DNA of 64,000 nucleotides, from the NCBI GenBank assembly GCA_012729015.1, contig JAAYDY010000072.1:8920-72919 (forward strand), in the 5' to 3' direction. Made by a program: the position numbers and the translations under genes. The notes beneath the pieces are model-generated. The model did not search any database, had not been told where the DNA came from, and saw nothing but the letters and a program-made list of their open reading frames with translations. The stretch comes from Phycisphaerae bacterium (GTDB lineage: Bacteria; Planctomycetota; Phycisphaerae; FEN-1346; JAACEH01). This document shows positions 1 through 64,000 of this stretch, piece by piece; positions within the stretch are counted from its first letter, which is position 1; every line of letters begins with the position of its first letter.

Positions 1-3662
<3,662 letters not shown>

Positions 3663-4017
3663 CCGGATAGCGCTCCCTGACGACGTGAGGTGGCTCGGAC
3701 CCAGGCAGCATGCACGTGTTGCTTCGGCTGCGCGGCGGCCGGTCGGCGCGGACTCAGGCAAGTCCGGCCGGGGCGTCGCGTTGCCTGGACTCCGGCTGCG
3801 CCGCCTGCGGCCGTCGGGGTCATCGGCGCGCGCCGCAGGCGTGCAACGGGCTCCAGTTCGAAGCGAGAACTGACACTGAAACAGCGAATTCGCCTCGGTC
3901 ATGTTATCGGACGAAGGCGACGGGCATCTTCTGTCATTTTGCACCGAGAGGGCAGGACGTGTGACCAGGAATTCCGGCACGCGGTCCGGTCCTTCTGGCC
4001 AGCTTACGCACCACGCG

Positions 4018-4875
4018 CTACGCCACGACGTTCGACAGGCAGCCGAGGCCGCTGATCCGGCACTCGACGACGTCGCCTGGGCGGAGGAACTGCTGGGGTT
4101 GCGTGTAGTAGCCCACGCCGCTGGTGGTGCCGAGGGACACGCAGTCGCCGGGTTCGAGCGTCTGGCTCTGGCTGATGAAGCTGATGACCTCGGCCGGGGA
4201 AAAGATCATGTCGTCGCCGGCAATGCAGTGCTGCACGCGTCGGCCGTTGACGTGACACTGGAGCTCCATGGTGCGCCAGTCGGGGGCCTCGTCGAGCGTG
4301 ACCAGGTACGGGCCCATCGGGGCGAACGTGTCGGCGCTCTTGGCGCGGTACCATTGCGGCACGGCGAACTGCCAGTCGCGGGCCGAGACGTCGTTCATGA
4401 TCGTATAGCCGGCGACATACTCCATCGCCTCGTCGGCGGAGACGTTCTTCGTTTCGCGGCCGATCACGGCGCACAGTTCCACCTCCCAGTCCACCTGGCT
4501 CGTGCCGGCGGGGATGCGGATGACCTTGCCGGGGCCGGTCAGGGCCGTGACGGCCTTGGCGAACAGGATGGGGACGGTCGGCACGGGCTTGTCGTTCTCG
4601 GCACAGTGGGCCCTGGAGTTCAGGCCCAGGGCGACGATTTTGCCGGGCCGGTCCACGGGCGCGTAGAGGGGCGTGTCGGGCGGCAGGATGGCGTCGGGCC
4701 GCACGGACGCAAGGTCCATGGCGCGCAGCTCGTCGAGCTTGCCGTCGCGCAGGAGGTCGATGACCCGTCGCGGCCCCTTCGGCCAGAGCTTAAACACGTC
4801 CACGAGGCCTCGCTCGGTGACCACGGCTGCCCGACGGCACATCGAACACGGTCCGTCAATCGTTACCAGTCGCAT
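4018..4875 (-). CDS. Fumarylacetoacetate hydrolase (FAH) family protein
   Basis: ORF 4018..4956, trimmed to MRLVTIDG... at 4875. FAH-type stretches include GKIVALGLNSRAHCAE, DWEVELCAVIGRE, GYTIMNDVSARDWQ and GDVVECRISGLG. Confidence 0.85.
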   Translation of the reverse strand: MRLVTIDGPCSMCRRAAVVTERGLVDVFKLWPKGPRRVIDLLRDGKLDELRAMDLASVRPDAILPPDTPLYAPVDRPGKIVALGLNSRAHCAENDKPVPTVPILFAKAVTALTGPGKVIRIPAGTSQVDWEVELCAVIGRETKNVSADEAMEYVAGYTIMNDVSARDWQFAVPQWYRAKSADTFAPMGPYLVTLDEAPDWRTMELQCHVNGRRVQHCIAGDDMIFSPAEVISFISQSQTLEPGDCVSLGTTSGVGYYTQPQQFLRPGDVVECRISGLGCLSNVVA

Positions 4876-4996
4876 CGTATCTCCCCAGCGTGCGCCGTCC
4901 TCCGCCGCGAGGCACACTTTGGCACCGGCTCCGCCCCTCGACTGTGCTCGGGCCAAGCCGTCGCTCCAAAGTGTGACACCCCAGAACGGGCGGGGT

Positions 4997-5090
4997 GTCG
5001 GGTCTGTTGAGCCGACCTACGCGTTGTTGGCCCGATCTGCACTGTCGGGTCTGTTGACCCGACCTACATGCTGTCGGCCCGACCTGCACG
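4997..5090. repeat. Tandem direct repeat, 2 x 47 nt, in the divergent intergenic region
   Basis: Copy 1 (4997-5043) is gtcgggtctgttgagccgacctacgcgttgttggcccgatctgcact. It is immediately followed by copy 2 (5044-5090), gtcgggtctgttgacccgacctacatgctgtcggcccgacctgcacg. Each copy carries a TTGA(G/C)C -35-like hexamer. Confidence 0.8.
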
Positions 5091-5232
5091 CTTGTCGCAT
5101 TACAATAGCAGGGTGGGCGCAGGAGTCAACGCTTTGGCCGCCACGGCGTGCCGCCGGGGGCGTTTCAGTACCGGGGCGGCGCCGAGGCCATGGCCTGGGC
5201 ATTGCCAGGATGGGGCCCTTAAGGAGGAAGTC

Positions 5233-7131
5233 ATGATTGCTCGTCTGTGCTCGCGGATACTGGTGGCGGCGATGTGTCTGTGCTGGGGGACATGGGTCTC
5301 GGCGGCGACGTACTACGTCGATTTCGCCGGCGGCGACAACGCCGGCGACGGCCTCTCGCCGGAGACTGCCTGGAAGCACGCTCCGGGAGACTCCCGGGCC
5401 ACCGACACACCGGCGGCCGTCAAACTCGCCCCGGGCGACACGGTGGTCTTCCGAGGGGGCGTGGCCTACCACGGGTCCATCAGCGTGACCAGCTCGGGCG
5501 AGGCAGGCAAGCCGATCACCCTGGACGGCAACACGGCGGGCGCCTTCGGCTCCGGGCGGGCCGTTCTGGACGGCGGCCGGGTCATTACGGGCTGGCGTCG
5601 CTGCGAATCGGCGGCCGAGGCCCGGGGCCATGCGCGATGGCGCGACCTTTTCTACGCCGACATCGACGTCGATCTCACGCCGAACGTGAGCCACGGCGAG
5701 TTCGTGGTCCACCGCCAGGCGCCGCGCGACCGGCAAGCGCCCTGGCAGCGGGTGATCCTGATCGACGGCGACCGCCGCCTGCTGCCGATCGCGCAGTTCC
5801 CGAAGCCCAAGGACGCCTTCTACCCGGATCTGCCAGGAGACTTCCTCCAGAGCAGCCGGCGTCTGGACGTGACCGATGCGGCGGCCGTCATCACCGACGA
5901 GACGAACCTGACGGCAGAGGACGCGGCGCACTACGACGGCATGTTCGTCGGCGTTCACGGCGGCAACAACCACGTCTATTTCGGCAAGGTCGTGCGCTAC
6001 GACCCGAAGGCGCACCAGGTGTACGTTCCGCGTTTCACGCCGACGACCTATCCGACCACGCGGTACGCGTTCTACAACTCGCCGCGTCTGATCGAGCAGC
6101 CGGGCGAGTGGGCGGTGGAGTCGATTGCGGGGGGGCGGTCGCGGGTCTACCTGATGCCGGAACGGCTGGAGAACGAGCAGCCGGTCAACATCGGGTTTCC
6201 GGAGTTCCAGACGGGGGTGTCGATTGATTCGGGGGCGTCGCATATCCAGGTGAAGGGGTTCCTGATTCAGCGTTACTCGGGCGGGGCCGGCGGGGTCTCG
6301 GTCAGCCGCAACACCCCCCGGGCCCATCATGTCGGCGTGTCGGACTGCGAAATTCGTTTCGTCAGTGGGCATGCCGGCGTCGGCCTGAACCACTGCGACG
6401 ACATCGTGGTCGAGAAGTGCTTCATCCACCATTGCCCGGCCTGGACGACGGGGGTCTTTCTGAGCCGGGTCAACCGGTACGAAGTGCGGGACTGCTACCT
6501 GGAGAAGAACTCCGGCAGCGGGATCCGGCATTACGAGTGCAAGGAAGGCGTGGTCCGGGGCAATGCGATTCTGGATCATTTCGGGATGCACTCCAGCGGG
6601 ATCAATGTGTACGAGGGTTGCGCCAACGTGCTCCTGGAGGGCAACTACGTGCAGAACACCGTGACGATCAACCGCAACGCCGAGAACATCGTATTTCGTA
6701 ACAACGTGATTGACGGCATGGGTCGGTCGGCGGTCTGCCTGGCGATGTGGGGCTCGGGGCGGACCGGGGGGCGTGACATCAAGAATGTGCAGTTTCTGAA
6801 CAACACGTTCGTGAACACGAATCCCGAGGTGGGCTGGGCGAGCGGCATCCTGGGCCAGCGGGGCAGGGGAGTCAGCTCCCCGCAGGACCTGGTCATTCGC
6901 GGCAACATCCTCGACCGCATCACCGACGACGTTAACGGGGTGTTCGAGAACAACCTCTACCTGCGTGACGTGGAGAAGCGGTTCATGGGAGAGGGCTGCC
7001 AGGTCGTCAAGGATCCGAAACTACTGTTCAAGGATGCGGCCAAGGGCGACTTCCGTCGGGCCGACGGCGGTCCGGCCATGGAGGCAGGAGCCAAGCTGCC
7101 TCCGCCTCCGGCGCGTCCGGCGGGATTCTGA
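5233..7131 (+). CDS. Secreted right-handed parallel beta-helix repeat protein (pectate-lyase-fold)
   Basis: ORF 5068..7131, trimmed to the ATG at 5233, which is preceded by aaggagg (5221-5227). Signal-peptide-like MIARLCSRILVAAMCLCWGTWVSAATYYVD. Repeated beta-helix rungs such as VSDCEIRF, IVVEKCFIHH, YEVRDCYLEKNSGSGI, VVRGNAI, LLEGNYV and VFRNNVI. Confidence 0.75.
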   Translation: MIARLCSRILVAAMCLCWGTWVSAATYYVDFAGGDNAGDGLSPETAWKHAPGDSRATDTPAAVKLAPGDTVVFRGGVAYHGSISVTSSGEAGKPITLDGNTAGAFGSGRAVLDGGRVITGWRRCESAAEARGHARWRDLFYADIDVDLTPNVSHGEFVVHRQAPRDRQAPWQRVILIDGDRRLLPIAQFPKPKDAFYPDLPGDFLQSSRRLDVTDAAAVITDETNLTAEDAAHYDGMFVGVHGGNNHVYFGKVVRYDPKAHQVYVPRFTPTTYPTTRYAFYNSPRLIEQPGEWAVESIAGGRSRVYLMPERLENEQPVNIGFPEFQTGVSIDSGASHIQVKGFLIQRYSGGAGGVSVSRNTPRAHHVGVSDCEIRFVSGHAGVGLNHCDDIVVEKCFIHHCPAWTTGVFLSRVNRYEVRDCYLEKNSGSGIRHYECKEGVVRGNAILDHFGMHSSGINVYEGCANVLLEGNYVQNTVTINRNAENIVFRNNVIDGMGRSAVCLAMWGSGRTGGRDIKNVQFLNNTFVNTNPEVGWASGILGQRGRGVSSPQDLVIRGNILDRITDDVNGVFENNLYLRDVEKRFMGEGCQVVKDPKLLFKDAAKGDFRRADGGPAMEAGAKLPPPPARPAGF

Positions 7132-7395
7132 TGCGGCGATGAGTGTATTATTGATCTAGCCCGATGAGGTCGTGGCGAACGCGCAGCGAATGTGAAGTGG
7201 ACAAAACCCCAGGGGCGGTGGTATGCTTCTGTGGGATTCGGCCGCTTGCGCTTGCGTGGCCTGGCGGGGTCTGCACGGCAGAGCGTAGCCGTAGGTCGGC
7301 AGGCCTGAATGGGACGGCGTTTCACCGGCCCTGCGAAATCCGCATCTCGTGACGTACCCTACAGGAGACTGGAGACAGTGGGAGAGCGAAGACGC

Positions 7396-8766
7396 ATGAG
7401 TGCGCCAACCGCCTCGGGCGGTCGGGGACCGATGTCGTTGGAGTCCTTCATGGAGACCGTGGTGGCCGGTTCTCCGGGCGAGAAGGAGTTCCATCAGGCG
7501 GTGCGGGAGGTGGCCAGGTCGGTGATGCCGGTCATCGCCGCCAACAAGGCCTATGCGGAGGCCCGGGTGCTGGAGCGCCTGGCGGTGCCGGATCGGGTCA
7601 TCGCGTTCCGGGTGACCTGGGTGGACGACCGCGGCGCGATCCAGATCAACCGCGGCTATCGCGTGCAGATGTCCAACGCAATCGGCCCGTACAAGGGCGG
7701 CCTGCGGTTTCACCCATCGGTGAATCTGGGGGTCCTGAAGTTTCTGGCCTTCGAGCAGGTGTTCAAGAACAGCCTGACGACCCTGCCGATGGGCGGCGCC
7801 AAGGGCGGCTCGGACTTCGACCCGCACGGTCGCAGCGACGGCGAGGTGATGCGGTTCTGCCAGGCGTTCATGAACGAGCTGTTTCGCCACATCGGGCCGG
7901 ACGTCGATGTGCCGGCCGGCGACATCGGCGTCGGCGGCCGGGAGATCGGGTACCTGTTCGGGCAGTACCGCAGGCTCACCAACCGGTTTCACGGCGTCCT
8001 GACGGGCAAGGGACTCAACCTGGGCGGCTCGCGGCTCCGCCCCGAAGCCACCGGCTACGGTACGGTCTACTTCGCGCAGGAGATGCTGGCCACGCGAGGC
8101 GACGCGCTGGCGGGCAAGACGGCCACTGTGTCGGGCTCGGGCAACGTGGCCCAGTACACGGTGGAGAAGCTCAACGAGTTCGGGGCCAAGGCCGTCACGT
8201 TGTCGGACTCGGGCGGCACGATCGTGGACCGCGAGGGGATTGTGCCCGAGAAGCTGGCCTGGGTGAAGGAACTCAAGAACGGCCGCCGCGGCCGCATCCA
8301 GGAGTACGCGGACCAGTTCAAAGGGGCCACGTACCTGGCGGGCCGGAGGCCCTGGTCGGTGCCGTGCGATCTGGCGTTTCCGTCGGCGACGCAGAACGAA
8401 CTGGACGGCGAGGACGCGGGGGCGCTGGTCAAGGGAGGCTGCCTGTGCGTCAGCGAGGGCGCGAACATGCCGTCCACGCCGGAGGCAATCGACGTTTTCC
8501 GCGAAGCCAGGATACTGTACGGCCCCGGCAAGGCGGCCAACGCCGGCGGGGTGGCGGTGTCGGGCCTGGAGATGACGCAGAACGCCGGTTGCATGCGTCG
8601 CGGCCGCGACGACGTGGACCGTCAGCTCCAGAGCATCATGAAGAGCATTCACGCCAATTGCGTGCGGTTCGGCCGCGAGGACGACGGCTTCGTCGATTAC
8701 CTCAAAGGGGCCAATATCGCCGGGTTCACGAAAGTTGCCGACGCCATCGTCGAACAAGGCGTGTGA
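7396..8766 (+). CDS. gdhA: NADP-specific glutamate dehydrogenase
   Basis: ORF 7309..8766. SLESFMETV...EFHQAVREV, KGGLRFHPSVNLGVLKFLAFEQVFKNSLTTLPMGGAKGGSDFDP and GYGTVYF are classic GdhA motifs. Start chosen at the ATG at 7396 (GGAGAG 10 nt upstream); 7432 is an alternative. Confidence 0.95.
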   Translation: MSAPTASGGRGPMSLESFMETVVAGSPGEKEFHQAVREVARSVMPVIAANKAYAEARVLERLAVPDRVIAFRVTWVDDRGAIQINRGYRVQMSNAIGPYKGGLRFHPSVNLGVLKFLAFEQVFKNSLTTLPMGGAKGGSDFDPHGRSDGEVMRFCQAFMNELFRHIGPDVDVPAGDIGVGGREIGYLFGQYRRLTNRFHGVLTGKGLNLGGSRLRPEATGYGTVYFAQEMLATRGDALAGKTATVSGSGNVAQYTVEKLNEFGAKAVTLSDSGGTIVDREGIVPEKLAWVKELKNGRRGRIQEYADQFKGATYLAGRRPWSVPCDLAFPSATQNELDGEDAGALVKGGCLCVSEGANMPSTPEAIDVFREARILYGPGKAANAGGVAVSGLEMTQNAGCMRRGRDDVDRQLQSIMKSIHANCVRFGREDDGFVDYLKGANIAGFTKVADAIVEQGV

Positions 8767-8796
8767 GGCGACGCCGCAGGGTGGCTGATCCGACAG

Positions 8797-8834
8797 GACG
8801 GCTCGCGATACGGTCTGCCGTGTCGCGAGCCGTC
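8797..8834 (+). terminator. Putative terminator hairpin between convergent gdhA and the helicase gene
   Basis: Perfect 12-bp inverted repeat, gacggctcgcga (8797-8808) and tcgcgagccgtc (8823-8834), with a 14-nt loop, 30 nt after the gdhA stop. There is no clear U-tract. Confidence 0.4.
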
Positions 8835-9042
8835 GCGTTACGTGAACGGGCGTCGCGCGCAGTCAGCCACATGATGGCGGGTGACATGGCCACGCATGCG
8901 TGGCCGGCAGCCCCGCGTATGGCGAGGATGCGTCGATTGGAATCGGAATGGAGCCAATCGGCGAGTGCTCTCGATCACTCTTCGTTCGTCGCGAGGCCTT
9001 CACCTGTCACGTCGTGCGCCGCCTGGCCAGCACTTCCTTCTC

Positions 9043-12000
9043 CTACTCTTTGTTCGGTACGGGTTTCTCGCTGTAGCCCTTGCCGAGCTTCTGACGGATC
9101 AGCTTCCTGGCAGTGTGAGCGGCGGTGACGTTGTCGGCAAAGACCTTCTTCTGGGTCTGTCCTCGAGCGCCGATGCGGCCGAAGCGGACGGTCACGGTGC
9201 GATCATCGAGGGCGACCTCCCAGAACTTGGCGGAGTTCCCGCCGACGAATTCGAAATAGCGCGCGAAGGGCTGGATGACCAAGGGCACCGGAGCGGCGGG
9301 GCGCTGCGGCGCACCGTCGCCGGGCGGCATTTCGCTGTGGGGCGGCGGCTGCCCCTCGGGCGTCGCCTCGGCGTCGGGCTCGGGCTCGTCGGGGCCGTCG
9401 AACTCGGCCCAGGCATCTTCCGTGTCGTCTTCCTCGGGCTCGACCTGCGGCGGTTCCTCGTCCTGTTCGACGGCTTGCACCAGGTGCTCCAGCACGGCGG
9501 CGCGGTCGCGATACCAGTCGCAGGAGAGGACGTGCGTGATGCGCCAGCCGAAAGCCTGCAGCAGTTGCGGCCGCATCATGTCGCGCTCCAGCAGATCCTC
9601 CTGCTGATAGTGGGTGGCGGTGTCGACCAGGATGCCCAGGCGGTAGTGTGGATCGCCGTGGCGACGCGCGGCGACGTCGCAGCGGAAGTGCGACATGCCG
9701 ACACCGGTGGCCACCGCGTAGCCGCGTTCCCGCAGGGCCGCGGCGACCTGTTCGACGACCGGGCTGGGCGGCGGCTCGTGGACCTCCTGGAGGTCGCGCC
9801 AGACGGCCAGTTCGCGGAGGATGCGCTGGCTTGCGGCCACGTCGCCGACGGAGCACGCGGCGGCATAGCGCAGGTAGCTCTTCAGGCAATTGGCCCCGTC
9901 GTTGTAGTCGTTGGTGATGTCGCTATGGTGGATTGAGCTGACCACGGCCATGTGGTGTTTGGCGCGGCTGAAGGCGACGTTCAGCCGCTTCTCGCCGCCG
10001 CTCTGGTTGATGGGGCCGAAGTTCATGCGCATCTTGCCGTCGGGGGCGTAGCCGTAGCAGACGCTGAGGATCATCACGTCGCGTTCGTCGCCCTGGATGT
10101 TCTCGAGGTTTTTCACCAGCAAGCCGACGAACTGGCCGTCGACCTCGCGCTCGGTCTCTTCTTCGAGCCGCTCGGCGAAGGCGGCGTCCTCGGCGGCCAG
10201 GCGCGACAGGGCGGAGGTGATCTCGTTCTGCTGGGCCTCGCTGAAGGCCACGATGCCGATGCTGTAGCCGCAGCCGCCCAGCAGAAGTCCGCGGACGAGA
10301 TGCGCGATGTAGTCGGCCTCGGCCCGGTTGCGGCGGTTGTCATAGAGGCCGCCGGAGAGGTAATGGAAACTGACGGGCCGGTCGAGGAGCCGGGCGACGT
10401 TGTCCTTCCCGTCGCCCGGGTCGGCGGCCACGATCTCTTCGTGAGTGCTGACGGTCACCTGCTCTTCGGGCACGGTCAGCAGGCGGCCCTGGTAGAAGGC
10501 CCAGTTGGAGAAGCTGATCAGGGACTCCGAGCGGCTCCGGTAATGCCAGCCGAGCATGCGCGACGGCAGGTTTCTGGCCGCGTGGGCGAGGAAGCTGTTG
10601 CTCGAGAGGTCGTACTCGAACGTCTGGCCATTCTCGCTGAGGAGCAGTCCGTCTTCGTCCTCGTCCTGGCCCTTGGCGGAGAAGAAGTCGGTGGGTGGCA
10701 GCTGCATCTCGTCGCCGACGACGATGGCCTGCCGGGCGCGGAACACCGAGGGGACGGCCTCCTCCAGTGTGATCTGGCTGGCCTCGTCGAAGATGACCAC
10801 GTCGAAAGCGTCGGTCTTCAGGGGCAACGTGTCGGAGACGCTCAGCGGGCTCATCAGCCAGATCGGCTTGAGGTCCTCGAGCACCAGGCCGGTGTCGCCG
10901 GTGGCCAGGTCGCGGATGGACTTGTGCCGCATGACCTTGCCGAACTCGTGCTCCAGTTCCCTGCGGCCGCGGCGGAAGGCGGCCTTGAACTCCTTCTGCT
11001 CTTCGGTCAGCGAGGCGGCCGGCAGCGACGCGACATGGACGTGCTCCAGGAACCTCTGCCGGGCCATCTCCAGCACCGAAGCGGCGTTGACCTCCTGCCA
11101 CTTGCGCGACAGCCGGGCCAGGCGGTCGACCTGGGCATCGCGGACGGCGCCTGTGAAGTGGTGCAGCGTGCGGTTGGCGCGGAAGAGCCGGGCGACGGCG
11201 GCGTGGGCCATGGCGGCCTCGAGGCCCGCGGCATCGAGCTCCATCGTCCGGAAGGCGTGGGCGAGGCGTTGCGGCAGCCGAGCGAGGCGGCCCAGGCAAA
11301 AGAGGAAGTCGCCCAGGGCGTCGAGCGACTGCTCGACGGTCCACAGGTCCTTCCGCAGCCCGTCGAGCGGTCGCTCCTCGAAGTCGTCCAGGACGGCGGC
11401 GCAAGCCTCGCGAAGTTCCTGGGCCACCTGCCGCATGCCGAGCAGGGGCTCGACGAGTTGCCGGGGCTGTTCGGAGCGGAGCACGGCCTGATGCAGCGTC
11501 TGGAGGCCTCCGGCGACACCCTGGGCGGCGCGGCGCCCGAGCTGGACCTGCTGCTGAACGGTCTGCAGCGGCCGGTCGACGGCCAGTATCCGGCAGAGTG
11601 CCGCCTCGGCGGCGGCCAGGGCGTCCTCGGCCTGGTACTCGGCCTCCAGCGCCATGAGCACCTGGGACCATCGCGGCCGCATGACGTGGTCGGCGAAGCG
11701 GTAGCGTTTGCCGAGGGCCTTCCTCAGCCGCCACCAGGCCGGGTTGAGGAACGCCAGAAGGCGGCCCTCGAGGGCCTGGGCCTGCTCCAGCGCCGGGCGG
11801 ACCTCCTGCGGCGGCAGCTTCTCGATCCAGTGTGTGGTTGCCTGGCGGGCGTGGGCGAGCGCGGCCTGCGAGACCTCCAGTTGCTTCAGGCCCTCGGCCA
11901 TGCGCTGCGAAAGCGGACTGCCGGGATCCAGCAGGGCCACCAGGCCTGCGGCGGCGAGCGGCTCGACCGCCGCGGCGTACTGGACGAGGGTCTCGACATC

Positions 12001-14598
12001 CTTCAGGCTGCGGGGGCCGGTGGTCCTCAGGGCCCCGGAGGCCAGCTTGGCCGCCAACTCGTCGAGCAGTCGCAGCGACTGCCGCACGGCGGCCTCGACG
12101 CGCTGCGTGGGCCGCTCGTGGTCGACAACTCTCGGACTGAGCAGCCGCAGCGGGTGATGGGCCAGAATGCCGTCGGGCTGGATGTCGGCCACCGCGGCGG
12201 TCACCTGCTCGATGGTCTGGCGATGGGCCAGCCACTCGGCGTAGTCTGGCAGCGACTCCAGCTCAGCGGGGCTGAGCCCGGGCGCGGCCTCGTGGAGTTC
12301 GATGGCCCGCTCGAGCAGTTCGCGGACGGGGAGGTCCGCCTCGCTCGCCGGCGCCAGCATGGCCTGGTTGAACTCCTGCAGGGGCTCCAACTCCTGGATC
12401 AGCATCTTGACGAGGTTGGCCCGCCGCCGCTGCCAGGACTTGGGCTTGGTTCTGGTCTCGGCCAGGAGCCCTTCGTAGGTCGCCTTCAGTTCGAGGATGA
12501 ACTCCTTCTTGTCGCTCTGGGAATCGTGGATGAGGCAGCAGAGATGCTGGAGCCCCTGCTGGCGGAGCCGGGCGAAGACGACGTCGATGGCGGCCCGCTT
12601 CTCGCAGACGAACAGGACGCGTTTGCCCTGCATCACGTAGTCGGCGATCAGGTTGGTGATCGTCTGCGACTTGCCCGTGCCGGGCGGTCCCTGGATGATG
12701 TAGTCGGCGCCGTCGCGGGCCAGGGCGATGGCCGTGGCCTGCGTCGGGTCGCAGGGCAGGATGTGGCAGCGATCCTCCAGCGGCGGGGCCGGCGGCGCCT
12801 CGTGCTCGACCGTCCGCGGCGCGAGCGAGAAGATGGCGTCGAAGGCCGGGCTCTCGAGGCCATCGGCCAACAGCTCGGCATAGTCGCGGACCAGGGTCAT
12901 CTTGCGGTACTTGAAGTTGCCGAGCGTCAGGCGGCACAGATCGAAATCCCAGGTGTACGGATTGCCGTCGCCCTCGGCGCGTAAGGCGTAGAACTGGCGG
13001 CTCTTCTCGGCCACGGGCGCCTCGGGCTCCACCATGAAGTTGCGCGGCGTGGGGTTCTCCTGGATAATCTCGCGCAAGTGCGTGGCGCTGGGCCGGATGC
13101 GGGCCCGGAACAGGGCCAGCCCCAGCGGGTGGAAGTTGGCTGGGTCGTAGCTGTAGTCCACCTGCATGAAGCTGCGCACGCCGGCACCGGCCAGGCGGGC
13201 GTTGCGGCGATAGCGGTCCAGTCGCCGGCGGGCCAGGTCGTGGATCAGGTCGATGCGTGGCCGGTCGATCTTGTTGAGCGTGACGCCCGGGTCGCTGGCG
13301 GTGATCTGGGCGGCCAGGCGGTCGTAGAACGCGTCGAGCGTGGTCTCGGCAAGGTCGATCGTCGCCGGCAGGTCGAGGTCGTAGACCTGCTTGAAGAGGT
13401 GCCGGACAACGGGGTTGATCTCGGCCTCGGACGACAGCGGCTGGACAAGGTAGGTGTCGCGAATGCCCTTCTTCTTGACGAGGCTCACCGGCAGCAGCAC
13501 CAAGGGCGAGTCGTAGGTCTCGGGCGGATCGGCCTTGACGTTGGCCCAGCGCAGGAAGACCAGGGCCAGGCGCAATTGCTCGAAGCCGAACTCGGCGGCG
13601 TCGCGCCGGGCGTCGGCCCGGATGTGGTCGAGCACACTCGGCAGGAAGAGCTGTTCGGAGAAATTGAGATAGCGGTTTAGCGAGACCGGCTCGGCGGCCG
13701 AGATGGCCCGGGCGAACTCGCCCTTCCAGGCCAGGATCTGTTCGGGCCGGATGCTCCGGACGTCGAACGACAGCGGCACCGAGGCGTGCGTCAGGTTGAC
13801 GGTGTGCATTGTCGGCCGAAAATGCAGGAGCCGGTTGCGGCGCGACAGTTCGAACAGGCGTTCCTGGAGCTTGCCGAGGATGACCTGCCTGCGCGGCCCG
13901 GCAGCCGCCTGGGCCTCGGTGCTCGCCAGGTCGAAGGCGAAGTCGACGTTCTGATCGCGGTAGTTGGCCAGGTTGTCGATCAGGGTCGAGAGGTCCTGCG
14001 GCCGGCGGTGGCGACTGAGCTCGGTCATGCGGACGATGGCCTTGGCCAGCACCGGGTGCAGTTGCGGACGGATGCCGAACAGGTTCTGCCGATTGGCGAC
14101 GAAGGCCTCCAGGTCCTCCGGCTGGTTGAAGTCCAGCCCGCAGGCCAGGCTGGCCAGAATCATGCCCAGGCAGAACACGTCCGACAGCGGATCGTGATGG
14201 CCGACCTGCTGCTCCCAGCAGACGTACCCCGGCAGGTAGACCGGCTGGGTGACCTCCTGGTCCCGGGCGCCGATGAGCAGGTTGGCCGACCGCTCCGGGC
14301 CGTCGTCGACGTCGATGGTCCGTTTGCTCTGCGACAGGATCTCGACCCCGCCGACCTCGCGGTCGAGCTGGCGGACGCGGGCCCCGTTGGCGCGCGGCGG
14401 CAGAGACGACGACTCGGGGAACCAGAGCTGCACGCCCTCGACCTGGAGCAACGCCACCCCCACCAGCGGGGCGACCTTGCCCGCCGTATGGAGCTGGGCC
14501 ACCTGACGAGCCAGGGGCAGGAAACTGGCCAGGGTGTCCTCGGTGGAGAACCCGCCCAGTTCGAAACGCGACAGGAGGAATTCGTGGAACGTGGCCAT
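9043..14598 (-). CDS. 1851-aa multidomain protein: kinase-like (catalytically dead) N-domain, DUF4011-like region, Upf1/DNA2-like SF1 helicase, restriction-endonuclease-like domain, C-terminal WGR domain
   Basis: ORF 9043..14940, trimmed to MATFHEF... (ATG at 14598), because the upstream part overlaps the preceding gene. Kinase C-lobe-like YLPGYVCWEQQVGHHDPLSDVFCLGMILASLACG, with no HRD motif or Gly-loop. Helicase motifs are GPPGTGKSQ, VVIFDEASQ, VVGDEMQLPP, WHYRSRSESLI, QGDERDVMILS and RLNVAFSRAK. REase-like segment GYAVATGVGMSHFRCDVAA...LGILVD. WGR-like segment YFEFVGGNSAKFWEVALDDRTVTVRFGRIGARGQTQ. Confidence 0.85.
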   Translation of the reverse strand: MATFHEFLLSRFELGGFSTEDTLASFLPLARQVAQLHTAGKVAPLVGVALLQVEGVQLWFPESSSLPPRANGARVRQLDREVGGVEILSQSKRTIDVDDGPERSANLLIGARDQEVTQPVYLPGYVCWEQQVGHHDPLSDVFCLGMILASLACGLDFNQPEDLEAFVANRQNLFGIRPQLHPVLAKAIVRMTELSRHRRPQDLSTLIDNLANYRDQNVDFAFDLASTEAQAAAGPRRQVILGKLQERLFELSRRNRLLHFRPTMHTVNLTHASVPLSFDVRSIRPEQILAWKGEFARAISAAEPVSLNRYLNFSEQLFLPSVLDHIRADARRDAAEFGFEQLRLALVFLRWANVKADPPETYDSPLVLLPVSLVKKKGIRDTYLVQPLSSEAEINPVVRHLFKQVYDLDLPATIDLAETTLDAFYDRLAAQITASDPGVTLNKIDRPRIDLIHDLARRRLDRYRRNARLAGAGVRSFMQVDYSYDPANFHPLGLALFRARIRPSATHLREIIQENPTPRNFMVEPEAPVAEKSRQFYALRAEGDGNPYTWDFDLCRLTLGNFKYRKMTLVRDYAELLADGLESPAFDAIFSLAPRTVEHEAPPAPPLEDRCHILPCDPTQATAIALARDGADYIIQGPPGTGKSQTITNLIADYVMQGKRVLFVCEKRAAIDVVFARLRQQGLQHLCCLIHDSQSDKKEFILELKATYEGLLAETRTKPKSWQRRRANLVKMLIQELEPLQEFNQAMLAPASEADLPVRELLERAIELHEAAPGLSPAELESLPDYAEWLAHRQTIEQVTAAVADIQPDGILAHHPLRLLSPRVVDHERPTQRVEAAVRQSLRLLDELAAKLASGALRTTGPRSLKDVETLVQYAAAVEPLAAAGLVALLDPGSPLSQRMAEGLKQLEVSQAALAHARQATTHWIEKLPPQEVRPALEQAQALEGRLLAFLNPAWWRLRKALGKRYRFADHVMRPRWSQVLMALEAEYQAEDALAAAEAALCRILAVDRPLQTVQQQVQLGRRAAQGVAGGLQTLHQAVLRSEQPRQLVEPLLGMRQVAQELREACAAVLDDFEERPLDGLRKDLWTVEQSLDALGDFLFCLGRLARLPQRLAHAFRTMELDAAGLEAAMAHAAVARLFRANRTLHHFTGAVRDAQVDRLARLSRKWQEVNAASVLEMARQRFLEHVHVASLPAASLTEEQKEFKAAFRRGRRELEHEFGKVMRHKSIRDLATGDTGLVLEDLKPIWLMSPLSVSDTLPLKTDAFDVVIFDEASQITLEEAVPSVFRARQAIVVGDEMQLPPTDFFSAKGQDEDEDGLLLSENGQTFEYDLSSNSFLAHAARNLPSRMLGWHYRSRSESLISFSNWAFYQGRLLTVPEEQVTVSTHEEIVAADPGDGKDNVARLLDRPVSFHYLSGGLYDNRRNRAEADYIAHLVRGLLLGGCGYSIGIVAFSEAQQNEITSALSRLAAEDAAFAERLEEETEREVDGQFVGLLVKNLENIQGDERDVMILSVCYGYAPDGKMRMNFGPINQSGGEKRLNVAFSRAKHHMAVVSSIHHSDITNDYNDGANCLKSYLRYAAACSVGDVAASQRILRELAVWRDLQEVHEPPPSPVVEQVAAALRERGYAVATGVGMSHFRCDVAARRHGDPHYRLGILVDTATHYQQEDLLERDMMRPQLLQAFGWRITHVLSCDWYRDRAAVLEHLVQAVEQDEEPPQVEPEEDDTEDAWAEFDGPDEPEPDAEATPEGQPPPHSEMPPGDGAPQRPAAPVPLVIQPFARYFEFVGGNSAKFWEVALDDRTVTVRFGRIGARGQTQKKVFADNVTAAHTARKLIRQKLGKGYSEKPVPNKE

Positions 14599-14600
14599 GG

Positions 14601-15806
14601 TCAGTCCGTGGCCTCCGCAGCCCGGGCGACAATTGTCGCCGCATTGGCCTCGATGGCCTCCATCTGCTTCTTGCGCAGCTTCAACTCCTTCACCGCCAAC
14701 TGCCGGAACCGCTCGCCGAGCCCCAGGGCGTCGCTCAGGAGCATGGCCGCCGCCAGCGGCGCTTCCTCCAGATCCCGGTCGGCCACGGCGAAATCGAGCA
14801 TCACATAGCAGAAGTAGTCGCGGAGATTCTCGTTGTCGCAGGCCAGGTCGGAGGCCAGGTCGCCGTCGACGGCTCCCGCGGGCTGGAAGTCGTCGAAGAA
14901 CAGCCGGGCATGGGCCAGGGTCGCCTCGGTGCGCAGCCACGCCGGGCGCAGCAGTGCCGCGATGAGCCGCCGCGTGAGGCCCGAGACCTTCTGCTGTGCG
15001 AGCAGGTCGAGCTCGGACAGCGACAGCGGGCCCTCGATGGTGCGAGCGATCTCGGCGGCAGCGACATGGTCCTGCTCAACCCAGAGCTGCATCGCCTTGA
15101 CGCGGATGAACGTTTCGGGGTGCGTCACGCCCTCGCTCCGGGGGTGGCCCTTGTCGAAGATCTCCTGCGTCTGGCGGAGGTAGCTGTCGGCCGAAACATC
15201 TGTGGTCCCGGTCTCCAGCTTCACCAGCGAGGTAATGCAGGCGTCGAGGTCGCCGGTAACGCGGTGCGCGCCGCGGTCGCAGTAGACTTCGCTGTAGAGT
15301 TGAAAGAGCCGTGCGCTGGCGAAGTGCGACGGCTCGGCCTGGGCGTCGTTGGTCATGGCCGACAGGATCTGCGAGGCGATCAGGTAGTCGCTCCAGCGGT
15401 CGAGCAGGCCGAAGTGCAGCAGTTCGTGGCCCAGGACGCAGCGGAGCTCGGTGCCGGTCAGCGTCGTCGTCACCGGCCCGGTGAAGACGACATGGGCCTC
15501 GCCCGGCATGTACGCCAGCGACGCGTTCAGGCCGACGGCCGTCTGGGCCTGGTAGAACGTGATGGGCACGTTCAACCCGAGGTCCCTGGCCACGTCCTCG
15601 GCCGACGCGTAGAGCATCCCGTTGGCGTCAGGCTCCACGCGATAGGTCGACTTCAGGAGATCGAGCCGTACCTCGTCGTTCTGCTGAGCCCGCAGCCGGC
15701 CCGAAGCGAACCACTTCCAGAGGTCCGCCTCCTCGCTCTGGAGATAATGGATCATCTCGACGTGGTAAGCCAGCGGCTCCAATGGCAAGGGAAAGACCTG
15801 GTCCAC
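14601..15806 (-). CDS. HExxH zinc-metalloprotease-like protein (M48-like), coupled to the helicase gene
   Basis: ORF 14601..15806 (GTG start, uncertain). It contains AHVVFTGPVTTTLTGTELRCVLGHELLHFGLLD, an HELLH motif in an M48-like context. Its stop is separated from the downstream ATG by 2 nt (TGA-CC-ATG). Confidence 0.6.
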   Translation of the reverse strand: MDQVFPLPLEPLAYHVEMIHYLQSEEADLWKWFASGRLRAQQNDEVRLDLLKSTYRVEPDANGMLYASAEDVARDLGLNVPITFYQAQTAVGLNASLAYMPGEAHVVFTGPVTTTLTGTELRCVLGHELLHFGLLDRWSDYLIASQILSAMTNDAQAEPSHFASARLFQLYSEVYCDRGAHRVTGDLDACITSLVKLETGTTDVSADSYLRQTQEIFDKGHPRSEGVTHPETFIRVKAMQLWVEQDHVAAAEIARTIEGPLSLSELDLLAQQKVSGLTRRLIAALLRPAWLRTEATLAHARLFFDDFQPAGAVDGDLASDLACDNENLRDYFCYVMLDFAVADRDLEEAPLAAAMLLSDALGLGERFRQLAVKELKLRKKQMEAIEANAATIVARAAEATD

Positions 15807-15911
15807 CTCTAGGTGCCCCCATCAATGCATCGGCGGCGACTGGTGTGCATGCCCGTGGACATGATAGCAAAACGGCCTCGCGTTTGCACGCACAACTCGC
15901 CTGCGCCGCCA

Positions 15912-16145
15912 TCAGCCGTAGGACTTCGCGACAGGAGTGAGCCTCTCCTCCGCAGGAACGTAGTGCTCAACGCGAGCGGACCTCCATTGCACGTCCACCG
16001 TTGGCGCATTGAGTGTCGCCAACTCGCCATACGCTCCATCGAACACAGCAGCAATGTCCTCCGTGAGCGCCGCAGGCACAATTGCCGAGTCTGCGTCGGT
16101 GCAGTTCAGATGGACCATCCGGCGAAGCATCCCGGAATGCTCTGC
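15912..16145 (-). pseudogene. 3' fragment of an Imm7-like immunity gene (paralogue of the 3' end of 17984..19096)
   Basis: ...MLRRMVHLNCTDADSAIVPAALTEDIAAVFDGAYGELATLNAPTVDVQWRSARVEHYVPAEERLTPVAKSYG aligns residue-for-residue with the C-terminus of the 17984..19198 ORF. The upstream part of ORF 15912..16394 is out-of-frame read-through. Confidence 0.45.
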
Positions 16146-16233
16146 AGGATTCTTGTGGGTATATTCTTCCCTGTCACACACTTGCAGCGTGAGCAAGGAC
16201 TCCGATGGCCAGTGTGTCTTGCGAGTCGGCGCG

Positions 16234-16470
16234 CTATTGCGTCGCGCCGAGCAGGCGCGAGGCGGTTCTTGTGTCGTGGCCGTCGGCATCCACCGGGCCG
16301 AAGCCGCGGCGGTAGTCCCAGTTGGCGAAGGCCATGTCGAGTTCGTCGAACACACTGACAATGTCGCGGTACCAGCGGCTGCGGGCCAGGACATCGCTCA
16401 GGTCACGCCAGAGGTCCGTGAAGTGCCGCGCCGCCGCGGCCTCCGTGTAGAGGGCACCGACGACGAAGAC
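16234..16470 (-). pseudogene. GH5-like (cellulase family) gene 3' fragment, copy A
   Basis: ...RWYRDIVSVFDELDMAFANWDYRRGFGPVDADGHDTRTASRLLGATQ* is about 80% identical at nucleotide level over about 150 nt to the 3' end of 20805..21179. No N-terminal part is present. Confidence 0.5.
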
Positions 16471-16482
16471 GACCGCGGCCGC

Positions 16483-16839
16483 GTGGTCCATTTGCACGGG
16501 CTGAGGCATTCGCTTATTTCGACCCTGGCCCGAGCCGGTGTGCACCCCCGCAACGCCCAGGCTCTGGCCCGTCACAGCACCATCGACCTGACGATGAACG
16601 TCCACACCCACGTCAGCATGCACGACCTGAGGCGCGATGTCGAGAGCCTGCCCGCCTTGGGTGCGGCCTCCAGCGACCCTGCCGCCGCACCCGGTGCTGT
16701 GACGGTGCCACAGGCAACAGAGGCCGCCGGGGGCGTTCCCACCACAGCCGTCCCCGAAGAACTGTCCGGGCTCACGCACAAATGGGGCGAGTTGCCCGAG
16801 CACATCCGAAGCGCCATCGTCTCCCTGGCCCACGGGTAG
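16483..16839 (+). pseudogene. Tyrosine recombinase (phage integrase) C-terminal remnant with the catalytic Tyr replaced by His
   Basis: LHGLRHSLISTLARAGVHPRNAQALARHSTIDLTMNVHTHV matches the box I/box II region (HxxR ... H ... Y). Only about 118 aa are present, and the expected Y codon reads CAC (16603-16605). Confidence 0.7.
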
Positions 16840-17042
16840 GCTTGGTCTGGCCGGGGGCTTCTGCATCACCTCCGTTCCTTGTAGACAGAATTGGCTACTG
16901 GCAGAAGGAAGCGGCTACTAATTGGCTACTCTGCCGTGGTCCTGGGTCTCACCAATACCAGGGCTTGCCGAGCCCGGGCATGGTCTGACCTGTTACGGTT
17001 CACTGTCACACCATGTCGCAGCTCGGCCCACTGCCTTGTGTC

Positions 17043-17810
17043 TCATTGGGCCTCGTGTGCAATTGCCTTCGCGAGGTCCCTGAAAGTCAGCAACCGACCA
17101 AAGGTGACTGACTTCGCGGGTAGCCGTGCGACCACCCAGACGCTTGCGTATGAAACGGCCATGACCGCGAGACTGGCGTAGCCGACAAACATGAGGGGCG
17201 GCCACACTAAGCCGAAGCACAGGAGGACGAAGCCAACCAGGCCTCCCATGCCGAACCCCCAAAGGCATGTGTTGTGCAAGGGAGCGTGAACGCGGACCAA
17301 TGGCAGCTTGTTGGGCGAAAGCTGAGAAATGGGGCCGAGGAAGACGCCTGGGTACTTTCGGGTGTATTCGGCCAGCGGGGTAGAAGGCGTGATTCCTGAC
17401 ACATCCGCCCCCGCCTTGCGCAATTCGGAACACACCGCGAAGAACGCTCCCGCGGGCTTGCAGTCCTTGCCAAGAATCCGCACGGCAGCGATCTCTTTCA
17501 TGGTGGCTCTGCGAGCAATGAAGTCGCACACATCGCGCAGCGTCCGCAGGTCGGCCGGCTCGAGCACAGAGTGCCATTCCTCATCAGTGTAGCCGAGATT
17601 CCATGCCTCATCGTAAGCCCGACCAAGCTGCCGCCACGCAAGCAGGTCGCAGGCAAGCCGCCACTCATCCACGGTGGTCTCAAACGTCAGAACGGCTTCG
17701 CGGTCGGCCTCGGGATCGAACTCGCATTGCTGTCGATGGCTGTCTGTGAGAACGCTCAGGATGTACTCTGGGGTCGCCTGCTTGCTCGTCGTGGATTCGG
17801 TCATCTCCAT
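17043..17810 (-). CDS. Hypothetical membrane protein (C-terminal TM helices)
   Basis: ORF 17043..17915, trimmed to MEMTEST.... The hydrophobic C-terminal half reads LWGFGMGGLVGFVLLCFGLVWPPLMFVGYASLAVMAVSYASVWVV. Lower GC than the flanks. Confidence 0.5.
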   Translation of the reverse strand: MEMTESTTSKQATPEYILSVLTDSHRQQCEFDPEADREAVLTFETTVDEWRLACDLLAWRQLGRAYDEAWNLGYTDEEWHSVLEPADLRTLRDVCDFIARRATMKEIAAVRILGKDCKPAGAFFAVCSELRKAGADVSGITPSTPLAEYTRKYPGVFLGPISQLSPNKLPLVRVHAPLHNTCLWGFGMGGLVGFVLLCFGLVWPPLMFVGYASLAVMAVSYASVWVVARLPAKSVTFGRLLTFRDLAKAIAHEAQ

Positions 17811-17983
17811 TGACGTGTTCTCCAGACTCAGCGATGGCAAGTGTCCGGCCGTGATTATACTTCGTTCCGCCCATCCGCGGAACACTCTGAACACGCGGAA
17901 CGTCAGGTATCCCATTTCTCCGTTATTGCCTGGCGGGCAATTCGCAAGAACTGGAGTGACGACGTGGCTCGCAAGGCCGGCTA

Positions 17984-19096
17984 TCAGCCGTAGGGCTTTG
18001 CGACAGGAGTGAACTTCCCTTCCGCAAGAACGTAGTGCTCAACACGAGCGGGACTCCATCGCACGTCCACCGTTGGCACACTGAGTGCCGCCAACTCGCC
18101 ATACGCCTTATCGAACACGGCGGCAATGTCCTTCATGAGCGCCGCTGGCACAGTTACCGAGTCTGTGTCGGTGCAGTTCAAATAGACCATCCGGGGAAGC
18201 ATCCTGGAATCCGTCAGTACCGCCCAGTGCCCTTCCTCGGGATTCACCTGCGACAGCAGTTGCTCAACCTTCGAGTACGCCTCTTGCAGGTCGCCGTCGT
18301 CCCAGTCATCGCGCGACGTGGCCAGAGCGATCCAGCCGTGGTATTCAATGCTCATATTGTTCTGCCCCTTCTCTTCTACGCCGCAGCCAGGTACCATGGC
18401 CGCCCATTGCTCGGCTCCCAAGTACTTCAGGGACTCAGTGATCACCATCTCCTCGGGCAGTGGTTCTGCGAATGAGAGATAGGCGGCACAGGCTGCTTCC
18501 CCGACTGTCCGAAGATCATCAACAACGCGAGCAACAAACTCCTGCGGCGGCATCGTCTTTCCTGAGGCAACGAGCTTATTAGTCCATGTCTCGTAGGGAA
18601 GGATTCCGAACCACCTCCCTTTCTTCAGAAGCACGTGCTCGATGTGGAATACAGCACCAGTCGAGTCCACCATGACGTCGGAATCATCCCAAGTGCCAGC
18701 GTCGCAAAGATCGGCATCTCCACACCATTCTTCGCGGCAATAGACACTGTGTCCCCCCCGATCGAAGACAATCACAGGCCACATAGGCGACGTATCTTTG
18801 CCAACCGAGAAAGGAGCTTCGACATGGCCACCCCAAGGTGCGCCGGACCAGTCCCACAAATGCCGAAGCTCCAGCCGTTGAACGTCACTGAACGCAGGCT
18901 CTTTCTCAGCCCCCTTGATGGCGTAGAGTACGTTCCACGTCCTGCACCTCACGCTGATGATGCCGCGCTCAATCTCTGAGCAGTCAACGACCTCGACATC
19001 CCGCCGGACGTCTGGGGCGAGGAAGCGAGTAACCACCCGCCCAGGGCGGTAGGTCCTCCGTCGGAGATACAGGCGAATGCTCCGTAGGATCCTCAT
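17984..19096 (-). CDS. Hypothetical protein with C-terminal Imm7-like immunity domain
   Basis: ORF 17984..19198, trimmed to MRILRSIRLY... (AGGAG 7 nt upstream). The C-terminal about 124 aa begin MSIEYHGWIALATSRDDWDD, resembling the start of Imm7-family immunity proteins. This may be an independent internal start. Confidence 0.5.
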   Translation of the reverse strand: MRILRSIRLYLRRRTYRPGRVVTRFLAPDVRRDVEVVDCSEIERGIISVRCRTWNVLYAIKGAEKEPAFSDVQRLELRHLWDWSGAPWGGHVEAPFSVGKDTSPMWPVIVFDRGGHSVYCREEWCGDADLCDAGTWDDSDVMVDSTGAVFHIEHVLLKKGRWFGILPYETWTNKLVASGKTMPPQEFVARVVDDLRTVGEAACAAYLSFAEPLPEEMVITESLKYLGAEQWAAMVPGCGVEEKGQNNMSIEYHGWIALATSRDDWDDGDLQEAYSKVEQLLSQVNPEEGHWAVLTDSRMLPRMVYLNCTDTDSVTVPAALMKDIAAVFDKAYGELAALSVPTVDVRWSPARVEHYVLAEGKFTPVAKPYG

Positions 19097-19194
19097 TGGC
19101 CCACTCCTCTGTGCACCCCTGTCGCAACGCGAGCAAGGCCACCGGCAGCGATGCTGCCTATCTCCAGAAGTTCTGTGTTCATCCCGCAAGCAGC

Positions 19195-19500
19195 TCACGC
19201 GGCCGTGCCGAGCCAGTCGACAACTAGAGCATAGGCTTGCTCCAGGACTGATCCTAGACCGAACAGGTCAGTCTGCATCTCTTCGGTGCGGTTGTCTCTG
19301 CCTCGCTTCCGATACACTGCCGCATGAACCACAACACTGCCATCCCCAGTGGGGGCGTCAACCCATATTTGTCCACGTTCTCCTTGGGGCCCTTGCAGGA
19401 GCACCGTGCGCACGTCTGTATCGTGATATAGGGTCTTCATGGCGAGCCCGTGCTTCATTGCCCACTCTTGAAGAAGGCTGTCCATCGGCTCGTAGCTCAT
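19195..19500 (-). CDS. Hypothetical small protein (101 aa)
   Basis: ORF in the low-GC cassette. Its stop overlaps the longest-ORF GTG of the next gene (GTGA at 19195-19198). No motif recognised. Confidence 0.4.
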   Translation of the reverse strand: MSYEPMDSLLQEWAMKHGLAMKTLYHDTDVRTVLLQGPQGERGQIWVDAPTGDGSVVVHAAVYRKRGRDNRTEEMQTDLFGLGSVLEQAYALVVDWLGTAA

Positions 19501-19566
19501 TGAAGTGGCGCTCCTAGGCCCAAGGTCTCAGTCTTGGCACTTGACACGGCCATCCCTTACTACGTT

Positions 19567-19631
19567 GTGCCGAGCAGCAGCGCGGCGGTTCCTGTGTCGT
19601 GGCTATCGGCATCCACCAGGCCGAAGCCGCC
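19567..19631 (-). repeat. GH5-like gene 3' end, copy B (about 65 nt only)
   Basis: gtgccgagcagcagcgcggcggttcctgtgtcgtggctatcggcatccaccaggccgaagccgcc is near-identical to 20813-20877 and to 16245-16310. Translated it gives GGFGLVDADSHDTGTAALLLG. Confidence 0.7.
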
Positions 19632-19643
19632 ACCCTCCTTCTC

Positions 19644-20189
19644 TCACGGTTGCTGTTTCTCAAGTACGTCGTCAAACCTGTCCGGATTGAACCGCTCGTA
19701 AGGTCCCCACCAGCGTCCGGAGGGCGTCTGGGGAAGCGTGTGGATTCGCTGGAGAGATTCTACGTGGTGTTTCAGACAGAACACAGAGCCTTTAATGGCG
19801 TGCTTCGAGCATCCTTCCTTGCGGCAGGAGTTTGTGCTTGCGACGAACTTCTGTATTGTCAGGAAACGGTCTATGCTGGCCGCGAAGATCAAGACCTCGT
19901 CAGGGTCGACGAATGGCAGTTCCAGCCAATCGGACAACTCTATCGCGGGTACGCCGAATAGGTAAGGCTTGGCTCCCCAGTTCCACGCACTGCTTCGCTG
20001 CCAGCATTGGTTGCACACGGGGCACTTCATCAGCACGTGCTCGCCGTCTGGGTGCTTGCCCAGAACCACGAGTCGGGTGGCGATCTTCTTATACTCGCCG
20101 GCCCGACGAGTGATGGCTTCTCGCTGGAGCTCCAGGGCACCATACTGGTGGCACGGGCAGCCTGCTTGGTCGCGATTCTGGTCGTCCAT
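19644..20189 (-). CDS. Hypothetical Cys-rich (probable zinc-binding) protein, 181 aa
   Basis: ORF with CPCH, CPVCNQC and CRKEGCSKHAIKGSVFCLKHH clusters. Low-GC cassette. Confidence 0.5.
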   Translation of the reverse strand: MDDQNRDQAGCPCHQYGALELQREAITRRAGEYKKIATRLVVLGKHPDGEHVLMKCPVCNQCWQRSSAWNWGAKPYLFGVPAIELSDWLELPFVDPDEVLIFAASIDRFLTIQKFVASTNSCRKEGCSKHAIKGSVFCLKHHVESLQRIHTLPQTPSGRWWGPYERFNPDRFDDVLEKQQP

Positions 20190-20204
20190 GGGCCAGTCCT
20201 CATG

Positions 20205-20792
20205 TTATGGAAGACGCACCCGCAGCTCGCGGTACACATACTCTTGATCTCTGACTTCACATTCGGGCGAATAGAATTGCAGCATCGCCCGGTGAATCCC
20301 AGGAGCCACATGTAGGCCGAGAGGCGAGGATTCAATGTGGCCAACGATCTCATCGCTGGTGAGCCCCACATTCTTGATATCGCTGAAGACCGCTTCCAAC
20401 TGCGGCACGGTGAGACTGCCGGGGAAGTCGACCGTGAGATTCAGCAGGATGCCAAACGGCTTGTGGAATTGCTCGAACTCCTGCATGACTTCGTGGTGCT
20501 CAGCAACGTACCTCTGCAGTTGTTCCGTCTCTTCGGGCGACAGCGGCTCGACGAGCCAGAGCGACAACTGCTCGTTGTCGACCGATGGCTTCCACGCCTT
20601 GCTCAAGAGACGTCGAGCAAGGACCATCCCGTCTCGATTCTTCCTCTTGCGATCCGCCAGGTGAAACCGCGGGCGATAGACATCCATGATGACGCGAAGC
20701 ACCTTGCAGATACCACACGAGTCACTCGACCGAATCCAACTCCCCGGCTCAGGTATCATCGGCGGGTGCCTGCTGCGACCTTGTAGTGTCAT
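20205..20792 (-). CDS. Hypothetical protein, 195 aa (start uncertain)
   Basis: ORF directly downstream of the GH5 remnant. No motif recognised. Confidence 0.4.
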   Translation of the reverse strand: MTLQGRSRHPPMIPEPGSWIRSSDSCGICKVLRVIMDVYRPRFHLADRKRKNRDGMVLARRLLSKAWKPSVDNEQLSLWLVEPLSPEETEQLQRYVAEHHEVMQEFEQFHKPFGILLNLTVDFPGSLTVPQLEAVFSDIKNVGLTSDEIVGHIESSPLGLHVAPGIHRAMLQFYSPECEVRDQEYVYRELRVRLP

Positions 20793-20804
20793 TCCGGTCC
20801 CCTG

Positions 20805-21179
20805 TTACTCTGCGCCGAGCAGCAGCGCGGCAGTTCCTGTGTCGTGGCCATCGGCATCCACCAGGCCGAAGCCGCCGCGGTAGTCCCAGTTGGCGAAGGC
20901 GATGTCCAGTTCGCCGAACACACTGACGATGTCGCGGTACCAGCGGCCGCGGGCAGGCTCAGGGGGCACCAGGCGGCAACCGAACTCGCCGCAATAGAGC
21001 GGCCGCGAAGTCTTCTTGCGCACCGCCAGCGGCTTGGCGAAGACTGCCAGCATCGCCTCGCGATCATAGGGCTCGTTCCATTTGTCCCACGTCTCGCGGC
21101 GCTCCGACTGGCTGAGCCAATGCGAGATGTTCGTGCCGCGTCTGATCACGAAACCCATGGTGTCGCTCCACTCAACCAA
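20805..21179 (-). pseudogene. GH5-like glycoside hydrolase remnant with internal deletion, copy C
   Basis: The 124-aa ORF joins an N-terminal-type strand (GFVIRRGTNISHWLSQ) directly to the nucleophile region (PLYCGEFG) and the C-terminus (FANWDYRGGFGLVDADGHDTGTAALLLGAE). It is far too short for an intact GH5 barrel. Confidence 0.55.
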
Positions 21180-21191
21180 GTCTGACGTCGA

Positions 21192-21947
21192 CTACTGATA
21201 CGCCAGCAAGTCCTTGCCGCCCAACTGGGTATACCGGGACAAGTCCTCCTCGGCTCCACCTTTGTCTCCATCGAGCTCACGTGCTTCCGCCCGAAGCCGA
21301 TAGGCATTTGTCAACCCCGGGAAGCTTTCGATTGCGGTACTGAAATCGGCAATGGCGCCGGCGTAGTCTCTCGCTGCAAGCCTCGCGAGCCCACGGAAGA
21401 GAGGACCGAAAACGGGCCGTTCACCTTCCAAGGAGATCGCCTCCGTCAGGTCGTCGATCGCGCCTGCCAAGTCACCGACACGATGTCTGGCCTTACCCCG
21501 GTTCAGCAGGCCCGATAGTCGTCCCTCTGGTGAGACCTCCATGTCCGTGGTGAAGTCTGAAATCGCGGCAGCATAGTCACCAATGGTCACACGCGCTCGG
21601 CCTCGATGGAAGAACGCGTAGGGGTGCCTGGGATCGATGGCGATGGCCGCCAAGTAGTCCTCGATAGCACCTGACGAGTCGCCGGCCCGAGCCCTGGCAT
21701 CCGCTCGACACGTGTACCCCTTGGGGTTGGTCGGCCACCGGGCGATCATTGTGCTGAAATCCGCAATCGCCCCCTGAAGGTCACGGCTGAACATCTTGGC
21801 CCGGCCGCGCTCCTCCAACGCCCAGGAGTTGTCGGGATTGGCGTCCACCACGGCATCCAGAAGGGGCACGGCTTCGGCCGAATGTCCGCTCCGGATGAGG
21901 CGACTTGCTTCTTTCAGCTTGCTCTGTGATGGATCAGTGTCTGTCAT
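21192..21947 (-). CDS. Tetratricopeptide (TPR) repeat protein
   Basis: 251-aa ORF with repeated 34-aa units, for example GAIADFSTMIARWPTNPKGY, GAIEDYLAAIAIDPRHPYAFFHRG, AAISDFTTDMEV and GAIADFSTAIESFPG. Confidence 0.85.
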   Translation of the reverse strand: MTDTDPSQSKLKEASRLIRSGHSAEAVPLLDAVVDANPDNSWALEERGRAKMFSRDLQGAIADFSTMIARWPTNPKGYTCRADARARAGDSSGAIEDYLAAIAIDPRHPYAFFHRGRARVTIGDYAAAISDFTTDMEVSPEGRLSGLLNRGKARHRVGDLAGAIDDLTEAISLEGERPVFGPLFRGLARLAARDYAGAIADFSTAIESFPGLTNAYRLRAEARELDGDKGGAEEDLSRYTQLGGKDLLAYQ

Positions 21948-22039
21948 GGTTCCGCTGACTGTACCCAGCCCTTACAGGGTGCGAGCCCAGATCCCACCCC
22001 AAGAAGATATCGCAACATACGAGAGGCCGACAAGCAGAA

Positions 22040-22106
22040 AGCAGTTCAGTAGTGGGCGAGGCGCCAGTCTGTTGCAGATTGAACATCCAATATTCAATCT
22101 GCAAGA
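22040..22106 (+). repeat. Repeat R1: about 67-nt element with a perfect 11-bp hairpin
   Basis: Stem ttgcagattga (22072-22082), 11-nt loop, stem tcaatctgcaa (22094-22104), preceded by agcagt..gtgggcgag. It is AT-rich relative to the genome and has a direct-orientation partner at 23393-23459. Confidence 0.8.
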
Positions 22107-22243
22107 AACGGCCAGCCAGTCGGGCCACTCGCCCAGGGCACATGTCTGGCTTCACTTGCCCTTGTGTTGCCTGACGTTGAGCGCCTTCCAGAGAAGCAAG
22201 GGATGGGTCCGGATTCGCTCAACCATCTTGGCCTCGGCAGTCA

Positions 22244-22357
22244 GCAATTCTGGTCTGATCCGGCCATGGTCAAGGAGCTCGTCCAAGAAGTCGAGTTCGT
22301 TAGCTGCCAGCCCGTGGCCTGCGATTCATTCATCAGCCGCTCGCGGGAGACCTTCAT
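22244..22357 (-). pseudogene. Probable truncated AbiEii-type toxin gene remnant
   Basis: The ATG at 22357 overlaps the AbiEi stop (ATGA). The frame reads MKVSRERLMNESQATGW..., which resembles AbiEii/DUF1814 N-termini, but stops after 37 codons. Too short to appear in the ORF track. Confidence 0.35.
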
Positions 22358-23154
22358 ACCACCTCCTCCCAGACCCGTTCAGTCAACTGCTTTGGAACGA
22401 TCAGATTCCAGTCGCCTACCAGTTCTCCGCCCTTGCCGCGGTCCAGGTAGTGGGGCTGCTTGGGCCGCAGCTTCCGCAGGGGTTCAAGATGCCGGCTTTC
22501 CACCATTAGCGATTGTGCATGCCGCTCTAGGTAGTAGCCCACCGCAGCCGCAGTCGTACGGTTGTTCAGCAGCTTGGCGTATTCGACCACCAAGTCTAAG
22601 TCGAAGTATTCGACCGACTCCAGTGACCGCCACACCTCTTCCCAGCCTCCGCCCAAATCTTGGCGGTCGTGCAAATCGACGAGCGTTCGCTCGAGGCTTG
22701 CCACCCGGACGTCCACTCCCGATCGTTCGACGTTCGTCGTGGCGAAGAACGGCTTGTTCCGCTCGCGCAAGGCCTTGGGGAACAGGACGCATTCGAATCG
22801 GTACGCCCGGAAGCTTGCTGGGCGGTGCAGCCGAGCACTCTGGAAGAAGTACCGTTCGAACACGGAGTGGGCCTTGCCATGGACCTCAAGGGCCGTATGG
22901 TAGGCCAGGACTGCATCTTCGGCCAGCTTCGCCGCCACCAGGTAGGGGTCAACGGGGCAGGTTTCCGGATCGCCGCCGGGCGGGACAACCGCATACAATC
23001 CCCGCCGCACCCGAAGAAGCCGTCCTTCCTTGAGATAGTAGGACAACAGTGCCTCACGGGAGCGCTTGTTGCGTGAGTGCTTCTGGTCGAGATACGCCTG
23101 AAGTTCTTCCAAGGTAAGAACGGGCCTGTTGGAAACCAGTTGCTGGAGTGTCAT
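22354..23154 (-). CDS. AbiEi-family type IV toxin-antitoxin antitoxin / transcriptional regulator
   Basis: ORF 22354..23523, trimmed to MTLQQLVSNRPVLTLEELQAYL.... It continues GRLLRVRRGLYAVVPPG...YLVAAKLAEDAVLAYHTALEVHG...VRVASLERTLVDL, the typical AbiEi architecture. Confidence 0.75.
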   Translation of the reverse strand: MTLQQLVSNRPVLTLEELQAYLDQKHSRNKRSREALLSYYLKEGRLLRVRRGLYAVVPPGGDPETCPVDPYLVAAKLAEDAVLAYHTALEVHGKAHSVFERYFFQSARLHRPASFRAYRFECVLFPKALRERNKPFFATTNVERSGVDVRVASLERTLVDLHDRQDLGGGWEEVWRSLESVEYFDLDLVVEYAKLLNNRTTAAAVGYYLERHAQSLMVESRHLEPLRKLRPKQPHYLDRGKGGELVGDWNLIVPKQLTERVWEEVV

Positions 23155-23392
23155 GACGACCCTCACTTGACGATACACGACGAAACCCATAGTCTCATTA
23201 AGTGCTACGTCGAACAAGTTCAAGTGTCGGCCTTCCCCGCCGCACACTTGATGAAACCCGACGAAACACCGCATTATATTACGTGTTTCGTCTGGTTTTG
23301 TCAAGACACAAGGAGTCTCGTAAGCCGTTGCTCCGTCACTCGCACTGGACACCATCATGGCCTCCGCCAGGCAAACGCCCGTCTTGACAGCC

Positions 23393-23459
23393 AGCAGTGC
23401 GGTGGTGGGCGAGATGTCGGCCCCTTGCAGATTGAATATCCGATCTTCAATCTGCAAGA
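23393..23459 (+). repeat. Repeat R2: second copy of the hairpin element
   Basis: Stem ttgcagattga (23425-23435), 11-nt loop, stem tcaatctgcaa (23447-23457). About 80% identical to R1 over about 67 nt, in the same orientation. Confidence 0.8.
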
Positions 23460-23551
23460 CCCACGCACCGGCTAGAGCCCCTCGCGGCACCCAAATGGCC
23501 GCCGCGTGACTAATCCTTGACACTTGCTTGGATTAGTCTACCATTTGTAAC

Positions 23552-24157
23552 ATGGCTGAAGAAACCAAGATGCGCCGGCTCCTGGAGTTTGTGGAGCGGC
23601 ACGGCGTGGTGCATGCCCGCGACCTGAAGTCGCTGGGCGTACCTCGGGAGTATCTCCGTCGGCTGTGCGACCGAGGGGTTCTGGTCAGAACTGGCCGCGG
23701 CCTTTACCTGACACCGAGAGCCGCCGACACCGCTCATCTTGACTTGGCTCAGGTTGCAAAGGCGATTCCCAATGCGGTAATCTGCCTGGTGTCGGCTCTT
23801 CAGTTTCACGAGATAGGCACACAGATACCCCACGATGTCTGGCTGGCACTCGACCGCCGCGCCGCTCGGCCCGCCGTTACCTACCCGCCAGTACGCATTG
23901 TACGTTTCTCCGGCAAAGCCCTGACCGAGGGCGTACAGCAGCACGATATTGTCGGCGTCCGGGTGAATGTCTACGGGCCGGCCAAGACGGTGGCGGACTG
24001 CTTCAAGTACCGCAACAAGGTCGGTCTCGACGTGGCGCTGGAAGCCCTGCGGGACGTTCGGCGCACACGCCGCTGCACAAACGACGAGCTCTGGACCTAC
24101 GCGGAGATCTGCCGCGTGACGAATGTCATGCGGCCCTACATGGAGGTCATCGGATGA
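23552..24157 (+). CDS. AbiEi_4-like antitoxin-domain protein
   Basis: 201-aa ORF. RRLLEFVERHGVVHARDLKSLGVPREYLRRLCDRGVLVRTGRGLYLTP is a wHTH of AbiEi_4 type. Its stop overlaps the next start (ATGA at 24154-24157). Confidence 0.7.
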   Translation: MAEETKMRRLLEFVERHGVVHARDLKSLGVPREYLRRLCDRGVLVRTGRGLYLTPRAADTAHLDLAQVAKAIPNAVICLVSALQFHEIGTQIPHDVWLALDRRAARPAVTYPPVRIVRFSGKALTEGVQQHDIVGVRVNVYGPAKTVADCFKYRNKVGLDVALEALRDVRRTRRCTNDELWTYAEICRVTNVMRPYMEVIG

Positions 24158-24471
24158 GCGGACGGAAGGCTAACGTCTACTTCAAGAATCGTCTGGCGGG
24201 TCAACTCCACGAGACAGACTGCGGCTTTGTGTTTCAGTATGATCCGGTCTACCTTGCCAATGGCAAGCCTATCTCCCTCACGCTACCAGTGCGGGCGGAG
24301 CCGTATGTGAGCGAGAAGTTGCCGTCGTTCTTTGAGGGACTGCTACCTGAGGGCTGGTACGAGGAGATCGTGTCCAAGGTTCTGAAGGTCGACCCTGTAG
24401 ATCGGTTTGGCATGCTGCTGGCCACGTGTCGGGACTGTGTCGGCGCCGCATCTATCGAACCGGCAGAGTAG
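24154..24471 (+). CDS. HipA N-terminal-domain protein (HipS-like), no kinase partner
   Basis: 105 aa. VYFKNRLAGQLHETDCGFVFQYDPVYL...LPSFFEGLLPEGW matches the HipA N-subdomain signature. The gene ends 62 nt from the convergent hsdM stop, leaving no room for a HipA/HipT kinase domain. Confidence 0.7.
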   Translation: MSGRKANVYFKNRLAGQLHETDCGFVFQYDPVYLANGKPISLTLPVRAEPYVSEKLPSFFEGLLPEGWYEEIVSKVLKVDPVDRFGMLLATCRDCVGAASIEPAE

Positions 24472-24532
24472 GGCGTGGCGAGGTCAAATGGAGCGTCTCT
24501 CGGATAGCACTGCCATAGCCGCCTCCGTAGGA

Positions 24533-26074
24533 TCATGCACCAGGTTCCAGGTCATTGGCTATGGCGTTAAACTGCTCCAACGCCGCCTGAAGATCATCGG
24601 CAATCTCGGTGGCCAACACGTCCGGCTCAGGCAGGTTCTCGCCGTCCTCCAAGCTCTCGTCCCGCAGCCAGAACAGGTCCAGGCTCACCTTGTCCCGTTT
24701 CAGCAGGTCCTCGTAGTCGTAGCACCGCCAGCGGCCATCGGGATTCTTCTCCTCATCCCATGTGGCCTTCCGCTTGCCGATGGCTCCCGGCTTGTAGCAC
24801 GCGACGAACTCGTCAAAATCACGCCGCCGAATCGGGTCCTGCTTGAGCGTGAAGTGCATGTTGGTCCGCAGATCGTAGACCCACAGCTTGCTCGTCCATG
24901 CCTGCTCGCGGCCCGGCTTCTTGTCGAAGAAGATGACATTGGCCTTCACACCAGGCGAATACCAGATGCCCGTCGGCAAGCGGATCAGCGTGTGCACGTC
25001 GCACTGCGTCAGCAACTGCCGACGGACCTTCTCACCGGCCCCGCCCTCGAAGAGCACGTTGTCGGGTACCACCACTGCCGCCCGACCGTTGATCGCCAGC
25101 AGCGAGTTGATGTGCTGGACGAAGTTCAGCTGCTTGTTGCTGGTCGGTGCCCAGAAGTCCTCGCGAACAACGACCTGTTTCTCCTTCTCCAACTCCCCGT
25201 CCTCGTTGACGTAGGACACGCTGGACTTCTTGCCGAACGGTGGATTGGTCAGCACCATCGAGTACCGCCGTCCCCACGCCTTGGCCAGGCTGTCGTGCCC
25301 GGCGTGGACCGGGCTGTCATCGCCACCGATCCCGTGCAGGTAGAGGTTCATGGCACAGAGCCTGGCTGTGTTCGGCACCAGTTCCATGCCTTCGACCAGC
25401 TTCTCCTTCACCCGCTTAAGCTGGGACCGGTTCATGTCCTTGCCGTGATGGTCGATCACGTACTGATAGGCGGCCAGCAAGAAGCCGCCGGTGCCGGCCG
25501 CCGGGTCGCAAATGCCGTCGTCGGGCGTGGGCTGCATCACGTCGACGACAGCCTCGATGACCGGCCGGGGGGTGAAATACTGGCCAGCCCCTTTGGGACT
25601 CTCGGCTGCCGACCGCTGTAGCAGTTCCTCGTAGATGGTTCCCTTCACATCAGCCCCGAGGCCCATCCAGTTGTCCCGGTCGATCAGGTCAACGATCAGC
25701 CGCCGGAGTTTCGCCGGGTCGGCAATCTCGTTCTTGGCCTTCAGGAAGATGGTCCCCAGCATGCCGCCCCGCTTGCCGAGTTCCTCCAGCGTCTTCCGGT
25801 AATGAGCCTCCAGGTCCACGCCGTCCCGCTTGACGAGGTTCGGCCAGTCATACGGAGCCGGCACGATGGGCTTCTGATCGTAAGGCGGCTTCGTCACTTC
25901 ATCTGCCATCTTCAGAAAGAGCAGGTACGTGATCTGCTCAATGTACGCCTGGTAGCTCAACCCGTCGTCCCGCAGAACGTGGGCGAAGCTCCATGCCCGG
26001 TTGCCGATTTGCGAAGTGTCCAGACTCACTTTGCCCCCATGGCCTGTGGCCAACCATCCTTCTCGCGACTTCAA
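24533..26074 (-). CDS. hsdM: Type I restriction-modification system, N6-adenine DNA methyltransferase subunit
   Basis: 513-aa ORF with LFLKMADE, GQYFTPRPV, DPAAGTGGFL and the catalytic VLTNPPFG. The longest ORF starts at a TTG (26074); the GTG at 26029 is an alternative. Confidence 0.95.
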   Translation of the reverse strand: MKSREGWLATGHGGKVSLDTSQIGNRAWSFAHVLRDDGLSYQAYIEQITYLLFLKMADEVTKPPYDQKPIVPAPYDWPNLVKRDGVDLEAHYRKTLEELGKRGGMLGTIFLKAKNEIADPAKLRRLIVDLIDRDNWMGLGADVKGTIYEELLQRSAAESPKGAGQYFTPRPVIEAVVDVMQPTPDDGICDPAAGTGGFLLAAYQYVIDHHGKDMNRSQLKRVKEKLVEGMELVPNTARLCAMNLYLHGIGGDDSPVHAGHDSLAKAWGRRYSMVLTNPPFGKKSSVSYVNEDGELEKEKQVVVREDFWAPTSNKQLNFVQHINSLLAINGRAAVVVPDNVLFEGGAGEKVRRQLLTQCDVHTLIRLPTGIWYSPGVKANVIFFDKKPGREQAWTSKLWVYDLRTNMHFTLKQDPIRRRDFDEFVACYKPGAIGKRKATWDEEKNPDGRWRCYDYEDLLKRDKVSLDLFWLRDESLEDGENLPEPDVLATEIADDLQAALEQFNAIANDLEPGA

Positions 26075-26077
26075 CGC

Positions 26078-26605
26078 TTAACTTCTGCTTCCCATCAGCC
26101 GCCTGGCTTCTTCCCGAGCGGCTTGGGTGAACCTCTTCTCCACCTCGTCAACAGTCCGCAGAGCATCAAGGAATGGCCCCACGTATTCCTTGCCGTCGAA
26201 GTTGCCGGCTTTGTACTGGTCTTTGAACGCCCCGAGTATTGTGCTGATGCGGTCTCTCACGTCGTGTACCTGGCCGGCGTACTCCTTCAAGTGTTCGAAG
26301 TGCAGCGACACCAACATCCTGATGGTCTCGTAGTGTCGATTCTCTTCGTCTGACCGATGACGATTGATCGTGATGTCGAGGGCTTGGTTGTAACTGATCT
26401 CGCCCATCATCACTTTGGCGTAATGGGCGTGCTCCGACACCAGGAGCTTACAGAAGCCAGAGAAGGCCATGAACAACTGTTCGAGTTTCTGCCGCCTGAT
26501 GGCCCTGTCGTCCCTGCTGACCGAGAGCCTATGTGCAACCATTGCAGCGACGACCCCGCTGCACACCACCGTAAGGACTGCGAGAAGTACCTGCGGACCG
26601 CTCAT
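26078..26605 (-). CDS. Hypothetical single-pass membrane protein wedged between hsdS and hsdM
   Basis: 175-aa ORF with N-terminal TM segment PQVLLAVLTVVCSGVVAAMVA. Its ATG overlaps the hsdS stop (ATGA at 26602-26605), and its stop lies 3 nt before the longest hsdM ORF. Confidence 0.5.
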   Translation of the reverse strand: MSGPQVLLAVLTVVCSGVVAAMVAHRLSVSRDDRAIRRQKLEQLFMAFSGFCKLLVSEHAHYAKVMMGEISYNQALDITINRHRSDEENRHYETIRMLVSLHFEHLKEYAGQVHDVRDRISTILGAFKDQYKAGNFDGKEYVGPFLDALRTVDEVEKRFTQAAREEARRLMGSRS

Positions 26606-28191
26606 GGCTTCGTCCTCCGGGTCTTCTTGCGGGGGCGTGTGGGCTTGGCCTTTGGCTTGGCGGCGTTCTGGGCCTGGCGTTCGGACCGGATGCGTTCGAG
26701 GAGGGCCGAGGCCGGTTCGTCGTTGGGGTCCTGGGCGACGAGCTTGCCCTCGAAGGCCCGCTTCAGGATGCTCTGACGCAGGCGGACGGCTCGTCGCAGC
26801 TGCTTCTCGACGGCATGTTCTGCAGACTCAATGACCGACATTCGCTCTTCCACCATGCTGACAATCTCACGGAGTTCAGTTAGCGAGGGAAGCGGAAGCA
26901 CCTGATTCAGAATGTGGCCAGTTGATACCCGCTGATGACCGGCACTCGACTTGGCTAACGCCTCAATGCGTCGCCTGATCATGGAGGATGCAAAGCAGAC
27001 CACAAGGTAGTCGGCCAGATCGTTCATGAGCGGTTTTCCGCAGAAGATACGATCCGGGAATGCGACTCGTCTTCGATTCAGGCCCCTTACAGTCGAGCAG
27101 ACGGCGACATACTCAATGCTGCCGCTCAGCCGGGTAAAAAGAACATCCCCGTTGCACAGAATGCATTGCTCCCCATCTGCCTTCGCGTCAGGGACATACC
27201 GCACGTCGTCCAAGTCTAAACGACCGGGCCGGACGGAGCTTGACCTCAGTATGGGAAGTGTGGTCGACTCATCCTGCGGCACAACGGTGGAGCCACTGCG
27301 GAGTTCCGACAGCAGGTGGTTACACGTTGCCCAGCACCATCCGGGAGGCAGGTCGGGGAGGCCGGTTGTGTCGGGGGCGGCGGGGGGCTGGTACTTGGCC
27401 TCGACCTTCTTGCGTTCGGCGGGCAGCTTGTCGGCGATCTTGGCTTCGTCCCAGCCGGCCTTCTGCTTGCGGGCCTTCCAGGCGTCGAGCTGGTCGGCGA
27501 TCCACCGTTTGCGGCGTTCGACAAGGATTCGCTCCAGCAGGACCTCGGCCGGCTCAACGTCCGGATGCTCGGCCCGCCACGCAGCAGTCAGCCGCCCCTC
27601 GACGGCCGCCTTGAGCACGCTGGACCGATACCGCTTCAGATTCTTCCGCACCCGTCCCAACGCCGCCACGCCTGCATCCAGGTCTGTCAACAACTCCTCA
27701 ATCTTCTCCACAATCCGCCGCTGCTCGTCCCCGGGAGGAATCAGAAGCTCTGACGCCTCGAACTTCCCCTTCGTGATGTGAGCCAGCCCAGCAGCGCCAT
27801 GTGCTGCCGCAATGTACTCGGCTAGATTCTGATTGATCGCGTACCTGAGAAACCGCTTGTCGATCTCTGCGTCGTTGAACTCAATGCGGAAGATGTGCTG
27901 GTTCAGCAAGGCTGGCCCACGGTTCCAGATGTGTGCCCCGAAAGACGTACCTGGAGTGCCGGACCAGGCAAACAGGAGATCGCCATCACGCACGTGATAC
28001 TTGTTCGCAATCCTGTCTGGACAATGGTTAAACTCGGCTTGGGTGTCGTTGAGATTCTGAATGCGGATGATGGGAAGGCCCTCGCCTTTCCAGTGCGACG
28101 GCTTGAAGGCAAAACCATTGACGAGTGTCATCAATTCGCCAACACGTGCCTTCGTCCAACCCTGCGGAAGCTGTCCATCGTTACTGCTCAA
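26602..28191 (-). CDS. hsdS: Type I R-M specificity subunit (two target-recognition domains, long central coiled coil)
   Basis: 529-aa ORF, TTG start. LPQGWTKARVGEL and LPPGWCWATCNHL open the two TRDs. Conserved helices are QRRIVEKIEELLTDLDAGVAAL and REIVSMVEERMSVIESAE. TRD2 DNA is visibly lower in GC. Confidence 0.9.
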   Translation of the reverse strand: MSSNDGQLPQGWTKARVGELMTLVNGFAFKPSHWKGEGLPIIRIQNLNDTQAEFNHCPDRIANKYHVRDGDLLFAWSGTPGTSFGAHIWNRGPALLNQHIFRIEFNDAEIDKRFLRYAINQNLAEYIAAAHGAAGLAHITKGKFEASELLIPPGDEQRRIVEKIEELLTDLDAGVAALGRVRKNLKRYRSSVLKAAVEGRLTAAWRAEHPDVEPAEVLLERILVERRKRWIADQLDAWKARKQKAGWDEAKIADKLPAERKKVEAKYQPPAAPDTTGLPDLPPGWCWATCNHLLSELRSGSTVVPQDESTTLPILRSSSVRPGRLDLDDVRYVPDAKADGEQCILCNGDVLFTRLSGSIEYVAVCSTVRGLNRRRVAFPDRIFCGKPLMNDLADYLVVCFASSMIRRRIEALAKSSAGHQRVSTGHILNQVLPLPSLTELREIVSMVEERMSVIESAEHAVEKQLRRAVRLRQSILKRAFEGKLVAQDPNDEPASALLERIRSERQAQNAAKPKAKPTRPRKKTRRTKP

Positions 28192-29397
28192 TCACACGTC
28201 TCCTGCCAGGTCCAGCAAGTCCTCGTAGCGTGTCGCTACTGCCGCCTTGAACGACAGAACCTTCTTCACGTCCCTGTCGTCCCTGAGCTTCTTCAGGATT
28301 CCCAATTCACGCGAACCAGACCCCTCAATGATCCGCCGGATGATCGGGGCCGCCCGGTCGCTGTAGAACACCTCCCGAACATGCCCGTATCTGGTGAGAC
28401 CGCCTGGCGTTCCGACGTAGCAGAGCACGAGCCACTTCAGGATCTCCGTGGCCACCTCGTCGGATTGACACTGCGTTAAGCCGCCGACGTCTTCGAGTTC
28501 CTCCAGCGGCGGTGGATGACGTTCATAGTTGCTCCAGCCATGGCCGACTTCGCGGAGACGCCCGAGCAGCCCCGAGAAGAAGTCGTTACGCGTGGCCTGC
28601 TTCAGGTATGCCATTGCCCCTGCGGCGTGGGCCACTTTCATAACGGCCAAAGTGGGCACGGCACGACCGACACGGCCCTGCAGATCAGCCGCTGCGGCAA
28701 TCCTCACCGGAGTACGAGTAGCTCCGGCCAGGTGTTTGATCATCTCGAGTGCGTTGACCCGAACTACGTCGGGTTTCTCTGTATCTAGGGCAGATGACAC
28801 CAGAAAGAGCATGATCTCGCGTTGGCGAGGTTCCGGAGCATTTGCATAGTCGTCGAGGAACTGCTGCTCGGGAAACTGAGGGCGGTCTTGTTCAATCGCG
28901 TCCTTCACATCGGTCACGCGAAGCAGCTGAACCGGATCGCGGCTCAGGACAGCCTCGATGCACGTCTTGAAGATGTAGACGCAGTCCTCAAGGCCGGCTT
29001 CGTACTCATCGTCCTCGTGTTCCAGGTCCCGCCGGATGTCGTAGCACCGTTTGAGCTTCCTCCACTCGGCTCGCGTCAGGAGTCCCATCCGATAGGCCAA
29101 GTCCATGATCTTGTCGTTGGAGTAGTTCTCGATGTCCTCCGGCTTGCTGACGGGCGGCAGCTTGTGTATCTCCGCGGCCTGCTTGGCGATGTCCAAACCG
29201 GCGATGACGATCTTCTCGCGAAGATCATGTATTGCTGCATTCAGCAGACGCTGGCATGCACTGCTGGGGTCCACAGGCATGAGTCGGGTGACTCGCTCGA
29301 TGAGAGAACGATCCGCCCATGCCGGCCTGATCTGGGCAAGGAGGGCCTGTGCTGGGGCAAGTTCCGCTTCTCTCTCAATGGGAAGATCGTCTGCCAT
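28192..29397 (-). CDS. Hypothetical 401-aa protein inside the hsd operon; N-terminal helical region with an Rx4H (HEPN-like) motif
   Basis: ORF whose TGA directly abuts the hsdS TTG. RRDLEH (residues 122-127, nt 29017-29034) lies in an all-helical context, ...WRKLKRCYDIRRDLEHEDDEYEAGLEDCVYIFKTCIEAVL. No other motif recognised. Confidence 0.55.
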   Translation of the reverse strand: MADDLPIEREAELAPAQALLAQIRPAWADRSLIERVTRLMPVDPSSACQRLLNAAIHDLREKIVIAGLDIAKQAAEIHKLPPVSKPEDIENYSNDKIMDLAYRMGLLTRAEWRKLKRCYDIRRDLEHEDDEYEAGLEDCVYIFKTCIEAVLSRDPVQLLRVTDVKDAIEQDRPQFPEQQFLDDYANAPEPRQREIMLFLVSSALDTEKPDVVRVNALEMIKHLAGATRTPVRIAAAADLQGRVGRAVPTLAVMKVAHAAGAMAYLKQATRNDFFSGLLGRLREVGHGWSNYERHPPPLEELEDVGGLTQCQSDEVATEILKWLVLCYVGTPGGLTRYGHVREVFYSDRAAPIIRRIIEGSGSRELGILKKLRDDRDVKKVLSFKAAVATRYEDLLDLAGDV

Positions 29398-29438
29398 AGA
29401 CAGCCCTCATCTTGCACACCACTGGGATTCGCCCGTGA

Positions 29439-30200
29439 CTACTGGAAGTACTGGGAGGCTTCGCCGCGATGCTGCTGTGCTCTCCCCTGGCTGTAGGGTA
29501 CCGGCAGGCTTCCTGCTACGGCTTGTGCCAAGTAGGCATCGATCTCGGTTCGCAGACCAACAATCCGTGCTACGTGATTCGCATCATTTGGATTCCACCA
29601 CTTCCACCAGTTATTGGCCATGACGTTGGCGGCGTTCTGGAATGGAGCATCAACGGAGGGATCGGTGCAAACGCCATACGGTGCGGCCTTGGTTTCGGCC
29701 TCGTAGGCAAGAACAATGGCTTCTCCTATGGCGATACCAGCAGAGTAGCGGGGATTATACTGCATGGCCAGCGTGCCTTGGAGCAGGTCTGCACCCAAGA
29801 GCAGCTTGCCCCGAGCCACACCACAGCGGTAGAAGCAGCGATGGACCGTGTTGGCCTTCATGAAATGGCAGGCCAACCTCCTGAAGACACGTTGCACATA
29901 GTCCCTGACGCTCCTACTCTCATCAGACACTGCATAGAACCCGTCGATTACGGGGTAAACGGACACATACGTGGACCTCTCTTCCAGTGCCGCAGCGTGG
30001 AGCCGGCCAACATGGTTGGCGGCTCGAGCAAGCGACGCTTTCATGTGATTCCTTGCTCCCATCAGGTCGATCCATGCGACGGTTCGGGTCTTGGCGGCTC
30101 GGCCCAGATTAGATGCATCAAAGTAGACATCCTTCTCGCTGGACCACGGACTAACGCCAGGCGATCCGACCGCTCCGCTAATCGCTCCCGCTCTGGTCAT
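29439..30200 (-). CDS. Hypothetical 253-aa protein with class III nucleotide-cyclase-like motifs, coupled to hsdR
   Basis: Its ATG overlaps the hsdR stop (ATGA at 30197-30200). VAWIDLMGARNHM, YPVIDGFYAVS, FYRCGVARGKLLLG and IAIGEAIVLAYEAE occur in the order and spacing of the cyclase beta1 metal-Asp, beta2 metal-Asp, RIGIHxG and GxxVNxAARxE elements. Confidence 0.45.
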   Translation of the reverse strand: MTRAGAISGAVGSPGVSPWSSEKDVYFDASNLGRAAKTRTVAWIDLMGARNHMKASLARAANHVGRLHAAALEERSTYVSVYPVIDGFYAVSDESRSVRDYVQRVFRRLACHFMKANTVHRCFYRCGVARGKLLLGADLLQGTLAMQYNPRYSAGIAIGEAIVLAYEAETKAAPYGVCTDPSVDAPFQNAANVMANNWWKWWNPNDANHVARIVGLRTEIDAYLAQAVAGSLPVPYSQGRAQQHRGEASQYFQ

Positions 30201-33016
30201 GCCACAAGCCTTTCGTTTAGCTCCGCCAAGATCGTATCGAGACGATCACCGAACAGCTGATAGGCCCGGCCGAGGTCGCCATGCTGGGCGAACCATCCGA
30301 GGGAGAAGTCCTCACGCTCGACGCGGACGCTGGTGGCGATAGCCTGGGCGATCTGGTCCAGCCACTGCCGCTGCTCTGGCGTGAAGGTCACGCCCATCTT
30401 GCCTTGCTCGTCAAGCCACCTCTGATAGCGTTCCATGACCACCGTGGCGAATGGCGTGAGCGGTTCGTCGGGGTGGATGGCGTGGAGGATCAGCGTGACG
30501 ATGTCGGCCAGCTGGCGGCCGCCGGAACCGCGGACCTTGGACTTGTCCAGGGCCTCGTAGGCGTGCCACAGAAGCTCGGGCGTGGCCTCCAGCGGGGGCC
30601 GCTGGATCAGTTGGGCGATGGACTTGATGTCGTCGAAGTCGACCTTGTTGCCGTAGCGGCGGGAGTAGATCAGTTCCAGGGCCATGATTTCGGCCTTGTT
30701 CTCCTCGATCCACTGGCGGAACGTCTCGATCTTGCCGCGGGCCTTCTCCTGGGCGGCGGCGTCGAAACCGGCGATGGTCACCTCGTCGAGGCTGATGCGG
30801 TCGATGGTCTGTTCATTGGCCGCCTTGATCTCCAGCAAGCGGTTGCGGAGTTCCGGGTTGTGAAGCGGCATGACGGCGGTGCGGGCCAGAGACTCGGCCG
30901 CATGGTCAATCTGTTCCTGCGTGGGCTGGGTGTCATCGGCCAGGCCGTTGGCGGATCGGGCTTCCTCAAGCTGGCGGTCGGGATCAACGGCGGCCACCAG
31001 TGCCCCGGCCAGGTCGGAGAGCGTCTTGCCGCCGGCCAGGTCCGCCAGTTCGCGTTTCTGGGGATCGGTGATCTCCTGGTCGAGCCGAGCCAGGCGAGCG
31101 GCCAGCGTGCTGAGGGCATCGGGATCGGTGCCGCCCATGGCCACATAGTTCAGGAGCTTCTTCAGCGAGACGCTGGGCTGGCGGTTGAGCGGGGCCGAGT
31201 CGGTCTTGTCGTGTTCGCACACGCCCACGCAGTCGACGATCACGAAGCGACTCTTGGCCTTGGCGTCGGGCGTGACGGCCTTGAGGTCGTCGGGGCGGAT
31301 GACGCGGACGCCGCGACCCTTCATCTGCTCGAAGAAGTTGGCCGACTTGACGTTCCGCATGAACATGACAATCTCCAGAGGCTTCACGTCGGTACCCGTG
31401 GCCACCATGTCGACCGTGACGGCAATCCGGGGGTTGAAGCTGAGGCGGAAGGCAGTCAGCACGTCGTCGGGCGTCATGGCGGAGACCTTCTTCCAGGTGT
31501 GGCCGCCACCCTCGGTCGGCACCCGCATGAAGCCCGTGCGGTAAGTGATCTTCTGGCAGAAGTCGTTCCCGCGGCCGAACTCCTCGCGGATGATGTTGAC
31601 GATGTCCTCGGCGTGCGAGTCGTCCTTGGCGAAGATGAGCGTCTTCGGGACCTCGGTGCGGCCGGGGAAGATGTCGGTGAAGAGCTTGTCGCGGAAAGTG
31701 CGGATGACCGTGCGAATCTGGTCCACCGCCACCACGTCGCGGTCGAGCTGGTTGGCCGTGTAGGTCAGGTCGTCGTCGAGTTGCTCGTAGCGGACGCGGC
31801 GGGTCAGGCGGTCGCGTTTGTCGACCAACTGGCCGGCGTCGATGGTCTCCCCGGACTCAGTGATCTTGGTGCTGATGCGGTACACGTCGTAGTTGACGTT
31901 CACGCCGTCGGCCACGGCCTCGGGGTGGGTGTACTCCATGACCAGGTTGCGGTTGAAGAAGCCGATGGTCTGCTTGCTGGGCGTAGCCGTGAGGCCGATG
32001 ATGTAGGCGTCGAAGTAGTCGAGCACTTGACGCCAGAGGTTGTAGATGCTCCTGTGACATTCGTCGACAACCACGAAGTCGAACGTCTCGATAGGCACGT
32101 TCGGATTATAGGCGATGGGCGGTGGTGGAGCGGACAGCGGGATGCCGGAGTCGAACATCGATCCCTCTTCGACGGCCGGGTCGAGTTCTGCCTCGCCCCG
32201 GAGGATCGAATAGAGTCGCTGCACCGTTGTGATGACCACACGGTTGACCGTACCGATGCTGTTCGTGCTGAGTCGCTGGATGTTGTAGATTTCGGCGAAG
32301 GTGCGGCCGTCGTCCGGTGTGCGGAACTGGCGGAACTCGGTCTCGGTCTGGCGGCCCAGGTTCGTGCGGTCGACCAGGAAGAGGACCCGCCGGGCATCGG
32401 CGTGCTTGATGAAGCGGTAGACGAAGTTGGCAGCGGTGAACGTCTTGCCGCTGCCGGTCGACATCTGGATCAGGGCCTTGGGGCGGTCCAGGGCCATGGA
32501 CTGCTCCAATTGGGCAATCGCTCGGATTTGGGCTTTCCACAGGCCCTCGGTCACCAGTGGCGGCATCTGCCGCAGGCGACCCCTGAGTTGCTGGCCGTCG
32601 TTGGCCCAGTCGAGCAGCGTCTCTGGCCGGTGGAAGTGAAACAGGTCCCGGCTGCGGGGATCGGGATCGCGATTGTCAGTGAACCGGGTTTCCTCGCCCG
32701 TGGACTCGTAGGCGAACGGAAGCGGCCGGGCGTAGGCAGGCAGGTCGTCAGGCAGCCCCTCGGAGTAGCGGGCCGACTGTGGCTCGACGCCGGTCAGCGT
32801 GTGTCCCACAGCCTTGGCCTCGACCACGCCGACAGCCTTGGCATCGACGTAGAGCAGGTAATCCGTGAAACCGAAGCCGGACTTCAGGGGGAACTCACGG
32901 ACCGCGATGCCCCGTCCAGCGGCCAGGTTCAGCCCGGACATCGACTGGACGATCCACCCCGCCGCGGCCAGCTTGGCGTCGATGTTTTCACGAGCTTGGG
33001 CTTCTGGACTCGGCAC
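30197..33016 (-). CDS. hsdR: Type I restriction enzyme R subunit (nuclease + SF2 helicase + EcoEI-type C-terminal domain)
   Basis: 939-aa ORF with a GTG start and GAGGTGG upstream. Motifs: ARENIDAKLAAAGW, nuclease DYLLYVDAKAVGVVEAKA, helicase MSTGSGKTFTA, VVVDECHRS, GLTATP and QMKGRGVR. Confidence 0.95.
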   Translation of the reverse strand: MPSPEAQARENIDAKLAAAGWIVQSMSGLNLAAGRGIAVREFPLKSGFGFTDYLLYVDAKAVGVVEAKAVGHTLTGVEPQSARYSEGLPDDLPAYARPLPFAYESTGEETRFTDNRDPDPRSRDLFHFHRPETLLDWANDGQQLRGRLRQMPPLVTEGLWKAQIRAIAQLEQSMALDRPKALIQMSTGSGKTFTAANFVYRFIKHADARRVLFLVDRTNLGRQTETEFRQFRTPDDGRTFAEIYNIQRLSTNSIGTVNRVVITTVQRLYSILRGEAELDPAVEEGSMFDSGIPLSAPPPPIAYNPNVPIETFDFVVVDECHRSIYNLWRQVLDYFDAYIIGLTATPSKQTIGFFNRNLVMEYTHPEAVADGVNVNYDVYRISTKITESGETIDAGQLVDKRDRLTRRVRYEQLDDDLTYTANQLDRDVVAVDQIRTVIRTFRDKLFTDIFPGRTEVPKTLIFAKDDSHAEDIVNIIREEFGRGNDFCQKITYRTGFMRVPTEGGGHTWKKVSAMTPDDVLTAFRLSFNPRIAVTVDMVATGTDVKPLEIVMFMRNVKSANFFEQMKGRGVRVIRPDDLKAVTPDAKAKSRFVIVDCVGVCEHDKTDSAPLNRQPSVSLKKLLNYVAMGGTDPDALSTLAARLARLDQEITDPQKRELADLAGGKTLSDLAGALVAAVDPDRQLEEARSANGLADDTQPTQEQIDHAAESLARTAVMPLHNPELRNRLLEIKAANEQTIDRISLDEVTIAGFDAAAQEKARGKIETFRQWIEENKAEIMALELIYSRRYGNKVDFDDIKSIAQLIQRPPLEATPELLWHAYEALDKSKVRGSGGRQLADIVTLILHAIHPDEPLTPFATVVMERYQRWLDEQGKMGVTFTPEQRQWLDQIAQAIATSVRVEREDFSLGWFAQHGDLGRAYQLFGDRLDTILAELNERLVA

Positions 33017-33222
33017 CCGCCACCTCGGTCTACTGCTTTCGGCCTGCTCGCCCCCTACGGTTTCTACTCATAACCACTTATGGGGTAACATTGTGAGCTC
33101 CAGTTTTAACAGGCTCGGCCTGGTAATGCAACTATCAGCCGGAGTTGCTCGAATGAAGAGGGCACGGCCGAGCGCTTGGGAACCGAGCAAGCCGCCAGAG
33201 GATCAGAGCATAACATCTGGTT

Positions 33223-36156
33223 TTAGCAGCCGGGCTGCCTGTCACGCCGGTCCATCGAATGCGGCGAATCGCCCGCCGCAGGCTCCGATTTCGTCAGAAC
33301 TGCAAGCTGGAAACGAAGTCCGGCGGCGGCCGACTCCGGCAAGGGCACTCGGGCGGCCAGTTTCTCGGCCGCACAAACGTCGTTCGCATACTCGTCGTAC
33401 TCTTCGCCCATCAGGATGCTGAACCATCGACGGCGGTCGACGACCACGCGATACATCTTCTCATCCTGGGTCTGGCTGACGTAGGGCAGGAAGACCTGGA
33501 TCGACCTGCCGCAGACTTCCGCCTTGGCCCCGATCCGGTCGATTCGGCCGGTCCGCTGCTCCAACGTGCTGGGATTCCAGCAGAGGTCGTGGTGGATGAC
33601 GTGTCGGCAGTTGAGGTGCAGGTCGACGCCTTCGGCCATGACACTGCTGGCGACGAGAATCTCCGGATAGAACGGGGTGTTGAAGGTAAGCATCAGCCTC
33701 TGGCGGGTGATTTGTCGGGTGCTGCCATTGACCAGGCGGACATTCGGCAGCAGTGCTTCCGTGCCCGCCTGCTGGAGTTCATCGTCGGAGTAGTAGGAGG
33801 CCAGCCTTTCACCGATGTGCGATCCGGTCTGCACTGACAGGAGGGCCTCGACGTACCGGTCGATCAGCTCCGGCTCGCCCAGACGGTGGGCCAGGAACTC
33901 GAAAAAGTTGCGGAGTTGCTGACGAAGAGAAAGACCGGACGCGTCTTCCGTCTCAAGGGCCTGACGGACGGAGTCCTCATCCTGCCGCGTGCGTTCCAGC
34001 GGGAAGAACCGGGCCAGGAAGGAGGGCGTCCGCAGATTCCTTCGGACAATCTCCACAAGGTCATCGCAGCGACCGGCCAGTGGCGGAAACTCGGAGAGGA
34101 TGGCTCTGATTTCATGGTCGCAGGCCCGACGCACGGGAGAGTCCGTGTCGAAGAAGCGGTCCCCCAGACGCTCCAACTCGATCTCTGCCTCTGTGGTGGG
34201 ACATCCCAGCTTGGCTGCGGCCTGTTCGGCTGTCTTTCGGCGAATGGCCTCGGAGATGCGTTCACGAAGGGCTCGACCGGTAGCCACGTAGTGGCAGAAG
34301 ACAACCACCTTCTCGCCCCGAGCCCACGTCTCAACAGCCCGTTGCACTGTAGCCGCAATCTTGGGGTGCCCGGCCATGGCGAGCGGATCGTTTCGAGGCA
34401 GGAACTTCTCGAGCTGAGCCAGGTACCACATAGCCGTCTTGTCGATGGCTGATTTCACCGGCGGGTCGTCGTCACCGTCGAGAATCGAGTTCACATCGGC
34501 TTCGGCACCTGCCGGGTCCTTAGCCACGCGTTGCCGAGTCAGCAGAAAGGCCTCATAACTGGAGGCAAGACCTTCGGCGAAGACCGGCCGCGACTTGGGC
34601 GTGCAGGCCGTCGCCCGGGCAGCCAGCAGGAACGGCAACAGGCTCTGCCCCTGAATGGAGATGCCTTCACTGCTACCGGGGTTGCCATCGCCAACGAGAA
34701 GAATCCGCCGGCCGGGTAGTTCATCTCTTCGCGGCACCCCTTGGAACGGATTTGGAAGAGCCTTGGGCCTTACGTGCCTGATGACCCACGGGGCGAGGAC
34801 CTCCTCGGCCCGTTTCATAGAGGGCTGCACGCGGCTGAAGCACGACAGAACTTCCTGCAACTTAGGCGACACATCACGGCCATTCATCGCGGCAGGCCAC
34901 CAGTCGTCCTCGGGAGAGTGCGGCACACCGTCGATCTTCAGATCTGACTCGTCCAACCGGCTCCAGACCTTGTCCAGTGTCAGCGATGACTGCTGGGCTG
35001 CGTCAAGCCGGCGGCGAAGCTCGCTAACCTGCTCCAGGAAGGTCTTGCGGGACTGCGAGTCCGCCATCCGGGTTCCGGAGAACCGCTCGATCACCGAGCA
35101 GAGTTCGTGATGCCCCAGTTGGAACGGCGTGGCCGTCAGAAAGAGCATCCGCTCGAACACGCCATGCAGAGCTCCCCGCTCGACGATGGCGGCGTCATCC
35201 TGGGCTTCGGACACCTGAAACAGGCCGGCCAGCCGCGTGCCCGGATTCTTCAGGTGATGGGCCTCGTCGAGAATCAACAGCGGCAGGCGGAATCTCATCC
35301 GCTGGATGGCCAGATCCCAGAGCTTGCGGATTTCATCCCGGATGGCATGACGGGCCTGCTTCAGATGCCATTCGTAGTGCTTCGTCTGTCGCTGAGGAAC
35401 GTCCCGATTGAGAACCGCGTAGAGTTCATCGGTGTCCCGAGCCCTCAGCTTCTCGAGCACGGCCAGCAGAGCCGCCGGCACAGGGTCATCGTCGTTATCG
35501 GGGTTTCCGTCTCCCTCCGGATCGACGTCCCAGGCATGGAGCACCGTCAGCCAGTCGGACGGCAGTTTTCTCAGCAACTCCTCCCACATCTCGGGGTCTC
35601 TGTCCGCCCGACCCAGCCTGAGCAGACGGCCGGCCGTGCGGCCCAGCACCCGTCGCAGTTGTTTCGTTTGGTGCCGACCGTGAAGAGCCCGGTGAATGAA
35701 GGCCAGCTTCATCCAGCCATCATCCAGTGCCCGGTTCATTGCTCCGTGCGTAAGGAAGATGAGACTGCTCCGCCGATCCTTCGGATCGTCAAGCAACTTC
35801 AGGAACGTGGTGGCCTTGTCGGCTTTGCCATAACGCAGTCTGGCCTGAGCCTCCTGGGGCAGACACCGTTTGCGAAACAGCTCGAAGTCGTGCGGCCACT
35901 TCTCCTTCAGCGACGGAGGAACCATAGCGACCACCGGCCGACCGCCAGCGTCATTGAGGGCAACGGAGGCCGCAACCGCCAGGGCTACAAATGTCTTGCC
36001 CATCCCGACTTCATCCGCCAGAACCAGTCCCGGCTGTTTCGCCAACCGGCGCAGAATCTCACCGGCGGTCGCGGTCTGCCGGCTCGCGTCTTCGGAGGAG
36101 ATGCGGCCTTCGATGTACAGGTTGAGGCCTGAGAACAAGGGGTGTTGCCATGTCAT
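33223..36156 (-). CDS. SNF2-family helicase (977 aa)
   Basis: Motifs LADEVGMGKTFVALAVA, LLILDEAHHLKN, LFLTATPFQ, ILVASSVMAEGVDLH, HHDLCWNPSTLEQRTGRIDRIG. Its ATG overlaps the stop of the PLD gene (ATGA at 36153-36156). Confidence 0.9.
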   Translation of the reverse strand: MTWQHPLFSGLNLYIEGRISSEDASRQTATAGEILRRLAKQPGLVLADEVGMGKTFVALAVAASVALNDAGGRPVVAMVPPSLKEKWPHDFELFRKRCLPQEAQARLRYGKADKATTFLKLLDDPKDRRSSLIFLTHGAMNRALDDGWMKLAFIHRALHGRHQTKQLRRVLGRTAGRLLRLGRADRDPEMWEELLRKLPSDWLTVLHAWDVDPEGDGNPDNDDDPVPAALLAVLEKLRARDTDELYAVLNRDVPQRQTKHYEWHLKQARHAIRDEIRKLWDLAIQRMRFRLPLLILDEAHHLKNPGTRLAGLFQVSEAQDDAAIVERGALHGVFERMLFLTATPFQLGHHELCSVIERFSGTRMADSQSRKTFLEQVSELRRRLDAAQQSSLTLDKVWSRLDESDLKIDGVPHSPEDDWWPAAMNGRDVSPKLQEVLSCFSRVQPSMKRAEEVLAPWVIRHVRPKALPNPFQGVPRRDELPGRRILLVGDGNPGSSEGISIQGQSLLPFLLAARATACTPKSRPVFAEGLASSYEAFLLTRQRVAKDPAGAEADVNSILDGDDDPPVKSAIDKTAMWYLAQLEKFLPRNDPLAMAGHPKIAATVQRAVETWARGEKVVVFCHYVATGRALRERISEAIRRKTAEQAAAKLGCPTTEAEIELERLGDRFFDTDSPVRRACDHEIRAILSEFPPLAGRCDDLVEIVRRNLRTPSFLARFFPLERTRQDEDSVRQALETEDASGLSLRQQLRNFFEFLAHRLGEPELIDRYVEALLSVQTGSHIGERLASYYSDDELQQAGTEALLPNVRLVNGSTRQITRQRLMLTFNTPFYPEILVASSVMAEGVDLHLNCRHVIHHDLCWNPSTLEQRTGRIDRIGAKAEVCGRSIQVFLPYVSQTQDEKMYRVVVDRRRWFSILMGEEYDEYANDVCAAEKLAARVPLPESAAAGLRFQLAVLTKSEPAAGDSPHSMDRRDRQPGC

Positions 36157-38216
36157 ATGCCTGCCTCCTCGAAGGCTGACTCGACATACTGGCCGAGGTT
36201 GGCCTCCGCCCCTCGAACAGCCCTCTGAATGTCAACACACAGTTCACCAATGGTCTGTCTGATCGCTTCGCGGACCTTTGCTGGCGGGAGGCAGCCGGCA
36301 CAGGATTTGGGCTGCACCCGCGAAAGCTCCAGGGCAAGTTCCGTCAGCAGGAAACTCTTCTCTTCGTCATTCACCCCTTCCTTGAGGATCGCTTTGGCCA
36401 GAGCCTTGACGCCGACAGGCCCGTGAAGCCGCCAGGCAAGGCTCTCCGCCGTGCCGACCGGCTGCTCCAGCCGCTCCCGCATTCGCGACAGGGCGAGCGA
36501 CACACGACGCGTCCTCTGCAGGAGGAAGCCCGAGGTGTCGACGCGTCTGTGAGGGTCAACGTCAGGCCCTGGAACTGGCCCGGAGATCTGCCGAGACCGC
36601 GACAGTTCGCGGAGCAGCACGTGCAGTGGTCGGGCCGAGGACAGGATTCGCACCAGATCGTCGAGCGACAGGTTACGCAGTTCGTCCGGAGGCGGCAGCA
36701 CTCGAGCGTCTTCAACGTTGACCGGCCACCAGGCAGGCCCGGCCGCCCCCATCCAGCGGACGTTGAAGCCCGAGGGGGCTGCATTGCCCATTGGCCAAGG
36801 GATGCGTACCTCCGCCGGGGTCCCACCGGCCAGCCACCGTGCTTCGTCGTAGAGCGGCGGAGTGCCCTCTTCCTGTTGAACTGACCAGCCGGCAGGCGGC
36901 TGCCCATTGAAGGTCAGCACCACCTCATGGCTCTGGTCATCGCAACTCCGGAAGGTAGCCGGCCCAAACTCTGCCGGCAGAACGATCTCGCTGGAAGGTT
37001 CATCCTCGTTGGCGGCCGAGTCAGGCTCCAGCCACCGGCAGGCATCGGTCTCGATTTCCTCTCCGTCCAGGCTACCCGCCGCAAACTGTTCCAGAGCCTT
37101 CTTGTCCGCAGCATTGGAGAGAAGATAGAGCAGATTGGCTTCGATGTTGGTCCGAGGACCAAGACCCAGCCCGGCCGTGGTGAAGTTGCTCGACCCGATG
37201 AGGTGCCCCCACCAGCAATCGCTTTCCAGCCAGAGACTCTTGGCATGCAACGGACGGCCCTCAAGTTCAAGGCGGCTTATGCAAACCTCGACGTCCGAAC
37301 GGTGGAGGGGTCCGGTTTCGATCAGGGACCTGGGGGCATGGACAAGAAGCTTCTCCTCGCCGGGAATCTCCTCCACAATGACGTTAAACTCGGCTGTGGC
37401 CTCACCCTTCTGATTCAGGAGGTCCCAGAGAGCTCCGGCCGGTTTGTTGGGCTGGTCATTCTCGGGGGGATCAAAGAACGGGCTGGTAACCACGGCCCAC
37501 TTCGGTGGACCGCCGCTCGGCCAGTTCTTCCGGATCGACGCAAAGGCATCAGGTCTGCCGGGGCCCGTGACGACCAGACAGACACGAGGGCCTTTCCTCG
37601 GCGTGCTCTCTCTACCCCACGACTTCCTGACTGCGAGTTGACGAACCCGCTTGAGGAAGCCTTGCCATCGGCCGAGGGCCCGACACTGGTCAGCGGGCCA
37701 GGACACCAAGGCAGAGGCCTCGCCAAGGAAATCGAGCACCTCTCTCAGGCAGTCCAACGGGCTTGCGGAAGCTTCGTGGTAATCCAGGACCCCGAAGATC
37801 TCCTGGTTCCGCTGATAGCCGTCCGGCGTCAGGTTCGCCGAGGCTACGACCAATCGCACTAGGTTGCTCCAGGCCAGCAGCGAGACCTTGGCGTGCAGTA
37901 TGCCCTTCTGAATGCGGGCTGGCAGCAAGTCCCAACGCAGACTCCGTGTGCCCCGGCAGTTGTGCTGGTCCACGAGCACCGCCGCACAGGCCAACTGCGA
38001 GAGCTTCTCCTCCCGCTCTACCAGGTAGAGCTTCCCGTCCTCGTTGGCACCGGTCTCCATCTGTACCAGGCGACCGAGGCACTGCTCCTCGAAGAACACC
38101 GGATCGAAGGTGAACGTAGTCGCCACGCAACCGATCGGGCTGCCCGCGTCGAGCGGTGGGGTCCAAGCGTCGAGCAGCCGACCGTATCCGGGCTGGGTAT
38201 CGCGTCGCTTTCTCAT
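36153..38216 (-). CDS. Phospholipase D-superfamily (HxK) nuclease-like protein, two HKD-type motifs (687 aa)
   Basis: GILHAKVSLLAWSNLVRLVVASANLT and PLHAKSLWLESDCWWGHLIGSSNFTTAG are two HxK...(S)xN motifs. Its ATG overlaps the upstream stop (ATGA at 38213-38216). Confidence 0.85.
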   Translation of the reverse strand: MRKRRDTQPGYGRLLDAWTPPLDAGSPIGCVATTFTFDPVFFEEQCLGRLVQMETGANEDGKLYLVEREEKLSQLACAAVLVDQHNCRGTRSLRWDLLPARIQKGILHAKVSLLAWSNLVRLVVASANLTPDGYQRNQEIFGVLDYHEASASPLDCLREVLDFLGEASALVSWPADQCRALGRWQGFLKRVRQLAVRKSWGRESTPRKGPRVCLVVTGPGRPDAFASIRKNWPSGGPPKWAVVTSPFFDPPENDQPNKPAGALWDLLNQKGEATAEFNVIVEEIPGEEKLLVHAPRSLIETGPLHRSDVEVCISRLELEGRPLHAKSLWLESDCWWGHLIGSSNFTTAGLGLGPRTNIEANLLYLLSNAADKKALEQFAAGSLDGEEIETDACRWLEPDSAANEDEPSSEIVLPAEFGPATFRSCDDQSHEVVLTFNGQPPAGWSVQQEEGTPPLYDEARWLAGGTPAEVRIPWPMGNAAPSGFNVRWMGAAGPAWWPVNVEDARVLPPPDELRNLSLDDLVRILSSARPLHVLLRELSRSRQISGPVPGPDVDPHRRVDTSGFLLQRTRRVSLALSRMRERLEQPVGTAESLAWRLHGPVGVKALAKAILKEGVNDEEKSFLLTELALELSRVQPKSCAGCLPPAKVREAIRQTIGELCVDIQRAVRGAEANLGQYVESAFEEAGI

Positions 38217-39550
38217 GCCCGTGCCCTCCCCAGGTCGGATAAGAAACTCATCAGGGGTTGCGTTCGGTAGCCGTGCACATAGGACTTGTCGTGCCGGCCG
38301 CCCTCTTCGACACGGTACGCCGGCTGGAGTACCAGACCTCCGTCATCGTAGCGGTCAATCCAAGGCTTCTTCCCATTGGGTGGTTTGCCCTGTTGAATCC
38401 TCAGATGATGGTCGATCAGCCGCTCGACCCAGGTCTTCCCATCACATTGCTCGCCGGCGAAGTCGAAGTGGTCCGCAAACTCAGCGGCCAAGGCGTCGTC
38501 GGCCTGAGTCAGCTTCTCATGTGCCGCTGCAAACGCGGCCGGCAACTCGCGACAGGAAGAGCGGACACCCTCCAGCTTGGCCAGTTCGGCCGGGGAGACC
38601 TTGCCGTGGACTGTAGTCAGTCTCCGCCGACAGTCTTCGAACGCATCCTGAATCAGGCGGGCGAAGTGCTCGTACGCCTGAATCGCCTCAAGCAGTCGTC
38701 GCAATTCTGGTGGGGCCGTCTTTCTCATGGCCTCATGAACGTGGCGTTCAATCGCCCCAAGCGACCCTGAACCGTCTGCAAAGGGCTGCGTGAGCTTCTG
38801 GCCGGCATCGGAGACCAGAAAGTCGAGCACCTGCCGGCGGAAGCCGTTGCCCGGGCTGCGGATGATCTCATAGAGCGTGCGAGCTTCCCTGCGGCCCACC
38901 TCATATTGGCCCAGGTGATTCGAGAAGAACTCGCGGTATCTCCAGTTGGCCCTGCGGGCCACGCAGCCGGTTTCCAGTCCGTCATCAACGGCTTCGCGAA
39001 GACGCTGGAGAACCAGATGGCCGTCTCCTCCTCCCGTGCCGACGAAGCCAGCCAGGTTCTGCTCGTCCGCCCAGGTCTCAAGAAGCTGATACCCAGGACC
39101 GCCGAGTTGGTCCGCCACCTGGATCTCGAGTTCCCGGGCCAGGATCCGGTAGACTCCGTGGAAACCGTAGACCGATGGCGTCTTCAGATAACGCTTTGCA
39201 GAGAGGGGCACATTGTCTCGTATCGCCGAGGTCGCTTTGTCCCGCCCCGGCAGGCCACGCAGCTCATCGCCTCCCGAGGCAGTCCTCACCATGAACTCAA
39301 CCATGTACCATTCGAAGACCTGCCACGGCTCGCTCACTCCATCGCTGGCTACGATGTCGTCGGGGAAACTTGACGTGACGTGGAGCGACACGGCCAGAGC
39401 TGTCAGGAATCGCGGGTGCTGTTGCCGTTCCCGCACGCCTGGCACGAGTTGAACGGCCAGACGGTCGGCTGTGGCATAAAGCCCGAGCGGATCGAGTGAT
39501 CCCTCACCGAGGATCTCGTCGTCCCGCAACGAGAGAAGTGGCGTCAACAT
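38213..39550 (-). CDS. Hypothetical 445-aa protein, first gene of the PLD/SNF2 operon
   Basis: Long ORF with protein-like composition (MLTPLLSLRDDEILGEGSLDPLGLYATADRLAVQLVPGVRERQQHPRFLTALAV...). No catalytic motif recognised by eye. Confidence 0.6.
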   Translation of the reverse strand: MLTPLLSLRDDEILGEGSLDPLGLYATADRLAVQLVPGVRERQQHPRFLTALAVSLHVTSSFPDDIVASDGVSEPWQVFEWYMVEFMVRTASGGDELRGLPGRDKATSAIRDNVPLSAKRYLKTPSVYGFHGVYRILARELEIQVADQLGGPGYQLLETWADEQNLAGFVGTGGGDGHLVLQRLREAVDDGLETGCVARRANWRYREFFSNHLGQYEVGRREARTLYEIIRSPGNGFRRQVLDFLVSDAGQKLTQPFADGSGSLGAIERHVHEAMRKTAPPELRRLLEAIQAYEHFARLIQDAFEDCRRRLTTVHGKVSPAELAKLEGVRSSCRELPAAFAAAHEKLTQADDALAAEFADHFDFAGEQCDGKTWVERLIDHHLRIQQGKPPNGKKPWIDRYDDGGLVLQPAYRVEEGGRHDKSYVHGYRTQPLMSFLSDLGRARA

Positions 39551-40046
39551 GGTTGCCCCCGTCGGTCCGGATGTGCGGAAACAGAACCAGAAACTGGTAC
39601 GCCGACGTCAGAGTGCCTGCATTGTGCCGTACAAGCCCAGATAAGACAAGATGTTACCCGTGCCCTAGTGCCTCCGCTGCCGACGCGGGGAGGCCATGCG
39701 CGTGCTGTGGCTGCGGTTGTCGGGTAGACGATCGGGATGACCGAACGATGGTCGTTGCACTGCGGACATGCCACTTCACTGTTGCGTTTCGCCATGGCGA
39801 TCCCCTTGGGGCCATAGGCCCCGATACCCAAGCCCGGCCGACCGGCCCGGCCCTCCCAAGCAGCGGAATACCGGTCCGCCTTCACTATGGTTATACGCCA
39901 GGGGGATAGCAGGATTGGTCAGGCCCAGCATCGTGTGGATGATAGCCGGACGGCCACACCACCACAGGGGTAATCCGAGGCACAGCACTGGCCAAAGGGC
40001 GACAGGCGTCAGGTCTGTGGCGGGTGCCGCTGCGGGCAAAACAGCA

Positions 40047-40080
40047 TTGACAGCGTGTGGAAGACACACTATCATAGTGT
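40047..40080 (+). promoter_or_regulatory. Putative sigma70 promoter with overlapping palindromic operator (candidate NrtR box) upstream of nrtR
   Basis: TTGACA (40047-40052), 17-nt spacer, TATCAT (40070-40075). The perfect palindrome ACACTAT-C-ATAGTGT (40066-40080) covers the -10, 26 nt before the nrtR ATG. Confidence 0.4.
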
Positions 40081-40105
40081 AGGACTCACACGAACGAGGT
40101 GGCGA

Positions 40106-40795
40106 ATGCCATTTACCTACGACTATCCTCGACCAGCGCTCGCCGTGGACTGCGTGGTCTTCGGACTGGACGAAGAGGACTTGAAGGTCCTGTTGATCCG
40201 CCGGGGGCAGGAGCCGTATGCGGGCCGCTGGGCGTTGCCCGGCGGTTTCGTTCGCGAGAACGAGTCTCCCGCAGCCGCTGCCCGTCGCGAACTGCACGAG
40301 GAAGCCGGTCTGCGTGACGTGTACCTGGAGCAGTTGTACACGTTCGGCGCGCCGGGCCGCGATCCACGCGGCCACGTGATCAGTGTGGCCCACTATGCCC
40401 TGGTCAGGCTCAGCGATCATCGTGTTGCAGCGGCGACGGATGCATCGGATGCCGCCTGGTTCGGCACCGACGACTTGCCCCGGCTGGCGTTCGACCATGG
40501 AGCCATTTTCGAAATGGCCCACGCCAGGCTCAGGGCCAAGGTCCGGTACCAGCCGATCGGGTTCGAGTTGCTGCCCGAGAGGTTCCCGCTGCGGATGCTC
40601 CAGCACCTGTACGAGGTGGTTCTCGACCGTCCACTCGACAAACGGAACTTCCGCAAGAAGGTCCTGGAAATGGGCATCCTCGAGGAACTGGATGAAGTCG
40701 AGACGGACGTTTCACACCGGGCCGCGCGGTTGTACCGTTTCAGCAAGGCACGGTATCAAACGCTGACGAAGAAGGGGTTGAACTTTGAACTCTGA
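40106..40795 (+). CDS. nrtR: Nudix-related transcriptional regulator of NAD metabolism (Nudix domain + C-terminal winged helix)
   Basis: ORF 40055..40795, trimmed to the ATG at 40106 (GAGGTGG upstream). Nudix box [24 protein letters not shown]. The C-terminal part reads [32 protein letters not shown], typical of NrtR. Confidence 0.8.
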
Positions 40796-41891
40796 CCGGA
40801 GCCGCCACGCCAACGCACACGCCGCCGACAGCCGGGAGGACCGGTTGGCGGGATGTCTGCTGGGAACCGCGGTCGGTGACGCCATCGGCCTGCCCCGCGA
40901 GGGCATGTCGCCACACCGCGCCATCAGGCTGTTCGGCGAGGCCCCGCTGGGACACAGGTTCCTGGCTGGTCGCGGCATGGCGAGCGACGACACGGAGCAC
41001 GCCTGCATGGTGGCGGCGTCACTGCTGGCCAGCCACGGCCAGCCAAGGCGATTCGCGCGGTCTCTGGCGTGGCGGCTGCGCTTCTGGCTTGCCGCGTTGC
41101 CCGCCGGCGTCGGGTTGGCAACGGCAAGAGCGATCTGCAAGTTGTGGTTGGGGTTCCCGCCAAGCCACAGTGGCGTGCGGTCCGCAGGCAACGGTCCGGC
41201 GATGCGGTCACCGTTGATCGGCGTCTGGGCCGGCGGTGACATGCCCAGACTCAGGGAGTTGGTTGAAGCCTCGACTCGACTGACGCACACGGACGTCCGT
41301 GCCGTGGAAGGAGCCGTGGCGGTTGCCCTGTGCTGCCACTACGGTACCACGCGAACAGCTGCGGAGGTTGACGCTACGGAGGTCTTCGAGTTGCTGCAAC
41401 GCGAGGTGACAGACGCGGAGTTGCTTCAGGCGCTCTCAGCGACGCGGTCAGCGGTTGACCGAGCGATCGGGCCGGAGGAGTTCGTCCGCGACATGGGTTT
41501 CCAGAAAGGCGTCAGCGGCTACATCGTCCACACGCTGTCGGCGGCCCTGTTCTGCTGGCTGCGTCACCCTGGCGACTTCCGGGCGGGCATTGAGGAAGTC
41601 GTCCAGATGGGCGGCGATGCCGACACCACCGGTGCCATTACCGGCGCACTGTGCGGGGCCACCGTGGGGCGTAGGGGCATACCGGCGGAGTGGGTGAAGG
41701 GCCTGTGGGAATGGCCACGAACGGTGGCGTACATGGACCGCCTCGCCGAGGCCCTGTCCGAATCGTCGCCGGGCGGGCAAGGCACCAACAGGGTGCCTCG
41801 CTGGTTCTGGCCGGGTGTCCTGCCCAGGAATCTGCTTTTCCTGCTGGTCGTATTGCTGCACGGATTGCGAAGGCTGTTTCCTCCATACTGA
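40785..41891 (+). CDS. ADP-ribosylglycohydrolase family protein with hydrophobic C-terminal tail
   Basis: [31 protein letters not shown] and [17 protein letters not shown] are ARH/DraG motifs. The longest ORF starts at a TTG (40785); the TTG at 40845 after GGGAGGA is an alternative. The tail reads [12 protein letters not shown]. Confidence 0.85.
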
Positions 41892-41914
41892 CGCCATGGT
41901 TGAGGAGGTACGCC

Positions 41915-42508
41915 GTGCCTGACTGGTTGCCGACCGTTGTCGAGTGGACCGCTGCCGCTCTTGGATTCGCCTGCGTGGTGCTGACCGTACGGCAGAACAT
42001 GTGGTGTTGGCCGACGGGGCTGCTCCAGGTGCTGCTCTACATCTACGTGTTCCTGAGCGCCCGGCTGTACTCCGACATGATCCTGCATGTGATCTACGTT
42101 GTGCTGCAGGTGTATGGCTGGTGGGCCTGGCTGCATGGGGGGAAGGACAAGGGGCGGCTGCAGACCTCGTGGTTGTCGGGAAGGGTCAGGGCGGCGTGGG
42201 CGCTGGTGATCTTCGCTGGCACGTTCACCTGGGGCTTTCTCATGGCTCGCTTCACCGACGCGGCGCTGCCCTACTGGGATGCGGCGACCACCGTGCTCAG
42301 CATTGTCGCCCAGTACTTACTGGCACACAAGAAGATCGAGAGTTGGGTCCTCTGGATCGTGGTTGACATACTTTGTGTGGGCATCTACTTCGTCAAGGAC
42401 CTGCACACGACCATGGTTCTCTATGCCGTATTCCTCGTTCTGGCGGTCATGGGGCTCAAGAAATGGACGCAGAGCACTCAAAAGCAATTGGCAGCGGCAC
42501 CGGCCTGA
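41915..42508 (+). CDS. pnuC: Nicotinamide riboside transporter
   Basis: GTG start 6 nt after GAGGAGG (41902-41908). VEWTAAALGFACVVLTVRQNMWCWPTGLLQVLLYIYVF...YSDMILHVIYVVLQVYGWWAW and WVLWIVVDILCVGIY are PnuC hallmarks. Confidence 0.85.
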   Translation: MPDWLPTVVEWTAAALGFACVVLTVRQNMWCWPTGLLQVLLYIYVFLSARLYSDMILHVIYVVLQVYGWWAWLHGGKDKGRLQTSWLSGRVRAAWALVIFAGTFTWGFLMARFTDAALPYWDAATTVLSIVAQYLLAHKKIESWVLWIVVDILCVGIYFVKDLHTTMVLYAVFLVLAVMGLKKWTQSTQKQLAAAPA

Positions 42509-43506
42509 TCCTGGGCAAATTCATGCCGCCGCACCTCGGCCACCAGTACCTGGTCGACTTCGGGCGGCATTACGTCCGCGAACTGACCGTGCTGGTCTGC
42601 TCGCTGCCCTCTGAGCCGATCAGCGGTGAGCTGCGCTATCGCTGGATGTGCGAGATGTTCCCACAAGCAACCGTTCGCCTGGTCCACGTCACCGACGACC
42701 TACCGCAGGAACCGAAGGACCACCCCCAGTTCTGGCAGATCTGGCACGACGTGGTACGTCGGTACCTGCCTTCAGGGCCGGACTTCGTCTTCGCCTGCGA
42801 GGACTACGGGTATCGCTTGGCCGAGATTCTCGGAGCCAGGTACATCCCCGTTGACCGGGGCCGCGACCTGGTGCCGGTCTCGGCAACCGCGATTCGTAAC
42901 GACCCCATGGCCCACTGGCGGTACATTCCTCCGGTCGTGCGCCCGTACTATGTCAGGAGGGTCTGCCTGTTCGGCCCGGAGTCCACAGGCAAGACGACAC
43001 TCGCAGCCGACCTGGCAAAGCACTACGACACGGTCTGGGTCGGTGAACACGCCCGCCCACTGCTTGATCACAAGGCCGGCGTGTGCGACGTCGCCGATAT
43101 TCCGCTGATTGCCCGAGGCCAGATCGCCGCCGAGGAAGCCCTGGCCCGCCAAGCCAACCGGATCCTGATCTGCGACACGGACCCTCTGCTCACAACCGTC
43201 TGGAGCGATGTCCTGTTCAATGGGTGCCCGGACTGGCTGCATTCTGCCGCGGAGCAAAGGCATTACGACCTTTACCTGCTACTGGACGTGGACGTGCCTT
43301 GGGTCCAGGACGGCCAGCGCTATCTGTCACACGCTCGCCGGGATTTCTTTGTCCGCTGCAGAGACGTGCTGACGCAGCTCAATAGACCCTTTGTGGGGAT
43401 CAAGGGCAACTGGGACGAACGTCTCGCTGCCGCAACGCGAGCGATTGATGACTTGCTGTCGCCAAGAAGAGCCGGTTCAGTTCAACCCAACGCCGCTCCT
43501 TCGTAG
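42463..43506 (+). CDS. nadR: NadR-type bifunctional NMN adenylyltransferase / ribosylnicotinamide kinase
   Basis: ORF 42373..43506, trimmed to MDAEHS.... GLILGKFMPPHLGHQYLV is the (H/T)xGH nucleotidyltransferase motif and FGPESTGKTTLA the kinase P-loop. Overlaps the pnuC end by 46 nt. Confidence 0.9.
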   Translation: MDAEHSKAIGSGTGLILGKFMPPHLGHQYLVDFGRHYVRELTVLVCSLPSEPISGELRYRWMCEMFPQATVRLVHVTDDLPQEPKDHPQFWQIWHDVVRRYLPSGPDFVFACEDYGYRLAEILGARYIPVDRGRDLVPVSATAIRNDPMAHWRYIPPVVRPYYVRRVCLFGPESTGKTTLAADLAKHYDTVWVGEHARPLLDHKAGVCDVADIPLIARGQIAAEEALARQANRILICDTDPLLTTVWSDVLFNGCPDWLHSAAEQRHYDLYLLLDVDVPWVQDGQRYLSHARRDFFVRCRDVLTQLNRPFVGIKGNWDERLAAATRAIDDLLSPRRAGSVQPNAAPS

Positions 43507-43697
43507 CCCTGTTCGGTCGCACGAATGACCGGGGCGGCCGACTTCAGCCTGCCCGCCGGCCACTCCTGCCAATTTCTTGCCGACCCTGGTTGAAAGAAAC
43601 TCTTCGGATCCTTGACATCGCCCATGCCGTCACCATTCCTCCGGCCACCCGGCGTAGCGCCGTGGTGTCACTGATGCGGCCTAAGTTGGCCATCGGC

Positions 43698-44789
43698 TCA
43701 GCCTATAGTCTCTACCGGCCGACCTTGCGGATCGCGGATGACCGTCTGCTCTATGTGAAACGTCACATCGGCCGTGCCTGGCAGAGCGAAATCCCCCCGG
43801 CGCGGTTGAAGGGCCGCCACCAGGGCCTTGGTCGAGTCGGCGTCCAGTGTCAGGACCAGACGCTGAAGTGGTTGGCCAGGTGTGGCGCCATCTGTATTCT
43901 CGGCTCGCCATCCCGGCTTCCCGGGTTCAAACACGAGTTGAGAGCCATCCTCTAACTGGAGAATGAGTTCGCGACCGAACGGCAGGCGGCCTTGCACGAT
44001 CCTCGCCACTTCCGCGACCCCGCCGGCACCCAGGTAGACATCGGCCCGCCTTCCGCCGAACAAACGGCTGCTCACCTTGAACCGCGTGTACCCGTCAAAC
44101 AGGAAGCCCGTGCTGGAGCCTTCCCGGGCAGTTCCCTCGGCAATGCGTTTGGCAGCCTCCGGATTCGAAAGCACCGACAGTCGGCGCAGGTCGATGATGC
44201 CAAGGGCGTTCACGGCGTTGAGTTCCACCAGAACCGCCTCGTTCTTCCAGGCTTTCATCGCTGCCAGTTCGTCCCCAGTGATTCCCACGATCTGGATGAA
44301 GTCCACGTGTCCATTGGGGGTATCGATGCTTCCCAGCGCGGGGTCCAGCCTGGCAGTCATGGCTTGGATTTCCGTGGGGTCGCCCGCGCAGATCGGACCG
44401 TTCAGGTCCATAGTGTGGCCGTCGCCGAAGACGTTGCCCGTACTGGCAATGTAGTGGCCCACGTTCTCCAAGAAGTTGATGGCCCAGTTGGGCGGACCTT
44501 GCTCGCCCTCGGCACGCTTCACGCGCAGCGTCAGCTCCAGGCCGAAGCCACTGACCTCGCGGTTGGGCGATTCCTTGTCATACAGTTCGGTCAGCCCCGC
44601 CGATACGAGCAGCCAATGTGGCTCCGGCTGATCCACATGCCGCACGTAGATGTCGTCCAGTGCCTGCTCTCCACCCAGCATCCGCGGGATCGGACTGTGC
44701 ATGACCAGGGCGTTGGGGTCCGGATGGGTCTTGTCGAGGGCCGCTTCGAGGGCGGCGTATCCGACCGGGCTGTCATTGTCATCGCTCAT
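43698..44789 (-). CDS. Suppressor-of-fused (SUFU)-like domain protein
   Basis: 363-aa ORF. PEPHWLLVSAGLTELYDKESPNREVSGFGLELTLRV matches the bacterial SUFU domain signature. Confidence 0.8.
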   Translation of the reverse strand: MSDDNDSPVGYAALEAALDKTHPDPNALVMHSPIPRMLGGEQALDDIYVRHVDQPEPHWLLVSAGLTELYDKESPNREVSGFGLELTLRVKRAEGEQGPPNWAINFLENVGHYIASTGNVFGDGHTMDLNGPICAGDPTEIQAMTARLDPALGSIDTPNGHVDFIQIVGITGDELAAMKAWKNEAVLVELNAVNALGIIDLRRLSVLSNPEAAKRIAEGTAREGSSTGFLFDGYTRFKVSSRLFGGRRADVYLGAGGVAEVARIVQGRLPFGRELILQLEDGSQLVFEPGKPGWRAENTDGATPGQPLQRLVLTLDADSTKALVAALQPRRGDFALPGTADVTFHIEQTVIRDPQGRPVETIG

Positions 44790-44807
44790 CAGGGGTCCTT
44801 TCGCAGC

Positions 44808-44996
44808 CTACTTCCAGAATTCCCACCAGCGTTTGCGGGGCGACGCCACGTGGTCCACCTCGGATGTTGATTCGGAACCGGCGACAACCTGAACGCCACC
44901 GCAGAGAGGGCAGAACGACGTGAACATCGCCGGCACGGCTCCATCCGGGAGGTTCGGGAAGATCACCCGGACGAGGTCGGATGGGGCGTCGAACAA
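44808..44996 (-). CDS. Possible small protein (62 aa) upstream of the SUFU-like gene
   Basis: This ORF ends 18 nt before the SUFU-like ATG and contains FCPLCGG. A competing overlapping frame (44779..45066) makes the call weak. Confidence 0.25.
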   Translation of the reverse strand: MFDAPSDLVRVIFPNLPDGAVPAMFTSFCPLCGGVQVVAGSESTSEVDHVASPRKRWWEFWK

Positions 44997-45251
44997 CGGC
45001 GTAGGGCTGATTGGCCGCCTTCAGTTCCGCCGACATCGCTTTGAACCTGGCTCGAAGCTGCTTCACTCGGGATTCCTCTTACGGGGTGCCTGCCCATTGT
45101 GCGCGTCCGGAGTGTGCCCGTCAACAAGCTGCCAAGGACTGTTGGAGACGGCGGTTGCCATGGCGACTGGTACGGGCTATCATCACTGGCTATCATCAGC
45201 AGCCTGTCGGGTTGTGTTATTGCGTATTGCTGCAGAACGAAGAGGTTTCAG

Positions 45252-46538
45252 ATGATCTGTAAGGAAGTGGACTACGCGGCGGCCATTCAGCAGTGGCAGT
45301 CGCTTCTGGACAGCGGCTCACTGCCGAAGTCCCAGCAACAGGCCGCCCGGAGGCACCTGGCTGGCCTCCAGGCCGAGAAGGACATGGCGTACCACCTGGA
45401 GGTCTTCTTCGCCAGCCGGGAGTCCTTTGCCGTGTTCAACAACCTCAAGGTTGAGCACAACGGCCTCTCGGCCCAGATCGACCACCTGGTGCTGACCCGC
45501 TGGACGGCCTACTTCATCGAGTCCAAGAGCGTCTCGCAGGTCATCACCGTGAACGAGCACGGCGAATGGGGCCGCATCCACAACCGCCGGTTCACGCCTA
45601 TTGAGTCGCCACTGGAGCAGTCCCGTCGGCACAAGGAGACGCTCTACAACTTCATGACCGCACACCGCGAAGAGTTCATGGGCAAGCTCCTGGGCTTCGT
45701 CATGGTCAAGCATTTCGAGAGGCTGCTCACCCCTGTTCACTATGTCGCGATCTCAACACACGGCCAGATACAGGGCGACGGCCGACGGAAGTTCCCCGAA
45801 GTCAAGAAGGCCGACCAGATACCACACGAGGTCATCGCCCATCACCAGGCACTGAACACGGGCCTGCTGAACCTCTACGCAAAGCAAGAGGAAATGGACG
45901 CCTTCAACAAGACCGAGTTCGCCGCCGTGATCCAGTTCCTGGCCCGGCACGACGTGGCCCCGGCGCCGCTCGACCAGTTCCGGCAGTTCGTGGGGGAACT
46001 GCCCCGGATGGGCGACGAGCCGGTGAAGGGCGAGCGGGATGCCTCGGAGGTGGAGTTGGCTCCCTCGGACGACAGTCCGGTTGAGCGGCAGTATGCCTGC
46101 CGCAAGTGCCAGTCGAAGAAACTGGCCGTGGCCCACGGACCGTACGGCTATTACCTGAAGTGCGGAGACTGCGGCGGCAACACGCCGATCGTCGAGCTGT
46201 GCGAGAAGTGCTCAGAGAAGATGAAGGTCTCGAAGGCCGGTGCCGCCTACACGCTGAAATGCCCGAAGTGCGGTCAGAGCAGCCCCCTGATTGTCGGCAG
46301 TTCCACGGACGCACTCGCCTCCGAACCCGTATCCACCACGATGCGATCCCAGGCGGCCCCTTCGGAGGCAGTTGCGACAGCCCCTGCGCCTGCTGCTCCG
46401 GCTTCTCCGCCGTGCCCTCTGTGCGGCAGCCAAATGGCCCTTCGCACCGCCCGTCGAGGCAAGAACACCGGCGGGCAGTTCTGGGGCTGCACCACGTACC
46501 CCAAGTGCAAAGGCATCGTCGCCGAGTCAGACTCGTAA
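45252..46538 (+). CDS. NERD (nuclease-related) domain protein with C-terminal zinc ribbons including a topoisomerase-type C4 finger
   Basis: ORF 45099..46538, trimmed to MICKEV... (AGAGG upstream). NERD core is AQIDHLVLTRWTAYFIESKS. Zinc ribbons are CRKCQSKK...CGDCGG, CEKCSEK...CPKCG and CPLCGSQMALRTARRGKNTGGQFWGCTTYPKCKG. Confidence 0.8.
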   Translation: MICKEVDYAAAIQQWQSLLDSGSLPKSQQQAARRHLAGLQAEKDMAYHLEVFFASRESFAVFNNLKVEHNGLSAQIDHLVLTRWTAYFIESKSVSQVITVNEHGEWGRIHNRRFTPIESPLEQSRRHKETLYNFMTAHREEFMGKLLGFVMVKHFERLLTPVHYVAISTHGQIQGDGRRKFPEVKKADQIPHEVIAHHQALNTGLLNLYAKQEEMDAFNKTEFAAVIQFLARHDVAPAPLDQFRQFVGELPRMGDEPVKGERDASEVELAPSDDSPVERQYACRKCQSKKLAVAHGPYGYYLKCGDCGGNTPIVELCEKCSEKMKVSKAGAAYTLKCPKCGQSSPLIVGSSTDALASEPVSTTMRSQAAPSEAVATAPAPAAPASPPCPLCGSQMALRTARRGKNTGGQFWGCTTYPKCKGIVAESDS

Positions 46539-46803
46539 GCGTCGCAAGGCTTGTAGCACCGAAGCACGTCTGACCTGATCTGATAGGGGCATGGCGTAAA
46601 CTATCACGTGAGTCGACGGGGGCGTAGAAGGCCTTAGGGCACGCGTGGCTTCCTGACGATGCCGACAGATCATTGCCTGATCACCGACAGGAGTACTCGC
46701 ATGGCAGGGGCGAGCTGCAGAGTTGTTGCCGTCGCCGTCAGGCGCCGGTCTCAATGTCTCGTGGAACCGTAAGCCCGCCGCCAGAGACAGTGGAGAACGC
46801 AGG

Positions 46804-47163
46804 ATGGCCTCATGTGATCGCGAGGAACTCGCCAGGCTGGCGCAGCTTATCGAGCAATGGGTCGATCTTGACGTGGAATGTGACGCGAAGGCACGCCTCC
46901 GACGAAAGATCGATGTCCTGGGCCGGGCGTGCGAACAACTGCGCATTGCGTTGCGCCATGTCGATAACGCACTCGAATACGACGAGTTCATCCGCGGCCA
47001 ACTTGAGGTGACAGATGATGCCCTGCATTATCGTGTGGCCACGGCACCACCGACTCGGGCGATCGAGTTCACCCGACCAAGTCAATATCAGAGCAAGCTT
47101 CTTCTCTTCCTCCTGATCTACCACCGTCCCGGCGACCGAGTCATCGATATGGGATGTTCGTGA
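46804..47163 (+). CDS. Hypothetical protein (119 aa)
   Basis: ORF 46723..47163, trimmed to MASCDREELARL.... Protein-like helical composition, convergent with pnkp. No motif recognised. Confidence 0.35.
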   Translation: MASCDREELARLAQLIEQWVDLDVECDAKARLRRKIDVLGRACEQLRIALRHVDNALEYDEFIRGQLEVTDDALHYRVATAPPTRAIEFTRPSQYQSKLLLFLLIYHRPGDRVIDMGCS

Positions 47164-47516
47164 ACCAGTTAGCACGAATCTGTCAGCCCGATGCCGATGT
47201 TCTCTCGACGTTTGAAGGAGTGCTGCAGGAGGCACACGGCCTGCTGCGTAGGTACTGGGCCGTGCTTGTGGACTCGTCAGTGTCTGTGGCCGACCGCCAG
47301 CGAAGCAGCATGGCCTTGATTGCTGAACTCGACAAGAGGCCTGGCATAGAACGGTTCAGGCCCGTTTCCGCAAGGTTGATCGGGGCATGTTTGAGATTGT
47401 CTCGCGGTAGCAGCAGCACTCAACGCAGCGCCCCGGCCATTGACGTCGGGAGGCTTCACTTTCGGCGGACGGCCAACGGGAATTGTGACAATGCAGGGCG
47501 CAGCCGGATAGTGCAG

Positions 47517-50144
47517 TTACAGCCGCGGGTCGACCGGCTCGCTTTCCATCGCCAGAACGCCGAAGACGCACTCGTGAACGCGGCGCAGGGGCTCGTGGCG
47601 GACGAAGCGCTCCAAGGCCTCGATGCCCAGGGCGAACTCTCGCAGGGCCAGCGAACGCTTGGTGTGCAGTCCGCGCGACCGCAGCCGCTCCAGATTCTCC
47701 GGTGTGGTGTATTCCGGCCCATAGATGATCCGCAGGTACTCGCGTCCGCGGCACTTCACTGCCGGCTGGGCCAGGCCCCGCTTGCCCCGAGTGATGAAGG
47801 CCATCGGCTTCACGACCATCCCCTCGCCGCCCCGGCCGGTCAGCTCCAGCCACCAGTCGGCGCCGGCGGCCTGACTGGTCTCGTTGGTCACGTTAACGAC
47901 TTTGTAGGGGGTAGCCAGAAACAGCCGCGTGTCGTGGCGGCAGACCTCGGCCAGCGTGTCCATGTGCCAAACGTGATCGCGGTCGACATGCACCGCGCCC
48001 TCGGTGGCCATCAGGTGGAACGGCGCCAGTTTCAGGTCATCGAGCGACCGGACCGGCCAGCAGTATTGCCGATAGGCGGCCACGTACTTCTCAATGGCCC
48101 GCTCGCGCTCACTGTAGCGGCTGAGCAGCCGCTCCACTTCCTCCAAGTCCGCTATGCCCGGTCCGGCCCGCTCCGCGGTTGCCTGGAGTGCCGCCACAGC
48201 CTCCGGCAATGCCGCCCGGCCTGCCGCGCCCACGGCGGCATACTGCGTTCGCACCAGTTCCTGGGCCTTGGCGGACCACGGCATCAACTCGCAATCGAGG
48301 CAGGCCCACGTGGTCTCGAACTTCGCCCAGAAGTCCGCCGCGTCCATCGCGCCGCGCACGCGGTCCAGGAGGGCGGCCTCCAACTCGGGATCGTCGAAAA
48401 ACCGCCGCCCGGTGCGCGTGTAAACAATACCTGCCTCGCCGTCGGTGACGCCGAAGCGCTTCTGTGCTGCCTCGGCATCACGGCAGACAATGACCACGGC
48501 CCGCGAACCCATGTGCTTCTCTTCGCAGATGACCTGCGGCGTGCCGACCGAGCGATAGTAGGCGAAGGCTTCGGCCGGATGCTCCAGAAAGCCGTCCGCG
48601 TGGCTCGTCTCGCTGGGCGACATCGTCGGCGGCAGGTACACGAGCCACTTCGGATTCGCGGCGAAGCGGCTCATCACCTCCAGCGCCGCTGTGGCATTCT
48701 CCTCGCGCACGGTGACCGCGCCGCGCAGCCGCGTGGCGATGATCCGCTTACCGAGCACGTCCTCGGCGTCCAGAAGGTCGTCCTGCGTCTGTTGGGCCGA
48801 CAGGGCCGGTGCCTCGTGCCCCTCGGGCAGGAACGGCCTCACGGCCTCGCAGTACGTCTGCCCCGCCGGCACCGAGACGAACTCCTTCTCCGGGTAGCGC
48901 AGGGCCGTCAGGCTCCCGCCGAAGACGCAGCCGGTGTCGATGTTGACCGTGCGGTTGAGCCATTCGGGTTCCGGCACCGGCGTGTGGCCGTAGACGACGA
49001 TGGCCGGCCCGCGATACTCCGCCGCCCAGTTGTAGCGGACCGGCAGGCCGAACTCGTCTGTCTCGCCGGTCGTCTCGCCATAGAGAGCGAACCCGCGGAC
49101 CTTGCCGGAGGCGCGACCCTGCATCTCCTGCCGCATGCCGGCGTGGGCCACGACCAGCTTCCCGTCGTCGAGCACGTAGTGGCTGACCAGGCTGTCGAGG
49201 AACTCGCGGGCCTGTTCGACGAACCGCTCTCGTGTTTCGTCCGGCAGGGCCTCGACCTGGGCCAGCGATTCGGCCAGGCCGTGCGTGATCTGCACGTCCT
49301 TGCCGCCGAGCTTGCGCATCAGTTTCATATCGTGGTTGCCCGGCACGCAGAGGGCGGCGCCGGCAGCGACCATGTTCCGCACGAGCCGCAACGTCTCGAC
49401 GACGCGCGGCCCGCGGTCCACGAGGTCGCCGAGGAATGCGGCCTTGCGGCCGCCCGGATGACGGTAGAGCCGCCGACCCCACACGGCATCGTCTTGTGGC
49501 GAGTCAGGGGAGGCCGGCAGTTCCGCGGCCTCGTAACCGAGCTGAGCCAGCAGCGCTTCGAGCTCATCGCAGCAGCCGTGCACATCGCCGATGATGTCGA
49601 ACGGCCCGTGCTCGTCGCGTTTGTCGTTCCAGAGCGGCGTCCGGGTCAGTGTGGCCGCCTCCACCTCGTCGGGCGACTTGAGGATGAACACGTGCCGGAA
49701 GCCCTCGGGCCCCAAACCGCGAAGCGAACGCCGCAGCTGCGACCGCTGACCGCGGATAACGTGCGGCCCGAAGTTGCGGTCCGACCGCTCACGGTTCCGC
49801 TCTTGGCAGACCTTCTCCGGCAGATCGAAAACGATGGCCACCGGCAGTACGTGGAACTCTCGCGCCAAGGCCACCAGGGGCTTCCGCGCTTCCGGCTGCA
49901 CGTTCGTCGCGTCGACAACCGTCAGGCGCCCCAGGGCCAGCCGCTCCCGGGCAATGCTGTGCAGCAGGCGAAACGCCTCGTTCGTCACCGCCTGATCGTT
50001 CTCGTCGTCCGAGACCATCGCCCGGCAAGCATCGCTGGAGAGTACCTCCGTGGGCAGGAAGTGCTTCCGCGCGAACGTGCTCTTGCCCGACCCTGACGGG
50101 CCGATGAGGACAACCAACGAGAGCTTTGGAAGTTCCATCTGCAT
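47517..50144 (-). CDS. pnkp: Bacterial polynucleotide kinase-phosphatase-ligase (RNA repair)
   Basis: ORF 47517..50204, trimmed to MQMELPKLSLVVLIGPSGSGKSTFARKHF (kinase P-loop). Phosphoesterase motifs are GDVHGC, GDLVDRGP and GNHD. The ligase lysine motif is ICEEKHMGSRAVV. Confidence 0.9.
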   Translation of the reverse strand: MQMELPKLSLVVLIGPSGSGKSTFARKHFLPTEVLSSDACRAMVSDDENDQAVTNEAFRLLHSIARERLALGRLTVVDATNVQPEARKPLVALAREFHVLPVAIVFDLPEKVCQERNRERSDRNFGPHVIRGQRSQLRRSLRGLGPEGFRHVFILKSPDEVEAATLTRTPLWNDKRDEHGPFDIIGDVHGCCDELEALLAQLGYEAAELPASPDSPQDDAVWGRRLYRHPGGRKAAFLGDLVDRGPRVVETLRLVRNMVAAGAALCVPGNHDMKLMRKLGGKDVQITHGLAESLAQVEALPDETRERFVEQAREFLDSLVSHYVLDDGKLVVAHAGMRQEMQGRASGKVRGFALYGETTGETDEFGLPVRYNWAAEYRGPAIVVYGHTPVPEPEWLNRTVNIDTGCVFGGSLTALRYPEKEFVSVPAGQTYCEAVRPFLPEGHEAPALSAQQTQDDLLDAEDVLGKRIIATRLRGAVTVREENATAALEVMSRFAANPKWLVYLPPTMSPSETSHADGFLEHPAEAFAYYRSVGTPQVICEEKHMGSRAVVIVCRDAEAAQKRFGVTDGEAGIVYTRTGRRFFDDPELEAALLDRVRGAMDAADFWAKFETTWACLDCELMPWSAKAQELVRTQYAAVGAAGRAALPEAVAALQATAERAGPGIADLEEVERLLSRYSERERAIEKYVAAYRQYCWPVRSLDDLKLAPFHLMATEGAVHVDRDHVWHMDTLAEVCRHDTRLFLATPYKVVNVTNETSQAAGADWWLELTGRGGEGMVVKPMAFITRGKRGLAQPAVKCRGREYLRIIYGPEYTTPENLERLRSRGLHTKRSLALREFALGIEALERFVRHEPLRRVHECVFGVLAMESEPVDPRL

Positions 50145-50152
50145 TTCGTTTC

Positions 50153-50740
50153 TCACGTAGCCGTGCGGCTGGTCTTCTTGGGTGCAATGTCCCTGTGGCA
50201 GCACTCCAACAGATACTCGGCGTTGCCTCCGTCATCATGCCAGGCATCCGTCTTGTCGATGTTCCGATAGCCTCGTTTACTTTCATCTCGCACAAGCACG
50301 TTGCCGATGCCGGGCGTTGTTGCCTCAACGAAGGGCGCTGTCTGGAGCAGAATTCGTTCTATCGTCCACGAGTAGATCAGCGGCGGCATGCCCGGCAAAG
50401 CGTGCAGGCGTTCAAAATAGAAGAAGGGATCAATACCAAGGCCAATCCTTCCCGTCACCCAGTCCCCGGCGGCCAGTCCTTCCAGCGGCGATGATTCTCG
50501 ATAGGCCAGCAGGCCAAAGTCGAGCACCCACACGTCCTTCTGGCACAGAACAATGCGTGCCACCACATCATAGTAGCAGTCCGTTACCCAGGTGCAACGC
50601 GGCTGCGACTGCTCGGTGAGTTCCAGCGTTTTTGCCCAGAATTCGAGAGCCACCTCGCACTCGTCGCCCTTGGCGAAGTCGCCGTAGTTGCCGTCCTGAA
50701 CGATCCATGACGCAAGGTTGAGCTTCCAAGGGTCACTCAT
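50153..50740 (-). CDS. Hypothetical 195-aa protein immediately upstream of pnkp
   Basis: This ORF overlaps the preceding gene by 8 nt and ends 8 nt before the pnkp start. No motif recognised. Confidence 0.5.
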   Translation of the reverse strand: MSDPWKLNLASWIVQDGNYGDFAKGDECEVALEFWAKTLELTEQSQPRCTWVTDCYYDVVARIVLCQKDVWVLDFGLLAYRESSPLEGLAAGDWVTGRIGLGIDPFFYFERLHALPGMPPLIYSWTIERILLQTAPFVEATTPGIGNVLVRDESKRGYRNIDKTDAWHDDGGNAEYLLECCHRDIAPKKTSRTAT

Positions 50741-51506
50741 ACGTGTGCCTCCTGATTCGCAGCAACAGGTCGTTCATCGCTCCCCGAGCCGACGGCTGCT
50801 CCGGCAGGTGGCTTTCCTGACCGGCGCGTTCCAACTCCGCCGTCAGCCGCTCGTACTCTCGCTCGTAAAACTCCAAGTCCGCGGCGGCCAGGCAGCCACG
50901 CTCGCCGCCCTCGACCTTGCGGGCAACCAGGTCGGCGATCTGCGGCAGGCGGAACGTCTCGTTCAGCCGCAGCAGGTTCGCCTCGACCTCGCCGCTCTGC
51001 ATCAGGTGGATGCCGGTCAGCAGCACGCGGTAGACGTAGAGAAGCGGCTTGACGCGGGGCGGCGCGTCCTTCCGGAACAGGTTCCACTGCGTCCGGGCGA
51101 AGCCGAGGTAATGGTGCACGTGGTGCCGCGTGATGCAACCGCGGCCGAGGGCCTTGAGTTCCTCGTGCTCCGGCGTCGTGTGGACCACCAGTGGCGAATA
51201 GAGTTGCTCCAGCACGTAGCCGTTCTTCTTCAGCATCAGCCGCATGAACTTCCGCACGTCGTGTGTCACGAAGTCCAGCTCGATGTCGCCCGGTGCCGCC
51301 GGCTTGTGCGACACCTCGACCGTCTCCTGCGGGGGATCGAGGCCCAGAAACGCCTCTGCCGGCAGCACGTGCGCCCCGCGCAGATCATAATCCGAATCCG
51401 CCGACGGAAACCCATACAGGTGCGCCCCGCTGACCGTGACGAAGAGCAGCGGGTGCGACTGCTCGCTGGCAACAGCAGATAGACGGGCGTTGGGAATATC
51501 GGTCAT
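50733..51506 (-). CDS. Pol-beta-superfamily nucleotidyltransferase of the RNA-repair-associated (RlaP / Nuc-transf) type, copy 1
   Basis: ORF 50733..51584, trimmed to MTDIPNARL... (its ATG overlaps the upstream stop). VSGAHLYGFPSADSDYDLRGAHV is a G[SA]xxxG...DxD-type NTase motif. Paralogous to 51987..52910. Confidence 0.65.
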   Translation of the reverse strand: MTDIPNARLSAVASEQSHPLLFVTVSGAHLYGFPSADSDYDLRGAHVLPAEAFLGLDPPQETVEVSHKPAAPGDIELDFVTHDVRKFMRLMLKKNGYVLEQLYSPLVVHTTPEHEELKALGRGCITRHHVHHYLGFARTQWNLFRKDAPPRVKPLLYVYRVLLTGIHLMQSGEVEANLLRLNETFRLPQIADLVARKVEGGERGCLAAADLEFYEREYERLTAELERAGQESHLPEQPSARGAMNDLLLRIRRHTYE

Positions 51507-51976
51507 CTTGGCTCTTCCTCTCGCCCAATGGCAAAACCGCAGCATCGACAGGTCTTGCGATACTCGGGACACAAGACACCGCACTGGGGGCAGCGTCGCT
51601 CGGTGACACCCTCATACGCCTTCTCCCAGCGTTCGCGGTCAACGCGTTCCTGCTCTTCTTTTCTGGCCCTTGTCGCCCTGGCCGCCTCCGCCATTTCCTC
51701 TGGCGTGGCCGTAGCCACCAAGTGGCTCCAGACCGTTCTAAGGATGACACTTGATGTCCCGTCTGCGTCAGAAGCACCGCATGCCTCCCGCAACGGACTT
51801 GTCTCGTCCCATAGGCCCAACTCGCTTCTGATGGCCATTCCTAATGAGAAGTGAAGCCCGATGAGATCTTCTTCCGCCATCCCGCGAACCAGCGCAATGT
51901 TCGAAGCATCCTGCGCCCATTTCCACGAGAGCACCTCGCGAACAGCTTCTTCGATGGTCCTCGGCTTTCCCCGCAT
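51503..51976 (-). CDS. Hypothetical protein with C-terminal zinc ribbon (157 aa)
   Basis: ORF ending ...RRCPQCGVLCPEYRKTCRCCGFAIG. Coupled (ATGA) to the downstream nucleotidyltransferase gene. Confidence 0.5.
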   Translation of the reverse strand: MRGKPRTIEEAVREVLSWKWAQDASNIALVRGMAEEDLIGLHFSLGMAIRSELGLWDETSPLREACGASDADGTSSVILRTVWSHLVATATPEEMAEAARATRARKEEQERVDRERWEKAYEGVTERRCPQCGVLCPEYRKTCRCCGFAIGREEEPR

Positions 51977-51986
51977 AGGAACCCCC

Positions 51987-52910
51987 TCAACGTGCCATAC
52001 TCCGCCGCGCCCTCACCAGGAACGCATTGGCCGCCTCGTAGTCCGGGCGGTCGGGCAAGGCGGTCGTGCGGAACGCCTCGTCGAATTCCTTGTGCAGCGA
52101 CAGCCGCCACTCGTTGACCTCCGACCATGGCGTGCGGCCGTCACGGATGGCGATCAGGCGGTCCTTGTGCTCGGTCACCTCGACCGGCACCGCGCCGGTC
52201 CGCAGCACGCCGATCCCCGACAGGAGCAGCCGCACCAGGTGCATGGCGTGCTTCCACTTGATGCGGCCCTGGTTCCGCAGGTCGCGCTCCAGCTTCTTGA
52301 ACTGGCTCATCACGTAGGCGTTGTACGTCTGGTAGACAAGCTTCGACAAAAACGCCCCGCGCATGTCCAGCAGTTCCTGCCCGAGCGGCGTCACATGCTC
52401 CACCAGCGGCGTATGCAGCACCTCCAGAATGTTTGGATTGGCCTTGAGCGCCAGCACCAAGAACTTCTGGAGCTCCCAGTAGCACTCGTCGGCGTCCTGG
52501 TCTTCAATCTGCTCCGGCACGCCATACAGCGACCAGTGCAGCTCCGCCGGCGGCAGGTAGACCCCGCGGCGGTCCACGTCCGATTCGTCCGTCGCCAGCC
52601 CGTATGCTCGCGAGCCGATCACGCAGCGATAGATCACGTATTGCCGCAAGTCGCACTCGGCCAGCCGGTCGCGTGACCGACCCGGGTCAAGGTACTGTTT
52701 CAGCACCTCGAACTCCCCGCGCCGCAGCGACACCTCTTCGCCGCCCGGAAACCGCACGCGATAGCTGTGCTCCGGATCGGCCGGCGCGCGGACGATCACC
52801 CCCATGGCCCCGGCCGCGCGCGGCCCCTTCCTCGATGCGCTCTCGCCCCGCGTCACCACGGCCGTGCCGACGGGCAGGATCGCCGGGAGATTGTCTCGTT
52901 CGCTGGTCAT
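51987..52910 (-). CDS. Pol-beta-superfamily nucleotidyltransferase (RlaP / Nuc-transf type), copy 2, with about 90-aa N-terminal extension
   Basis: VIGSRAYGLATDESDVDRRGVYL plus a downstream helical region that aligns with copy 1 (KANPNILEVLHTPLV versus KKNGYVLEQLYSPLV). Confidence 0.65.
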   Translation of the reverse strand: MTSERDNLPAILPVGTAVVTRGESASRKGPRAAGAMGVIVRAPADPEHSYRVRFPGGEEVSLRRGEFEVLKQYLDPGRSRDRLAECDLRQYVIYRCVIGSRAYGLATDESDVDRRGVYLPPAELHWSLYGVPEQIEDQDADECYWELQKFLVLALKANPNILEVLHTPLVEHVTPLGQELLDMRGAFLSKLVYQTYNAYVMSQFKKLERDLRNQGRIKWKHAMHLVRLLLSGIGVLRTGAVPVEVTEHKDRLIAIRDGRTPWSEVNEWRLSLHKEFDEAFRTTALPDRPDYEAANAFLVRARRSMAR

Positions 52911-53671
52911 GTGTTCAGAGGGACCTCATCCCAATCACGCTCGTAACCGCAAACCCAGTTCAAACCCCAGAGTCTTTCCTGGGCGATACTGGTCGCCCGA
53001 CGATATTCCTGCGGCGACAAGCCCGCATAGGGCTTGCCGAATGCCGGGAAGTCATTGTCGATTGCGATGAACCAGCCGTTTGCCTCACCGGTTCTGGCCG
53101 CCGACACGACGTATTCTGTGTACTTCTCCGGCGGAGTTGGCTTGGTGTACTTGTTTCGGTCGGCCTGTATTTGCGTCGTTCGTGACCTCCAGAGCCAGAA
53201 CTCCGAAATCTCGCGAGCCTCGTCGACCTCATCCTCCGACCTGTAGGCGGCAGTCTTGAGGAAGTTCGCCGTCGGCTCTCCTGTCTGCGGAATGACGTTC
53301 ATAATATCGAGCGGCCGGAATTCTTTGTCGTAGGGCGGCATCATGCCCAGTAGCCCCAGCGACCACGCGATGACACCGGCCGACTCAACACGCCAAGAGC
53401 CATTCACCCGCTCACGCTCAGTCCACGACCCCACTGGCCGGCCCATAGGGGGGCGTTCTTGGGCAGAGAACCGCGGCATGATTGGCTCGCGCTCCAGCCA
53501 GGCCATCAAGTCCGCTGCCTTCGTGCGTGCCTCAGCTTTCTCGGCCTCGGTTCCAGCGCTGGCCATTTCCCCTTCGAAGTAGGCTCGGGCGCCGATGCAC
53601 ATCAGGCAAAGCAGCCTTCCAGCAGCATCTCCCGGCGACGGTGGCTCGGGCTTCCAGTCTTGCTCGTTCAT
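52907..53671 (-). CDS. Hypothetical protein, DUF4272-like
   Basis: ORF 52907..53827, trimmed to MNEQDWK... (its ATG overlaps the hen1 stop). SWRVESAGVIAWSLGLLGMMPPYD resembles DUF4272. Its stop overlaps the next ATG. Confidence 0.45.
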   Translation of the reverse strand: MNEQDWKPEPPSPGDAAGRLLCLMCIGARAYFEGEMASAGTEAEKAEARTKAADLMAWLEREPIMPRFSAQERPPMGRPVGSWTERERVNGSWRVESAGVIAWSLGLLGMMPPYDKEFRPLDIMNVIPQTGEPTANFLKTAAYRSEDEVDEAREISEFWLWRSRTTQIQADRNKYTKPTPPEKYTEYVVSAARTGEANGWFIAIDNDFPAFGKPYAGLSPQEYRRATSIAQERLWGLNWVCGYERDWDEVPLNT

Positions 53672-55149
53672 GTGCCATCTCCACATCGCTGAACAGCCGT
53701 GAACACCGCCATCTGCGTCGGCGGGCCGAGGGCTGGGTCCTCGGGGCCGACGGGCAGGAAGCGGACAGTATAGCCGAAACGCTCGGTCACGGCTTCGGCC
53801 CAGGTGCGGAACTCCGCCCGCGTCCACTCGAAGCGATGGTCCTTGTGCCTCAGCGGAGGCGAGACGATAACGGTGTCGGCCGCTGCACGTTCACCCTTAG
53901 TCTCCGCGGGCTTCGCGTCGCCCGCCAGATTCGCCCACAAGACGTTGTACTCTCGGTTCGGCGTCGTGAGGACAATCGTCCCCGGCCGGGCGCACTCGAA
54001 GAGCACGCGCTCGAAGGCCGCCAGGCGCGGCGGATCGAGATGCTCGATCACCTCGACCACGGCTGCGGCGTCGAAGCCTTCCAGCCGCCGGTCGCGGTAC
54101 ATGAGCGATCCGTGCAGCAGCCGCAGGCGGTCCTTCTGATGCGGCGGCAGGCGGTCGAGGCGCAGCCGATCGGCGGCGATCTCCAGCGAGCGGATCGAAA
54201 CGTCGAGGCCGATGATCTCGTCAAACTGTTTGTCCTTCATCAACTCGCGCACGAGGTTGCCCTCGCCGCAACCGAGGTCGAGCACGCGCCGGGCCCCGCT
54301 CGCCCGCAGCGCCGCCAGCACCGTGCCCAGACGTTCTTCGTTGAGGCTGATGCGAGCCTCGGCCGAGTCCTCCTCGCCGGTGGACGCCTCGTCGTCCAGC
54401 GCTGCGACTTCAGGCTCGTCCTCCTGGGCCAGTTGGGCCAGGGCTTGCCGGGCCAGGCTCGGCGCGTGCTTCAGGTAGCGGAAGGTGATGGCCTCCCGCT
54501 CCGGATGCGAGGCCAGCCAGCCTTCGCCCTTGGCCAGCAGGTTCTCCATCTCCGCCTGGCCGACGTAGTAATGCTTGCGATGGTCGAAGACGGGCACGAG
54601 CACGTAGAGGTGCGTGAGCAACTCCTTGAGTGTGGTTGTCTTCGACAGCTCCACCGTGAAGTACGGGCTGTCGCCCCAGTCAGCGAACGTCTCGTCCAGC
54701 GGGTGCGGCGCGACGGTAAGGGCGTAGCCGAGCGGCTCGAAGACGCGCCGCAGGAACGCCTCGCCTCCGCGGCACGGCAGCACGGCGATGCGGGCCACCA
54801 GCGGCAGCGGCGTGTCGACCAATTCGGGCCGCTCTTTGCTCCGACCCTGGAGGGCCGAGCCGAATACCTGGGCGATGGCCACGCTGAGGAACGAGGACGC
54901 GACGAACGGCCGATCGTTCACGTACTGGTCGAGCAGCCGCTCGGAGAACCGCGATGGCCCGCGCACGATGCCGACCGGGTCGACGTCCAGGAGCAGCGCC
55001 GCCGTACAGTTCTGAGTCGTCGCCTCGGGATAGAACACGTGCGCCCGCCCGAAACTCAGATCGAACGTCTGGCACCGCGCCGGGTTCTTGTGCAACAAAT
55101 AGCCCACGTCGATGGCGGGATGATGCGTTGTTGAGATGGTCAAAAGCAT
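53668..55149 (-). CDS. hen1: Bacterial Hen1 3'-terminal RNA ribose 2'-O-methyltransferase
   Basis: 493 aa. MLLTISTTHHPAIDVGYLLHKNPARCQTF is the characteristic bacterial Hen1 N-terminus, and RVLDLGCGEGNL is the SAM-binding motif. Confidence 0.9.
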   Translation of the reverse strand: MLLTISTTHHPAIDVGYLLHKNPARCQTFDLSFGRAHVFYPEATTQNCTAALLLDVDPVGIVRGPSRFSERLLDQYVNDRPFVASSFLSVAIAQVFGSALQGRSKERPELVDTPLPLVARIAVLPCRGGEAFLRRVFEPLGYALTVAPHPLDETFADWGDSPYFTVELSKTTTLKELLTHLYVLVPVFDHRKHYYVGQAEMENLLAKGEGWLASHPEREAITFRYLKHAPSLARQALAQLAQEDEPEVAALDDEASTGEEDSAEARISLNEERLGTVLAALRASGARRVLDLGCGEGNLVRELMKDKQFDEIIGLDVSIRSLEIAADRLRLDRLPPHQKDRLRLLHGSLMYRDRRLEGFDAAAVVEVIEHLDPPRLAAFERVLFECARPGTIVLTTPNREYNVLWANLAGDAKPAETKGERAAADTVIVSPPLRHKDHRFEWTRAEFRTWAEAVTERFGYTVRFLPVGPEDPALGPPTQMAVFTAVQRCGDGT

Positions 55150-55153
55150 GGAA

Positions 55154-55444
55154 TTACCCTTCGCTCACACTGATCACGGCATCGTCCTGCAGCTTCGCCT
55201 TCTGGAGCGCCTTCTTTATGATGCTCTTGGCCTCGGCGAGATGACGATTGCGGCTCAAGTAGACGTAGACAACATCGCTCGGCGGATGATCGATATCGCT
55301 CAACTTCCCCAACCCGCCGTTGACAATTGGTCCCCAGATATCCTCCGCAAACCAGAATACACGGAAGTAGTAGTCATTCGAACGACCGGGAGGAAATCTG
55401 ATCTCGATTGCCTCGGCCACAACGTGCCTCCTGACCGCAGCCAA
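55154..55444 (-). CDS. Hypothetical small protein (96 aa) between rtcB and hen1
   Basis: ORF with lower GC and protein-like composition. It has 12-nt and 4-nt gaps to its neighbours. Confidence 0.45.
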   Translation of the reverse strand: MAAVRRHVVAEAIEIRFPPGRSNDYYFRVFWFAEDIWGPIVNGGLGKLSDIDHPPSDVVYVYLSRNRHLAEAKSIIKKALQKAKLQDDAVISVSEG

Positions 55445-55456
55445 CCTCGGGAACCA

Positions 55457-56869
55457 CTAGTCCTCCGGCCGTTCGCCTGCGGGGGCCATCTTCACGAGCC
55501 GCGGATCGAAGCGGGCCACCGGCTCGACCAGGTCGCGCTGAGCGGCCATCACCTCGTCGATGTCCTTGTACGCCATGGGCACCTCGTCGAGGCCGGCCGA
55601 GAGCAGGTCCACGTTGTGGTCGGCCAGGAACTTCTTCGCCTGGTGCCAGGTGAACGTCTCCTTGGCCTTCGTGCGGCTCATCTTCCGTCCGGCGCCGTGG
55701 CTGGCCGAGTTCAGCGACGTCGGCTCGCCGCGACCGCGGACCACGTAGCCGGCTGTGCCCATCGAGCCGGGAATGATGCCGAGCGTGCCCGCGGCGGCCG
55801 GCGTGGCGCCCTTGCGATGTACGATGACCTGGCGCCCGCCGTGCGTCTCGCGCCAGGCGAAGTTGTGGTGGTTCTCGATGTCCAGCAGCACGTCGACGCC
55901 CAAGTGCCGGGCGATGTGCCGATGGATCAACTGGTGGTTGGCGGCGGCATAGCGGCCCATCAACTCCATGGCCGCCCAGTACTCCTGGCCCTCGGCGCTA
56001 TCGAGGTTGAGCCAGGCCAAGTGGCTGAGTTCGCGCGGCAACTCGCCGTGGCGGCCCTGGGCCAGCTTGCTGTAGTGCTCGGCGACGCCGGCTCCCGTGC
56101 CGCGGCTTCCGCTGTGCGAAAGCAGAGCCAGGTAGACGCCGGCCCTCAGGCCCAGATCGTCGCGCTCAAGCGTCAGCGTGCCATACTCCACGAAGTGGTT
56201 GCCGCTGCCGCTCGTGCCGAGCTGGCTCCAGGCCTTGTCCTTCAAGGCGATGGTGACCGGCGAGATCGTCCAGTCGTCGTCCATGACCTCATGCTGGCGG
56301 CGCTTGCGGAACGTCGCCCCGACGCCGAAGCGCGTCTCGTCCTCCAGGGCACGGACCAGCCGCCCTCGCTGACCGTCGATTGCGTCGACCGGCAGGTCGA
56401 GCACCGTCAGTTTCATGCGGCAGGCGATGTCGACGCCGACGGCGAACGGGATGACGGCATTGTCCGTGGCCAGCACACCGCCGATGGGCAAGCCGTAGCC
56501 CTGGTGGGCGTCGGGCATGAGCGCACCGGCAACCGACACCGGCAGCGAGCAGGCGTTGCGAAGCTGCCCGACCGCAGACGGCTCCAGGTCGCGGCCCCAC
56601 TGCCGCCACGGGGCCGGCTCGGTGCGCGGCTGGTAGGTAGCCTGCAATTCTGCCGAGGCGATCAGTGCCGTGGCCATCGCGCCGAAATGCTCATCCGCCT
56701 GGTGCGCAGCCGGGTCGGCGGCCACGGCGCGCACGGCCGCACGGATGGCTTCTTTATCCAGTCCCGACGCCGCAGCCGCCGCGATGCACGCGACCGAGGC
56801 CTTCATCGCCTCGCCCTTGGGCACGCCCAGGTTCCTCAACTCTCGCGGCTTCATTCCAACTCTCCTCAC
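55457..56869 (-). CDS. rtcB: RNA-splicing ligase RtcB (3'-phosphate/5'-hydroxyl RNA ligase)
   Basis: MPDAHQGYGLPIGGVLA, GSGNHF, HSGSRGTG, ENHHNFAW, IIPGSMGT and SASHGAGR. Its start overlaps the rtcA stop (ATGA); 56854 is an alternative start. Confidence 0.95.
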   Translation of the reverse strand: MRRVGMKPRELRNLGVPKGEAMKASVACIAAAAASGLDKEAIRAAVRAVAADPAAHQADEHFGAMATALIASAELQATYQPRTEPAPWRQWGRDLEPSAVGQLRNACSLPVSVAGALMPDAHQGYGLPIGGVLATDNAVIPFAVGVDIACRMKLTVLDLPVDAIDGQRGRLVRALEDETRFGVGATFRKRRQHEVMDDDWTISPVTIALKDKAWSQLGTSGSGNHFVEYGTLTLERDDLGLRAGVYLALLSHSGSRGTGAGVAEHYSKLAQGRHGELPRELSHLAWLNLDSAEGQEYWAAMELMGRYAAANHQLIHRHIARHLGVDVLLDIENHHNFAWRETHGGRQVIVHRKGATPAAAGTLGIIPGSMGTAGYVVRGRGEPTSLNSASHGAGRKMSRTKAKETFTWHQAKKFLADHNVDLLSAGLDEVPMAYKDIDEVMAAQRDLVEPVARFDPRLVKMAPAGERPED

Positions 56870-57891
56870 ATCTTCTTCGCCTCAACCTCCCACACACCCC
56901 TTGCCTCGTCAACGCAGGCTGTAATGATCTCGGATGGGAGGAACGCCTTGATCACCTCGATGTTCGTCGTCGTATGCCTGCTCGGCGCCACCGTGCGGAA
57001 CCGTCCGCCGGCGGTGGCCATCAGCACCAGCAGTTGATCGGCCAGATGCTCGCCAACGGGCACCCCCGCGGCCAGGTAGCGCCGCACTTCTTTGGCAACC
57101 TTCTCGGCCACGGCCTCGGCTCGCACGCCGTGCTGGCCGAAGCCGGTGAAGACCTCCGTCACGTTCTCGCTCTCGACCTCGATGAGCACGACGTTGCCTG
57201 GCCCGACCGGGTCCTTGACGAAGACGATGTCCGGCGGATCGACCACGAGGCCGAGCCTCTTGCCGACCACCTTCAGCTCGCGCAGGGCGATGTCCATCGG
57301 CAGTTGTGACACGATGGCCGTGGCCCGTTTACGGTGGATCTCGCCGCGTTCGACCAGTTCTAGCGGCGCGAGCTGGGCGACCGGGTCGATGGTCACGCGG
57401 AACCGCCCGCCGCCCGCCGGGTAGAAGCCGTAGCGATCCAGTTCAACGCGGACCTTCGGCCCCATGCGGCCCACCAGCGGCAGGAACGCCCGCTGGAGGA
57501 AATCGAACGGCGGCGCCCACGGATTGTGTGTGCCGCCCTCCAGGAGCAGCGTCGACCGCTCCTTGGCCACGAGCAGTGCCGGCAGCACGGTCTGAAGCAC
57601 CAGCGTGGCGCTGCCGGCCGTGCCGACGGCGAACTCGTAGTGCCCGCCGGAGACCATGCACGGCGTGAACGTCAGTTCCTGCGAGCCGATCGCATCGCCA
57701 ACAACCTCAGCCCCGCAGATGCCCTTAGCGGCCCGCACGGCCGTCAGGTGCTGGCGCAGAAGGCCCGGTCGGTCGCGTCCGGCGCGAATCTTCTCGATGC
57801 GGAATGGCTGCCCGGTGAGCATGGACAGAGCCAGGCTTGTCCGCAGGACCTGTCCGCCGCCTTCACCCATGCTGCCGTCGATGGTAATCAT
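56866..57891 (-). CDS. rtcA: RNA 3'-terminal phosphate cyclase
   Basis: ORF 56866..57960, trimmed to MITIDGSMGEGGGQVLRTSLALSMLTGQPFRIEKIRAGRDRPGLLRQHL, the canonical RtcA N-terminus. Confidence 0.9.
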   Translation of the reverse strand: MITIDGSMGEGGGQVLRTSLALSMLTGQPFRIEKIRAGRDRPGLLRQHLTAVRAAKGICGAEVVGDAIGSQELTFTPCMVSGGHYEFAVGTAGSATLVLQTVLPALLVAKERSTLLLEGGTHNPWAPPFDFLQRAFLPLVGRMGPKVRVELDRYGFYPAGGGRFRVTIDPVAQLAPLELVERGEIHRKRATAIVSQLPMDIALRELKVVGKRLGLVVDPPDIVFVKDPVGPGNVVLIEVESENVTEVFTGFGQHGVRAEAVAEKVAKEVRRYLAAGVPVGEHLADQLLVLMATAGGRFRTVAPSRHTTTNIEVIKAFLPSEIITACVDEARGVWEVEAKKM

Positions 57892-57969
57892 TGCTGCACC
57901 TGAGACACGTTGTTCATAACACTCTGAGGGGGCCGGGCCCGATTGCCCGGCCCCCATCATAGCAACTAT

Positions 57970-59070
57970 TCACAGTAAGTTAACCACGCGGTCGGCCAGA
58001 CCCTTCTCGCCGAGGACCACGTTGAGCTTCGAGTTGCCGGCCACCTTCTCCAGCACCTCCAACTCCCTGAGCCGCATCAGCACCGGGCTGTCGGCCAGCA
58101 GCCGCGCCGTGTTGGCCTGCGACCGCATGGCGGCGGTCTCCTCCCGGCGGGCGATCAGGTTGGCCTCGGCCGCCTTCTTGGCTTCGGTCACCTTGTTCAT
58201 CAGCTCCTTCATCTCGCCCGGCAGGATGATGTCCCGCACGCCCAGCGACACAATCCGCAGGCCGAACTGGGCCGCTCGCTCCTTCACGGTCGCCTCCAAC
58301 TCGCGAGCCACCGCGTCCTTGTCGGCGAGCAGCGTGTCGAGTTCCTTCGCCCCGACAATCGCCCGCAAGGCCAACTGGGCCTCGCGGTAGAGGGCCTGCT
58401 TCACATCCTCGGTCGCGGCGACGGTGAGCGGCGCGTCGGCCACCCGGAAGGTCACCACCGCGTTCAGCCGCAGGGTGACCTTGTCGGCGGTCATGATGTC
58501 CTGGCCAGCTACGTCGAGCACGCGCTCGCGCATGTCGACCTGGAAGACGCGGACCTTTCGCGAACTCTTCCAGAAGGCGTGCCGGCCCGCCGGCAGCGTC
58601 TCGGTGAAAACGCCGTCCTCGTAGAGGACACCGACGTGGTCCTCCTCGACCGTGACGATTTCCAGTGCCTCCGCCGAAGTCTCCTTGGCCACGATGGCCG
58701 CGAGTTCCTTGTGCCGGAAACGCACGGTCCGGGCGTCGACGATCTCGGTGTGAATCTTCCGCTGGCCGGTCCAGATGGCATACAGGCCCGCGCGCAACAC
58801 GGTGGCGAACCGGCCGTCGATCCAGACGAGGGCCCGCTGGTGGTCCTCGATGTCCAGCACTGTGGCCAGACCCTCAAGGGCGCCCGAGCGGACGATCATG
58901 TCGAGCTTCTCGTGGCAGAGCCACGGCGCCCGCTGCGAGACCACGTCCACGCGGACCTTGCCCGGCAGCGACACGAACCAGTGGCGGGCCGTGCCCAGGA
59001 GCCCCCGGAACTCGCCGTCCCGGAAGTACAGTCCCTTCTCGTAGCTGTGGATCTTCACGGTCTTCAACAT
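57970..59070 (-). CDS. SPFH/band-7 (slipin/stomatin-like) protein, first CDS of the rtc operon
   Basis: 366-aa ORF with AAGGGAGA as RBS. The band-7 core is DIMTADKVTLRLNAVVTFRVADA...ALRAIVGAKELDTLLADKDAV...GLRIVSLGVRDIILP. Confidence 0.85.
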   Translation of the reverse strand: MLKTVKIHSYEKGLYFRDGEFRGLLGTARHWFVSLPGKVRVDVVSQRAPWLCHEKLDMIVRSGALEGLATVLDIEDHQRALVWIDGRFATVLRAGLYAIWTGQRKIHTEIVDARTVRFRHKELAAIVAKETSAEALEIVTVEEDHVGVLYEDGVFTETLPAGRHAFWKSSRKVRVFQVDMRERVLDVAGQDIMTADKVTLRLNAVVTFRVADAPLTVAATEDVKQALYREAQLALRAIVGAKELDTLLADKDAVARELEATVKERAAQFGLRIVSLGVRDIILPGEMKELMNKVTEAKKAAEANLIARREETAAMRSQANTARLLADSPVLMRLRELEVLEKVAGNSKLNVVLGEKGLADRVVNLL

Positions 59071-59492
59071 GCTCGTCTCCCTTCTGCTTTCTTGCTGCTC
59101 TCACTTGCGATCTTCATTGACGTTCTTCATCATCTCCGCCGGCGATAGGGTCGTCCGGAGGCGGGCTGGTCGTCCGAGCCACGCAGCCTGCTTGCGGAGC
59201 GTGCTTGAGGGGCCTCGCGGGTCCGTCCTTCCGGCGGGTTCGTGCCCGCGGCCATTGCCACCGAGACTGCTGGTCGCACTGCCGCCGCACGTTGCCTGCC
59301 GGTCGGCACGAACTTCTGTGGCGCCGGTATCCGCACGCTACAGGGCATCGGACCGCGCTGCTGTCGGATGGGCGACGTGATCGGCAGCGATCCTCGTCTT
59401 CCCCCCTCCGACAGCCGGTCGGCCGCCTGCCCGCCTCCTTCGGACCAGTCTCGGGTGTCGCATCGCTGCGACGGAGCAGGTTCACAGCCTGC

Positions 59493-59564
59493 GGTTCGGT
59501 GCGGGATTCGAACCCGCAACAGCCAGATTCTGCGCCTGGTGCTCTACCATTGAGCTACCCGATC
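59493..59564 (-). tRNA. tRNA-like gene with a non-canonical anticodon loop and imperfect acceptor stem (pseudo-tRNA or regulatory tRNA mimic)
   Basis: The reverse strand folds as GAUCGGG-UA-GCUC-AAUGGUA-GAGC-A-CCAGG-CGCAGAA-UCUGG-CUGUU-GCGGG-UUCGAAU-CCCGC-ACCGAAC-C. D and T arms are perfect. Position 33 is G instead of U, the anticodon would be CAG (Leu) on a short-variable-arm body, and there are two acceptor mismatches (A2-A71, G7-A66). No CCA is encoded. Confidence 0.6.
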
Positions 59565-59740
59565 GTCTGACACCACCTTCGTCAGAACCCGTGCGCGGAA
59601 CGCGTAGGGCTGATCGCGTGGTCGCTGCCACAAGGCACACCACGAACGAAGCCCGACGTGCCGCCGGCCCGGCGGAATCAGTCTTCACTTGTCATGGAAA
59701 TCCGCCCAGGACATCGGGCGGCCTTCACGCCTGATTCTAC

Positions 59741-59757
59741 AAGCAGATGCCGTGCCA
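59741..59757 (-). promoter_or_regulatory. Sigma54 (-24/-12) promoter for the rtc/RNA-repair operon
   Basis: The reverse strand reads TGGCACGGCATCTGCTT against the consensus TGGCACG-N4-TTGCW, with a single mismatch at the first T of TTGC. It lies in the rtcR-rtc divergent region, as expected for an RtcR-dependent promoter. Confidence 0.65.
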
Positions 59758-59880
59758 CAAGTCCGAGGCAGGCAAAGAAAAACCCTAACCCGTTGCCATT
59801 CCGCAGGTTCCAACTCGCATGGCCAAGGTGGCTGTTTTGAGGCTTGCTATCTCAAATGATAAGTGGTTATCCTAGCGGCT

Positions 59881-61488
59881 ATGAATCCCAAGAAGACGGT
59901 CATCTTCGGTCTGCTGGGCACGGTGCTTGACGGGGCTGGCAAGCGCGAGGACCGCTGGCAGAAGTGGCGGCCCACGGTCTCACTCTTTCAGCACGAGGAG
60001 TTGCTCGTACACCGCTTCGAGTTCCTGCACGACGAGATCCGTGACGGCTTGGCAGGCCGCGTGGCCGCGGACATTGCCACTGTCTCCCCCGAAACGAAGA
60101 TCTGCCAGCACAAGGTGCAGTTCCGCGACCCCTGGGACTTCGAAGAGGTCTACGGCACCCTCCACGACTTCATGCACGCCTATCGCTTCGATCCGGATCG
60201 GGAGGATTACCTGATCCACATCACCACCGGCACCCATGTGGCCCAGATCTGCATGTTCCTGCTGGCCGAGTCGCGGGCCTTCCCTGGCAAGCTCATCCAG
60301 ACTGCCCCGCCACACCGCAGTCGGAGGCCGAATACCGGCAGCTATACAATCATCGACCTCGACCTGTCGAAGTACGACCGCCTCGCCTCGCGCTTCCGCC
60401 AGAAAATGCGCGACGACGTGTCCTACCTCAAGTCCGGCATCGAGACCCGCAACGCCGAGTTCAACCGCCTGATCGAGCGGATCGAGCGCGTCGCCCTGCA
60501 CTCCACGGCGCCGCTGCTGCTGACCGGACCCACCGGCGCCGGCAAATCGCTCCTGGCCCGCCGCATCTACGAACTCAAGCACCAGAGGCGTCAGGTGGCC
60601 GGACCGTTCGTCGAGGTCAACTGCGCCACGCTGCGCGGCGACGCGGCCATGAGCGCCCTGTTCGGTCACGTCAAGGGCGCCTTCACCGGCGCCGTCAGTG
60701 ACCGGCCGGGGTTGCTCCGCGCTGCCGATGGCGGGATGCTCTTTCTCGATGAGGTCGGCGAACTCGGCACTGACGAGCAGACGATGCTCCTGCGGGCCGT
60801 GGAAGAGAAGAAGTTCCTACCCCTCGGCAGCGACCGCGAGGTGGCCAGCTCGTTTCAACTGGTCTGCGGCACCAATCGCAATCTCCAGGCCGACGTCGCC
60901 CAGGGGCGGTTCAGGGAGGATCTGTTGGCCCGGATCAACCTCTGGACGTTCCGCCTGCCGGGCCTGCGGGACCGCACGGAGGACATTCCGCCAAACCTCC
61001 AGTATGAGCTTGACCAGTTCGCCCGCTCGACGGGCGCCCACGTGACCTTCAACAAGGAGGCCGCGAGCCGCTTCCTGGCCTTCGCCGCCTCGAGCGAGGC
61101 CGCCTGGACCGCCAACTTCCGCGACCTGAATGGGGCGGTGGTCCGCATGGCCACGCTGGCCCCCGGCGGACGGATCACGGTCGGGGAGGTCGAGGAGGAG
61201 ATCGCCCGGCTGAAGGCCGCTTGGCGGCGCGAGGCGATGACCGGCTCCGATGAAGACGTCCTGCGCAGGATGCTGTCCGACGAGCAGTTCGACGAGTTGG
61301 ACCGTTTCGACCTCGTCCAACTGGCCGAGGTCATCCGCACTTGCCGTCACTCGCGATCCCTGTCCGACGCCGGCCGCGCCCTCTTCGCCGCCAGCCGCCG
61401 CCGGAAGAGCAGCGCCAACGACGCCGACCGCCTCCGCAAGTATCTGGCCCGGTTCGGCATCGACTGGCACGACCTGTTCAGGGAATGA
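59881..61488 (+). CDS. rtcR: Sigma54-dependent transcriptional activator RtcR (CARF-like N-domain + AAA+ + HTH)
   Basis: ORF 59863..61488, trimmed to MNPKKTVIFGLLGTVLDGAG...WRPTVSL (RtcR-type N-terminus). AAA+ motifs are LLLTGPTGAGKSLLARRIY, GMLFLDEVGEL, the GAFTGA loop (HVKGAFTGA) and FREDLLARINLWTFRLPGLRDR. Confidence 0.9.
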   Translation: MNPKKTVIFGLLGTVLDGAGKREDRWQKWRPTVSLFQHEELLVHRFEFLHDEIRDGLAGRVAADIATVSPETKICQHKVQFRDPWDFEEVYGTLHDFMHAYRFDPDREDYLIHITTGTHVAQICMFLLAESRAFPGKLIQTAPPHRSRRPNTGSYTIIDLDLSKYDRLASRFRQKMRDDVSYLKSGIETRNAEFNRLIERIERVALHSTAPLLLTGPTGAGKSLLARRIYELKHQRRQVAGPFVEVNCATLRGDAAMSALFGHVKGAFTGAVSDRPGLLRAADGGMLFLDEVGELGTDEQTMLLRAVEEKKFLPLGSDREVASSFQLVCGTNRNLQADVAQGRFREDLLARINLWTFRLPGLRDRTEDIPPNLQYELDQFARSTGAHVTFNKEAASRFLAFAASSEAAWTANFRDLNGAVVRMATLAPGGRITVGEVEEEIARLKAAWRREAMTGSDEDVLRRMLSDEQFDELDRFDLVQLAEVIRTCRHSRSLSDAGRALFAASRRRKSSANDADRLRKYLARFGIDWHDLFRE

Positions 61489-61686
61489 CGCCCACGAACC
61501 AGGAGGCCCGATGGCCTGTTACGGCCGCATCGCTCCGGGCCCTCTACGCTCGGGGGTGCTCTTCGGCCACAATGCTTGCCGATCGCTATCTGGCCCCTTA
61601 TACTTCCGCATTCGCACTGGGATGGAGCCCGGCAGGCAGTCTGTCGGTTGGCCTCGTTTCTGTGCGACATACCGACGGAGTGCCTG

Positions 61687-62745
61687 ATGAGCAGGACGAA
61701 CGAGGATCGCGAGAAGACTGATGACCGGTCAGCCGTAAAACGGGCCAACCTGGTCGATTTCTGGCTGCGGGACAGCGATCTCTGGTTGCTTCTGACCGGC
61801 ACGGTCGCCGCCCCGGCAGCGACTGCCGGAGAGAATCGAATCTCGCCCACCTGGATCGCCTGGGCCAAGCGGACGGTGATGGATGTCAGTTTCGTGCCCG
61901 CCCGTTCTCGGAGCAAGCCCGAGGCGGGGCTCAGCCGCGATGACGCGCTGACGCTGTACCTGTGCCGGCTAATGAGAATTCGCGACTCGATGGACCCCGA
62001 TGGCGACCCGGTGCGTCACAGCGCCGTAGAACTGGAGAACCTACTGCTCGGCGCGGCCCATGCCGCCCACCTGGGGATCGACCTGTGCCGGCTGGACAGC
62101 CCCGACCGCGGCGGCAGCGAAAGCGTTCTGGGCCATGCCCTGCACGTGGGCGTGATTCAGGCGTACCCGGCCGGCACTGAACAGACTGCCAAGCCCGGCA
62201 ACCGGCCGGCAATCACCTACGGACTGACGATGCTGGGTAAGAACGCCGTCGATGAGGCCAATGCCCCACCGCCGTTTCGGTGGTCGCCGGAAGACGTGGC
62301 GGAGTCGGATTGGCCGGATGACGACTCGGATGAGTCCTACGATGCTCTGTGGCAGAGGACGCCACTGAAGCTCTCCGCGAGGAGAAAAAGCCTGATGGCC
62401 CGCCTCGGCATCGAGCCGGACCGCCACGACGCGAAAGTCATCCACTGGTTCGGCAAACGCCTCTATCTCGGCGGCGAGCATACCCAGATCGCACAGCTGT
62501 TCTGGCTGCTTGCCGGACGTATCGGGCACACCTGCCCCTGGAGCGAGGTGTGTGTCGCGGTCTTCGGCAGGAGCGTCCACGAAGAAGCCCGCAGGCGTGA
62601 GGTGAAGAAGATCCGGCAGCACGTGCGTCAGGTCGTCAGCAAACTGCGCAACCAGCTGAAGGAAAAGAAGATCGACGACCACGTTTCCATCACCTGCGAG
62701 AATCCCAAGGAGCTCCCGTCCTACACGATGCACCTGCGGTCCTGA
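61687..62745 (+). CDS. Hypothetical protein with possible C-terminal winged-helix (OmpR-like) DNA-binding region
   Basis: ORF 61576..62745, trimmed to MSRTNED.... The C-terminus (GKRLYLGGEHTQIAQLFWLLAGRIGHTCPWSEVCVAVFG...VRQVVSKLRNQLKE) resembles a trans_reg_C-type wHTH. Confidence 0.4.
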   Translation: MSRTNEDREKTDDRSAVKRANLVDFWLRDSDLWLLLTGTVAAPAATAGENRISPTWIAWAKRTVMDVSFVPARSRSKPEAGLSRDDALTLYLCRLMRIRDSMDPDGDPVRHSAVELENLLLGAAHAAHLGIDLCRLDSPDRGGSESVLGHALHVGVIQAYPAGTEQTAKPGNRPAITYGLTMLGKNAVDEANAPPPFRWSPEDVAESDWPDDDSDESYDALWQRTPLKLSARRKSLMARLGIEPDRHDAKVIHWFGKRLYLGGEHTQIAQLFWLLAGRIGHTCPWSEVCVAVFGRSVHEEARRREVKKIRQHVRQVVSKLRNQLKEKKIDDHVSITCENPKELPSYTMHLRS

Positions 62746-63352
62746 GGCCGCCCCGGGCCGCGCCGCCTCGGCCCCGCGGATGATTTCTGCGATTTCCCGC
62801 CAGAAACTCGAATAGCGCGCAGGAATAGTCACAGAATCTCCCTCCTTCATAAATAGAGGGACGTCGCGGCGGCGGCGTGCCGTTCGGGCTCGGTCCGCGC
62901 GGTGGCCGGCGCTGCGCACTCCATCCATGCGTGGCTTCTCGCGATCCACCTGCAACGCCAAAAACGCCCCGCCGGGGAGGTGGTCCACGTGGCGAGTGGA
63001 CACTTTTCGCCGCCACGGGGTAAGTAACGAATAGGGGCACTGTTCTCTGCGGCGGCCAGCCAGGCGATCTGAGGTGGTGCGCCTTGAGCTGCGAGACCGG
63101 CGGAAACGCATCGTCCTGCGGTGTTGCGCCGCGGTCCGAGCCACGGTCCGCAGACGCGGCGTTTTGAGGATATGCCTCGTGGCGTGGAAGAAGAATCCGG
63201 GAATTCACCTGACAGATTCGGTCCAGCTGCAGAAGTAGAGGACGGGAAGAACAAGCGGTCTGCCGACACGGGGCGCCCCGTGGCTCCGGGCGGTCCGGTG
63301 CTGTTGACAAAGAGGAGAGCCATCGAGGCCATCCACCAACGAAAGGAGACTT

Positions 63353-64000
63353 ATGGTCGCATTAGCCCAGATGCTTGACGTGGCAGTATTAGCCCGGTCG
63401 TACCTGACCGAGGGCCTCTGTGTTCTGCCGGCGGAGCCGGAGCGCAAGTTCGTCTCGCAGTCGGTCGGGGCATGGAAGCCCTGTCAGAACCGGTTGCCAA
63501 CCGAGCAGGAACTGGACGCCTGGCTGACCAACCGGCCGGGCGGGCTCTGCCTGGTCTGCGGCGCGGTCTCCGGCAACCTGGAGGCCATCGACTTCGACCT
63601 GGCCGGCGAAGCCTTCGAGCCGTGGCGGCGCAAGCTCCGTGAGGCCGCTCCGGAACTCCTCGAACGCCTGGTGATCGAGCGAAGCCCGTCGGGCGGCTGG
63701 CATGTCTTCTACAGGTGCCACGGGCCGGTGTGCGGCAGCATCAAGCTGGCCCAACGAAAGCACCTGGTGCCCAACGGTGACCCCGTGGTCATCACCGGCA
63801 AGCGCTACGAGCCCCGCCAGGACGCTGCCGGCCAGTGGCACGTGATGCTGACGCTGATCGAGACCAAGGGTGAGGCGGGATTGGTTCTCTGCGATCCGAC
63901 GCCGGCATACGAACTGACGCAGGGTCAACTCACCGACCTGCCCGTGATCACCGAGGCCGAACGGGAGATGCTCCTGGAGGCCGCCTGGTCGCTCAACGAG
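63353..64000 (+). CDS. Bifunctional DNA primase/polymerase (Prim-Pol N-terminal domain) protein; 3' end runs off the window
   Basis: Not in the ORF track because it has no stop. ATG at 63353 after AAGGAGA. My translation reads MVALAQMLDVAVLARSYLTEGLCVLPAEPERKFVSQSVGAWKPCQNRLPTEQELDAWL...GLCLVCGAVSGNLEAIDFD...SPSGGWHVFYRC, typical of plasmid/phage Prim-Pol proteins. Confidence 0.7.
   Translation, partial: MVALAQMLDVAVLARSYLTEGLCVLPAEPERKFVSQSVGAWKPCQNRLPTEQELDAWLTNRPGGLCLVCGAVSGNLEAIDFDLAGEAFEPWRRKLREAAPELLERLVIERSPSGGWHVFYRCHGPVCGSIKLAQRKHLVPNGDPVVITGKRYEPRQDAAGQWHVMLTLIETKGEAGLVLCDPTPAYELTQGQLTDLPVITEAEREMLLEAAWSLNE

Follow-up and report, generated by a model that had tools for sequence, protein, structure and literature searches.

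The defence system Azaca, composed of ZacA, ZacB and ZacC, was reportedly described by Millman et al. 2022, and its three tightly linked, co-directional genes encode, in order, a leader of unknown function, a PLD nuclease and an SF2 helicase. In the Azaca system of Bacillus massilioanorexius, cutting of phage T4 DNA requires all three proteins, the Walker A motif of ZacC and the nuclease site of ZacB (bioRxiv 10.1101/2025.07.10.664194). A second three-component system, PDC-M27, is carried in PADLOC as a candidate, predicted through 'guilt-by-embedding' (bioRxiv 10.1101/2024.01.29.577857).

The present analysis concerns three genes, A, B and C, located in a 64,000-nucleotide stretch of DNA from a Phycisphaerae bacterium (GCA_012729015.1 JAAYDY010000072.1:8920-72919; hereafter the window), which share with Azaca both this gene order and the lack of a methyltransferase. 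We consider it probable that the trio is a self-contained, horizontally mobile anti-phage or anti-MGE cassette, and that it forms a divergent, unannotated branch of the Azaca (ZacABC)/PDC-M27 superfamily. It is placed there because the family-level matches of A and the best scores of B and C point to these two systems.

Architecture of the locus and its proteins

The three genes are minus-strand ORFs of 445 (A), 687 (B) and 977 aa (C), chained by ATGA overlaps. Gene A (38213..39550) encodes a leader predicted to be all-alpha, gene B (36153..38216) a putative two-lobed PLD-family nuclease, recognized through its ORF, Pfam, PADLOC and AF2/Foldseek, and gene C (33223..36156) a predicted SNF2-like SF2 ATPase, recognized through its ORF, Pfam, PADLOC and PDB sequence matches. 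The A stop and B start share the ATGA at 38213..38216 (minus strand, read 38216-38213, ...gggcATGAgaaag), and the B stop and C start share that at 36153..36156 (minus strand, read 36156-36153, ...catATGAcatgg). Both overlaps had been reported in a preliminary description of this DNA and are present in the sequence; its account of a three-gene operon, in which a leader with no recognized domain precedes an apparently active PLD nuclease and an ATPase of the SNF2 type, is likewise borne out by the ORFs, profiles and motifs. A and B are genuine genes rather than chance ORFs, since they have >500 and >1,400 homologues, respectively (those of A at about 50% identity, with 905 50%-identity clusters for this family). 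The GC content is 0.627 for the trio, 0.617 for the surrounding region and 0.678 for the flank, and the low-GC region that holds the trio also carries other defence-type genes.

Protein A had earlier been described as lacking any recognizable motif, and the window protein indeed matches nothing in Pfam, PADLOC or NCBIfam even at E <= 10. Its AF2 model (pLDDT 84.6) is all-helical and has no fold match in the PDB or BFVD.

Protein B carries two HKD-type motifs, H108 A K110 ... S126 A N128 L T130 (37827..37895, minus strand) and H324 A K326 ... G341 S S N F T346 (37179..37247, minus strand), which agree with the two HxK...SxN motifs originally noticed and are invariant in 56 homologues. The Pfam PLDc_2 score is 24.2 bits, under the gathering score of 27. 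In the AF2 model (pLDDT 85), two lobes with the PLD fold precede a beta-rich domain (about 416-500), and the C-terminal domain (about 517-685) is helical. With its two HxK...N motifs and modelled two-lobed fold, B has the features of the PLD (HKD) superfamily and is a predicted nuclease. Foldseek places Tdp1 at the top (human and yeast Tdp1, 1e-10 to 1e-7), with further matches to F13, the PLD domain of SauUSI (E = 1e-4) and NgoAVII. Tdp1 is the closest solved fold for residues ~1-400 of B (E = 1e-10, TM about 0.45-0.5 on the target), and in both proteins a single chain supplies the two lobes of an HKN-type PLD active site, with motifs that lack the canonical Asp. However, the two are only 13% identical, the beta-rich and helical C-terminal domains of B are additional to the Tdp1 fold, and Tdp1 acts in eukaryotic repair without helicase or leader partners.

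Protein C can be classed as an SNF2-like SF2 ATPase by its Walker A, DEAH and motifs III, V and VI and by its Pfam matches, Helicase_C (57 bits) and SNF2-rel_dom (29.7 bits), both over threshold. Its Walker A (GMGKT, residues 51-55; 35992..36006), Walker B or motif II (DEAH, residues 297-300; 35257..35268) and helicase motif VI (QRTGRIDRIG, residues 867-876; 33529..33558), all on the minus strand, are conserved in 43 homologues, as are TATPFQ (341-346) and GVDLH (843-847); the complete SNF2 motif set claimed for the helicase is therefore all there. An insertion of about 450 residues separates the two RecA lobes, the second of which is at the extreme C-terminal end. PDB sequence matches of C are to RapA, SNF2 and Rad54.

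Relationship to Azaca, PDC-M27 and DISARM

Although the window A matches neither ZacA nor Pfam DUF6361, the domain of ZacA, profile searches with the wider family suggest where it belongs. When PADLOC profiles were compared with 75 diverse A-family members, PDC-M27A matched 18 (best 4.6e-6) and ZacA matched 12 (best 5.1e-5), and every other model was matched by at most one member. A sister clade of A gave a similar result, with 22/77 members matching PDC-M27A and 11/77 matching ZacA (best 1.2e-5); DUF6361 was matched by none of the 75 A-family or 77 sister-clade members at E <= 1. Additionally, hhalign comparison of the A family with the leaders of three plasmid-borne leader, PLD and helicase trios gave probabilities of 98.7%, 96.2% and 94.7% over the full length, the values of about 96% and 95% belonging to L084 and L085, whose trios are of PDC-M27-like sizes. 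The A family is thus probably a remote homologue of PDC-M27A and ZacA, a family-level signal with weak E-values that emerges through profile models.

Of the PADLOC models, ZacB and PDC-M27B match B best, and PDC-M27C and ZacC do so for C, in all cases spanning the catalytic cores only. C matches PDC-M27C at 7.1e-40 (135 bits), with residues 743-899 aligned to 672-829 of 892 and thus only the C-terminal third of C covered, and it partially matches ZacC at 2.9e-23 (80 bits) in two stretches, the better of which is colinear (C 819-876 vs model 843-900 of 1019). B partially matches ZacB at E = 2e-11 (41 bits), also in two stretches, the better of which is not colinear in relative position (B 41-157 vs model 236-347 of 586). 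Its match to PDC-M27B is colinear and includes the first HKD motif, but is confined to 39 residues (103-141 vs 104-143 of 635; 8.3e-6, 22.7 bits).

Judged from these comparisons, the nearest known relatives would be PDC-M27A and ZacA for A, PDC-M27B and ZacB for B, and PDC-M27C and ZacC for C. PDC-M27 gives C its best match and the A family its commonest one, and the PDC-M27A model (460) is close in length to A (445 aa), yet the window A does not match it. The domain layout of B differs from that of ZacB, because the first HKD motif falls within 236-347 of the 586-position ZacB model, whereas the HKD lobes of B are N-terminal and followed by a roughly 290-aa extension. The matches of B and C to Azaca are far under what a system caller would accept, and the hosts differ as well: the tested Azaca is from Bacillus, whereas the trio is known from sequence in Planctomycetota and other environmental phyla. 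The possibility that all components of the trio correspond to an existing named system, raised at the outset, therefore holds solely as remote, sub-threshold homology.

The preliminary description had instead regarded B and C as DISARM- or Dpd-like parts. Were the trio a decayed or pared-down DISARM or Dpd system, it would represent DrmD/DrmC or DpdE/DpdK remnants whose partners had been lost, and DISARM does likewise bring together an SNF2-like ATPase (DrmD) and a PLD nuclease (DrmC) for defence; the corresponding models are matched weakly (DrmD 3.5e-27, DrmC 8e-5, DpdE 3e-15). However, the NCBIfam equivalog scores fall far short of the curated cut-offs (114.4 vs 610 bits for DrmD, 24 vs 133 for DrmC and 75.8 vs 500 for DpdE) and the PDC-M27 and Zac models match better. 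The matches are limited to the generic helicase-C and HKD cores, and the helicase-C domain lies mid-protein in DrmD (539-629 of 1040) but C-terminally in C, where its relative position agrees with ZacC and PDC-M27C. The earlier statement that DrmA/DrmB, a dedicated methylase and deazaguanine genes are missing is upheld by a profile search of the window neighbours: no DISARM methyltransferase (DrmMI/MII) and no dpdA/queC-type genes were found among them, and no DrmA, DrmB (DUF1998) or Dpd genes in the window neighbourhood or any related locus. We also know of no ZacA-like leader in DISARM. Moreover, dozens of loci across phyla have retained the trio whole and as a unit, which would not be expected of remnants. 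A DISARM or Dpd fragment is accordingly rejected as extremely unlikely, the nearest relatives being Azaca and PDC-M27.

Distribution and genomic context

The order A-B-C is kept in every one of the 70 related loci that has sufficient downstream DNA, so that the leader accompanies the PLD/SNF2 pair elsewhere, a point on which the preliminary description had called for a survey. These loci come from at least ten phyla, including Planctomycetota, Verrucomicrobiota, Acidobacteriota, Nitrospirota, Desulfobacterota, Chloroflexota, Bdellovibrionota and Spirochaetota, and Gamma- and Zetaproteobacteria are also among the hosts. The spacing seen most often between A and B is an overlap of 4 nt, which also occurs between B and C in about 40 of 56 related loci. 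The pairwise distances of the three proteins correlate (r = 0.92-0.95), showing that A, B and C co-evolve. All-vs-all clustering of 700 flanking ORFs from the 70 loci identified neither a fourth recurrent gene nor a conserved methyltransferase beside the trio. The trio is a genuine cassette that stands by itself, is widely spread, and is inherited as a single, translationally coupled unit.

In the window, the C stop codon lies 206 nt upstream of hsdR (30197-33016, same strand, identified by ORF and profile search), in agreement with the approximately 200 nt given earlier, there is no convincing terminator in the gap between them, and hsdR is followed on the same strand by two unknown ORFs, hsdS and hsdM. 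This arrangement had suggested that the trio is a restriction module that borrows the methylation of the adjacent system for self/non-self discrimination. In two Schlesneria loci (L025 and L021), A is directly preceded on its own strand by a homologous hsd operon, the HsdM of which is 58% identical, and type I R-M genes are also near the trio in L018, L053 and L073. However, among the 70 related loci, 53 of which have >=5 kb of flank, an HsdM-like gene was found within 10 kb, in the flanks retrieved, in only five and HsdR in two, and both side and strand vary, the hsd genes being upstream in some loci, downstream in the window and on the opposite strand in L073. The co-occurrence of roughly 9% fits ordinary defence-island clustering, and several trios stand alone between housekeeping genes, either leu/LysR or PSCyt2/DUF1501/glutamate-synthase (L077, L079-L083). 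With HsdM near the trio in so few loci, and on varying sides, the view that the trio depends on hsd methylation is not supported and we regard it as very improbable. With no conserved hsdR/M/S linkage in the 70 loci, the trio was also rejected as an add-on to, or a module embedded in, type I R-M.

The same survey bears on whether the trio serves immunity at all. A housekeeping or accessory DNA-repair or chromatin module, in which Tdp1-like removal of adducts (covalent protein-DNA or blocked ends) is coupled to an SNF2 translocase, would accord with the Tdp1-like fold and motifs of B, with RapA, Rad54 and Rad26 among the best solved relatives of C, and with the trios that sit among housekeeping genes. 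We nonetheless judge such a role improbable. The trio is distributed patchily, hopping between phyla at about 50% identity; its context is variable, with type I R-M, TIR, WYL, integrase or transposase genes as neighbours in several loci; and degraded copies occur (L076, L066-L070). Furthermore, each of the three components has a probable homologue in Azaca, a defence system validated by experiment, and, besides Tdp1, Foldseek links B to two restriction enzymes, SauUSI and NgoAVII, through their PLD domains. The mobility of the anti-phage or anti-MGE cassette that we favour is deduced only from its patchy phylogeny and variable context; searches of viral contigs and plasmids did not find the trio.

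Proposed mechanism and functional analogues

By analogy with the B. massilioanorexius Azaca system, the three proteins most likely assemble into a single nuclease complex that depends on ATP and cleaves the DNA of invaders. In it, C would use the energy of ATP for loading onto DNA or for translocation along it, B would cleave DNA via a phosphohistidine intermediate, and A may be an obligatory adaptor or sensor subunit. The self/non-self step is the least certain of the scheme. Since no cognate modification enzyme accompanies the trio, it most likely recognizes some property of the invader DNA. A modified base is one option, having been suggested for Azaca and being what type IV enzymes such as SauUSI read, and a structure formed in replication or at DNA ends is another; methylation by the host is unlikely to be the signal. 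SauUSI-type enzymes, in which a PLD nuclease is likewise joined to an SF2 motor and a cognate methylase is missing, are plausible functional analogues. However, SauUSI is one polypeptide with its own target-recognition domain, whereas the trio splits these functions over three proteins, in which no modified-base reader domain was identified.

Finally, a wider and rather unlikely reading is that the trio clade, together with its Pfam-blind sister clades, constitutes a functionally distinct immune system that is more than 'another Azaca'. The ZacA-like, all-alpha leader, which has no solved or viral fold counterpart, would then be the invader sensor, and the cue for the Tdp1-like B, with its beta-rich domain, would be protein-capped or structured DNA ends or replication intermediates rather than hypermodified cytosine. 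To our knowledge, almost nothing is known about phage defence in Planctomycetota; if this reading is true, the trio would provide methylase-independent self/non-self discrimination in phyla such as this one.

The three-gene cassette and its proteins

The trio occupies the minus strand, where the open reading frames of the 445-aa leader A (38213-39550), the 687-aa PLD nuclease B (36153-38216) and the 977-aa SNF2-like ATPase C (33223-36156) agree exactly with the positions proposed in the preliminary description, and both junctions are, as it held, ATGA stop/start overlaps. The motifs it ascribed to the two enzymes are likewise in place: the two HxK...SxN motifs of B read H108-A-K110...S126-A-N128 and H324-A-K326...G341-S-S-N-F-T346, and C carries the complete SNF2 set of GMGKT (51-55), DEAH (297-300), TATPFQ, GVDLH and QRTGRIDRIG. 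A scan of the operon's surroundings returned no promoter or terminator signal above shuffled expectation.

The leader, described from the outset as devoid of recognisable motifs, matches nothing in PADLOC, Pfam or NCBIfam at E <= 10, with zero Pfam matches; its AF2 model is all-helical (pLDDT 84.6, pTM 0.85) and has no Foldseek match in PDB or BFVD, and the A profile has no sequence match in PDB. For B, Pfam reports PLDc_2 alone, at a sub-threshold 24.2 bits (vs 27). In its AF2 model (pLDDT 85, pTM 0.87), residues 1 to about 400 form a PLD fold of two lobes, after which come a beta-rich domain (about 416-500) and then a helical one (about 517-685); the closest Foldseek match of the PLD part is Tdp1 (E = 1e-10), ahead of vaccinia F13 and of two restriction enzymes, SauUSI and NgoAVII, which match through their PLD domains. 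C is a SNF2-like ATPase (Pfam Helicase_C, 57 bits; SNF2-rel_dom, 29.7 bits) whose RecA lobes lie ~450 residues apart and whose relatives of solved structure include RapA, Sulfolobus SNF2/Rad54 and Rad26.

Homologues of A, 433-445 aa in length and about 50% identical, number more than 500 when clustered at 90% identity, and none is named or carries a Pfam domain. An exhaustive profile search gave 905 A representatives at 50% identity (E <= 1e-3), 365 of them at E <= 1e-30, the B family exceeds 1,400 clusters at 90% identity, and the annotation everywhere is 'hypothetical protein'. Scanning one genome per species yielded 70 related loci, which fall in the Planctomycetota, Verrucomicrobiota, Acidobacteriota, Nitrospirota, Desulfobacterota, Chloroflexota, Bdellovibrionota, Gamma- and Zetaproteobacteria, Spirochaetota, Sumerlaeota and others. 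Cultured carriers of the window-type cassette include Rhodopirellula europaea 6C and Rubripirellula obstinata, and sister-clade carriers are plasmids of Methylocystis, Rhodoferax and Vibrio; a tblastn search of plasmids gave no match to A itself, and no relative was found on viral contigs.

The trio is conserved across these genomes: in all related loci with sufficient downstream DNA, A, B and C follow one another directly on the same strand, most commonly with a 4-nt overlap. Their pairwise distances correlate (r = 0.92-0.95, 43 trios), the two HKD motifs of B do not vary among 56 sequences, and 43 sequences of C retain its ATPase motifs. All-vs-all clustering of 700 flanking ORFs recovered no recurrent family other than A, B and C, which rules out a fourth conserved gene, and the 276-aa ORF upstream of A has no homologue in any related locus. 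Because order is fixed, genes overlap, distances co-vary, motifs are kept and no fourth family recurs, the operon is, as judged from sequence, a self-contained three-gene cassette whose nuclease and ATPase are predicted to be catalytically competent.

Decayed copies were also encountered. At one locus (L076:10001-16203), which adjoins DDE transposase and KAP NTPase genes, truncation has left B with 524 aa and C with 777 aa. Five others (L066-L070) keep N-terminal fragments of A alone, and the cultured strains Planctomicrobium sp. SH664 and Neorhodopirellula pilleata Pla100 are among the carriers of such fragments.

Probable kinship with Azaca and PDC-M27

The Azaca phage-defence system consists of a DUF6361 leader (ZacA), a PLD nuclease (ZacB) and an SF2 helicase (ZacC) (bioRxiv 10.1101/2025.07.10.664194), and PDC-M27 is one of 145 candidate phage defence systems predicted from BREX-, DISARM- or type I R-M-embedded genes (bioRxiv 10.1101/2024.01.29.577857); by name, PDC-M27 occurs in no paper that we found, the literature giving only the general PDC description. 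Among PADLOC models, B is best matched by ZacB (2e-11), followed by PDC-M27B (8e-6), with DISARM DrmC at 8e-5, and C by PDC-M27C (7e-40), then DrmD (3.5e-27) and ZacC (3e-23). The layout of C resembles that of the Azaca and PDC-M27 helicases, its helicase-C region lying at 819-876 of 977 residues as compared with 843-900 of 1019 in ZacC and 672-829 of 892 in PDC-M27C, whereas in DrmD this region lies at 539-629 of 1040.

These comparisons bear on the initial view of the operon as a set of DISARM- or Dpd-like parts without their signature genes. The signature genes are indeed absent everywhere we looked, and the proposed likeness did not survive scoring: DrmD reaches 114 bits against 610, DrmC 24 against 133 and DpdE 76 against 500, and the curated cut-offs rule out membership of either system. 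That the trio is a remnant of DISARM or Dpd, a reading invited by the DrmD and DrmC matches themselves, is hardly credible given scores so far under the cut-offs, a helicase layout unlike that of C, and signature genes found nowhere.

For the leader, the link is visible only at the level of the family. Window A matches none of the ZacA, PDC-M27A or DUF6361 leader models; in a diverse set of 75 A-family members (sharing 28-49% identity with window A), 18 match PDC-M27A (best 4.6e-6) and 12 match ZacA (best 5.1e-5), and every other PADLOC model, of 5,027 in total, matches at most one of the 75. A distant trio on a Methylocystis plasmid, reached via B, has a 446-aa leader that aligns with A over its full length (hhalign 97.5% as a single sequence; 98.7% and E = 1.9e-16 family against family), and its matches to ZacA (positions 32-90) and PDC-M27A (positions 389-455) are colinear; in its family of 77, 22 match PDC-M27A and 11 match ZacA. 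Two more trios, on Vibrio nigripulchritudo and Rhodoferax antarcticus plasmids, have the gene sizes of the PDC-M27 models, leaders that align with the A profile at full length (96.2% and 94.7%, respectively), and PLD and helicase proteins colinear with B and C. The DUF6361 domain of Pfam was undetected in window A, in all 75 A-family members and in all 77 members of the Methylocystis sister clade.

The Methylocystis trio (Methylocystis sp. MJC1, plasmid NZ_CP107561.1) has peculiarities of its own. Its helicase gene spans the record origin and is missing from the PLSDB gene table, and about 3 kb upstream the plasmid encodes a QueC-like 7-cyano-7-deazaguanine synthase together with an XRE regulator.

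On this evidence, A/B/C, PDC-M27A/B/C and ZacA/B/C are very likely branches of one superfamily that includes the window trio. A would be only remotely related to ZacA, as suggested by recurrent weak HMM matches and matching gene context, and the window branch is divergent enough that current models miss it. The position of the first HKD motif in B and the length of A place the window architecture nearer to PDC-M27 than to Azaca proper, from which it differs in the domain layout of B and in the extra C-terminal domains of that protein. The trio does not form a wholly new category of system: its three-part design is that of Azaca, and the relatedness, though remote, is detectable.

The type I R-M neighbour and a possible surrounding island

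A type I R-M operon lies 206 nt past C on the same strand, close to the ~200 nt originally estimated. It comprises hsdR (30197-33016), a 253-aa ORF (29439-30200), a 401-aa ORF (28192-29397), hsdS (26602-28191) and hsdM (24533-26074), all on the minus strand. The two intervening ORFs lack any Pfam, PADLOC or NCBIfam match, and none of the 70 related loci holds a homologue of either; because they are embedded between hsdR and hsdS/hsdM, they are candidate defence genes by 'guilt-by-embedding' logic.

It had been proposed that the trio might use the methylation of this hsd system for self/non-self discrimination. Across the 70 loci (53 with at least 5 kb of flank), as surveyed by ORF clustering and a handful of annotated contigs, no conserved linkage was found, HsdM-like proteins occurring in the flanks of 5 and HsdR in 2. 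In Schlesneria sp. MAGs (L025:3-5759, L021:4-810), a homologous hsd operon (HsdM 58% and HsdR 46% identical to the window's) immediately precedes A on the same strand, whereas the window operon immediately follows C, so that the two modules adjoin in different order. At a further locus (L073), hsd stands about 3.7 kb away in the opposite orientation. Some trios stand alone between leu/LysR genes or PSCyt2/DUF1501/glutamate-synthase genes, and others adjoin TIR, WYL, DUF2779, integrase or transposase genes. With hsd so rare, its side and strand so variable, and many trios lacking it, dependence on hsd methylation is very improbable; the pattern instead fits defence-island clustering of a mobile cassette.

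The housekeeping surroundings at some loci, together with the Tdp1-like fold of B, could also point to a repair module built around a Tdp1-like enzyme. We consider this unlikely in view of the patchy phylogeny, the varying context, the decayed copies and the homology to a validated defence system.

The GC content of the trio (0.627) is close to that of the stretch from about 16000 to 47000 (0.617), which is lower than that of either flank (0.678 for 1-15000; 0.654 for 47000-64000). This difference is consistent with a horizontally acquired island carrying the trio, the type I R-M operon and further defence-type genes, AbiEi-like, NERD/Zn-ribbon, ADP-ribosylglycohydrolase and AAA_28 genes among them. 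No integrase or flanking tRNA was identified for this stretch, and an Rfam scan returned a single distant tRNA (Leu, 59493-59564). Genes upstream of the trio include those for an ADP-ribosylglycohydrolase (40785-41891), an AAA_28 ATPase (42373-43506), a SUFU-like protein (43698-44789) and, at 45099-46538, a NERD nuclease-related protein bearing a zinc ribbon of the Top1 type; they may serve further defence or toxin-immunity functions of the same island.

Several smaller features were noted. Two copies of a 34-nt near-perfect palindrome, TTGCAGATTGAAyATCCrATmTTCAATCTGCAA (22067-22109 and 23424-23457), flank the AbiEi-like gene (22354-23523) and could be an operator or recombination site. Direct repeats of 160-243 nt and 86-87% identity (15896/17968 and 16227/20795, with a partial third copy at 19553) adjoin an ORF with a weak Imm7 match (17984-19198), and the repeat region (15896-20954) looks like duplicated immunity/toxin-cassette ends. 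At two unrelated loci, a Rhodoferax plasmid with a PDC-M27-sized trio (L085:1-2449) and a metagenomic contig with a window-type trio (L078:3995-6453), DUF2779 and WYL-domain genes lie upstream and may represent a shared regulatory or defence neighbour.

Proposed mechanism and significance

The genes of the trio are linked and translationally coupled, its PLD site and SF2 ATPase are both intact, and no modification enzyme is conserved alongside; all three of its proteins appear remotely homologous to Azaca/PDC-M27 parts. In the Bacillus massilioanorexius system (BmAzaca), which confers >10^6-fold protection against T4, ZacA, ZacB and ZacC are all required for T4 DNA cutting, and neither the Walker A motif of ZacC nor the active site of ZacB is dispensable (bioRxiv 10.1101/2025.07.10.664194). 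By analogy, the trio is probably a defence system acting as a nuclease-helicase complex: A, B and C would assemble together, ATP-driven binding or translocation of C on DNA would license B to cleave, and A would be a required adaptor or sensor. More speculatively, discrimination might rest on a property of the foreign DNA rather than on an absent host mark, a possibility we hold tentatively; candidate cues are hypermodified bases, as proposed for Azaca, and a DNA end or replication structure.

The finding leaves the view of how Azaca/PDC-M27 systems work unaltered, and it shows that this type of system, comprising a leader, a PLD nuclease and a SNF2-like helicase, has far greater breadth and diversity than its named members would lead one to expect. 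The branch is large, unannotated and structurally divergent, with a leader that has no Pfam or NCBIfam model and is wholly missed by PADLOC v2 as well; at least three leader clades lack a Pfam model. A large family, of about 900 A clusters at 50% identity in many environmental phyla, is now tied to a validated defence system, and its hosts belong to phyla in which phage defence has hardly been studied. Its cultured carriers offer starting points for asking what role is played by the essential, enigmatic ZacA-like subunit.

Follow-up and report, generated by a model that had tools for sequence, protein, structure and literature searches.

Several published findings bear on the RNA-end repair genes analyzed here. 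Work cited in PMC10159003 showed that tRNA fragments activate RtcR. The rtc locus of P. aeruginosa contains a Band-7 gene, PaFlo8 (PMC13086221), and a tRNA-like 'b7a-tRNA' occurs with a Band-7 gene adjoining RtcB (as cited in bioRxiv 10.1101/312249). In Anabaena, translational stress induces both rtcB and hen1-pnkP (PMC8421152). RlaP is reported to add one or two NMP to RNA 3'-OH ends, and its 3'-OH product is incompatible with RtcB (bioRxiv 10.64898/2025.12.29.696909). The preliminary description of the present DNA regarded Rtc and Pnkp/Hen1 as normally separate modules, and a neighborhood survey of 80 Hen1 loci agreed: pnkp was found in the same locus in 73 and rtcB directly upstream of hen1 in 4.

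The window, a 64,000-nt stretch of Phycisphaerae (Planctomycetota) DNA, possesses a locus in which these modules are joined. Eleven closely spaced protein genes run co-directionally on the minus strand from 59070 to 47517, all on one strand as was first described, and face rtcR, which is divergent, together with a -24/-12 site for sigma54 (Table 1). The string consists of Band-7/SPFH, RtcA, RtcB, Hen1, two RlaP and Pnkp along with four small ORFs without assigned function. It had been called a 12-gene operon, although the list itself held 11 protein genes. The gene downstream of pnkp (about 46804-47163, plus strand) is convergent. The same operon is present in 14 metagenome contigs, and the locus is a real composite of already known RNA-repair modules.

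Table 1. Features of the composite RNA-repair locus (positions in the window).
Feature	Position	Strand	Description
rtcR	59881..61488	+	sigma54-dependent activator with RtcR (CARF-type) sensor domain; 535 aa
sigma54 -24/-12 element	59743..59757	-	TGGCACGGCATCTGC (GG-N10-GC); 1 mismatch to TGGCAC-N5-TTGC
Structured noncoding RNA	59143..59686	-	~540 nt; predicted 5' part of operon transcript
tRNA-like module ('b7a-tRNA' type)	59493..59564	-	ARAGORN call tRNA-Leu(CAG)
Band-7/SPFH	57970..59070	-	slipin/stomatin-like; 366 aa; Pfam Band_7 E 2e-31
GC hairpin	57928..57955	-	11 bp, GGGGGCCGGGC / GCCCGGCCCCC, 6-nt loop; directly 3' of SPFH stop
rtcA	56866..57891	-	RNA 3'-terminal phosphate cyclase; 341 aa; Pfam RTC E 1.4e-79 and RTC_insert
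rtcB	55457..56854	-	3'-P/5'-OH RNA ligase; 465 aa; Pfam RtcB E 3e-89, 300 bits
orf88	55154..55420	-	orphan, compositional outlier; 96 aa if start is TTG 55444
hen1	53668..55149	-	RNA 3'-terminal 2'-O-methyltransferase; N-terminal Pnkp-ligase-activating domain
DUF4272 protein	52907..53671	-	254 aa; Pfam DUF4272 E 7e-13; GC3 0.71
RlaP nucleotidyltransferase copy 1	51987..52910	-	307 aa; Pfam RlaP E 2.8e-43; GS...DxD motif
DUF6794 + zinc-ribbon protein	51503..51976	-	157 aa; Pfam DUF6794 E 1.5e-12; GC3 0.64
RlaP nucleotidyltransferase copy 2	50733..51506	-	257 aa; Pfam RlaP E 5.9e-55; G[A]...DxD motif
orf195	50153..50740	-	unnamed family of ~195-aa all-beta proteins; GC3 0.70
pnkp	47517..50144	-	trifunctional 5'-kinase / 2',3'-phosphatase / ligase; 875 aa; last gene in string

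Every family assignment made earlier was supported by Pfam profile searches, and by NCBIfam for RtcA and Hen1, and all expected catalytic motifs were present in the core enzymes. RtcA (NF003246, 453 bits against a cut-off of 352) and Hen1 (TIGR04074, 687 bits against 340; Pfam Hen1_L E 1.6e-109 and methyltransferase domains) are above their equivalog cut-offs. RtcB represents a divergent subfamily with an N-terminal extension of ~100 aa and scores under the NCBIfam equivalog cut-offs; it carries the motifs PDAHQGYG, DIACR, GSGNHF, SHSGSRG, NHHN and SHGAGR, and its relatives at 61-65% identity were found in loci L010, L132 and L166. Pnkp contains AAA_33 kinase, Metallophos and PNKP_ligase domains (Pfam, E 7e-185) with P-loop, GDVHG, GDLVDRG, GNHD and KHMGS motifs, and both nucleotidyltransferases belong to RlaP (PF10127). 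The Band-7/SPFH protein, read as soluble, has an N-terminal extension of ~135 aa, and a scan of its sequence showed no hydrophobic anchor or transmembrane-like stretch; residues 175-351 match the cage-forming proteins stomatin and QmcA in PDB (E about 1e-23). RtcR shows the RtcR N-domain (Pfam E 1.8e-82) and Sigma54_activat (E 1.3e-49) with GAFTGA and Walker A motifs. Its longest ORF begins at GTG 59863; ATG 59881 is the likelier start, and the identical contigs L081-L086 were gene-called at the corresponding 535 aa.

Re-reading of the junctions confirmed the ATGA overlaps at 53668-53671, 52907-52910 and 51503-51506 and the 8-nt overlap at 50733-50740, while the ATGA claimed at 56866-56869 is actually GTGA. 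The better rtcB start is ATG 56854, with a GGAGAG Shine-Dalgarno and an 11-nt gap to rtcA. The 78-nt gap reported between SPFH and rtcA is right provided that rtcA starts at ATG 57891, a start backed by homology and, in six metagenome contigs identical to this locus, by the gene caller. The likelier start of the ORF given as 96 aa is GTG 55420 (88 aa, AGGAGG Shine-Dalgarno), which leaves a gap of 36 nt. The packing is tight as described: core junctions are overlaps of 4-8 nt or gaps of up to 36 nt, and the SPFH-rtcA gap is the largest in the string.

Five uncharacterized partners had been counted, but Band-7/SPFH and the two RlaP are already described RNA-repair partners, which leaves four true unknowns. 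The orphan orf88 gave no match in Pfam, NCBIfam or PADLOC, and its single homologue (45% identity) lies in an unrelated gene context; its GC3 is 0.70. Homologues of the DUF4272 protein have genes for HNH nuclease, AbiE and integrase as neighbors instead of RNA-repair genes. The DUF6794 protein ends in a C-terminal CxxC...CxxC motif; its gene was missed by the gene caller on L081-L086. For orf195, 352 homologues were found, all without a Pfam domain, and the AlphaFold2 model (pLDDT 94) gave no significant fold match in PDB. Its family adjoins RNA-end enzymes in three of six contexts examined, namely Pnkp (this operon), RtcB (L167) and 2H phosphoesterase (L174). Homologues of the accessory ORFs occur in toxin-antitoxin, nuclease or mobile-element contexts. 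The low GC3 of the four ORFs (0.64-0.71, against 0.85-0.92 in core genes) and their absence from L132, a sister fused operon with other inserts, make them look like later inserts wedged into the junctions. The inserts differ in L010 too.

The fusion of Rtc with Pnkp/Hen1 is rare and recurrent, not unique. The metagenome contig L132 carries RtcR, tRNA-like elements, SPFH, RtcA, RtcB (64% identical to the present RtcB), Hen1, RlaP, RlaP and Pnkp, joined by overlaps or gaps of at most 16 nt, save for a 283-nt SPFH-rtcA gap with a hairpin. A further metagenome contig, L087, has the order RtcR, RNA, SPFH (81% identical), RtcA and Hen1; as rtcB is lacking there, this lineage can do without the 'dual ligase' state. 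L010 is RtcB-Hen1-X-Pnkp, and in L055 rtcBA is divergent from rtcR-hen1-RlaP-RlaP-pnkp, the one locus among the 80 in which rtcR lies directly upstream of hen1 with rtcBA divergent. The order hen1-RlaP-RlaP-pnkp was observed in 8 of the 80 loci, and a ninth contig ends within an RlaP just upstream of hen1.

A single obvious promoter facing rtcR had been proposed, and one credible sigma54 site was indeed found. It is the sole intergenic match at one mismatch in the window, where matches at up to two mismatches are at chance level (70 found, 70 expected). In this window and in L087, L099, L116 and L127, all RtcR-linked, the same motif precedes the RNA core by 43-72 nt, and none was found at that relative place among non-RtcR loci.

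The earlier view of the operon's beginning missed the most novel part of the locus, a covariation-supported RNA of ~540 nt in the 810-nt rtcR-SPFH spacer. It is composed of a 5' domain, a tRNA-like module, a hairpin and a 3' domain of ~290 nt, which is closed by a long-range helix between GGAGGCGGGC near 59438-59429 and GCCCGCCUCC near 59166-59157. The RNA occurs once in the window (E 1e-71), and in about 60 of 80 loci nhmmer matched it ahead of the Band-7 gene, with lengths of 415-667 nt. RNAalifold on 47 sequences gave 102 pairs, 88.8% of them canonical against 36-42% when partners were slid. In the 3' domain (alignment A1), 29 of 39 pairs show compensatory changes, and none of 500 shuffles reached any measure. 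In an Rfam search only the tRNA module was matched, and the larger fold was without a match. Many other genomes have the RNA and Band-7 pair by itself or at the end of a large tRNA array.

Burroughs and Aravind predicted a 'b7a-tRNA', to which the tRNA-like module corresponds. Across 47 loci the module keeps its D arm, T arm and anticodon stem, while the anticodon loop is hypervariable, with 43 different loops among the 47 and U33 in 30. Both ARAGORN and the Rfam tRNA model (46.4 bits) call it, so it might be taken for an ordinary tRNA-Leu(CAG) gene whose flanks are conserved as promoter or UTR and not as structured RNA. In bacteria the variable arm of tRNA-Leu is long, whereas the variable region of this 72-nt module is 5 nt; it also has G at position 33, mismatches at 2 of 7 acceptor pairs and no CCA. 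Moreover, the 'anticodon' varies in almost every orthologous locus, some loops being 5-6 nt, and 16 helices in the flanks show compensatory changes. An ordinary tRNA gene is therefore scarcely credible; judged by its sequence, the module is not a decoding tRNA.

A single RtcR-driven transcript, as proposed earlier, is favored by the tight packing and the lack of a terminator excess (8 terminator-like sites against 8.9 expected from shuffled sequence), but the hairpin in the 78-nt gap speaks against it. The folding energy of this gap is -38.3 kcal/mol (z -3.6), with none of 200 shuffles equally stable, and nearly every related locus has a strong hairpin, of differing sequence, at the same spot 3' of its Band-7 stop. 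Because of this position-conserved hairpin, one uniform transcript is not a safe assumption, and the hairpin could end most transcripts after SPFH. At least two expression units are conceivable: sigma54 would drive mainly the RNA and Band-7, with ending or processing at 57955-57928, and rtcA to pnkp would be expressed from an internal, possibly constitutive, promoter, which would place Pnkp/Hen1 outside RtcR control. Besides the hairpin and the size of the gap, the autonomy of RNA and Band-7 elsewhere, where the next gene is convergent in many loci, points in this direction, as does a sigma70-like match (TTAACT-16-TATGAT, extended -10) at 57983-57956, directly before rtcA. However, its -35-like hexamer falls in the conserved coding sequence for a C-terminal RVVNLL, and L087, a close relative, is alone in retaining TATGAT. 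The hairpin itself lacks a U-tract and was not flagged by the terminator scan. The same hairpin also separates Band-7 from rtcA/rtcB in the RtcR-linked L099, L116, L151 and others, where rtcA/rtcB alone lie downstream; as RtcR is expected to control the Rtc enzymes beyond it, it is no full stop in such loci. We consider separate units rather unlikely and favor RtcR control of the whole string.

A coordinated multi-step response had also been suggested. The shared string stands; coordination is better replaced by parallel routes, since RtcB and Pnkp share their substrates, 2',3'-cyclic phosphate and 5'-OH ends, and process them by chemistries that exclude each other. Their joint expression is not obviously cooperative, because Pnkp kinase and phosphatase destroy the substrates of RtcB. 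This established enzymology, the minority status of the fusion, the absence of rtcB from L087 and the variable cargo at the junctions would all suit an accidental adjacency in a 'repair and conflict island', co-transcribed and non-cooperating, with selection only on shared regulation or horizontal transfer. Yet L132 shows this core order too, which therefore arose or persisted in lineages with proteins only 61-64% identical; most genes of both operons are joined by overlaps or short gaps, and in L055 hen1 has rtcR directly upstream. A single GC3 class covers the core genes, which means that their fusion is no recent patchwork. An accident is thus quite improbable, and parallel routes under shared control remain the preferred reading.

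That the genes are co-transcribed, that RtcR controls the distal ones, and how each biochemical step proceeds are inferred from sequence. Ribotoxin-cleaved tRNA or rRNA ends bearing 2',3'-cyclic phosphate would activate RtcR, as shown for the Salmonella protein, and switch on the whole string. The transcript would start with the structured RNA, followed by Band-7/SPFH, the hairpin, rtcA, rtcB, hen1, the two RlaP genes and pnkp. RNA and Band-7 probably form a ribonucleoprotein scaffold or tRNA mimic, a pair likened to Ro60 (Rsr) with its YrlA RNA, and the hairpin, as a 3' stabilizer or partial stop, probably lifts their yield relative to the enzymes. RtcB would reseal breaks directly, with RtcA regenerating cyclic or 3'-P ends. 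In parallel, Pnkp would heal ends to 3'-OH and 5'-P, Hen1 would 2'-O-methylate the 3' end and Pnkp ligase would then seal, so that the repaired, methylated site resists re-cleavage. The two RlaP enzymes would restore one or two nucleotides on trimmed 3'-OH ends; such a product suits Pnkp ligase and not RtcB, in keeping with the place of both RlaP genes within the hen1...pnkp block. On balance, the locus is probably a composite RNA-damage response operon of Phycisphaerae, built from three known modules that follow a single RtcR/sigma54 switch.

The operon of the window extends on the minus strand from 59070 to 47517 and is composed of eleven ORFs, all co-directional, in the order SPFH, rtcA, rtcB, orf88, hen1, DUF4272, RlaP, DUF6794, RlaP, orf195 and pnkp. 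Every family named for these genes in the preliminary description was recovered by Pfam, and orf88 (88 or 96 aa, depending on the start) and the 195-aa ORF had no assignable family. The motif check found complete catalytic motifs in RtcB (all six conserved motifs, SHGAGR among them), Pnkp (GPSGSGKS, GDVHG, GDLVDRG, GNHD and KHMGS), Hen1 and both RlaP copies. Both RlaP copies match PF10127, contain the Pol-beta G[S/A]...DxD motif and are encoded near an RNA ligase gene. The RtcB is a member of a divergent, N-terminally extended subfamily. The genes hen1 and pnkp lie on the same strand in the same string and are not adjacent, with five genes (3.5 kb) between them. The closest relatives of Hen1 are planctomycete, and the database has a nearly identical version of orf195 under the label Phycisphaerae bacterium.

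Features of the RtcR-linked gene string and its surroundings, with the basis of assignment
Feature	Position	Strand	Basis or remark
RtcR (RtcR sensor domain, sigma54 AAA+)	59881-61488	+	Pfam; divergent from string
Predicted sigma54 -24/-12 element, TGGCACGGCATCTGC	59757-59743		upstream of operon
Leader RNA	59686-59143	-	structured RNA in rtcR-SPFH spacer
tRNA-like element	59564-59493		ARAGORN; Rfam tRNA 46 bits
Band_7/SPFH		-	Pfam
Sigma70-like match	57983-57956		
11-bp GC hairpin	57955-57928		directly 3' of SPFH stop
RtcA (RTC, RTC_insert)		-	Pfam; above NCBIfam equivalog cut-off
RtcB		-	Pfam 300 bits; below NCBIfam equivalog cut-offs
orf88	55154-55420	-	
Hen1 (Hen1_L, methyltransferase)		-	Hen1_L E 1.6e-109; TIGR04074 687 bits against 340-bit cut-off
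DUF4272 protein		-	Pfam
RlaP (PF10127) nucleotidyltransferase, two copies		-	Pfam
DUF6794 with C-terminal zinc ribbon	51503-51976	-	Pfam E 1.5e-12
orf195	50153-50740	-	
Pnkp, trifunctional (AAA_33 kinase, Metallophos, PNKP_ligase)		-	Pfam
ORF of 633 aa	55136-57037	+	antisense to rtcB/rtcA
ORF of 550 aa	53482-55134	+	antisense to hen1
ORF of 980 aa	47154-50096	+	antisense to pnkp
Low-GC ORF of 119 aa	46804-47163	+	beyond pnkp
NERD-nuclease protein with zinc ribbons	45099-46538	+	beyond pnkp
SUFU-family protein	43698-44789	-	beyond pnkp

The closely packed and overlapping junctions of the string were as first described, except that the overlap at 56866-56869 is GTGA and rtcB more likely starts at ATG 56854. 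The likely start of the small ORF after rtcB is GTG 55420. The gap of 78 nt between SPFH and rtcA is correct with an rtcA start at ATG 57891. The revised starts agree with the gene calls on six contigs bearing the identical operon. The next gene on these contigs is called convergent, and the string therefore ends at pnkp. The DUF6794/zinc-ribbon ORF was left uncalled on the same six contigs, giving a 480-nt hole, despite its GAGGGGG Shine-Dalgarno sequence and its ATGA overlap with the next gene. Nothing independent supports the three long plus-strand ORFs found opposite pnkp, hen1 and rtcB/rtcA, which are of the type that commonly arises from high coding-strand GC3.

RtcR possesses an N-terminal RtcR/CARF-type domain and a sigma54 AAA+ domain with GAFTGA. 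The sigma54 site postulated to face rtcR was borne out, the predicted element being the only 1-mismatch sigma54-type match in an intergenic position, and matches at <=2 mismatches occurred at chance expectation over the whole window. Four other RtcR-linked loci also have this motif, 43-72 nt 5' of the conserved leader, whereas it was found in none of the compared loci without RtcR. Other sigma54-like matches inside the operon were rejected as internal promoters on their chance-level frequency, and the sigma70-like matches were judged weak. The one at the end of SPFH lies partly within conserved coding sequence for the C-terminus, and among the relatives only the nearest, L087, retains it. Splitting of the cluster by terminators was also considered, and terminator-like sites were no commoner within the string than in shuffled sequence. 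The 78-nt gap with its hairpin has a folding z of -3.6, and in nearly all related loci the Band-7 stop is likewise followed, in the same position, by a strong hairpin that lacks a U-tract and is unrelated in sequence. As ordinary RtcR loci also have such a hairpin separating Band-7 from rtcA/rtcB, it cannot in general be a full stop; most likely it would act as a 3' stabiliser or partial stop, setting the ratio of RNA and Band-7 to the enzymes.

The 810-nt spacer between rtcR and SPFH contains a structured leader RNA with a covariation-supported fold, which the preliminary description missed. In a metagenome scan for Band-7, a tRNA or tRNA-like gene was found ~400-590 nt upstream of Band-7 in most loci with sufficient upstream sequence. 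The whole leader of the window, beyond its tRNA part, matches the region 5' of Band-7 in ~60 of 80 loci, and this match persists though the Band-7 proteins are only 55-68% identical; RNA and Band-7 co-occur in ~60 of the 67 loci having enough upstream sequence. The conserved element is 415-667 nt long, with sequence blocks flanking the tRNA module on both sides. RNAalifold on 47 sequences gave 16 helices with 102 pairs, of which 73 show compensatory changes; 88.8% of the pairs are canonical, and sliding the 3' partners by 1-3 columns lowers this to 36-42%. For the 3' domain (32 sequences), double changes were observed in 29 of 39 pairs, pairing was 92.4% against 78.6% in shuffles (reached by 0 of 500) and 31-42% when slid, and the covariation score was 0.51 against 0.24 in shuffles. 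This domain is closed by a long-range helix of 15 bp, GGAGGCGGGC with GCCCGCCUCC, which co-varies between loci, for example as GAAGACAGA with UCUGUCUUC. The RNA is single copy within the window and was not found in the Hen1 loci searched. When the ~540-nt leader was searched against Rfam 15, only RF00005 reached threshold, other models giving chance-level hits with E >=0.015, far below gathering scores. The literature searched, apart from Burroughs and Aravind 2016, gave no description of the larger fold, and nothing was added by searching for b7a or for Band-7 in connection with tRNA arrays.

The tRNA-like module was also considered as a genuine tRNA-Leu, and this was ruled out by its 5-nt variable region, G33, mismatches at 2 of 7 acceptor positions and the lack of CCA. 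Across 47 loci it scarcely varies in the D arm, the T arm and the anticodon stem, and its anticodon loop occurs in 43 variants, with U33 in only 30 loci. In a 2018 preprint (bioRxiv 10.1101/312249), b7a-tRNA is called similar to authentic tRNA and not validated by experiment. Four or five tRNA-like elements, two of which overlap by a few bases, were observed between rtcR and Band-7 in three of the comparison contigs, which are mostly metagenomic (L132:9224-9928, L139 and L166); this lineage has multiplied the module. The large structured leader RNA with its hypervariable tRNA-like arm is the most novel content of the locus.

As in Band-7/b7a-tRNA systems, the Band-7/SPFH gene has a tRNA-like RNA encoded alongside and an RNA ligase gene nearby. 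The Band-7 protein is soluble and stomatin-like, and its relatives in PDB form cages of 16 to 26 subunits. It had no match in PADLOC, and no close relative was found in viral contigs. In six contigs (L094, L103, L120, L131, L141 and L153) the gene downstream of Band-7 is convergent, and RNA and Band-7 are therefore regarded as an autonomous two-part module which was recruited to Rtc operons. In many related metagenome loci (L092, L097, L103, L114, L119/L120, L134, L136, L160 and L161), arrays of 10-39 tRNA genes end in RNA and Band-7 with no Rtc genes nearby, and in L109 a tRNA array comes after rtcB. This context links the module to the 'L-arrays' of cyanobacteria, which are co-regulated with rtcB (PMC8421152). 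The two share the connection with translational stress and rtcB; unlike them, the window has no array, only a single tRNA-like module, and the text of that paper makes no mention of Band-7.

A distant relative of Band-7 (32-36% identical, 'slipin family protein') was observed in Citrobacter freundii (L176:3966-7919) and E. coli (L177:4472-6925), paired with a nucleotidyltransferase gene. The pair is preceded by a sigma54-type motif and a ~280-nt leader with GUGUUCCG and a T-arm-like GGGUUCGAUUCCC; in C. freundii rtcR is divergent from it, and in E. coli it is present between rluF and lysC in 1625 of 5426 complete genomes. With the nhmmer model built for the leader RNA, the Citrobacter leader was not detected, so the likeness consists of short motifs recognised by eye only.

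How widespread the fusion of Rtc and Pnkp/Hen1 genes is was assessed from the Hen1 side in the 80 closest loci among one-genome-per-species contigs. Pnkp/Hen1 usually stands alone, as had been assumed: pnkp is in the locus in 73 of the 80, mostly right after hen1. The order hen1-RlaP-RlaP-pnkp without Rtc was found in eight loci, and rtcB directly upstream of hen1 in four (L010, L013, L064 and L067), the RtcB of L010 being of the same subtype as that of the window. The contig L132, found from the Band-7 side like L087, L116, L166 and L109, has the order RtcR, tRNA-like elements, SPFH, RtcA, RtcB (64%), Hen1 (61%), RlaP, RlaP and Pnkp, with short gaps or overlaps except for an SPFH-rtcA gap with a hairpin. 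In L087, whose SPFH is 81% identical, RtcR, RNA, SPFH and RtcA are followed directly by Hen1 (3460-5506) with no rtcB, and the contig ends within hen1; this would be an RtcR/RNA/Band-7/RtcA operon relying on the Pnkp ligase alone. In L055:5766-15697, rtcA-rtcB is divergent from rtcR and hen1-RlaP-RlaP-pnkp follows 130 nt on along the same strand, a second and independent link between Pnkp/Hen1 and RtcR. The strings of L116, L166 and L109 stop at rtcB. On the basis of L132, L087, L055 and the counts of Hen1 loci, the fusion is a recurrent architecture but a minority one.

The claim of five uncharacterised partners was reduced, since SPFH and the RlaP pair are already known partners, but four real unknowns remain. 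These have a GC3 of 0.64-0.71 against 0.85-0.92 for all core genes, were not found in any of the 160 related loci recovered through Hen1 or Band-7, and had no match in PADLOC. The inserts at the junctions of L132 and L010 are different, namely a 225-aa zinc-ribbon protein, a 315-aa protein and a 543-aa HEAT-like protein. Among the four, orf88 is an orphan. Relatives of DUF4272, for which the PDB search found no relative, adjoin HNH nuclease, AbiE and integrase genes, so that its genomic contexts give no pointer to RNA repair. The orf195 protein belongs to an unnamed family of 352 members with a confident all-beta AlphaFold2 model. The PDB sequence search was empty and Foldseek gave no significant match (best E 0.08, TM ~0.2), with weak hints of S1/cold-shock-type barrels. 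In three of the six contexts examined the family is encoded beside RNA-end enzymes: Pnkp in the window, RtcB in L167:6601-8669, and a 2H (LigT-like) phosphoesterase in the same string in L174:5001-6963. It may, tentatively, be an unrecognised accessory family of RNA-end-processing systems. Past pnkp are a low-GC ORF, a NERD-nuclease protein and a SUFU-family protein; SUFU-type proteins have been reported as toxin immunity proteins. These neighbours suggest that the operon borders a conflict/defence-type region.

Like rtcR/rtcBA of E. coli, the window has a divergently encoded RtcR that joins a CARF-type sensor to a sigma54 AAA+ domain, a sigma54 promoter, and rtcA and rtcB together in one string. 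It differs in having rtcA before rtcB, RNA and Band-7 before them, eight more genes after them, and the divergent, N-terminally extended RtcB. The rsr-yrlBA-rtcBA operon of Salmonella is RtcR-controlled, as predicted for the window, and there too an RNA with a tRNA-like domain and a ring/cage protein precede the repair enzymes; in the window, however, Band-7/SPFH takes the place of TROVE/Ro60, and the RNA is ~540 nt with another architecture. Pfam found no TROVE domain in any of the 11 proteins, and Rfam at E up to 5 found no Y-RNA family in the spacer, where only the tRNA model matched. The window also resembles the Band-7/b7a-tRNA/RtcB systems of Burroughs and Aravind 2016 (NAR 44:8525) and the rtc locus of P. 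aeruginosa with PaFlo8 and RlaP (PMC13086221), in which, according to citing papers, Band-7 is near RtcB with an upstream tRNA-like RNA and RlaP nucleotidyltransferases belong to the operon; against that cited account, the window adds a complete Hen1/Pnkp block, and its tRNA-like part is a module of a larger fold with a hypervariable anticodon loop. With Pnkp/Hen1 of Clostridium thermocellum and Anabaena the window shares a trifunctional Pnkp, whose three sets of catalytic motifs are all present, and a Hen1 that has both the ligase-activating N-domain and the methyltransferase domain, whereas its hen1 and pnkp are split, with two RlaP genes between them, and stand behind rtcBA and RtcR. The locus is a new combination of known modules.

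In the proposed mechanism, RNA fragments with cyclic-phosphate ends would be sensed by RtcR, as shown for Salmonella (cited in PMC10159003), and the sigma54 promoter would fire. The transcript would supply the structured RNA and the Band-7 protein, which would probably form an RNP that acts as a scaffold or mimics tRNA, by analogy with Rsr and YrlA. RtcA/RtcB would directly ligate 3'-P and 5'-OH ends, and Pnkp/Hen1 would perform healing, 2'-O-methyl marking and 3'-OH/5'-P ligation, with the RlaP enzymes restoring trimmed nucleotides for the latter route. RlaP adds one or two NMP to RNA 3'-OH ends, and according to the authors its product suits 5'-P ligases, not RtcB (bioRxiv 10.64898/2025.12.29.696909); this fits the place of RlaP within the hen1...pnkp block, both in the window and in the Rtc-free loci. 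The coordinated multi-step response put forward in the preliminary description is better read as parallel routes competing for the same ends than as one linear pathway. That interpretation is partly supported, the regulation and the cooperation being what we infer from sequence. In Anabaena, rtcB and hen1-pnkP are co-induced under translational stress (PMC8421152), which makes joint deployment of both routes physiologically plausible.

A bolder and rather improbable reading is that RNA and Band-7 form an undescribed cage or ring RNP, of the kind represented by vaults or by Ro60 and its Y RNA, whose tRNA-like arm, with its fast-evolving anticodon loop, would be a bait or sensor for anticodon-cleaving toxins. 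Cleavage of the arm would then supply RtcR with its cyclic-phosphate signal and bring in both branches of repair, making a self-priming detect-and-repair operon. If this were true, the large tRNA arrays adjoining the RNP in other genomes would also be under its guard.

Apart from the bait reading, the recurrent position of Pnkp/Hen1 behind RtcR gives a testable hypothesis that the same damage signal drives both repair routes. The 3'-OH ends made by RlaP cannot be joined by RtcB, a problem raised in the RlaP preprint, and here the RlaP pair adjoins, inside the hen1...pnkp block, a ligase able to join such ends. The leader RNA has no Rfam family beyond its tRNA module and is associated both with tRNA arrays and with a protein family that forms cages. 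A reduced relative of it may exist in ~30% of complete E. coli genomes, which would open it to experiment, and, if not already described, it would be a new class of large bacterial structured RNA.

Follow-up and report, generated by a model that had tools for sequence, protein, structure and literature searches.

What kind of RNA is a tRNA-like element that lies at the head of a bacterial RNA-repair operon, and what might it do there? RNA-repair operons are widespread in bacteria, but little is known of what they act on or which cofactors they use; among RNA cofactors, the Ro60-Y RNA pair alone is known to have been studied. Pnkp-Hen1, one of the repair enzymes concerned, acts on broken tRNAs. 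The DNA analysed here (the window, a stretch of 64,000 nt from a Phycisphaerae bacterium) carries such an operon, opposite a divergent rtcR gene. A first-pass annotation had described a non-canonical tRNA-like RNA in the operon leader, downstream of the RtcR/sigma54 promoter, and our results support an RNA gene at this place that does not decode. Here, we show what the element is, how it is conserved and folded, and with which gene it is associated, and we propose a role for it and for the larger RNA of which it may be a part.

Results

Organization of the locus

The features of the locus are collected in Table 1. The element lies 179 nt from the -12 GC of the sigma54 promoter, from which transcription is expected to start near 59730, and 423 nt upstream of the start of the first CDS, the SPFH gene, at 59070; the distances of about 180 and 420 nt given in the first-pass annotation were accurate. 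An equivalent TGGCAC-N5-(T)TGC site precedes the element in nine of ten compared loci. No intrinsic terminator or separate promoter for the element was predicted in the window. The single weak sigma70-like site predicted there lies upstream of the sigma54 site, and the idea that the element has an intrinsic terminator or a sigma70 promoter of its own was rejected. The SPFH protein matches PDB stomatins over residues 175-351 (E = 1.5e-23), and a PDB search found no solved relative of its N-terminal ~135-170 residues. The reported lack of a Ro/TROVE gene was borne out: tblastn with the Ro protein from a comparison locus (L013) found no homologue in the 64-kb window, and a Pfam scan found no TROVE domain among ten proteins (nine operon proteins and RtcR).

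Table 1. Positions of the promoter, RNA features and genes, numbered from the first letter of the window
Feature	Position	Strand	Basis
rtcR, divergent sigma54 activator with RtcR/CARF-type N-terminal domain	59863..61488	+	Pfam RtcR E = 1.8e-82, Sigma54_activat E = 1.3e-49
sigma54 (-24/-12) promoter TGGCACGGCATCTGCT	59742..59757	-	10/12 specified consensus positions matched
Predicted 5' domain, a variable hairpin enclosed by three nested helices (CCG/CGG, GCGGCAC/GCGUUCCGC, GUCG/CUAC)	59589..59667	-	RNAalifold
Conserved linker GGGUUCUGACGAAGG, then short local hairpin (UCUGAC...GUCAGA), directly 5' of the cloverleaf	59565..59588	-	Upstream-region alignment
tRNA-like domain (b7a-tRNA type), L-shape-competent cloverleaf	59493..59564	-	ARAGORN, Rfam tRNA, model R1, family covariation
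Anticodon-stem-loop-like hairpin GCAGG-CUGUGAA-CCUGC, abutting the cloverleaf 3' end	59476..59492	-	Hairpin scan of linkers
Predicted 3' domain, ~296 nt, multi-branched, closed by GUC..GGAGGCGGGC with GCCCGCCUCC..GAC	59150..59445	-	RNAalifold, nhmmer
SPFH/Band-7 (stomatin-like 'slipin'), 366 aa	57970..59070	-	Pfam Band_7, E = 2e-31, residues 140-311
Downstream repair genes, whole block	47517..57960	-	Pfam assignments and ORF coordinates
rtcA	56866-57960	-	Pfam
rtcB	55457-56869	-	Pfam
hen1	53668-55149	-	Pfam
DUF4272	52907-53827	-	Pfam
rlaP (first)	51987-52910	-	Pfam
rlaP (second)	50733-51584	-	Pfam
195-aa ORF without Pfam assignment	50153-50740	-	ORF list
pnkp	47517-50204	-	Pfam

A cloverleaf that departs from tRNA rules

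The only tRNA-type gene that ARAGORN calls in the whole window is the element itself (59493-59564, minus strand), as tRNA-Leu with anticodon cag. The Rfam tRNA model RF00005 covers the same nucleotides end to end (46.4 bits, gathering score 29, E = 1e-6), marking two non-canonical acceptor pairs in the alignment, and covariance model R1, described below, scores it at 77.7 bits. Segment by segment the 72-nt sequence reads GAUCGGG UA GCUC AAUGGUA GAGC A CCAGG CGCAGAA UCUGG CUGUU GCGGG UUCGAAU CCCGC ACCGAAC C, with the arms in the normal order (acceptor, D, anticodon, T). Position 33 in the anticodon loop CGCAGAA is G, and the variable loop of 5 nt (CUGUU) gives the element a class I body; bacterial leucine tRNAs belong to class II and have a long variable arm. 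Five of the seven acceptor pairs are formed, the mismatches being A2.A71 and G7.A66, which leaves four contiguous pairs at 3:70-6:67 and none counted from 7:66. The 3' end is followed directly by GCAGG and not by CCA. ARAGORN, Rfam and the sequence thus confirm a 72-nt tRNA-like element with G33, CAG on a class I body, two acceptor mismatches and no CCA, as first described. The cloverleaf is the minimum-free-energy fold of the 72 nt, and its single-sequence folding energy is not significant alone (z = -1.16); the structural support for the element comes from covariation rather than from folding energy.

The element accompanies SPFH genes

Model R1 was built from nine such elements and run on 80 rtcR loci and 80 SPFH loci. 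The rtcR loci gave 100 matches, 99 of them on the operon strand (the sole off-strand match scored 13 bits, E 0.35), and the SPFH loci gave 145, every one on the strand of the gene. The first operon product in the 80 rtcR loci is Ro60 with YrlA, or rtcB directly, or an SPFH protein of the window type, and the element stands between rtcR and the SPFH gene in each of the nine rtcR loci with an SPFH protein of 43-64% full-length identity. Among the loci found through the SPFH protein, the element is upstream of the gene in 67 of 80, and most of the remaining 13 have too little upstream sequence to tell. The SPFH gene, treated in the first-pass annotation as simply a member of the operon, is the defining partner of the element.

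Many related loci carry 6-17 ordinary-looking tRNA genes in an array on the strand of the element, which forms the final unit of the array; the window has no array. A genuine 85-nt tRNA-Leu(cag) with CCA is present in one comparison locus (L047). In enterobacterial slipin loci, model R1 finds a T-arm hairpin only (9.1 bits), Rfam gives no match, and nhmmer gives a weak match to the 5' domain described below (E = 0.0057) and none to the 3' domain, so these loci carry a reduced relative at best. This reduced relative (slipin and nucleotidyltransferase genes, with a T-arm-like hairpin in the leader) occurs in about 30% of complete E. coli genomes. A search of plasmid DNA with the 518-nt RNA was uninformative, returning only two 58-nt matches, to the tRNA-like part, on actinobacterial plasmids.

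The tRNA core is conserved and the decoding end is not

Conservation in orthologous rtc loci, the absence of which the first-pass annotation had named as evidence against its reading, is strong and accompanied by covariation. In the set of 74 orthologues, pairing reaches 99.7% in the D stem, 98.4% in the anticodon stem and 100% in the T stem, and double-sided changes occur at 17 of the 21 cloverleaf pairs. None of 500 shuffles attains any of five measures of cloverleaf structure, and pairing falls from 89% to 30-42% when the 3' partners are slid. Little or no variation is seen at U8, A14, G18, A21, G46, U54, U55, C56 and A58, and there is covariation in the 15-48 Levitt pair (G-C in 31 members and A-U in 21; mutual information 0.742, attained in 0 of 5000 permutations).

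The two ends of the molecule behave differently. The anticodon loop is 5, 6 or 7 nt long in 6, 9 and 59 members, respectively, looks canonical in just 32 of the 74, and presents 31 different triplets. Acceptor pairs 1:72, 2:71 and 3:70 are formed in 28%, 35% and 55% of members, and all seven pairs in only two. Counted outward from 7:66, 14 of the 74 have 6-7 contiguous acceptor pairs and most keep 3-5; CCA occupies positions 74-76 in 20. Acceptor mismatches, the lack of CCA and a non-canonical anticodon loop (G33 in the window) are therefore traits of the family and not oddities of an individual sequence. Thirty-one 'anticodons' on loops of 5-7 nt, with stems kept by compensation, are the opposite of what is seen in a functional isoacceptor and in a decaying pseudogene. 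The element does not decode. From the pattern of substitution, selection appears to maintain the tRNA core and elbow (the L-shape) while letting the anticodon loop and the acceptor end drift.

The cloverleaf as one domain of a larger predicted RNA

The element had been regarded as a free 72-nt unit in a plain leader, a view that has to be revised, as some 450 nt of flanking sequence are conserved and structured. RNAalifold, run on 65 leaders, embeds the cloverleaf in a predicted, possibly new three-domain RNA of ~520 nt (59150-59667), consisting of a 5' domain, the cloverleaf with the anticodon-loop-like hairpin, and a 3' domain of ~300 nt. The whole RNA has 17 helices, of which 13 (65 pairs) lie outside the cloverleaf. 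These 13 are 85.4% paired against 34-44% when slid, a percentage inflated by scoring the structure on the same alignment that yielded it; this bias weighs less on the double-sided counts and on the slide control. The 13 helices have a covariation score of 0.424, compared with 0.116 at most, and 0 of 500 shuffles attain any measure.

Helices 1-3 of the 5' domain are 96%, 91% and 82% paired, with compensatory changes, and an nhmmer profile of this domain matches 69 loci, all of the SPFH type. In the linker directly 5' of the cloverleaf, the block auGGguUCUgAcgaagg is kept across phyla in the upstream-region alignment, and no pairing partner was predicted for it. On the other side of the cloverleaf, a hairpin of at least 4 bp closing a CUGNNAA heptaloop is found in 24 of 79 linkers (24-30 of 79 loci), with fewer than 0.3 expected: mononucleotide shuffles give a mean of 0.04, and the reverse complement and a coding control give 0. 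Its stems covary (GUCGG/CCGAC, CCAGC/GCUGG, ACGGG/CCCGU and others).

The 3' domain contains the near-invariant blocks GCC(N)UG(N)AG, GCGGAUACCG, CUCAAGC, CUCCGC and GUGUGG, and each of its ten helices is 75-99% paired, with many double-sided changes. Its single-sequence minimum-free-energy fold recovers the closing helix (z = -3.71; 0 of 200 shuffles as stable). According to nhmmer, the domain is present in 72 loci, always straight after the cloverleaf. Where rtcB or inserted ORFs intervene before SPFH, the domains of the RNA are still found side by side. Ro-type loci have neither the 5' nor the 3' domain. No Rfam family matched the flanks at gathering score in the window, and at E <= 10 the tRNA model alone matched in 58900-59900. 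No pairing between the three domains was predicted, and they could therefore be separated by processing.

A hidden small ORF between the element and SPFH was considered and rejected, as three-frame translations of this gap from 10 loci share no protein similarity; a conserved nucleotide block without protein similarity favours an RNA over a small ORF. The matches seen among the translations were frame-hopping ones between two close relatives only, and it is the nucleotide block that is conserved.

Discussion

The explanation that we slightly favour overall is that the element is a non-decoding, tRNA-shaped domain of the b7a class, set in an RNA of ~520 nt that partners the SPFH protein. In this proposal, the RtcR/sigma54 promoter would transcribe the RNA as the first product of the SPFH-rtcA-rtcB-hen1-pnkp operon, and the RNA would act as a cofactor or scaffold that assembles with the cytoplasmic stomatin-like SPFH protein of the operon. 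Such an SPFH-RNA particle may be the counterpart of the Ro60-YrlA particle encoded at the same position in other rtcR operons. Its tRNA-shaped surface could recruit, organise or tune RtcB, RtcA, Pnkp-Hen1 and RlaP, or could compete with tRNA-directed nucleases. Binding of the RNA to SPFH, and any effect on repair, is an inference. A more sweeping formulation can be given, to which we would assign an even chance: 'b7a-tRNA' would be one domain of a ~520-nt, 17-helix RNA found across Planctomycetota, Desulfobacterota, Acidobacteriota, Lentisphaerota and others, always leading SPFH-type RNA-repair operons and supplying the RNA component of an SPFH ribonucleoprotein comparable to Ro-Y RNA.

The gene association would fit a cis-acting leader equally well. 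The RNA, in the manner of an attenuator or riboswitch, could sense a trans factor, for instance RNase P, a repair enzyme that binds tRNA or a signal from damaged RNA, and set read-through or translation of the downstream genes accordingly; we think this unlikely, although several observations speak for it. The position of the RNA, after the sigma54 promoter and ahead of the first gene, is constant, with no separate promoter or terminator predicted in the window. Within 14 nt of the long helix that closes the 3' domain (GGAGGCGGAC / GUCCGCCUCC), at least five U follow in 41 of 65 leaders, and a UUUU run follows in 21 of 65, which resembles a terminator. The 3' strand of the helix contains CCUCC, complementary to the SPFH Shine-Dalgarno sequence GGAGG. 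However, the U-tract is missing in the window and in many other loci, and a feature found in only 21-41 of 65 leaders is not universal. Structure and start codon are 17 to 350 nt apart, depending on the locus. In several loci opposite-strand ORFs or rtcB lie between the RNA and SPFH, which speaks against a fixed expression platform that acts on the ribosome-binding site of SPFH. Moreover, 520 nt with 17 helices far exceeds known attenuators.

A somewhat smaller likelihood attaches to the idea that the RNA is a decoy, sentinel or feedback substrate, cut by tRNA-damaging nucleases, which it would either soak up or turn to account by yielding 2',3'-cyclic-phosphate fragments that act on the RtcR CARF domain until RtcB reseals them. 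Pnkp-Hen1, as mentioned at the outset, is an enzyme of broken tRNAs. The hairpin abutting the window cloverleaf does carry an anticodon-loop signature (C32 U33 G34 N N A37 A38), and the operon enzymes RtcB and RlaP act on broken tRNAs (PMC12776372). Yet the cloverleaf's own anticodon loop varies in sequence and length, and with a loop so unconstrained it cannot mimic one defined nuclease target. The RNA is also produced only once RtcR is already active, and hence cannot be the primary sensor or sentinel. Fragments of Salmonella YrlA were not detected under tRNA-cleaving conditions (PMC7790460), and more than half of the loci lack the anticodon-like hairpin. No direct support was found for the role of sentinel, decoy or RtcR ligand suggested in the first-pass annotation; the conserved anticodon-loop-like hairpin leaves a weaker version of the decoy alive.

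Recognition of the cloverleaf by RNase P, RNase Z and the CCA-adding enzyme, as for a tRNA within a polycistronic transcript, can also be imagined. Cleavage would free the 5' domain, a tRNA-sized RNA, and the 3' domain still attached to the mRNA, and the new ends would set the stability of these products. The domains are not predicted to pair with one another, the element closes the tRNA gene arrays of many related loci, and some members have CCA (20/74) or 6-7 contiguous acceptor pairs (14/74). A precedent exists in the YrlA of M. smegmatis, which can be cleaved by RNase P and gain CCA (PMC4201824). That the element is essentially a processing signal is nevertheless improbable: the acceptor stem is mismatched in the window and in most members, most lack CCA, and the flanks are conserved as far as the cloverleaf itself, as the leaders and trailers of tRNAs usually are not. 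Processing would in any case be compatible with an SPFH-partnered RNA and not exclusive of it. Finally, an ordinary or decaying tRNA-Leu(CAG) gene lying beside the operon by chance is scarcely credible and is contradicted by the data. ARAGORN and Rfam both call a tRNA, but the body is of class I, position 33 is G, two acceptor pairs are mismatched and CCA is lacking, and the orthologues at the same position show 31 triplets, loops of 5-7 nt and compensated stems.

With apparently strong selection on the L-shape but none on decoding, a tie to one SPFH protein family and a place in a covarying ~520-nt structure, the b7a RNA is now a concrete target for probing, ribonucleoprotein purification and genetics, and the reduced relative in E. 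coli offers a tractable model for the system. If the large RNA is real, it would be a new class among the few large structured RNAs of bacteria and would support the notion that RNA ligation and repair are quite generally organised by RNAs of tRNA shape.

Comparison with known systems

An elongator tRNA-Leu(CAG) differs from the element in having a long variable arm, a canonical anticodon loop (7 nt, U33, purine 37), a conserved anticodon, a 7-bp acceptor and a CCA end, encoded or added after processing. The eukaryotic vault offers a more distant parallel. It is a large cage of MVP, the shoulder domain of which is SPFH-like, and small structured RNAs are bound to it through the TROVE-domain protein TEP1. 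The vault links SPFH and TROVE, the very modules that alternate in rtcR operons, and differs in being eukaryotic, with no known tRNA-like RNA and no known link to RNA ligation. In the Anabaena L-array, tRNA genes are co-regulated with rtcB under translational or RNA-damage stress, and a role as a sponge against toxin RNases has been suggested (PMC8421152). Many loci related to the window similarly have tRNA genes beside the b7a RNA, but the L-array consists of apparently functional tRNAs with defined anticodons, in contrast to the single non-decoding element of the window.

The comparison with Y RNA made in the first-pass annotation was apt, as the element sits where Ro60 and YrlA sit in other rtcR operons: sigma54 controls transcription, rtcR diverges, and rtcB or rtcA follows downstream. 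Each of the two RNAs is modular, includes a tRNA-like module in which features of the T and D arms are retained, and has a partner gene for a ring- or scaffold-forming protein. The likeness does not extend to a YrlA match or a Ro/TROVE gene: the YrlA model RF02553 gave no match, either in the window at gathering score or in 58900-59900 at E <= 10, while a scan of 20 rtcR loci gave 11 matches in nine of them, and these nine are all of the Ro type. The tRNA-like module of YrlA, furthermore, is a circular permutation: its T arm precedes its D arm, and its two ends make up the stem that Ro binds (PMC4201824). The window element has the normal cloverleaf order.

The closest relative is b7a-tRNA. 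As cited in a 2018 preprint (bioRxiv 10.1101/312249), Burroughs and Aravind predicted it in 2016, together with a Band-7 protein, next to RtcB; the preprint describes it as a predicted, strongly tRNA-like ncRNA, proposed to be functionally redundant with YrlA and at that date not validated. Rfam has no b7a family. Within the literature reached by a full-text search, b7a-tRNA is named only in this preprint and the ~520-nt RNA is not described. Judged from the second-hand description in the preprint, the window element matches the b7a-tRNA class: it is strongly tRNA-like by ARAGORN, by Rfam and in its conserved tertiary core, the next gene downstream is SPFH/Band-7, and rtcA and rtcB follow directly, with rtcR divergent. 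It differs from the tRNA-sized RNA so described in that its cloverleaf is flanked by covarying domains and an anticodon-loop-like hairpin, ~520 nt in all, and its operon adds Hen1, Pnkp, two RlaP and DUF4272. On these sources, the b7a-tRNA class is known from the 2016 prediction, and the surrounding ~520-nt structured RNA is possibly new.

Results

The cloverleaf in the leader of the RNA-repair operon is the only tRNA-type gene that ARAGORN finds in the 64-kb window, where it is typed as tRNA-Leu(cag), and the Rfam tRNA model covers the same 72 nt end to end (46.4 bits against a gathering score of 29), flagging two non-standard acceptor pairs. Its sequence, GAUCGGG-UA-GCUC-AAUGGUA-GAGC-A-CCAGG-CGCAGAA-UCUGG-CUGUU-GCGGG-UUCGAAU-CCCGC-ACCGAAC-C, has G33, a variable loop of 5 nt and the mismatches A2.A71 and G7.A66, and is without CCA. 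These breaks of tRNA rules, with the class I body, had been listed in the first-pass annotation and are present in the window sequence, as are a near-consensus sigma54 promoter about 180 nt upstream and a first CDS about 420 nt downstream (its start, at 59070, lies 423 nt from the element). By Pfam, the minus-strand genes run SPFH/Band-7, RtcA, RtcB, Hen1, DUF4272, RlaP, RlaP, an unassigned ORF and Pnkp, with the RtcR gene divergent. Neither a Ro/TROVE gene (tblastn with a Ro protein) nor a YrlA RNA (Rfam) was found in the window; the first-pass annotation had already noted the absence of Ro/TROVE.

Within the operon, the DUF4272 protein is encoded at 52907-53827 (minus strand), between hen1 and both rlaP genes, and a 195-aa ORF without a Pfam match (50153-50740, minus strand) shares about 50 nt with the start of pnkp. 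Elsewhere, G+C is 0.58-0.62 over about 14 kb (16001-30000) against 0.64-0.69 in the rest of the window; this segment could be horizontally acquired and has no bearing on the element.

Features of the operon leader in window coordinates
Feature	Position	Strand	Remark
Near-consensus sigma54 promoter TGGCACGGCATCTGCT	59757-59742	(-)	179 nt upstream of element
5' domain	59667-59589	(-)	mapped from consensus fold
Cloverleaf	59564-59493	(-)	mapped from consensus fold
Hairpin GCAGG-CUGUGAA-CCUGC	59492-59476	(-)	directly 3' of cloverleaf
3' domain	59445-59150	(-)	mapped from consensus fold

In several of 80 loci collected through RtcR, ARAGORN reports odd tRNAs on the operon strand 250-400 nt upstream of rtcR, typed as Ile, "SeC" or undetermined, or given two- or four-base "anticodons". 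A covariance model (R1) built from nine of them matched 100 times in these loci, 99 times on the operon strand. Queried by tblastn with a Ro protein and the proteins of the window, the rtcR-divergent operons fall into three kinds, which open with Ro60 and then YrlA RNAs (Rfam RF02553), with rtcB, or with this SPFH protein. The element lies between rtcR and SPFH in all nine loci whose SPFH protein shares 43-64% identity with the window's along its entire length. Another 80 loci, collected through the SPFH protein, come mostly from Planctomycetota but include Desulfobacterales, Acidobacteriota, Kuenenia, Trichlorobacter thiogenes and Blastopirellula marina. Here R1 gave 145 matches, all on the gene's strand, and the element lies upstream of the SPFH gene, typically 400-500 nt from the start codon, in 67 of the 80, most of the others having too little upstream sequence. 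Linkage of this conserved, strand-specific, sigma54/RtcR-proximal RNA to a stomatin-like SPFH protein is strict, and the pair replaces Ro60 and YrlA positionally. Over residues 175-351 the protein is similar to ring-forming stomatins; no solved structure is related to its N-terminal ~135-170 residues, and no transmembrane stretch is evident by eye in its sequence.

An alignment of 74 orthologues separates what is conserved from what is not. The D, anticodon and T stems are paired in 99.7%, 98.4% and 100%, double-sided changes occur in 17 of 21 cloverleaf pairs, pairing falls from 89% to 30-42% once the 3' partners are slid, and none of 500 shuffles reaches any of five measures. The tertiary-core bases U8, A14, G18, A21, G46, U54, U55, C56 and A58 are invariant or nearly so, and the Levitt pair 15-48 covaries (G-C 31, A-U 21; mutual information 0.742; 0/5000 permutations). 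The anticodon loop, on the other hand, has 5, 6 or 7 nt in 6, 9 and 59 members; it is canonical (7 nt, U33, purine 37) in only 32, and 31 different triplets fill the anticodon position. Only 28%, 35% and 55% of members form the acceptor pairs 1:72, 2:71 and 3:70, only two form all seven, and CCA follows the cloverleaf in 20. Because this degeneracy of loop and acceptor runs through the 74 orthologues, the "rule breaks" are family traits. On this alignment, selection keeps the L-shaped body and elbow and ignores both ends needed for decoding and charging. A plain tRNA or pseudogene is thus scarcely credible: bacterial tRNA-Leu is class II, as is the genuine 85-nt tRNA-Leu with CCA in one other locus (L047), which excludes a tRNA-Leu, whether ordinary or decaying.

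Conservation across phyla extends to the intergenic sequence that flanks the element on either side, with no conserved reading frame found in it and no Rfam family. Upstream are the blocks CCGGGCCAGCGGCGCGC ... GCGUGUUCCG ... AUGGGUUCUGACGAAGG; downstream come GGCCCGA-GGAGGCGGACG, GAUCGGCC, GCAGCACG, GCC-UGCAG and GCGCGGAUACCGC, then GCUCAAGCG, CUCCGCG, GUGUGAUCGGC and UCCGCCUCC. From 65 leaders RNAalifold predicts 17 helices (three in the 5' domain, four in the cloverleaf, ten in the 3' domain), with the 3' domain closed by GGAGGCGGAC paired with GUCCGCCUCC. Counted on an independent MAFFT alignment, the 13 non-tRNA helices (65 pairs) are 85.4% paired against 34-44% when slid, a figure favored by deriving the structure from the sequences scored; the stronger evidence is compensatory change, with double-sided changes in 59 of 65 pairs. 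Their covariation score is 0.424 against at most 0.116, no shuffle of 500 reaches any measure, and the whole 17-helix structure gives the same result. Folded alone, the window's 3' domain reproduces the consensus closing helix (z = -3.71). By nhmmer, the 5' and 3' domains match in 69 and 72 loci, all of SPFH type and in constant order around the cloverleaf, and in no Ro-type or rtcB-first locus. The cloverleaf thus appears to be one domain of a covarying RNA of ~520 nt, seemingly new and found neither in Rfam nor in the accessible literature.

The three domains stay contiguous even where rtcB or opposite-strand insertions precede SPFH. Two Desulfobacterales loci (L128 988-2498; L140 1153-2483) have a 390-aa RtcB gene between RNA and SPFH, and L094, L096, L099 and L091 have small opposite-strand ORFs there; accordingly, the RNA behaves like an independent unit. 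In the 3' domain, the closing helix (59150-59167 with 59429-59445, and its equivalents in related loci) has a symmetric internal loop of 3x3 nt, CGA opposite NGA, that separates GCC/GGC from GGAGGCGGAC/GUCCGCCUCC, and in lower-GC genomes AUUUUU follows this helix. Several internal loops are nearly invariant, e.g. CGGAUACCG facing CUCAAGCG, which suggests that they may be protein-binding or tertiary-contact sites.

The hairpin next to the cloverleaf bears, in its heptaloop, the anticodon-loop signature C32-U33-G34-N-N-A37-A38. Of 79 loci, 24 have such a CUGNNAA hairpin, with stems that covary, against a mean of 0.04 in shuffles and none in the reverse complement or a coding control.

In many SPFH-type loci the RNA is directly preceded, and SPFH sometimes also followed, by a long same-strand array of tRNA genes that look ordinary, with as many as 17 in 4 kb (L151 106-2160 and 3673-4054; L106 73-2039; L147 30-1909; L100 35-2017; L146 1020-1972; L038 12-446; L088, L082, L105, L114, L138, L142, L144). 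A block Trp(cca)-Thr(tgt)-Arg(ccg)-Arg(tcg)-Arg(gcg)-Cys(gca) recurs, whole or partial, in several Planctomycete loci. There is no array in the window. In a Ro-type Calditrichia MAG (L035 377-825), two tRNA-Phe(gaa)-like genes and two YrlA RNAs (Rfam 75-82 bits) alternate downstream of Ro, tRNA-like first along the operon strand. Sphingomonad rtcR loci, in Ro-type and rtcB-first operons alike, have a tRNA-Pro(tgg)-like gene on the operon strand ~250-330 nt upstream of rtcR (L045 2675-2752; L056 2674-2751; L071 2671-2748; L077 2689-2761), with encoded CCA and an unusual D loop, e.g. AGCCUGCGCA, without evident GG; the window's 5' and 3' domains are absent from these loci.

A small enterobacterial operon encodes a nucleotidyltransferase and a "slipin family protein" that shares 32-36% identity with the window's SPFH across residues 1-329 (L161, Citrobacter freundii NZ_CP151862.1, 2966-6919, divergent from an rtcR gene; L162, E. 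coli CP061233.1, 4472-6925). The 450-530-nt leader of this operon lacks a cloverleaf but contains a sigma54-like site and a single hairpin resembling a T arm, UGGGUUCGAUUCCCA, and matches the 5' domain weakly by nhmmer (E = 0.0057). Of 5426 complete E. coli genomes, 1629 contain the slipin gene and leader at a coverage of at least 80%, and no RNA is annotated at this place.

Discussion

We infer, with moderate confidence, that the SPFH protein assembles with the RNA into a ribonucleoprotein parallel to Ro-Y RNA, which would offer a surface shaped like tRNA to the repair enzymes of the operon, RtcB, RtcA, Pnkp-Hen1 and RlaP, the last of which adds nucleotides to 3' ends of damaged tRNA (PMC12776372), or alternatively to tRNA-directed nucleases. 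A cis-acting attenuator or translational switch is unlikely: 21-41 of the 65 leaders have a U-tract after the closing helix, whose 3' strand contains a CCUCC anti-Shine-Dalgarno sequence, but the window has no U-tract, the spacing from RNA to start codon is very variable and some loci have genes inserted between RNA and SPFH. The decoy, sentinel or feedback ligand of the first-pass annotation, kept open by the CUGNNAA hairpin, is somewhat less likely still, and its mechanism found no support, since the cloverleaf's own anticodon loop is unconstrained and the RNA is produced only once RtcR has fired; YrlA fragments, moreover, were not detected in Salmonella while tRNAs were being cut (PMC7790460). 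That the element is a processing signal for RNase P and RNase Z is improbable as an explanation by itself and compatible with a ribonucleoprotein; in its favor, many loci have the element at the end of a tRNA gene array, and 20 of the 74 members encode CCA.

The broad framing of a real, non-canonical tRNA-like RNA of a repair operon, akin to YrlA, was right. Burroughs and Aravind (2016) reportedly describe, in their abstract, SPFH/Band-7 modules with "a novel tRNA-like molecule" as cognate RNA. The tRNA arrays of SPFH-type loci resemble the Anabaena array co-regulated with rtcB (PMC8421152). A literature search on the name b7a-tRNA (band-7-associated tRNA) returned bioRxiv 10.1101/312249 alone; its discussion, which cites Burroughs and Aravind (2016) for a Band-7 protein with a predicted b7a-tRNA beside RtcB and agrees with that abstract, notes that this RNA seems functionally redundant with YrlA and that experimental validation of its existence was then lacking. 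The window element has every feature of b7a-tRNA described there and lacks those that define YrlA or tRNA-Leu. It is a member of this already predicted class rather than a new kind of element, and the class now gains quantitative evidence of selection for tRNA shape only, a tight link to one SPFH family and, for its cloverleaf, a place within what appears to be a much larger covarying RNA.
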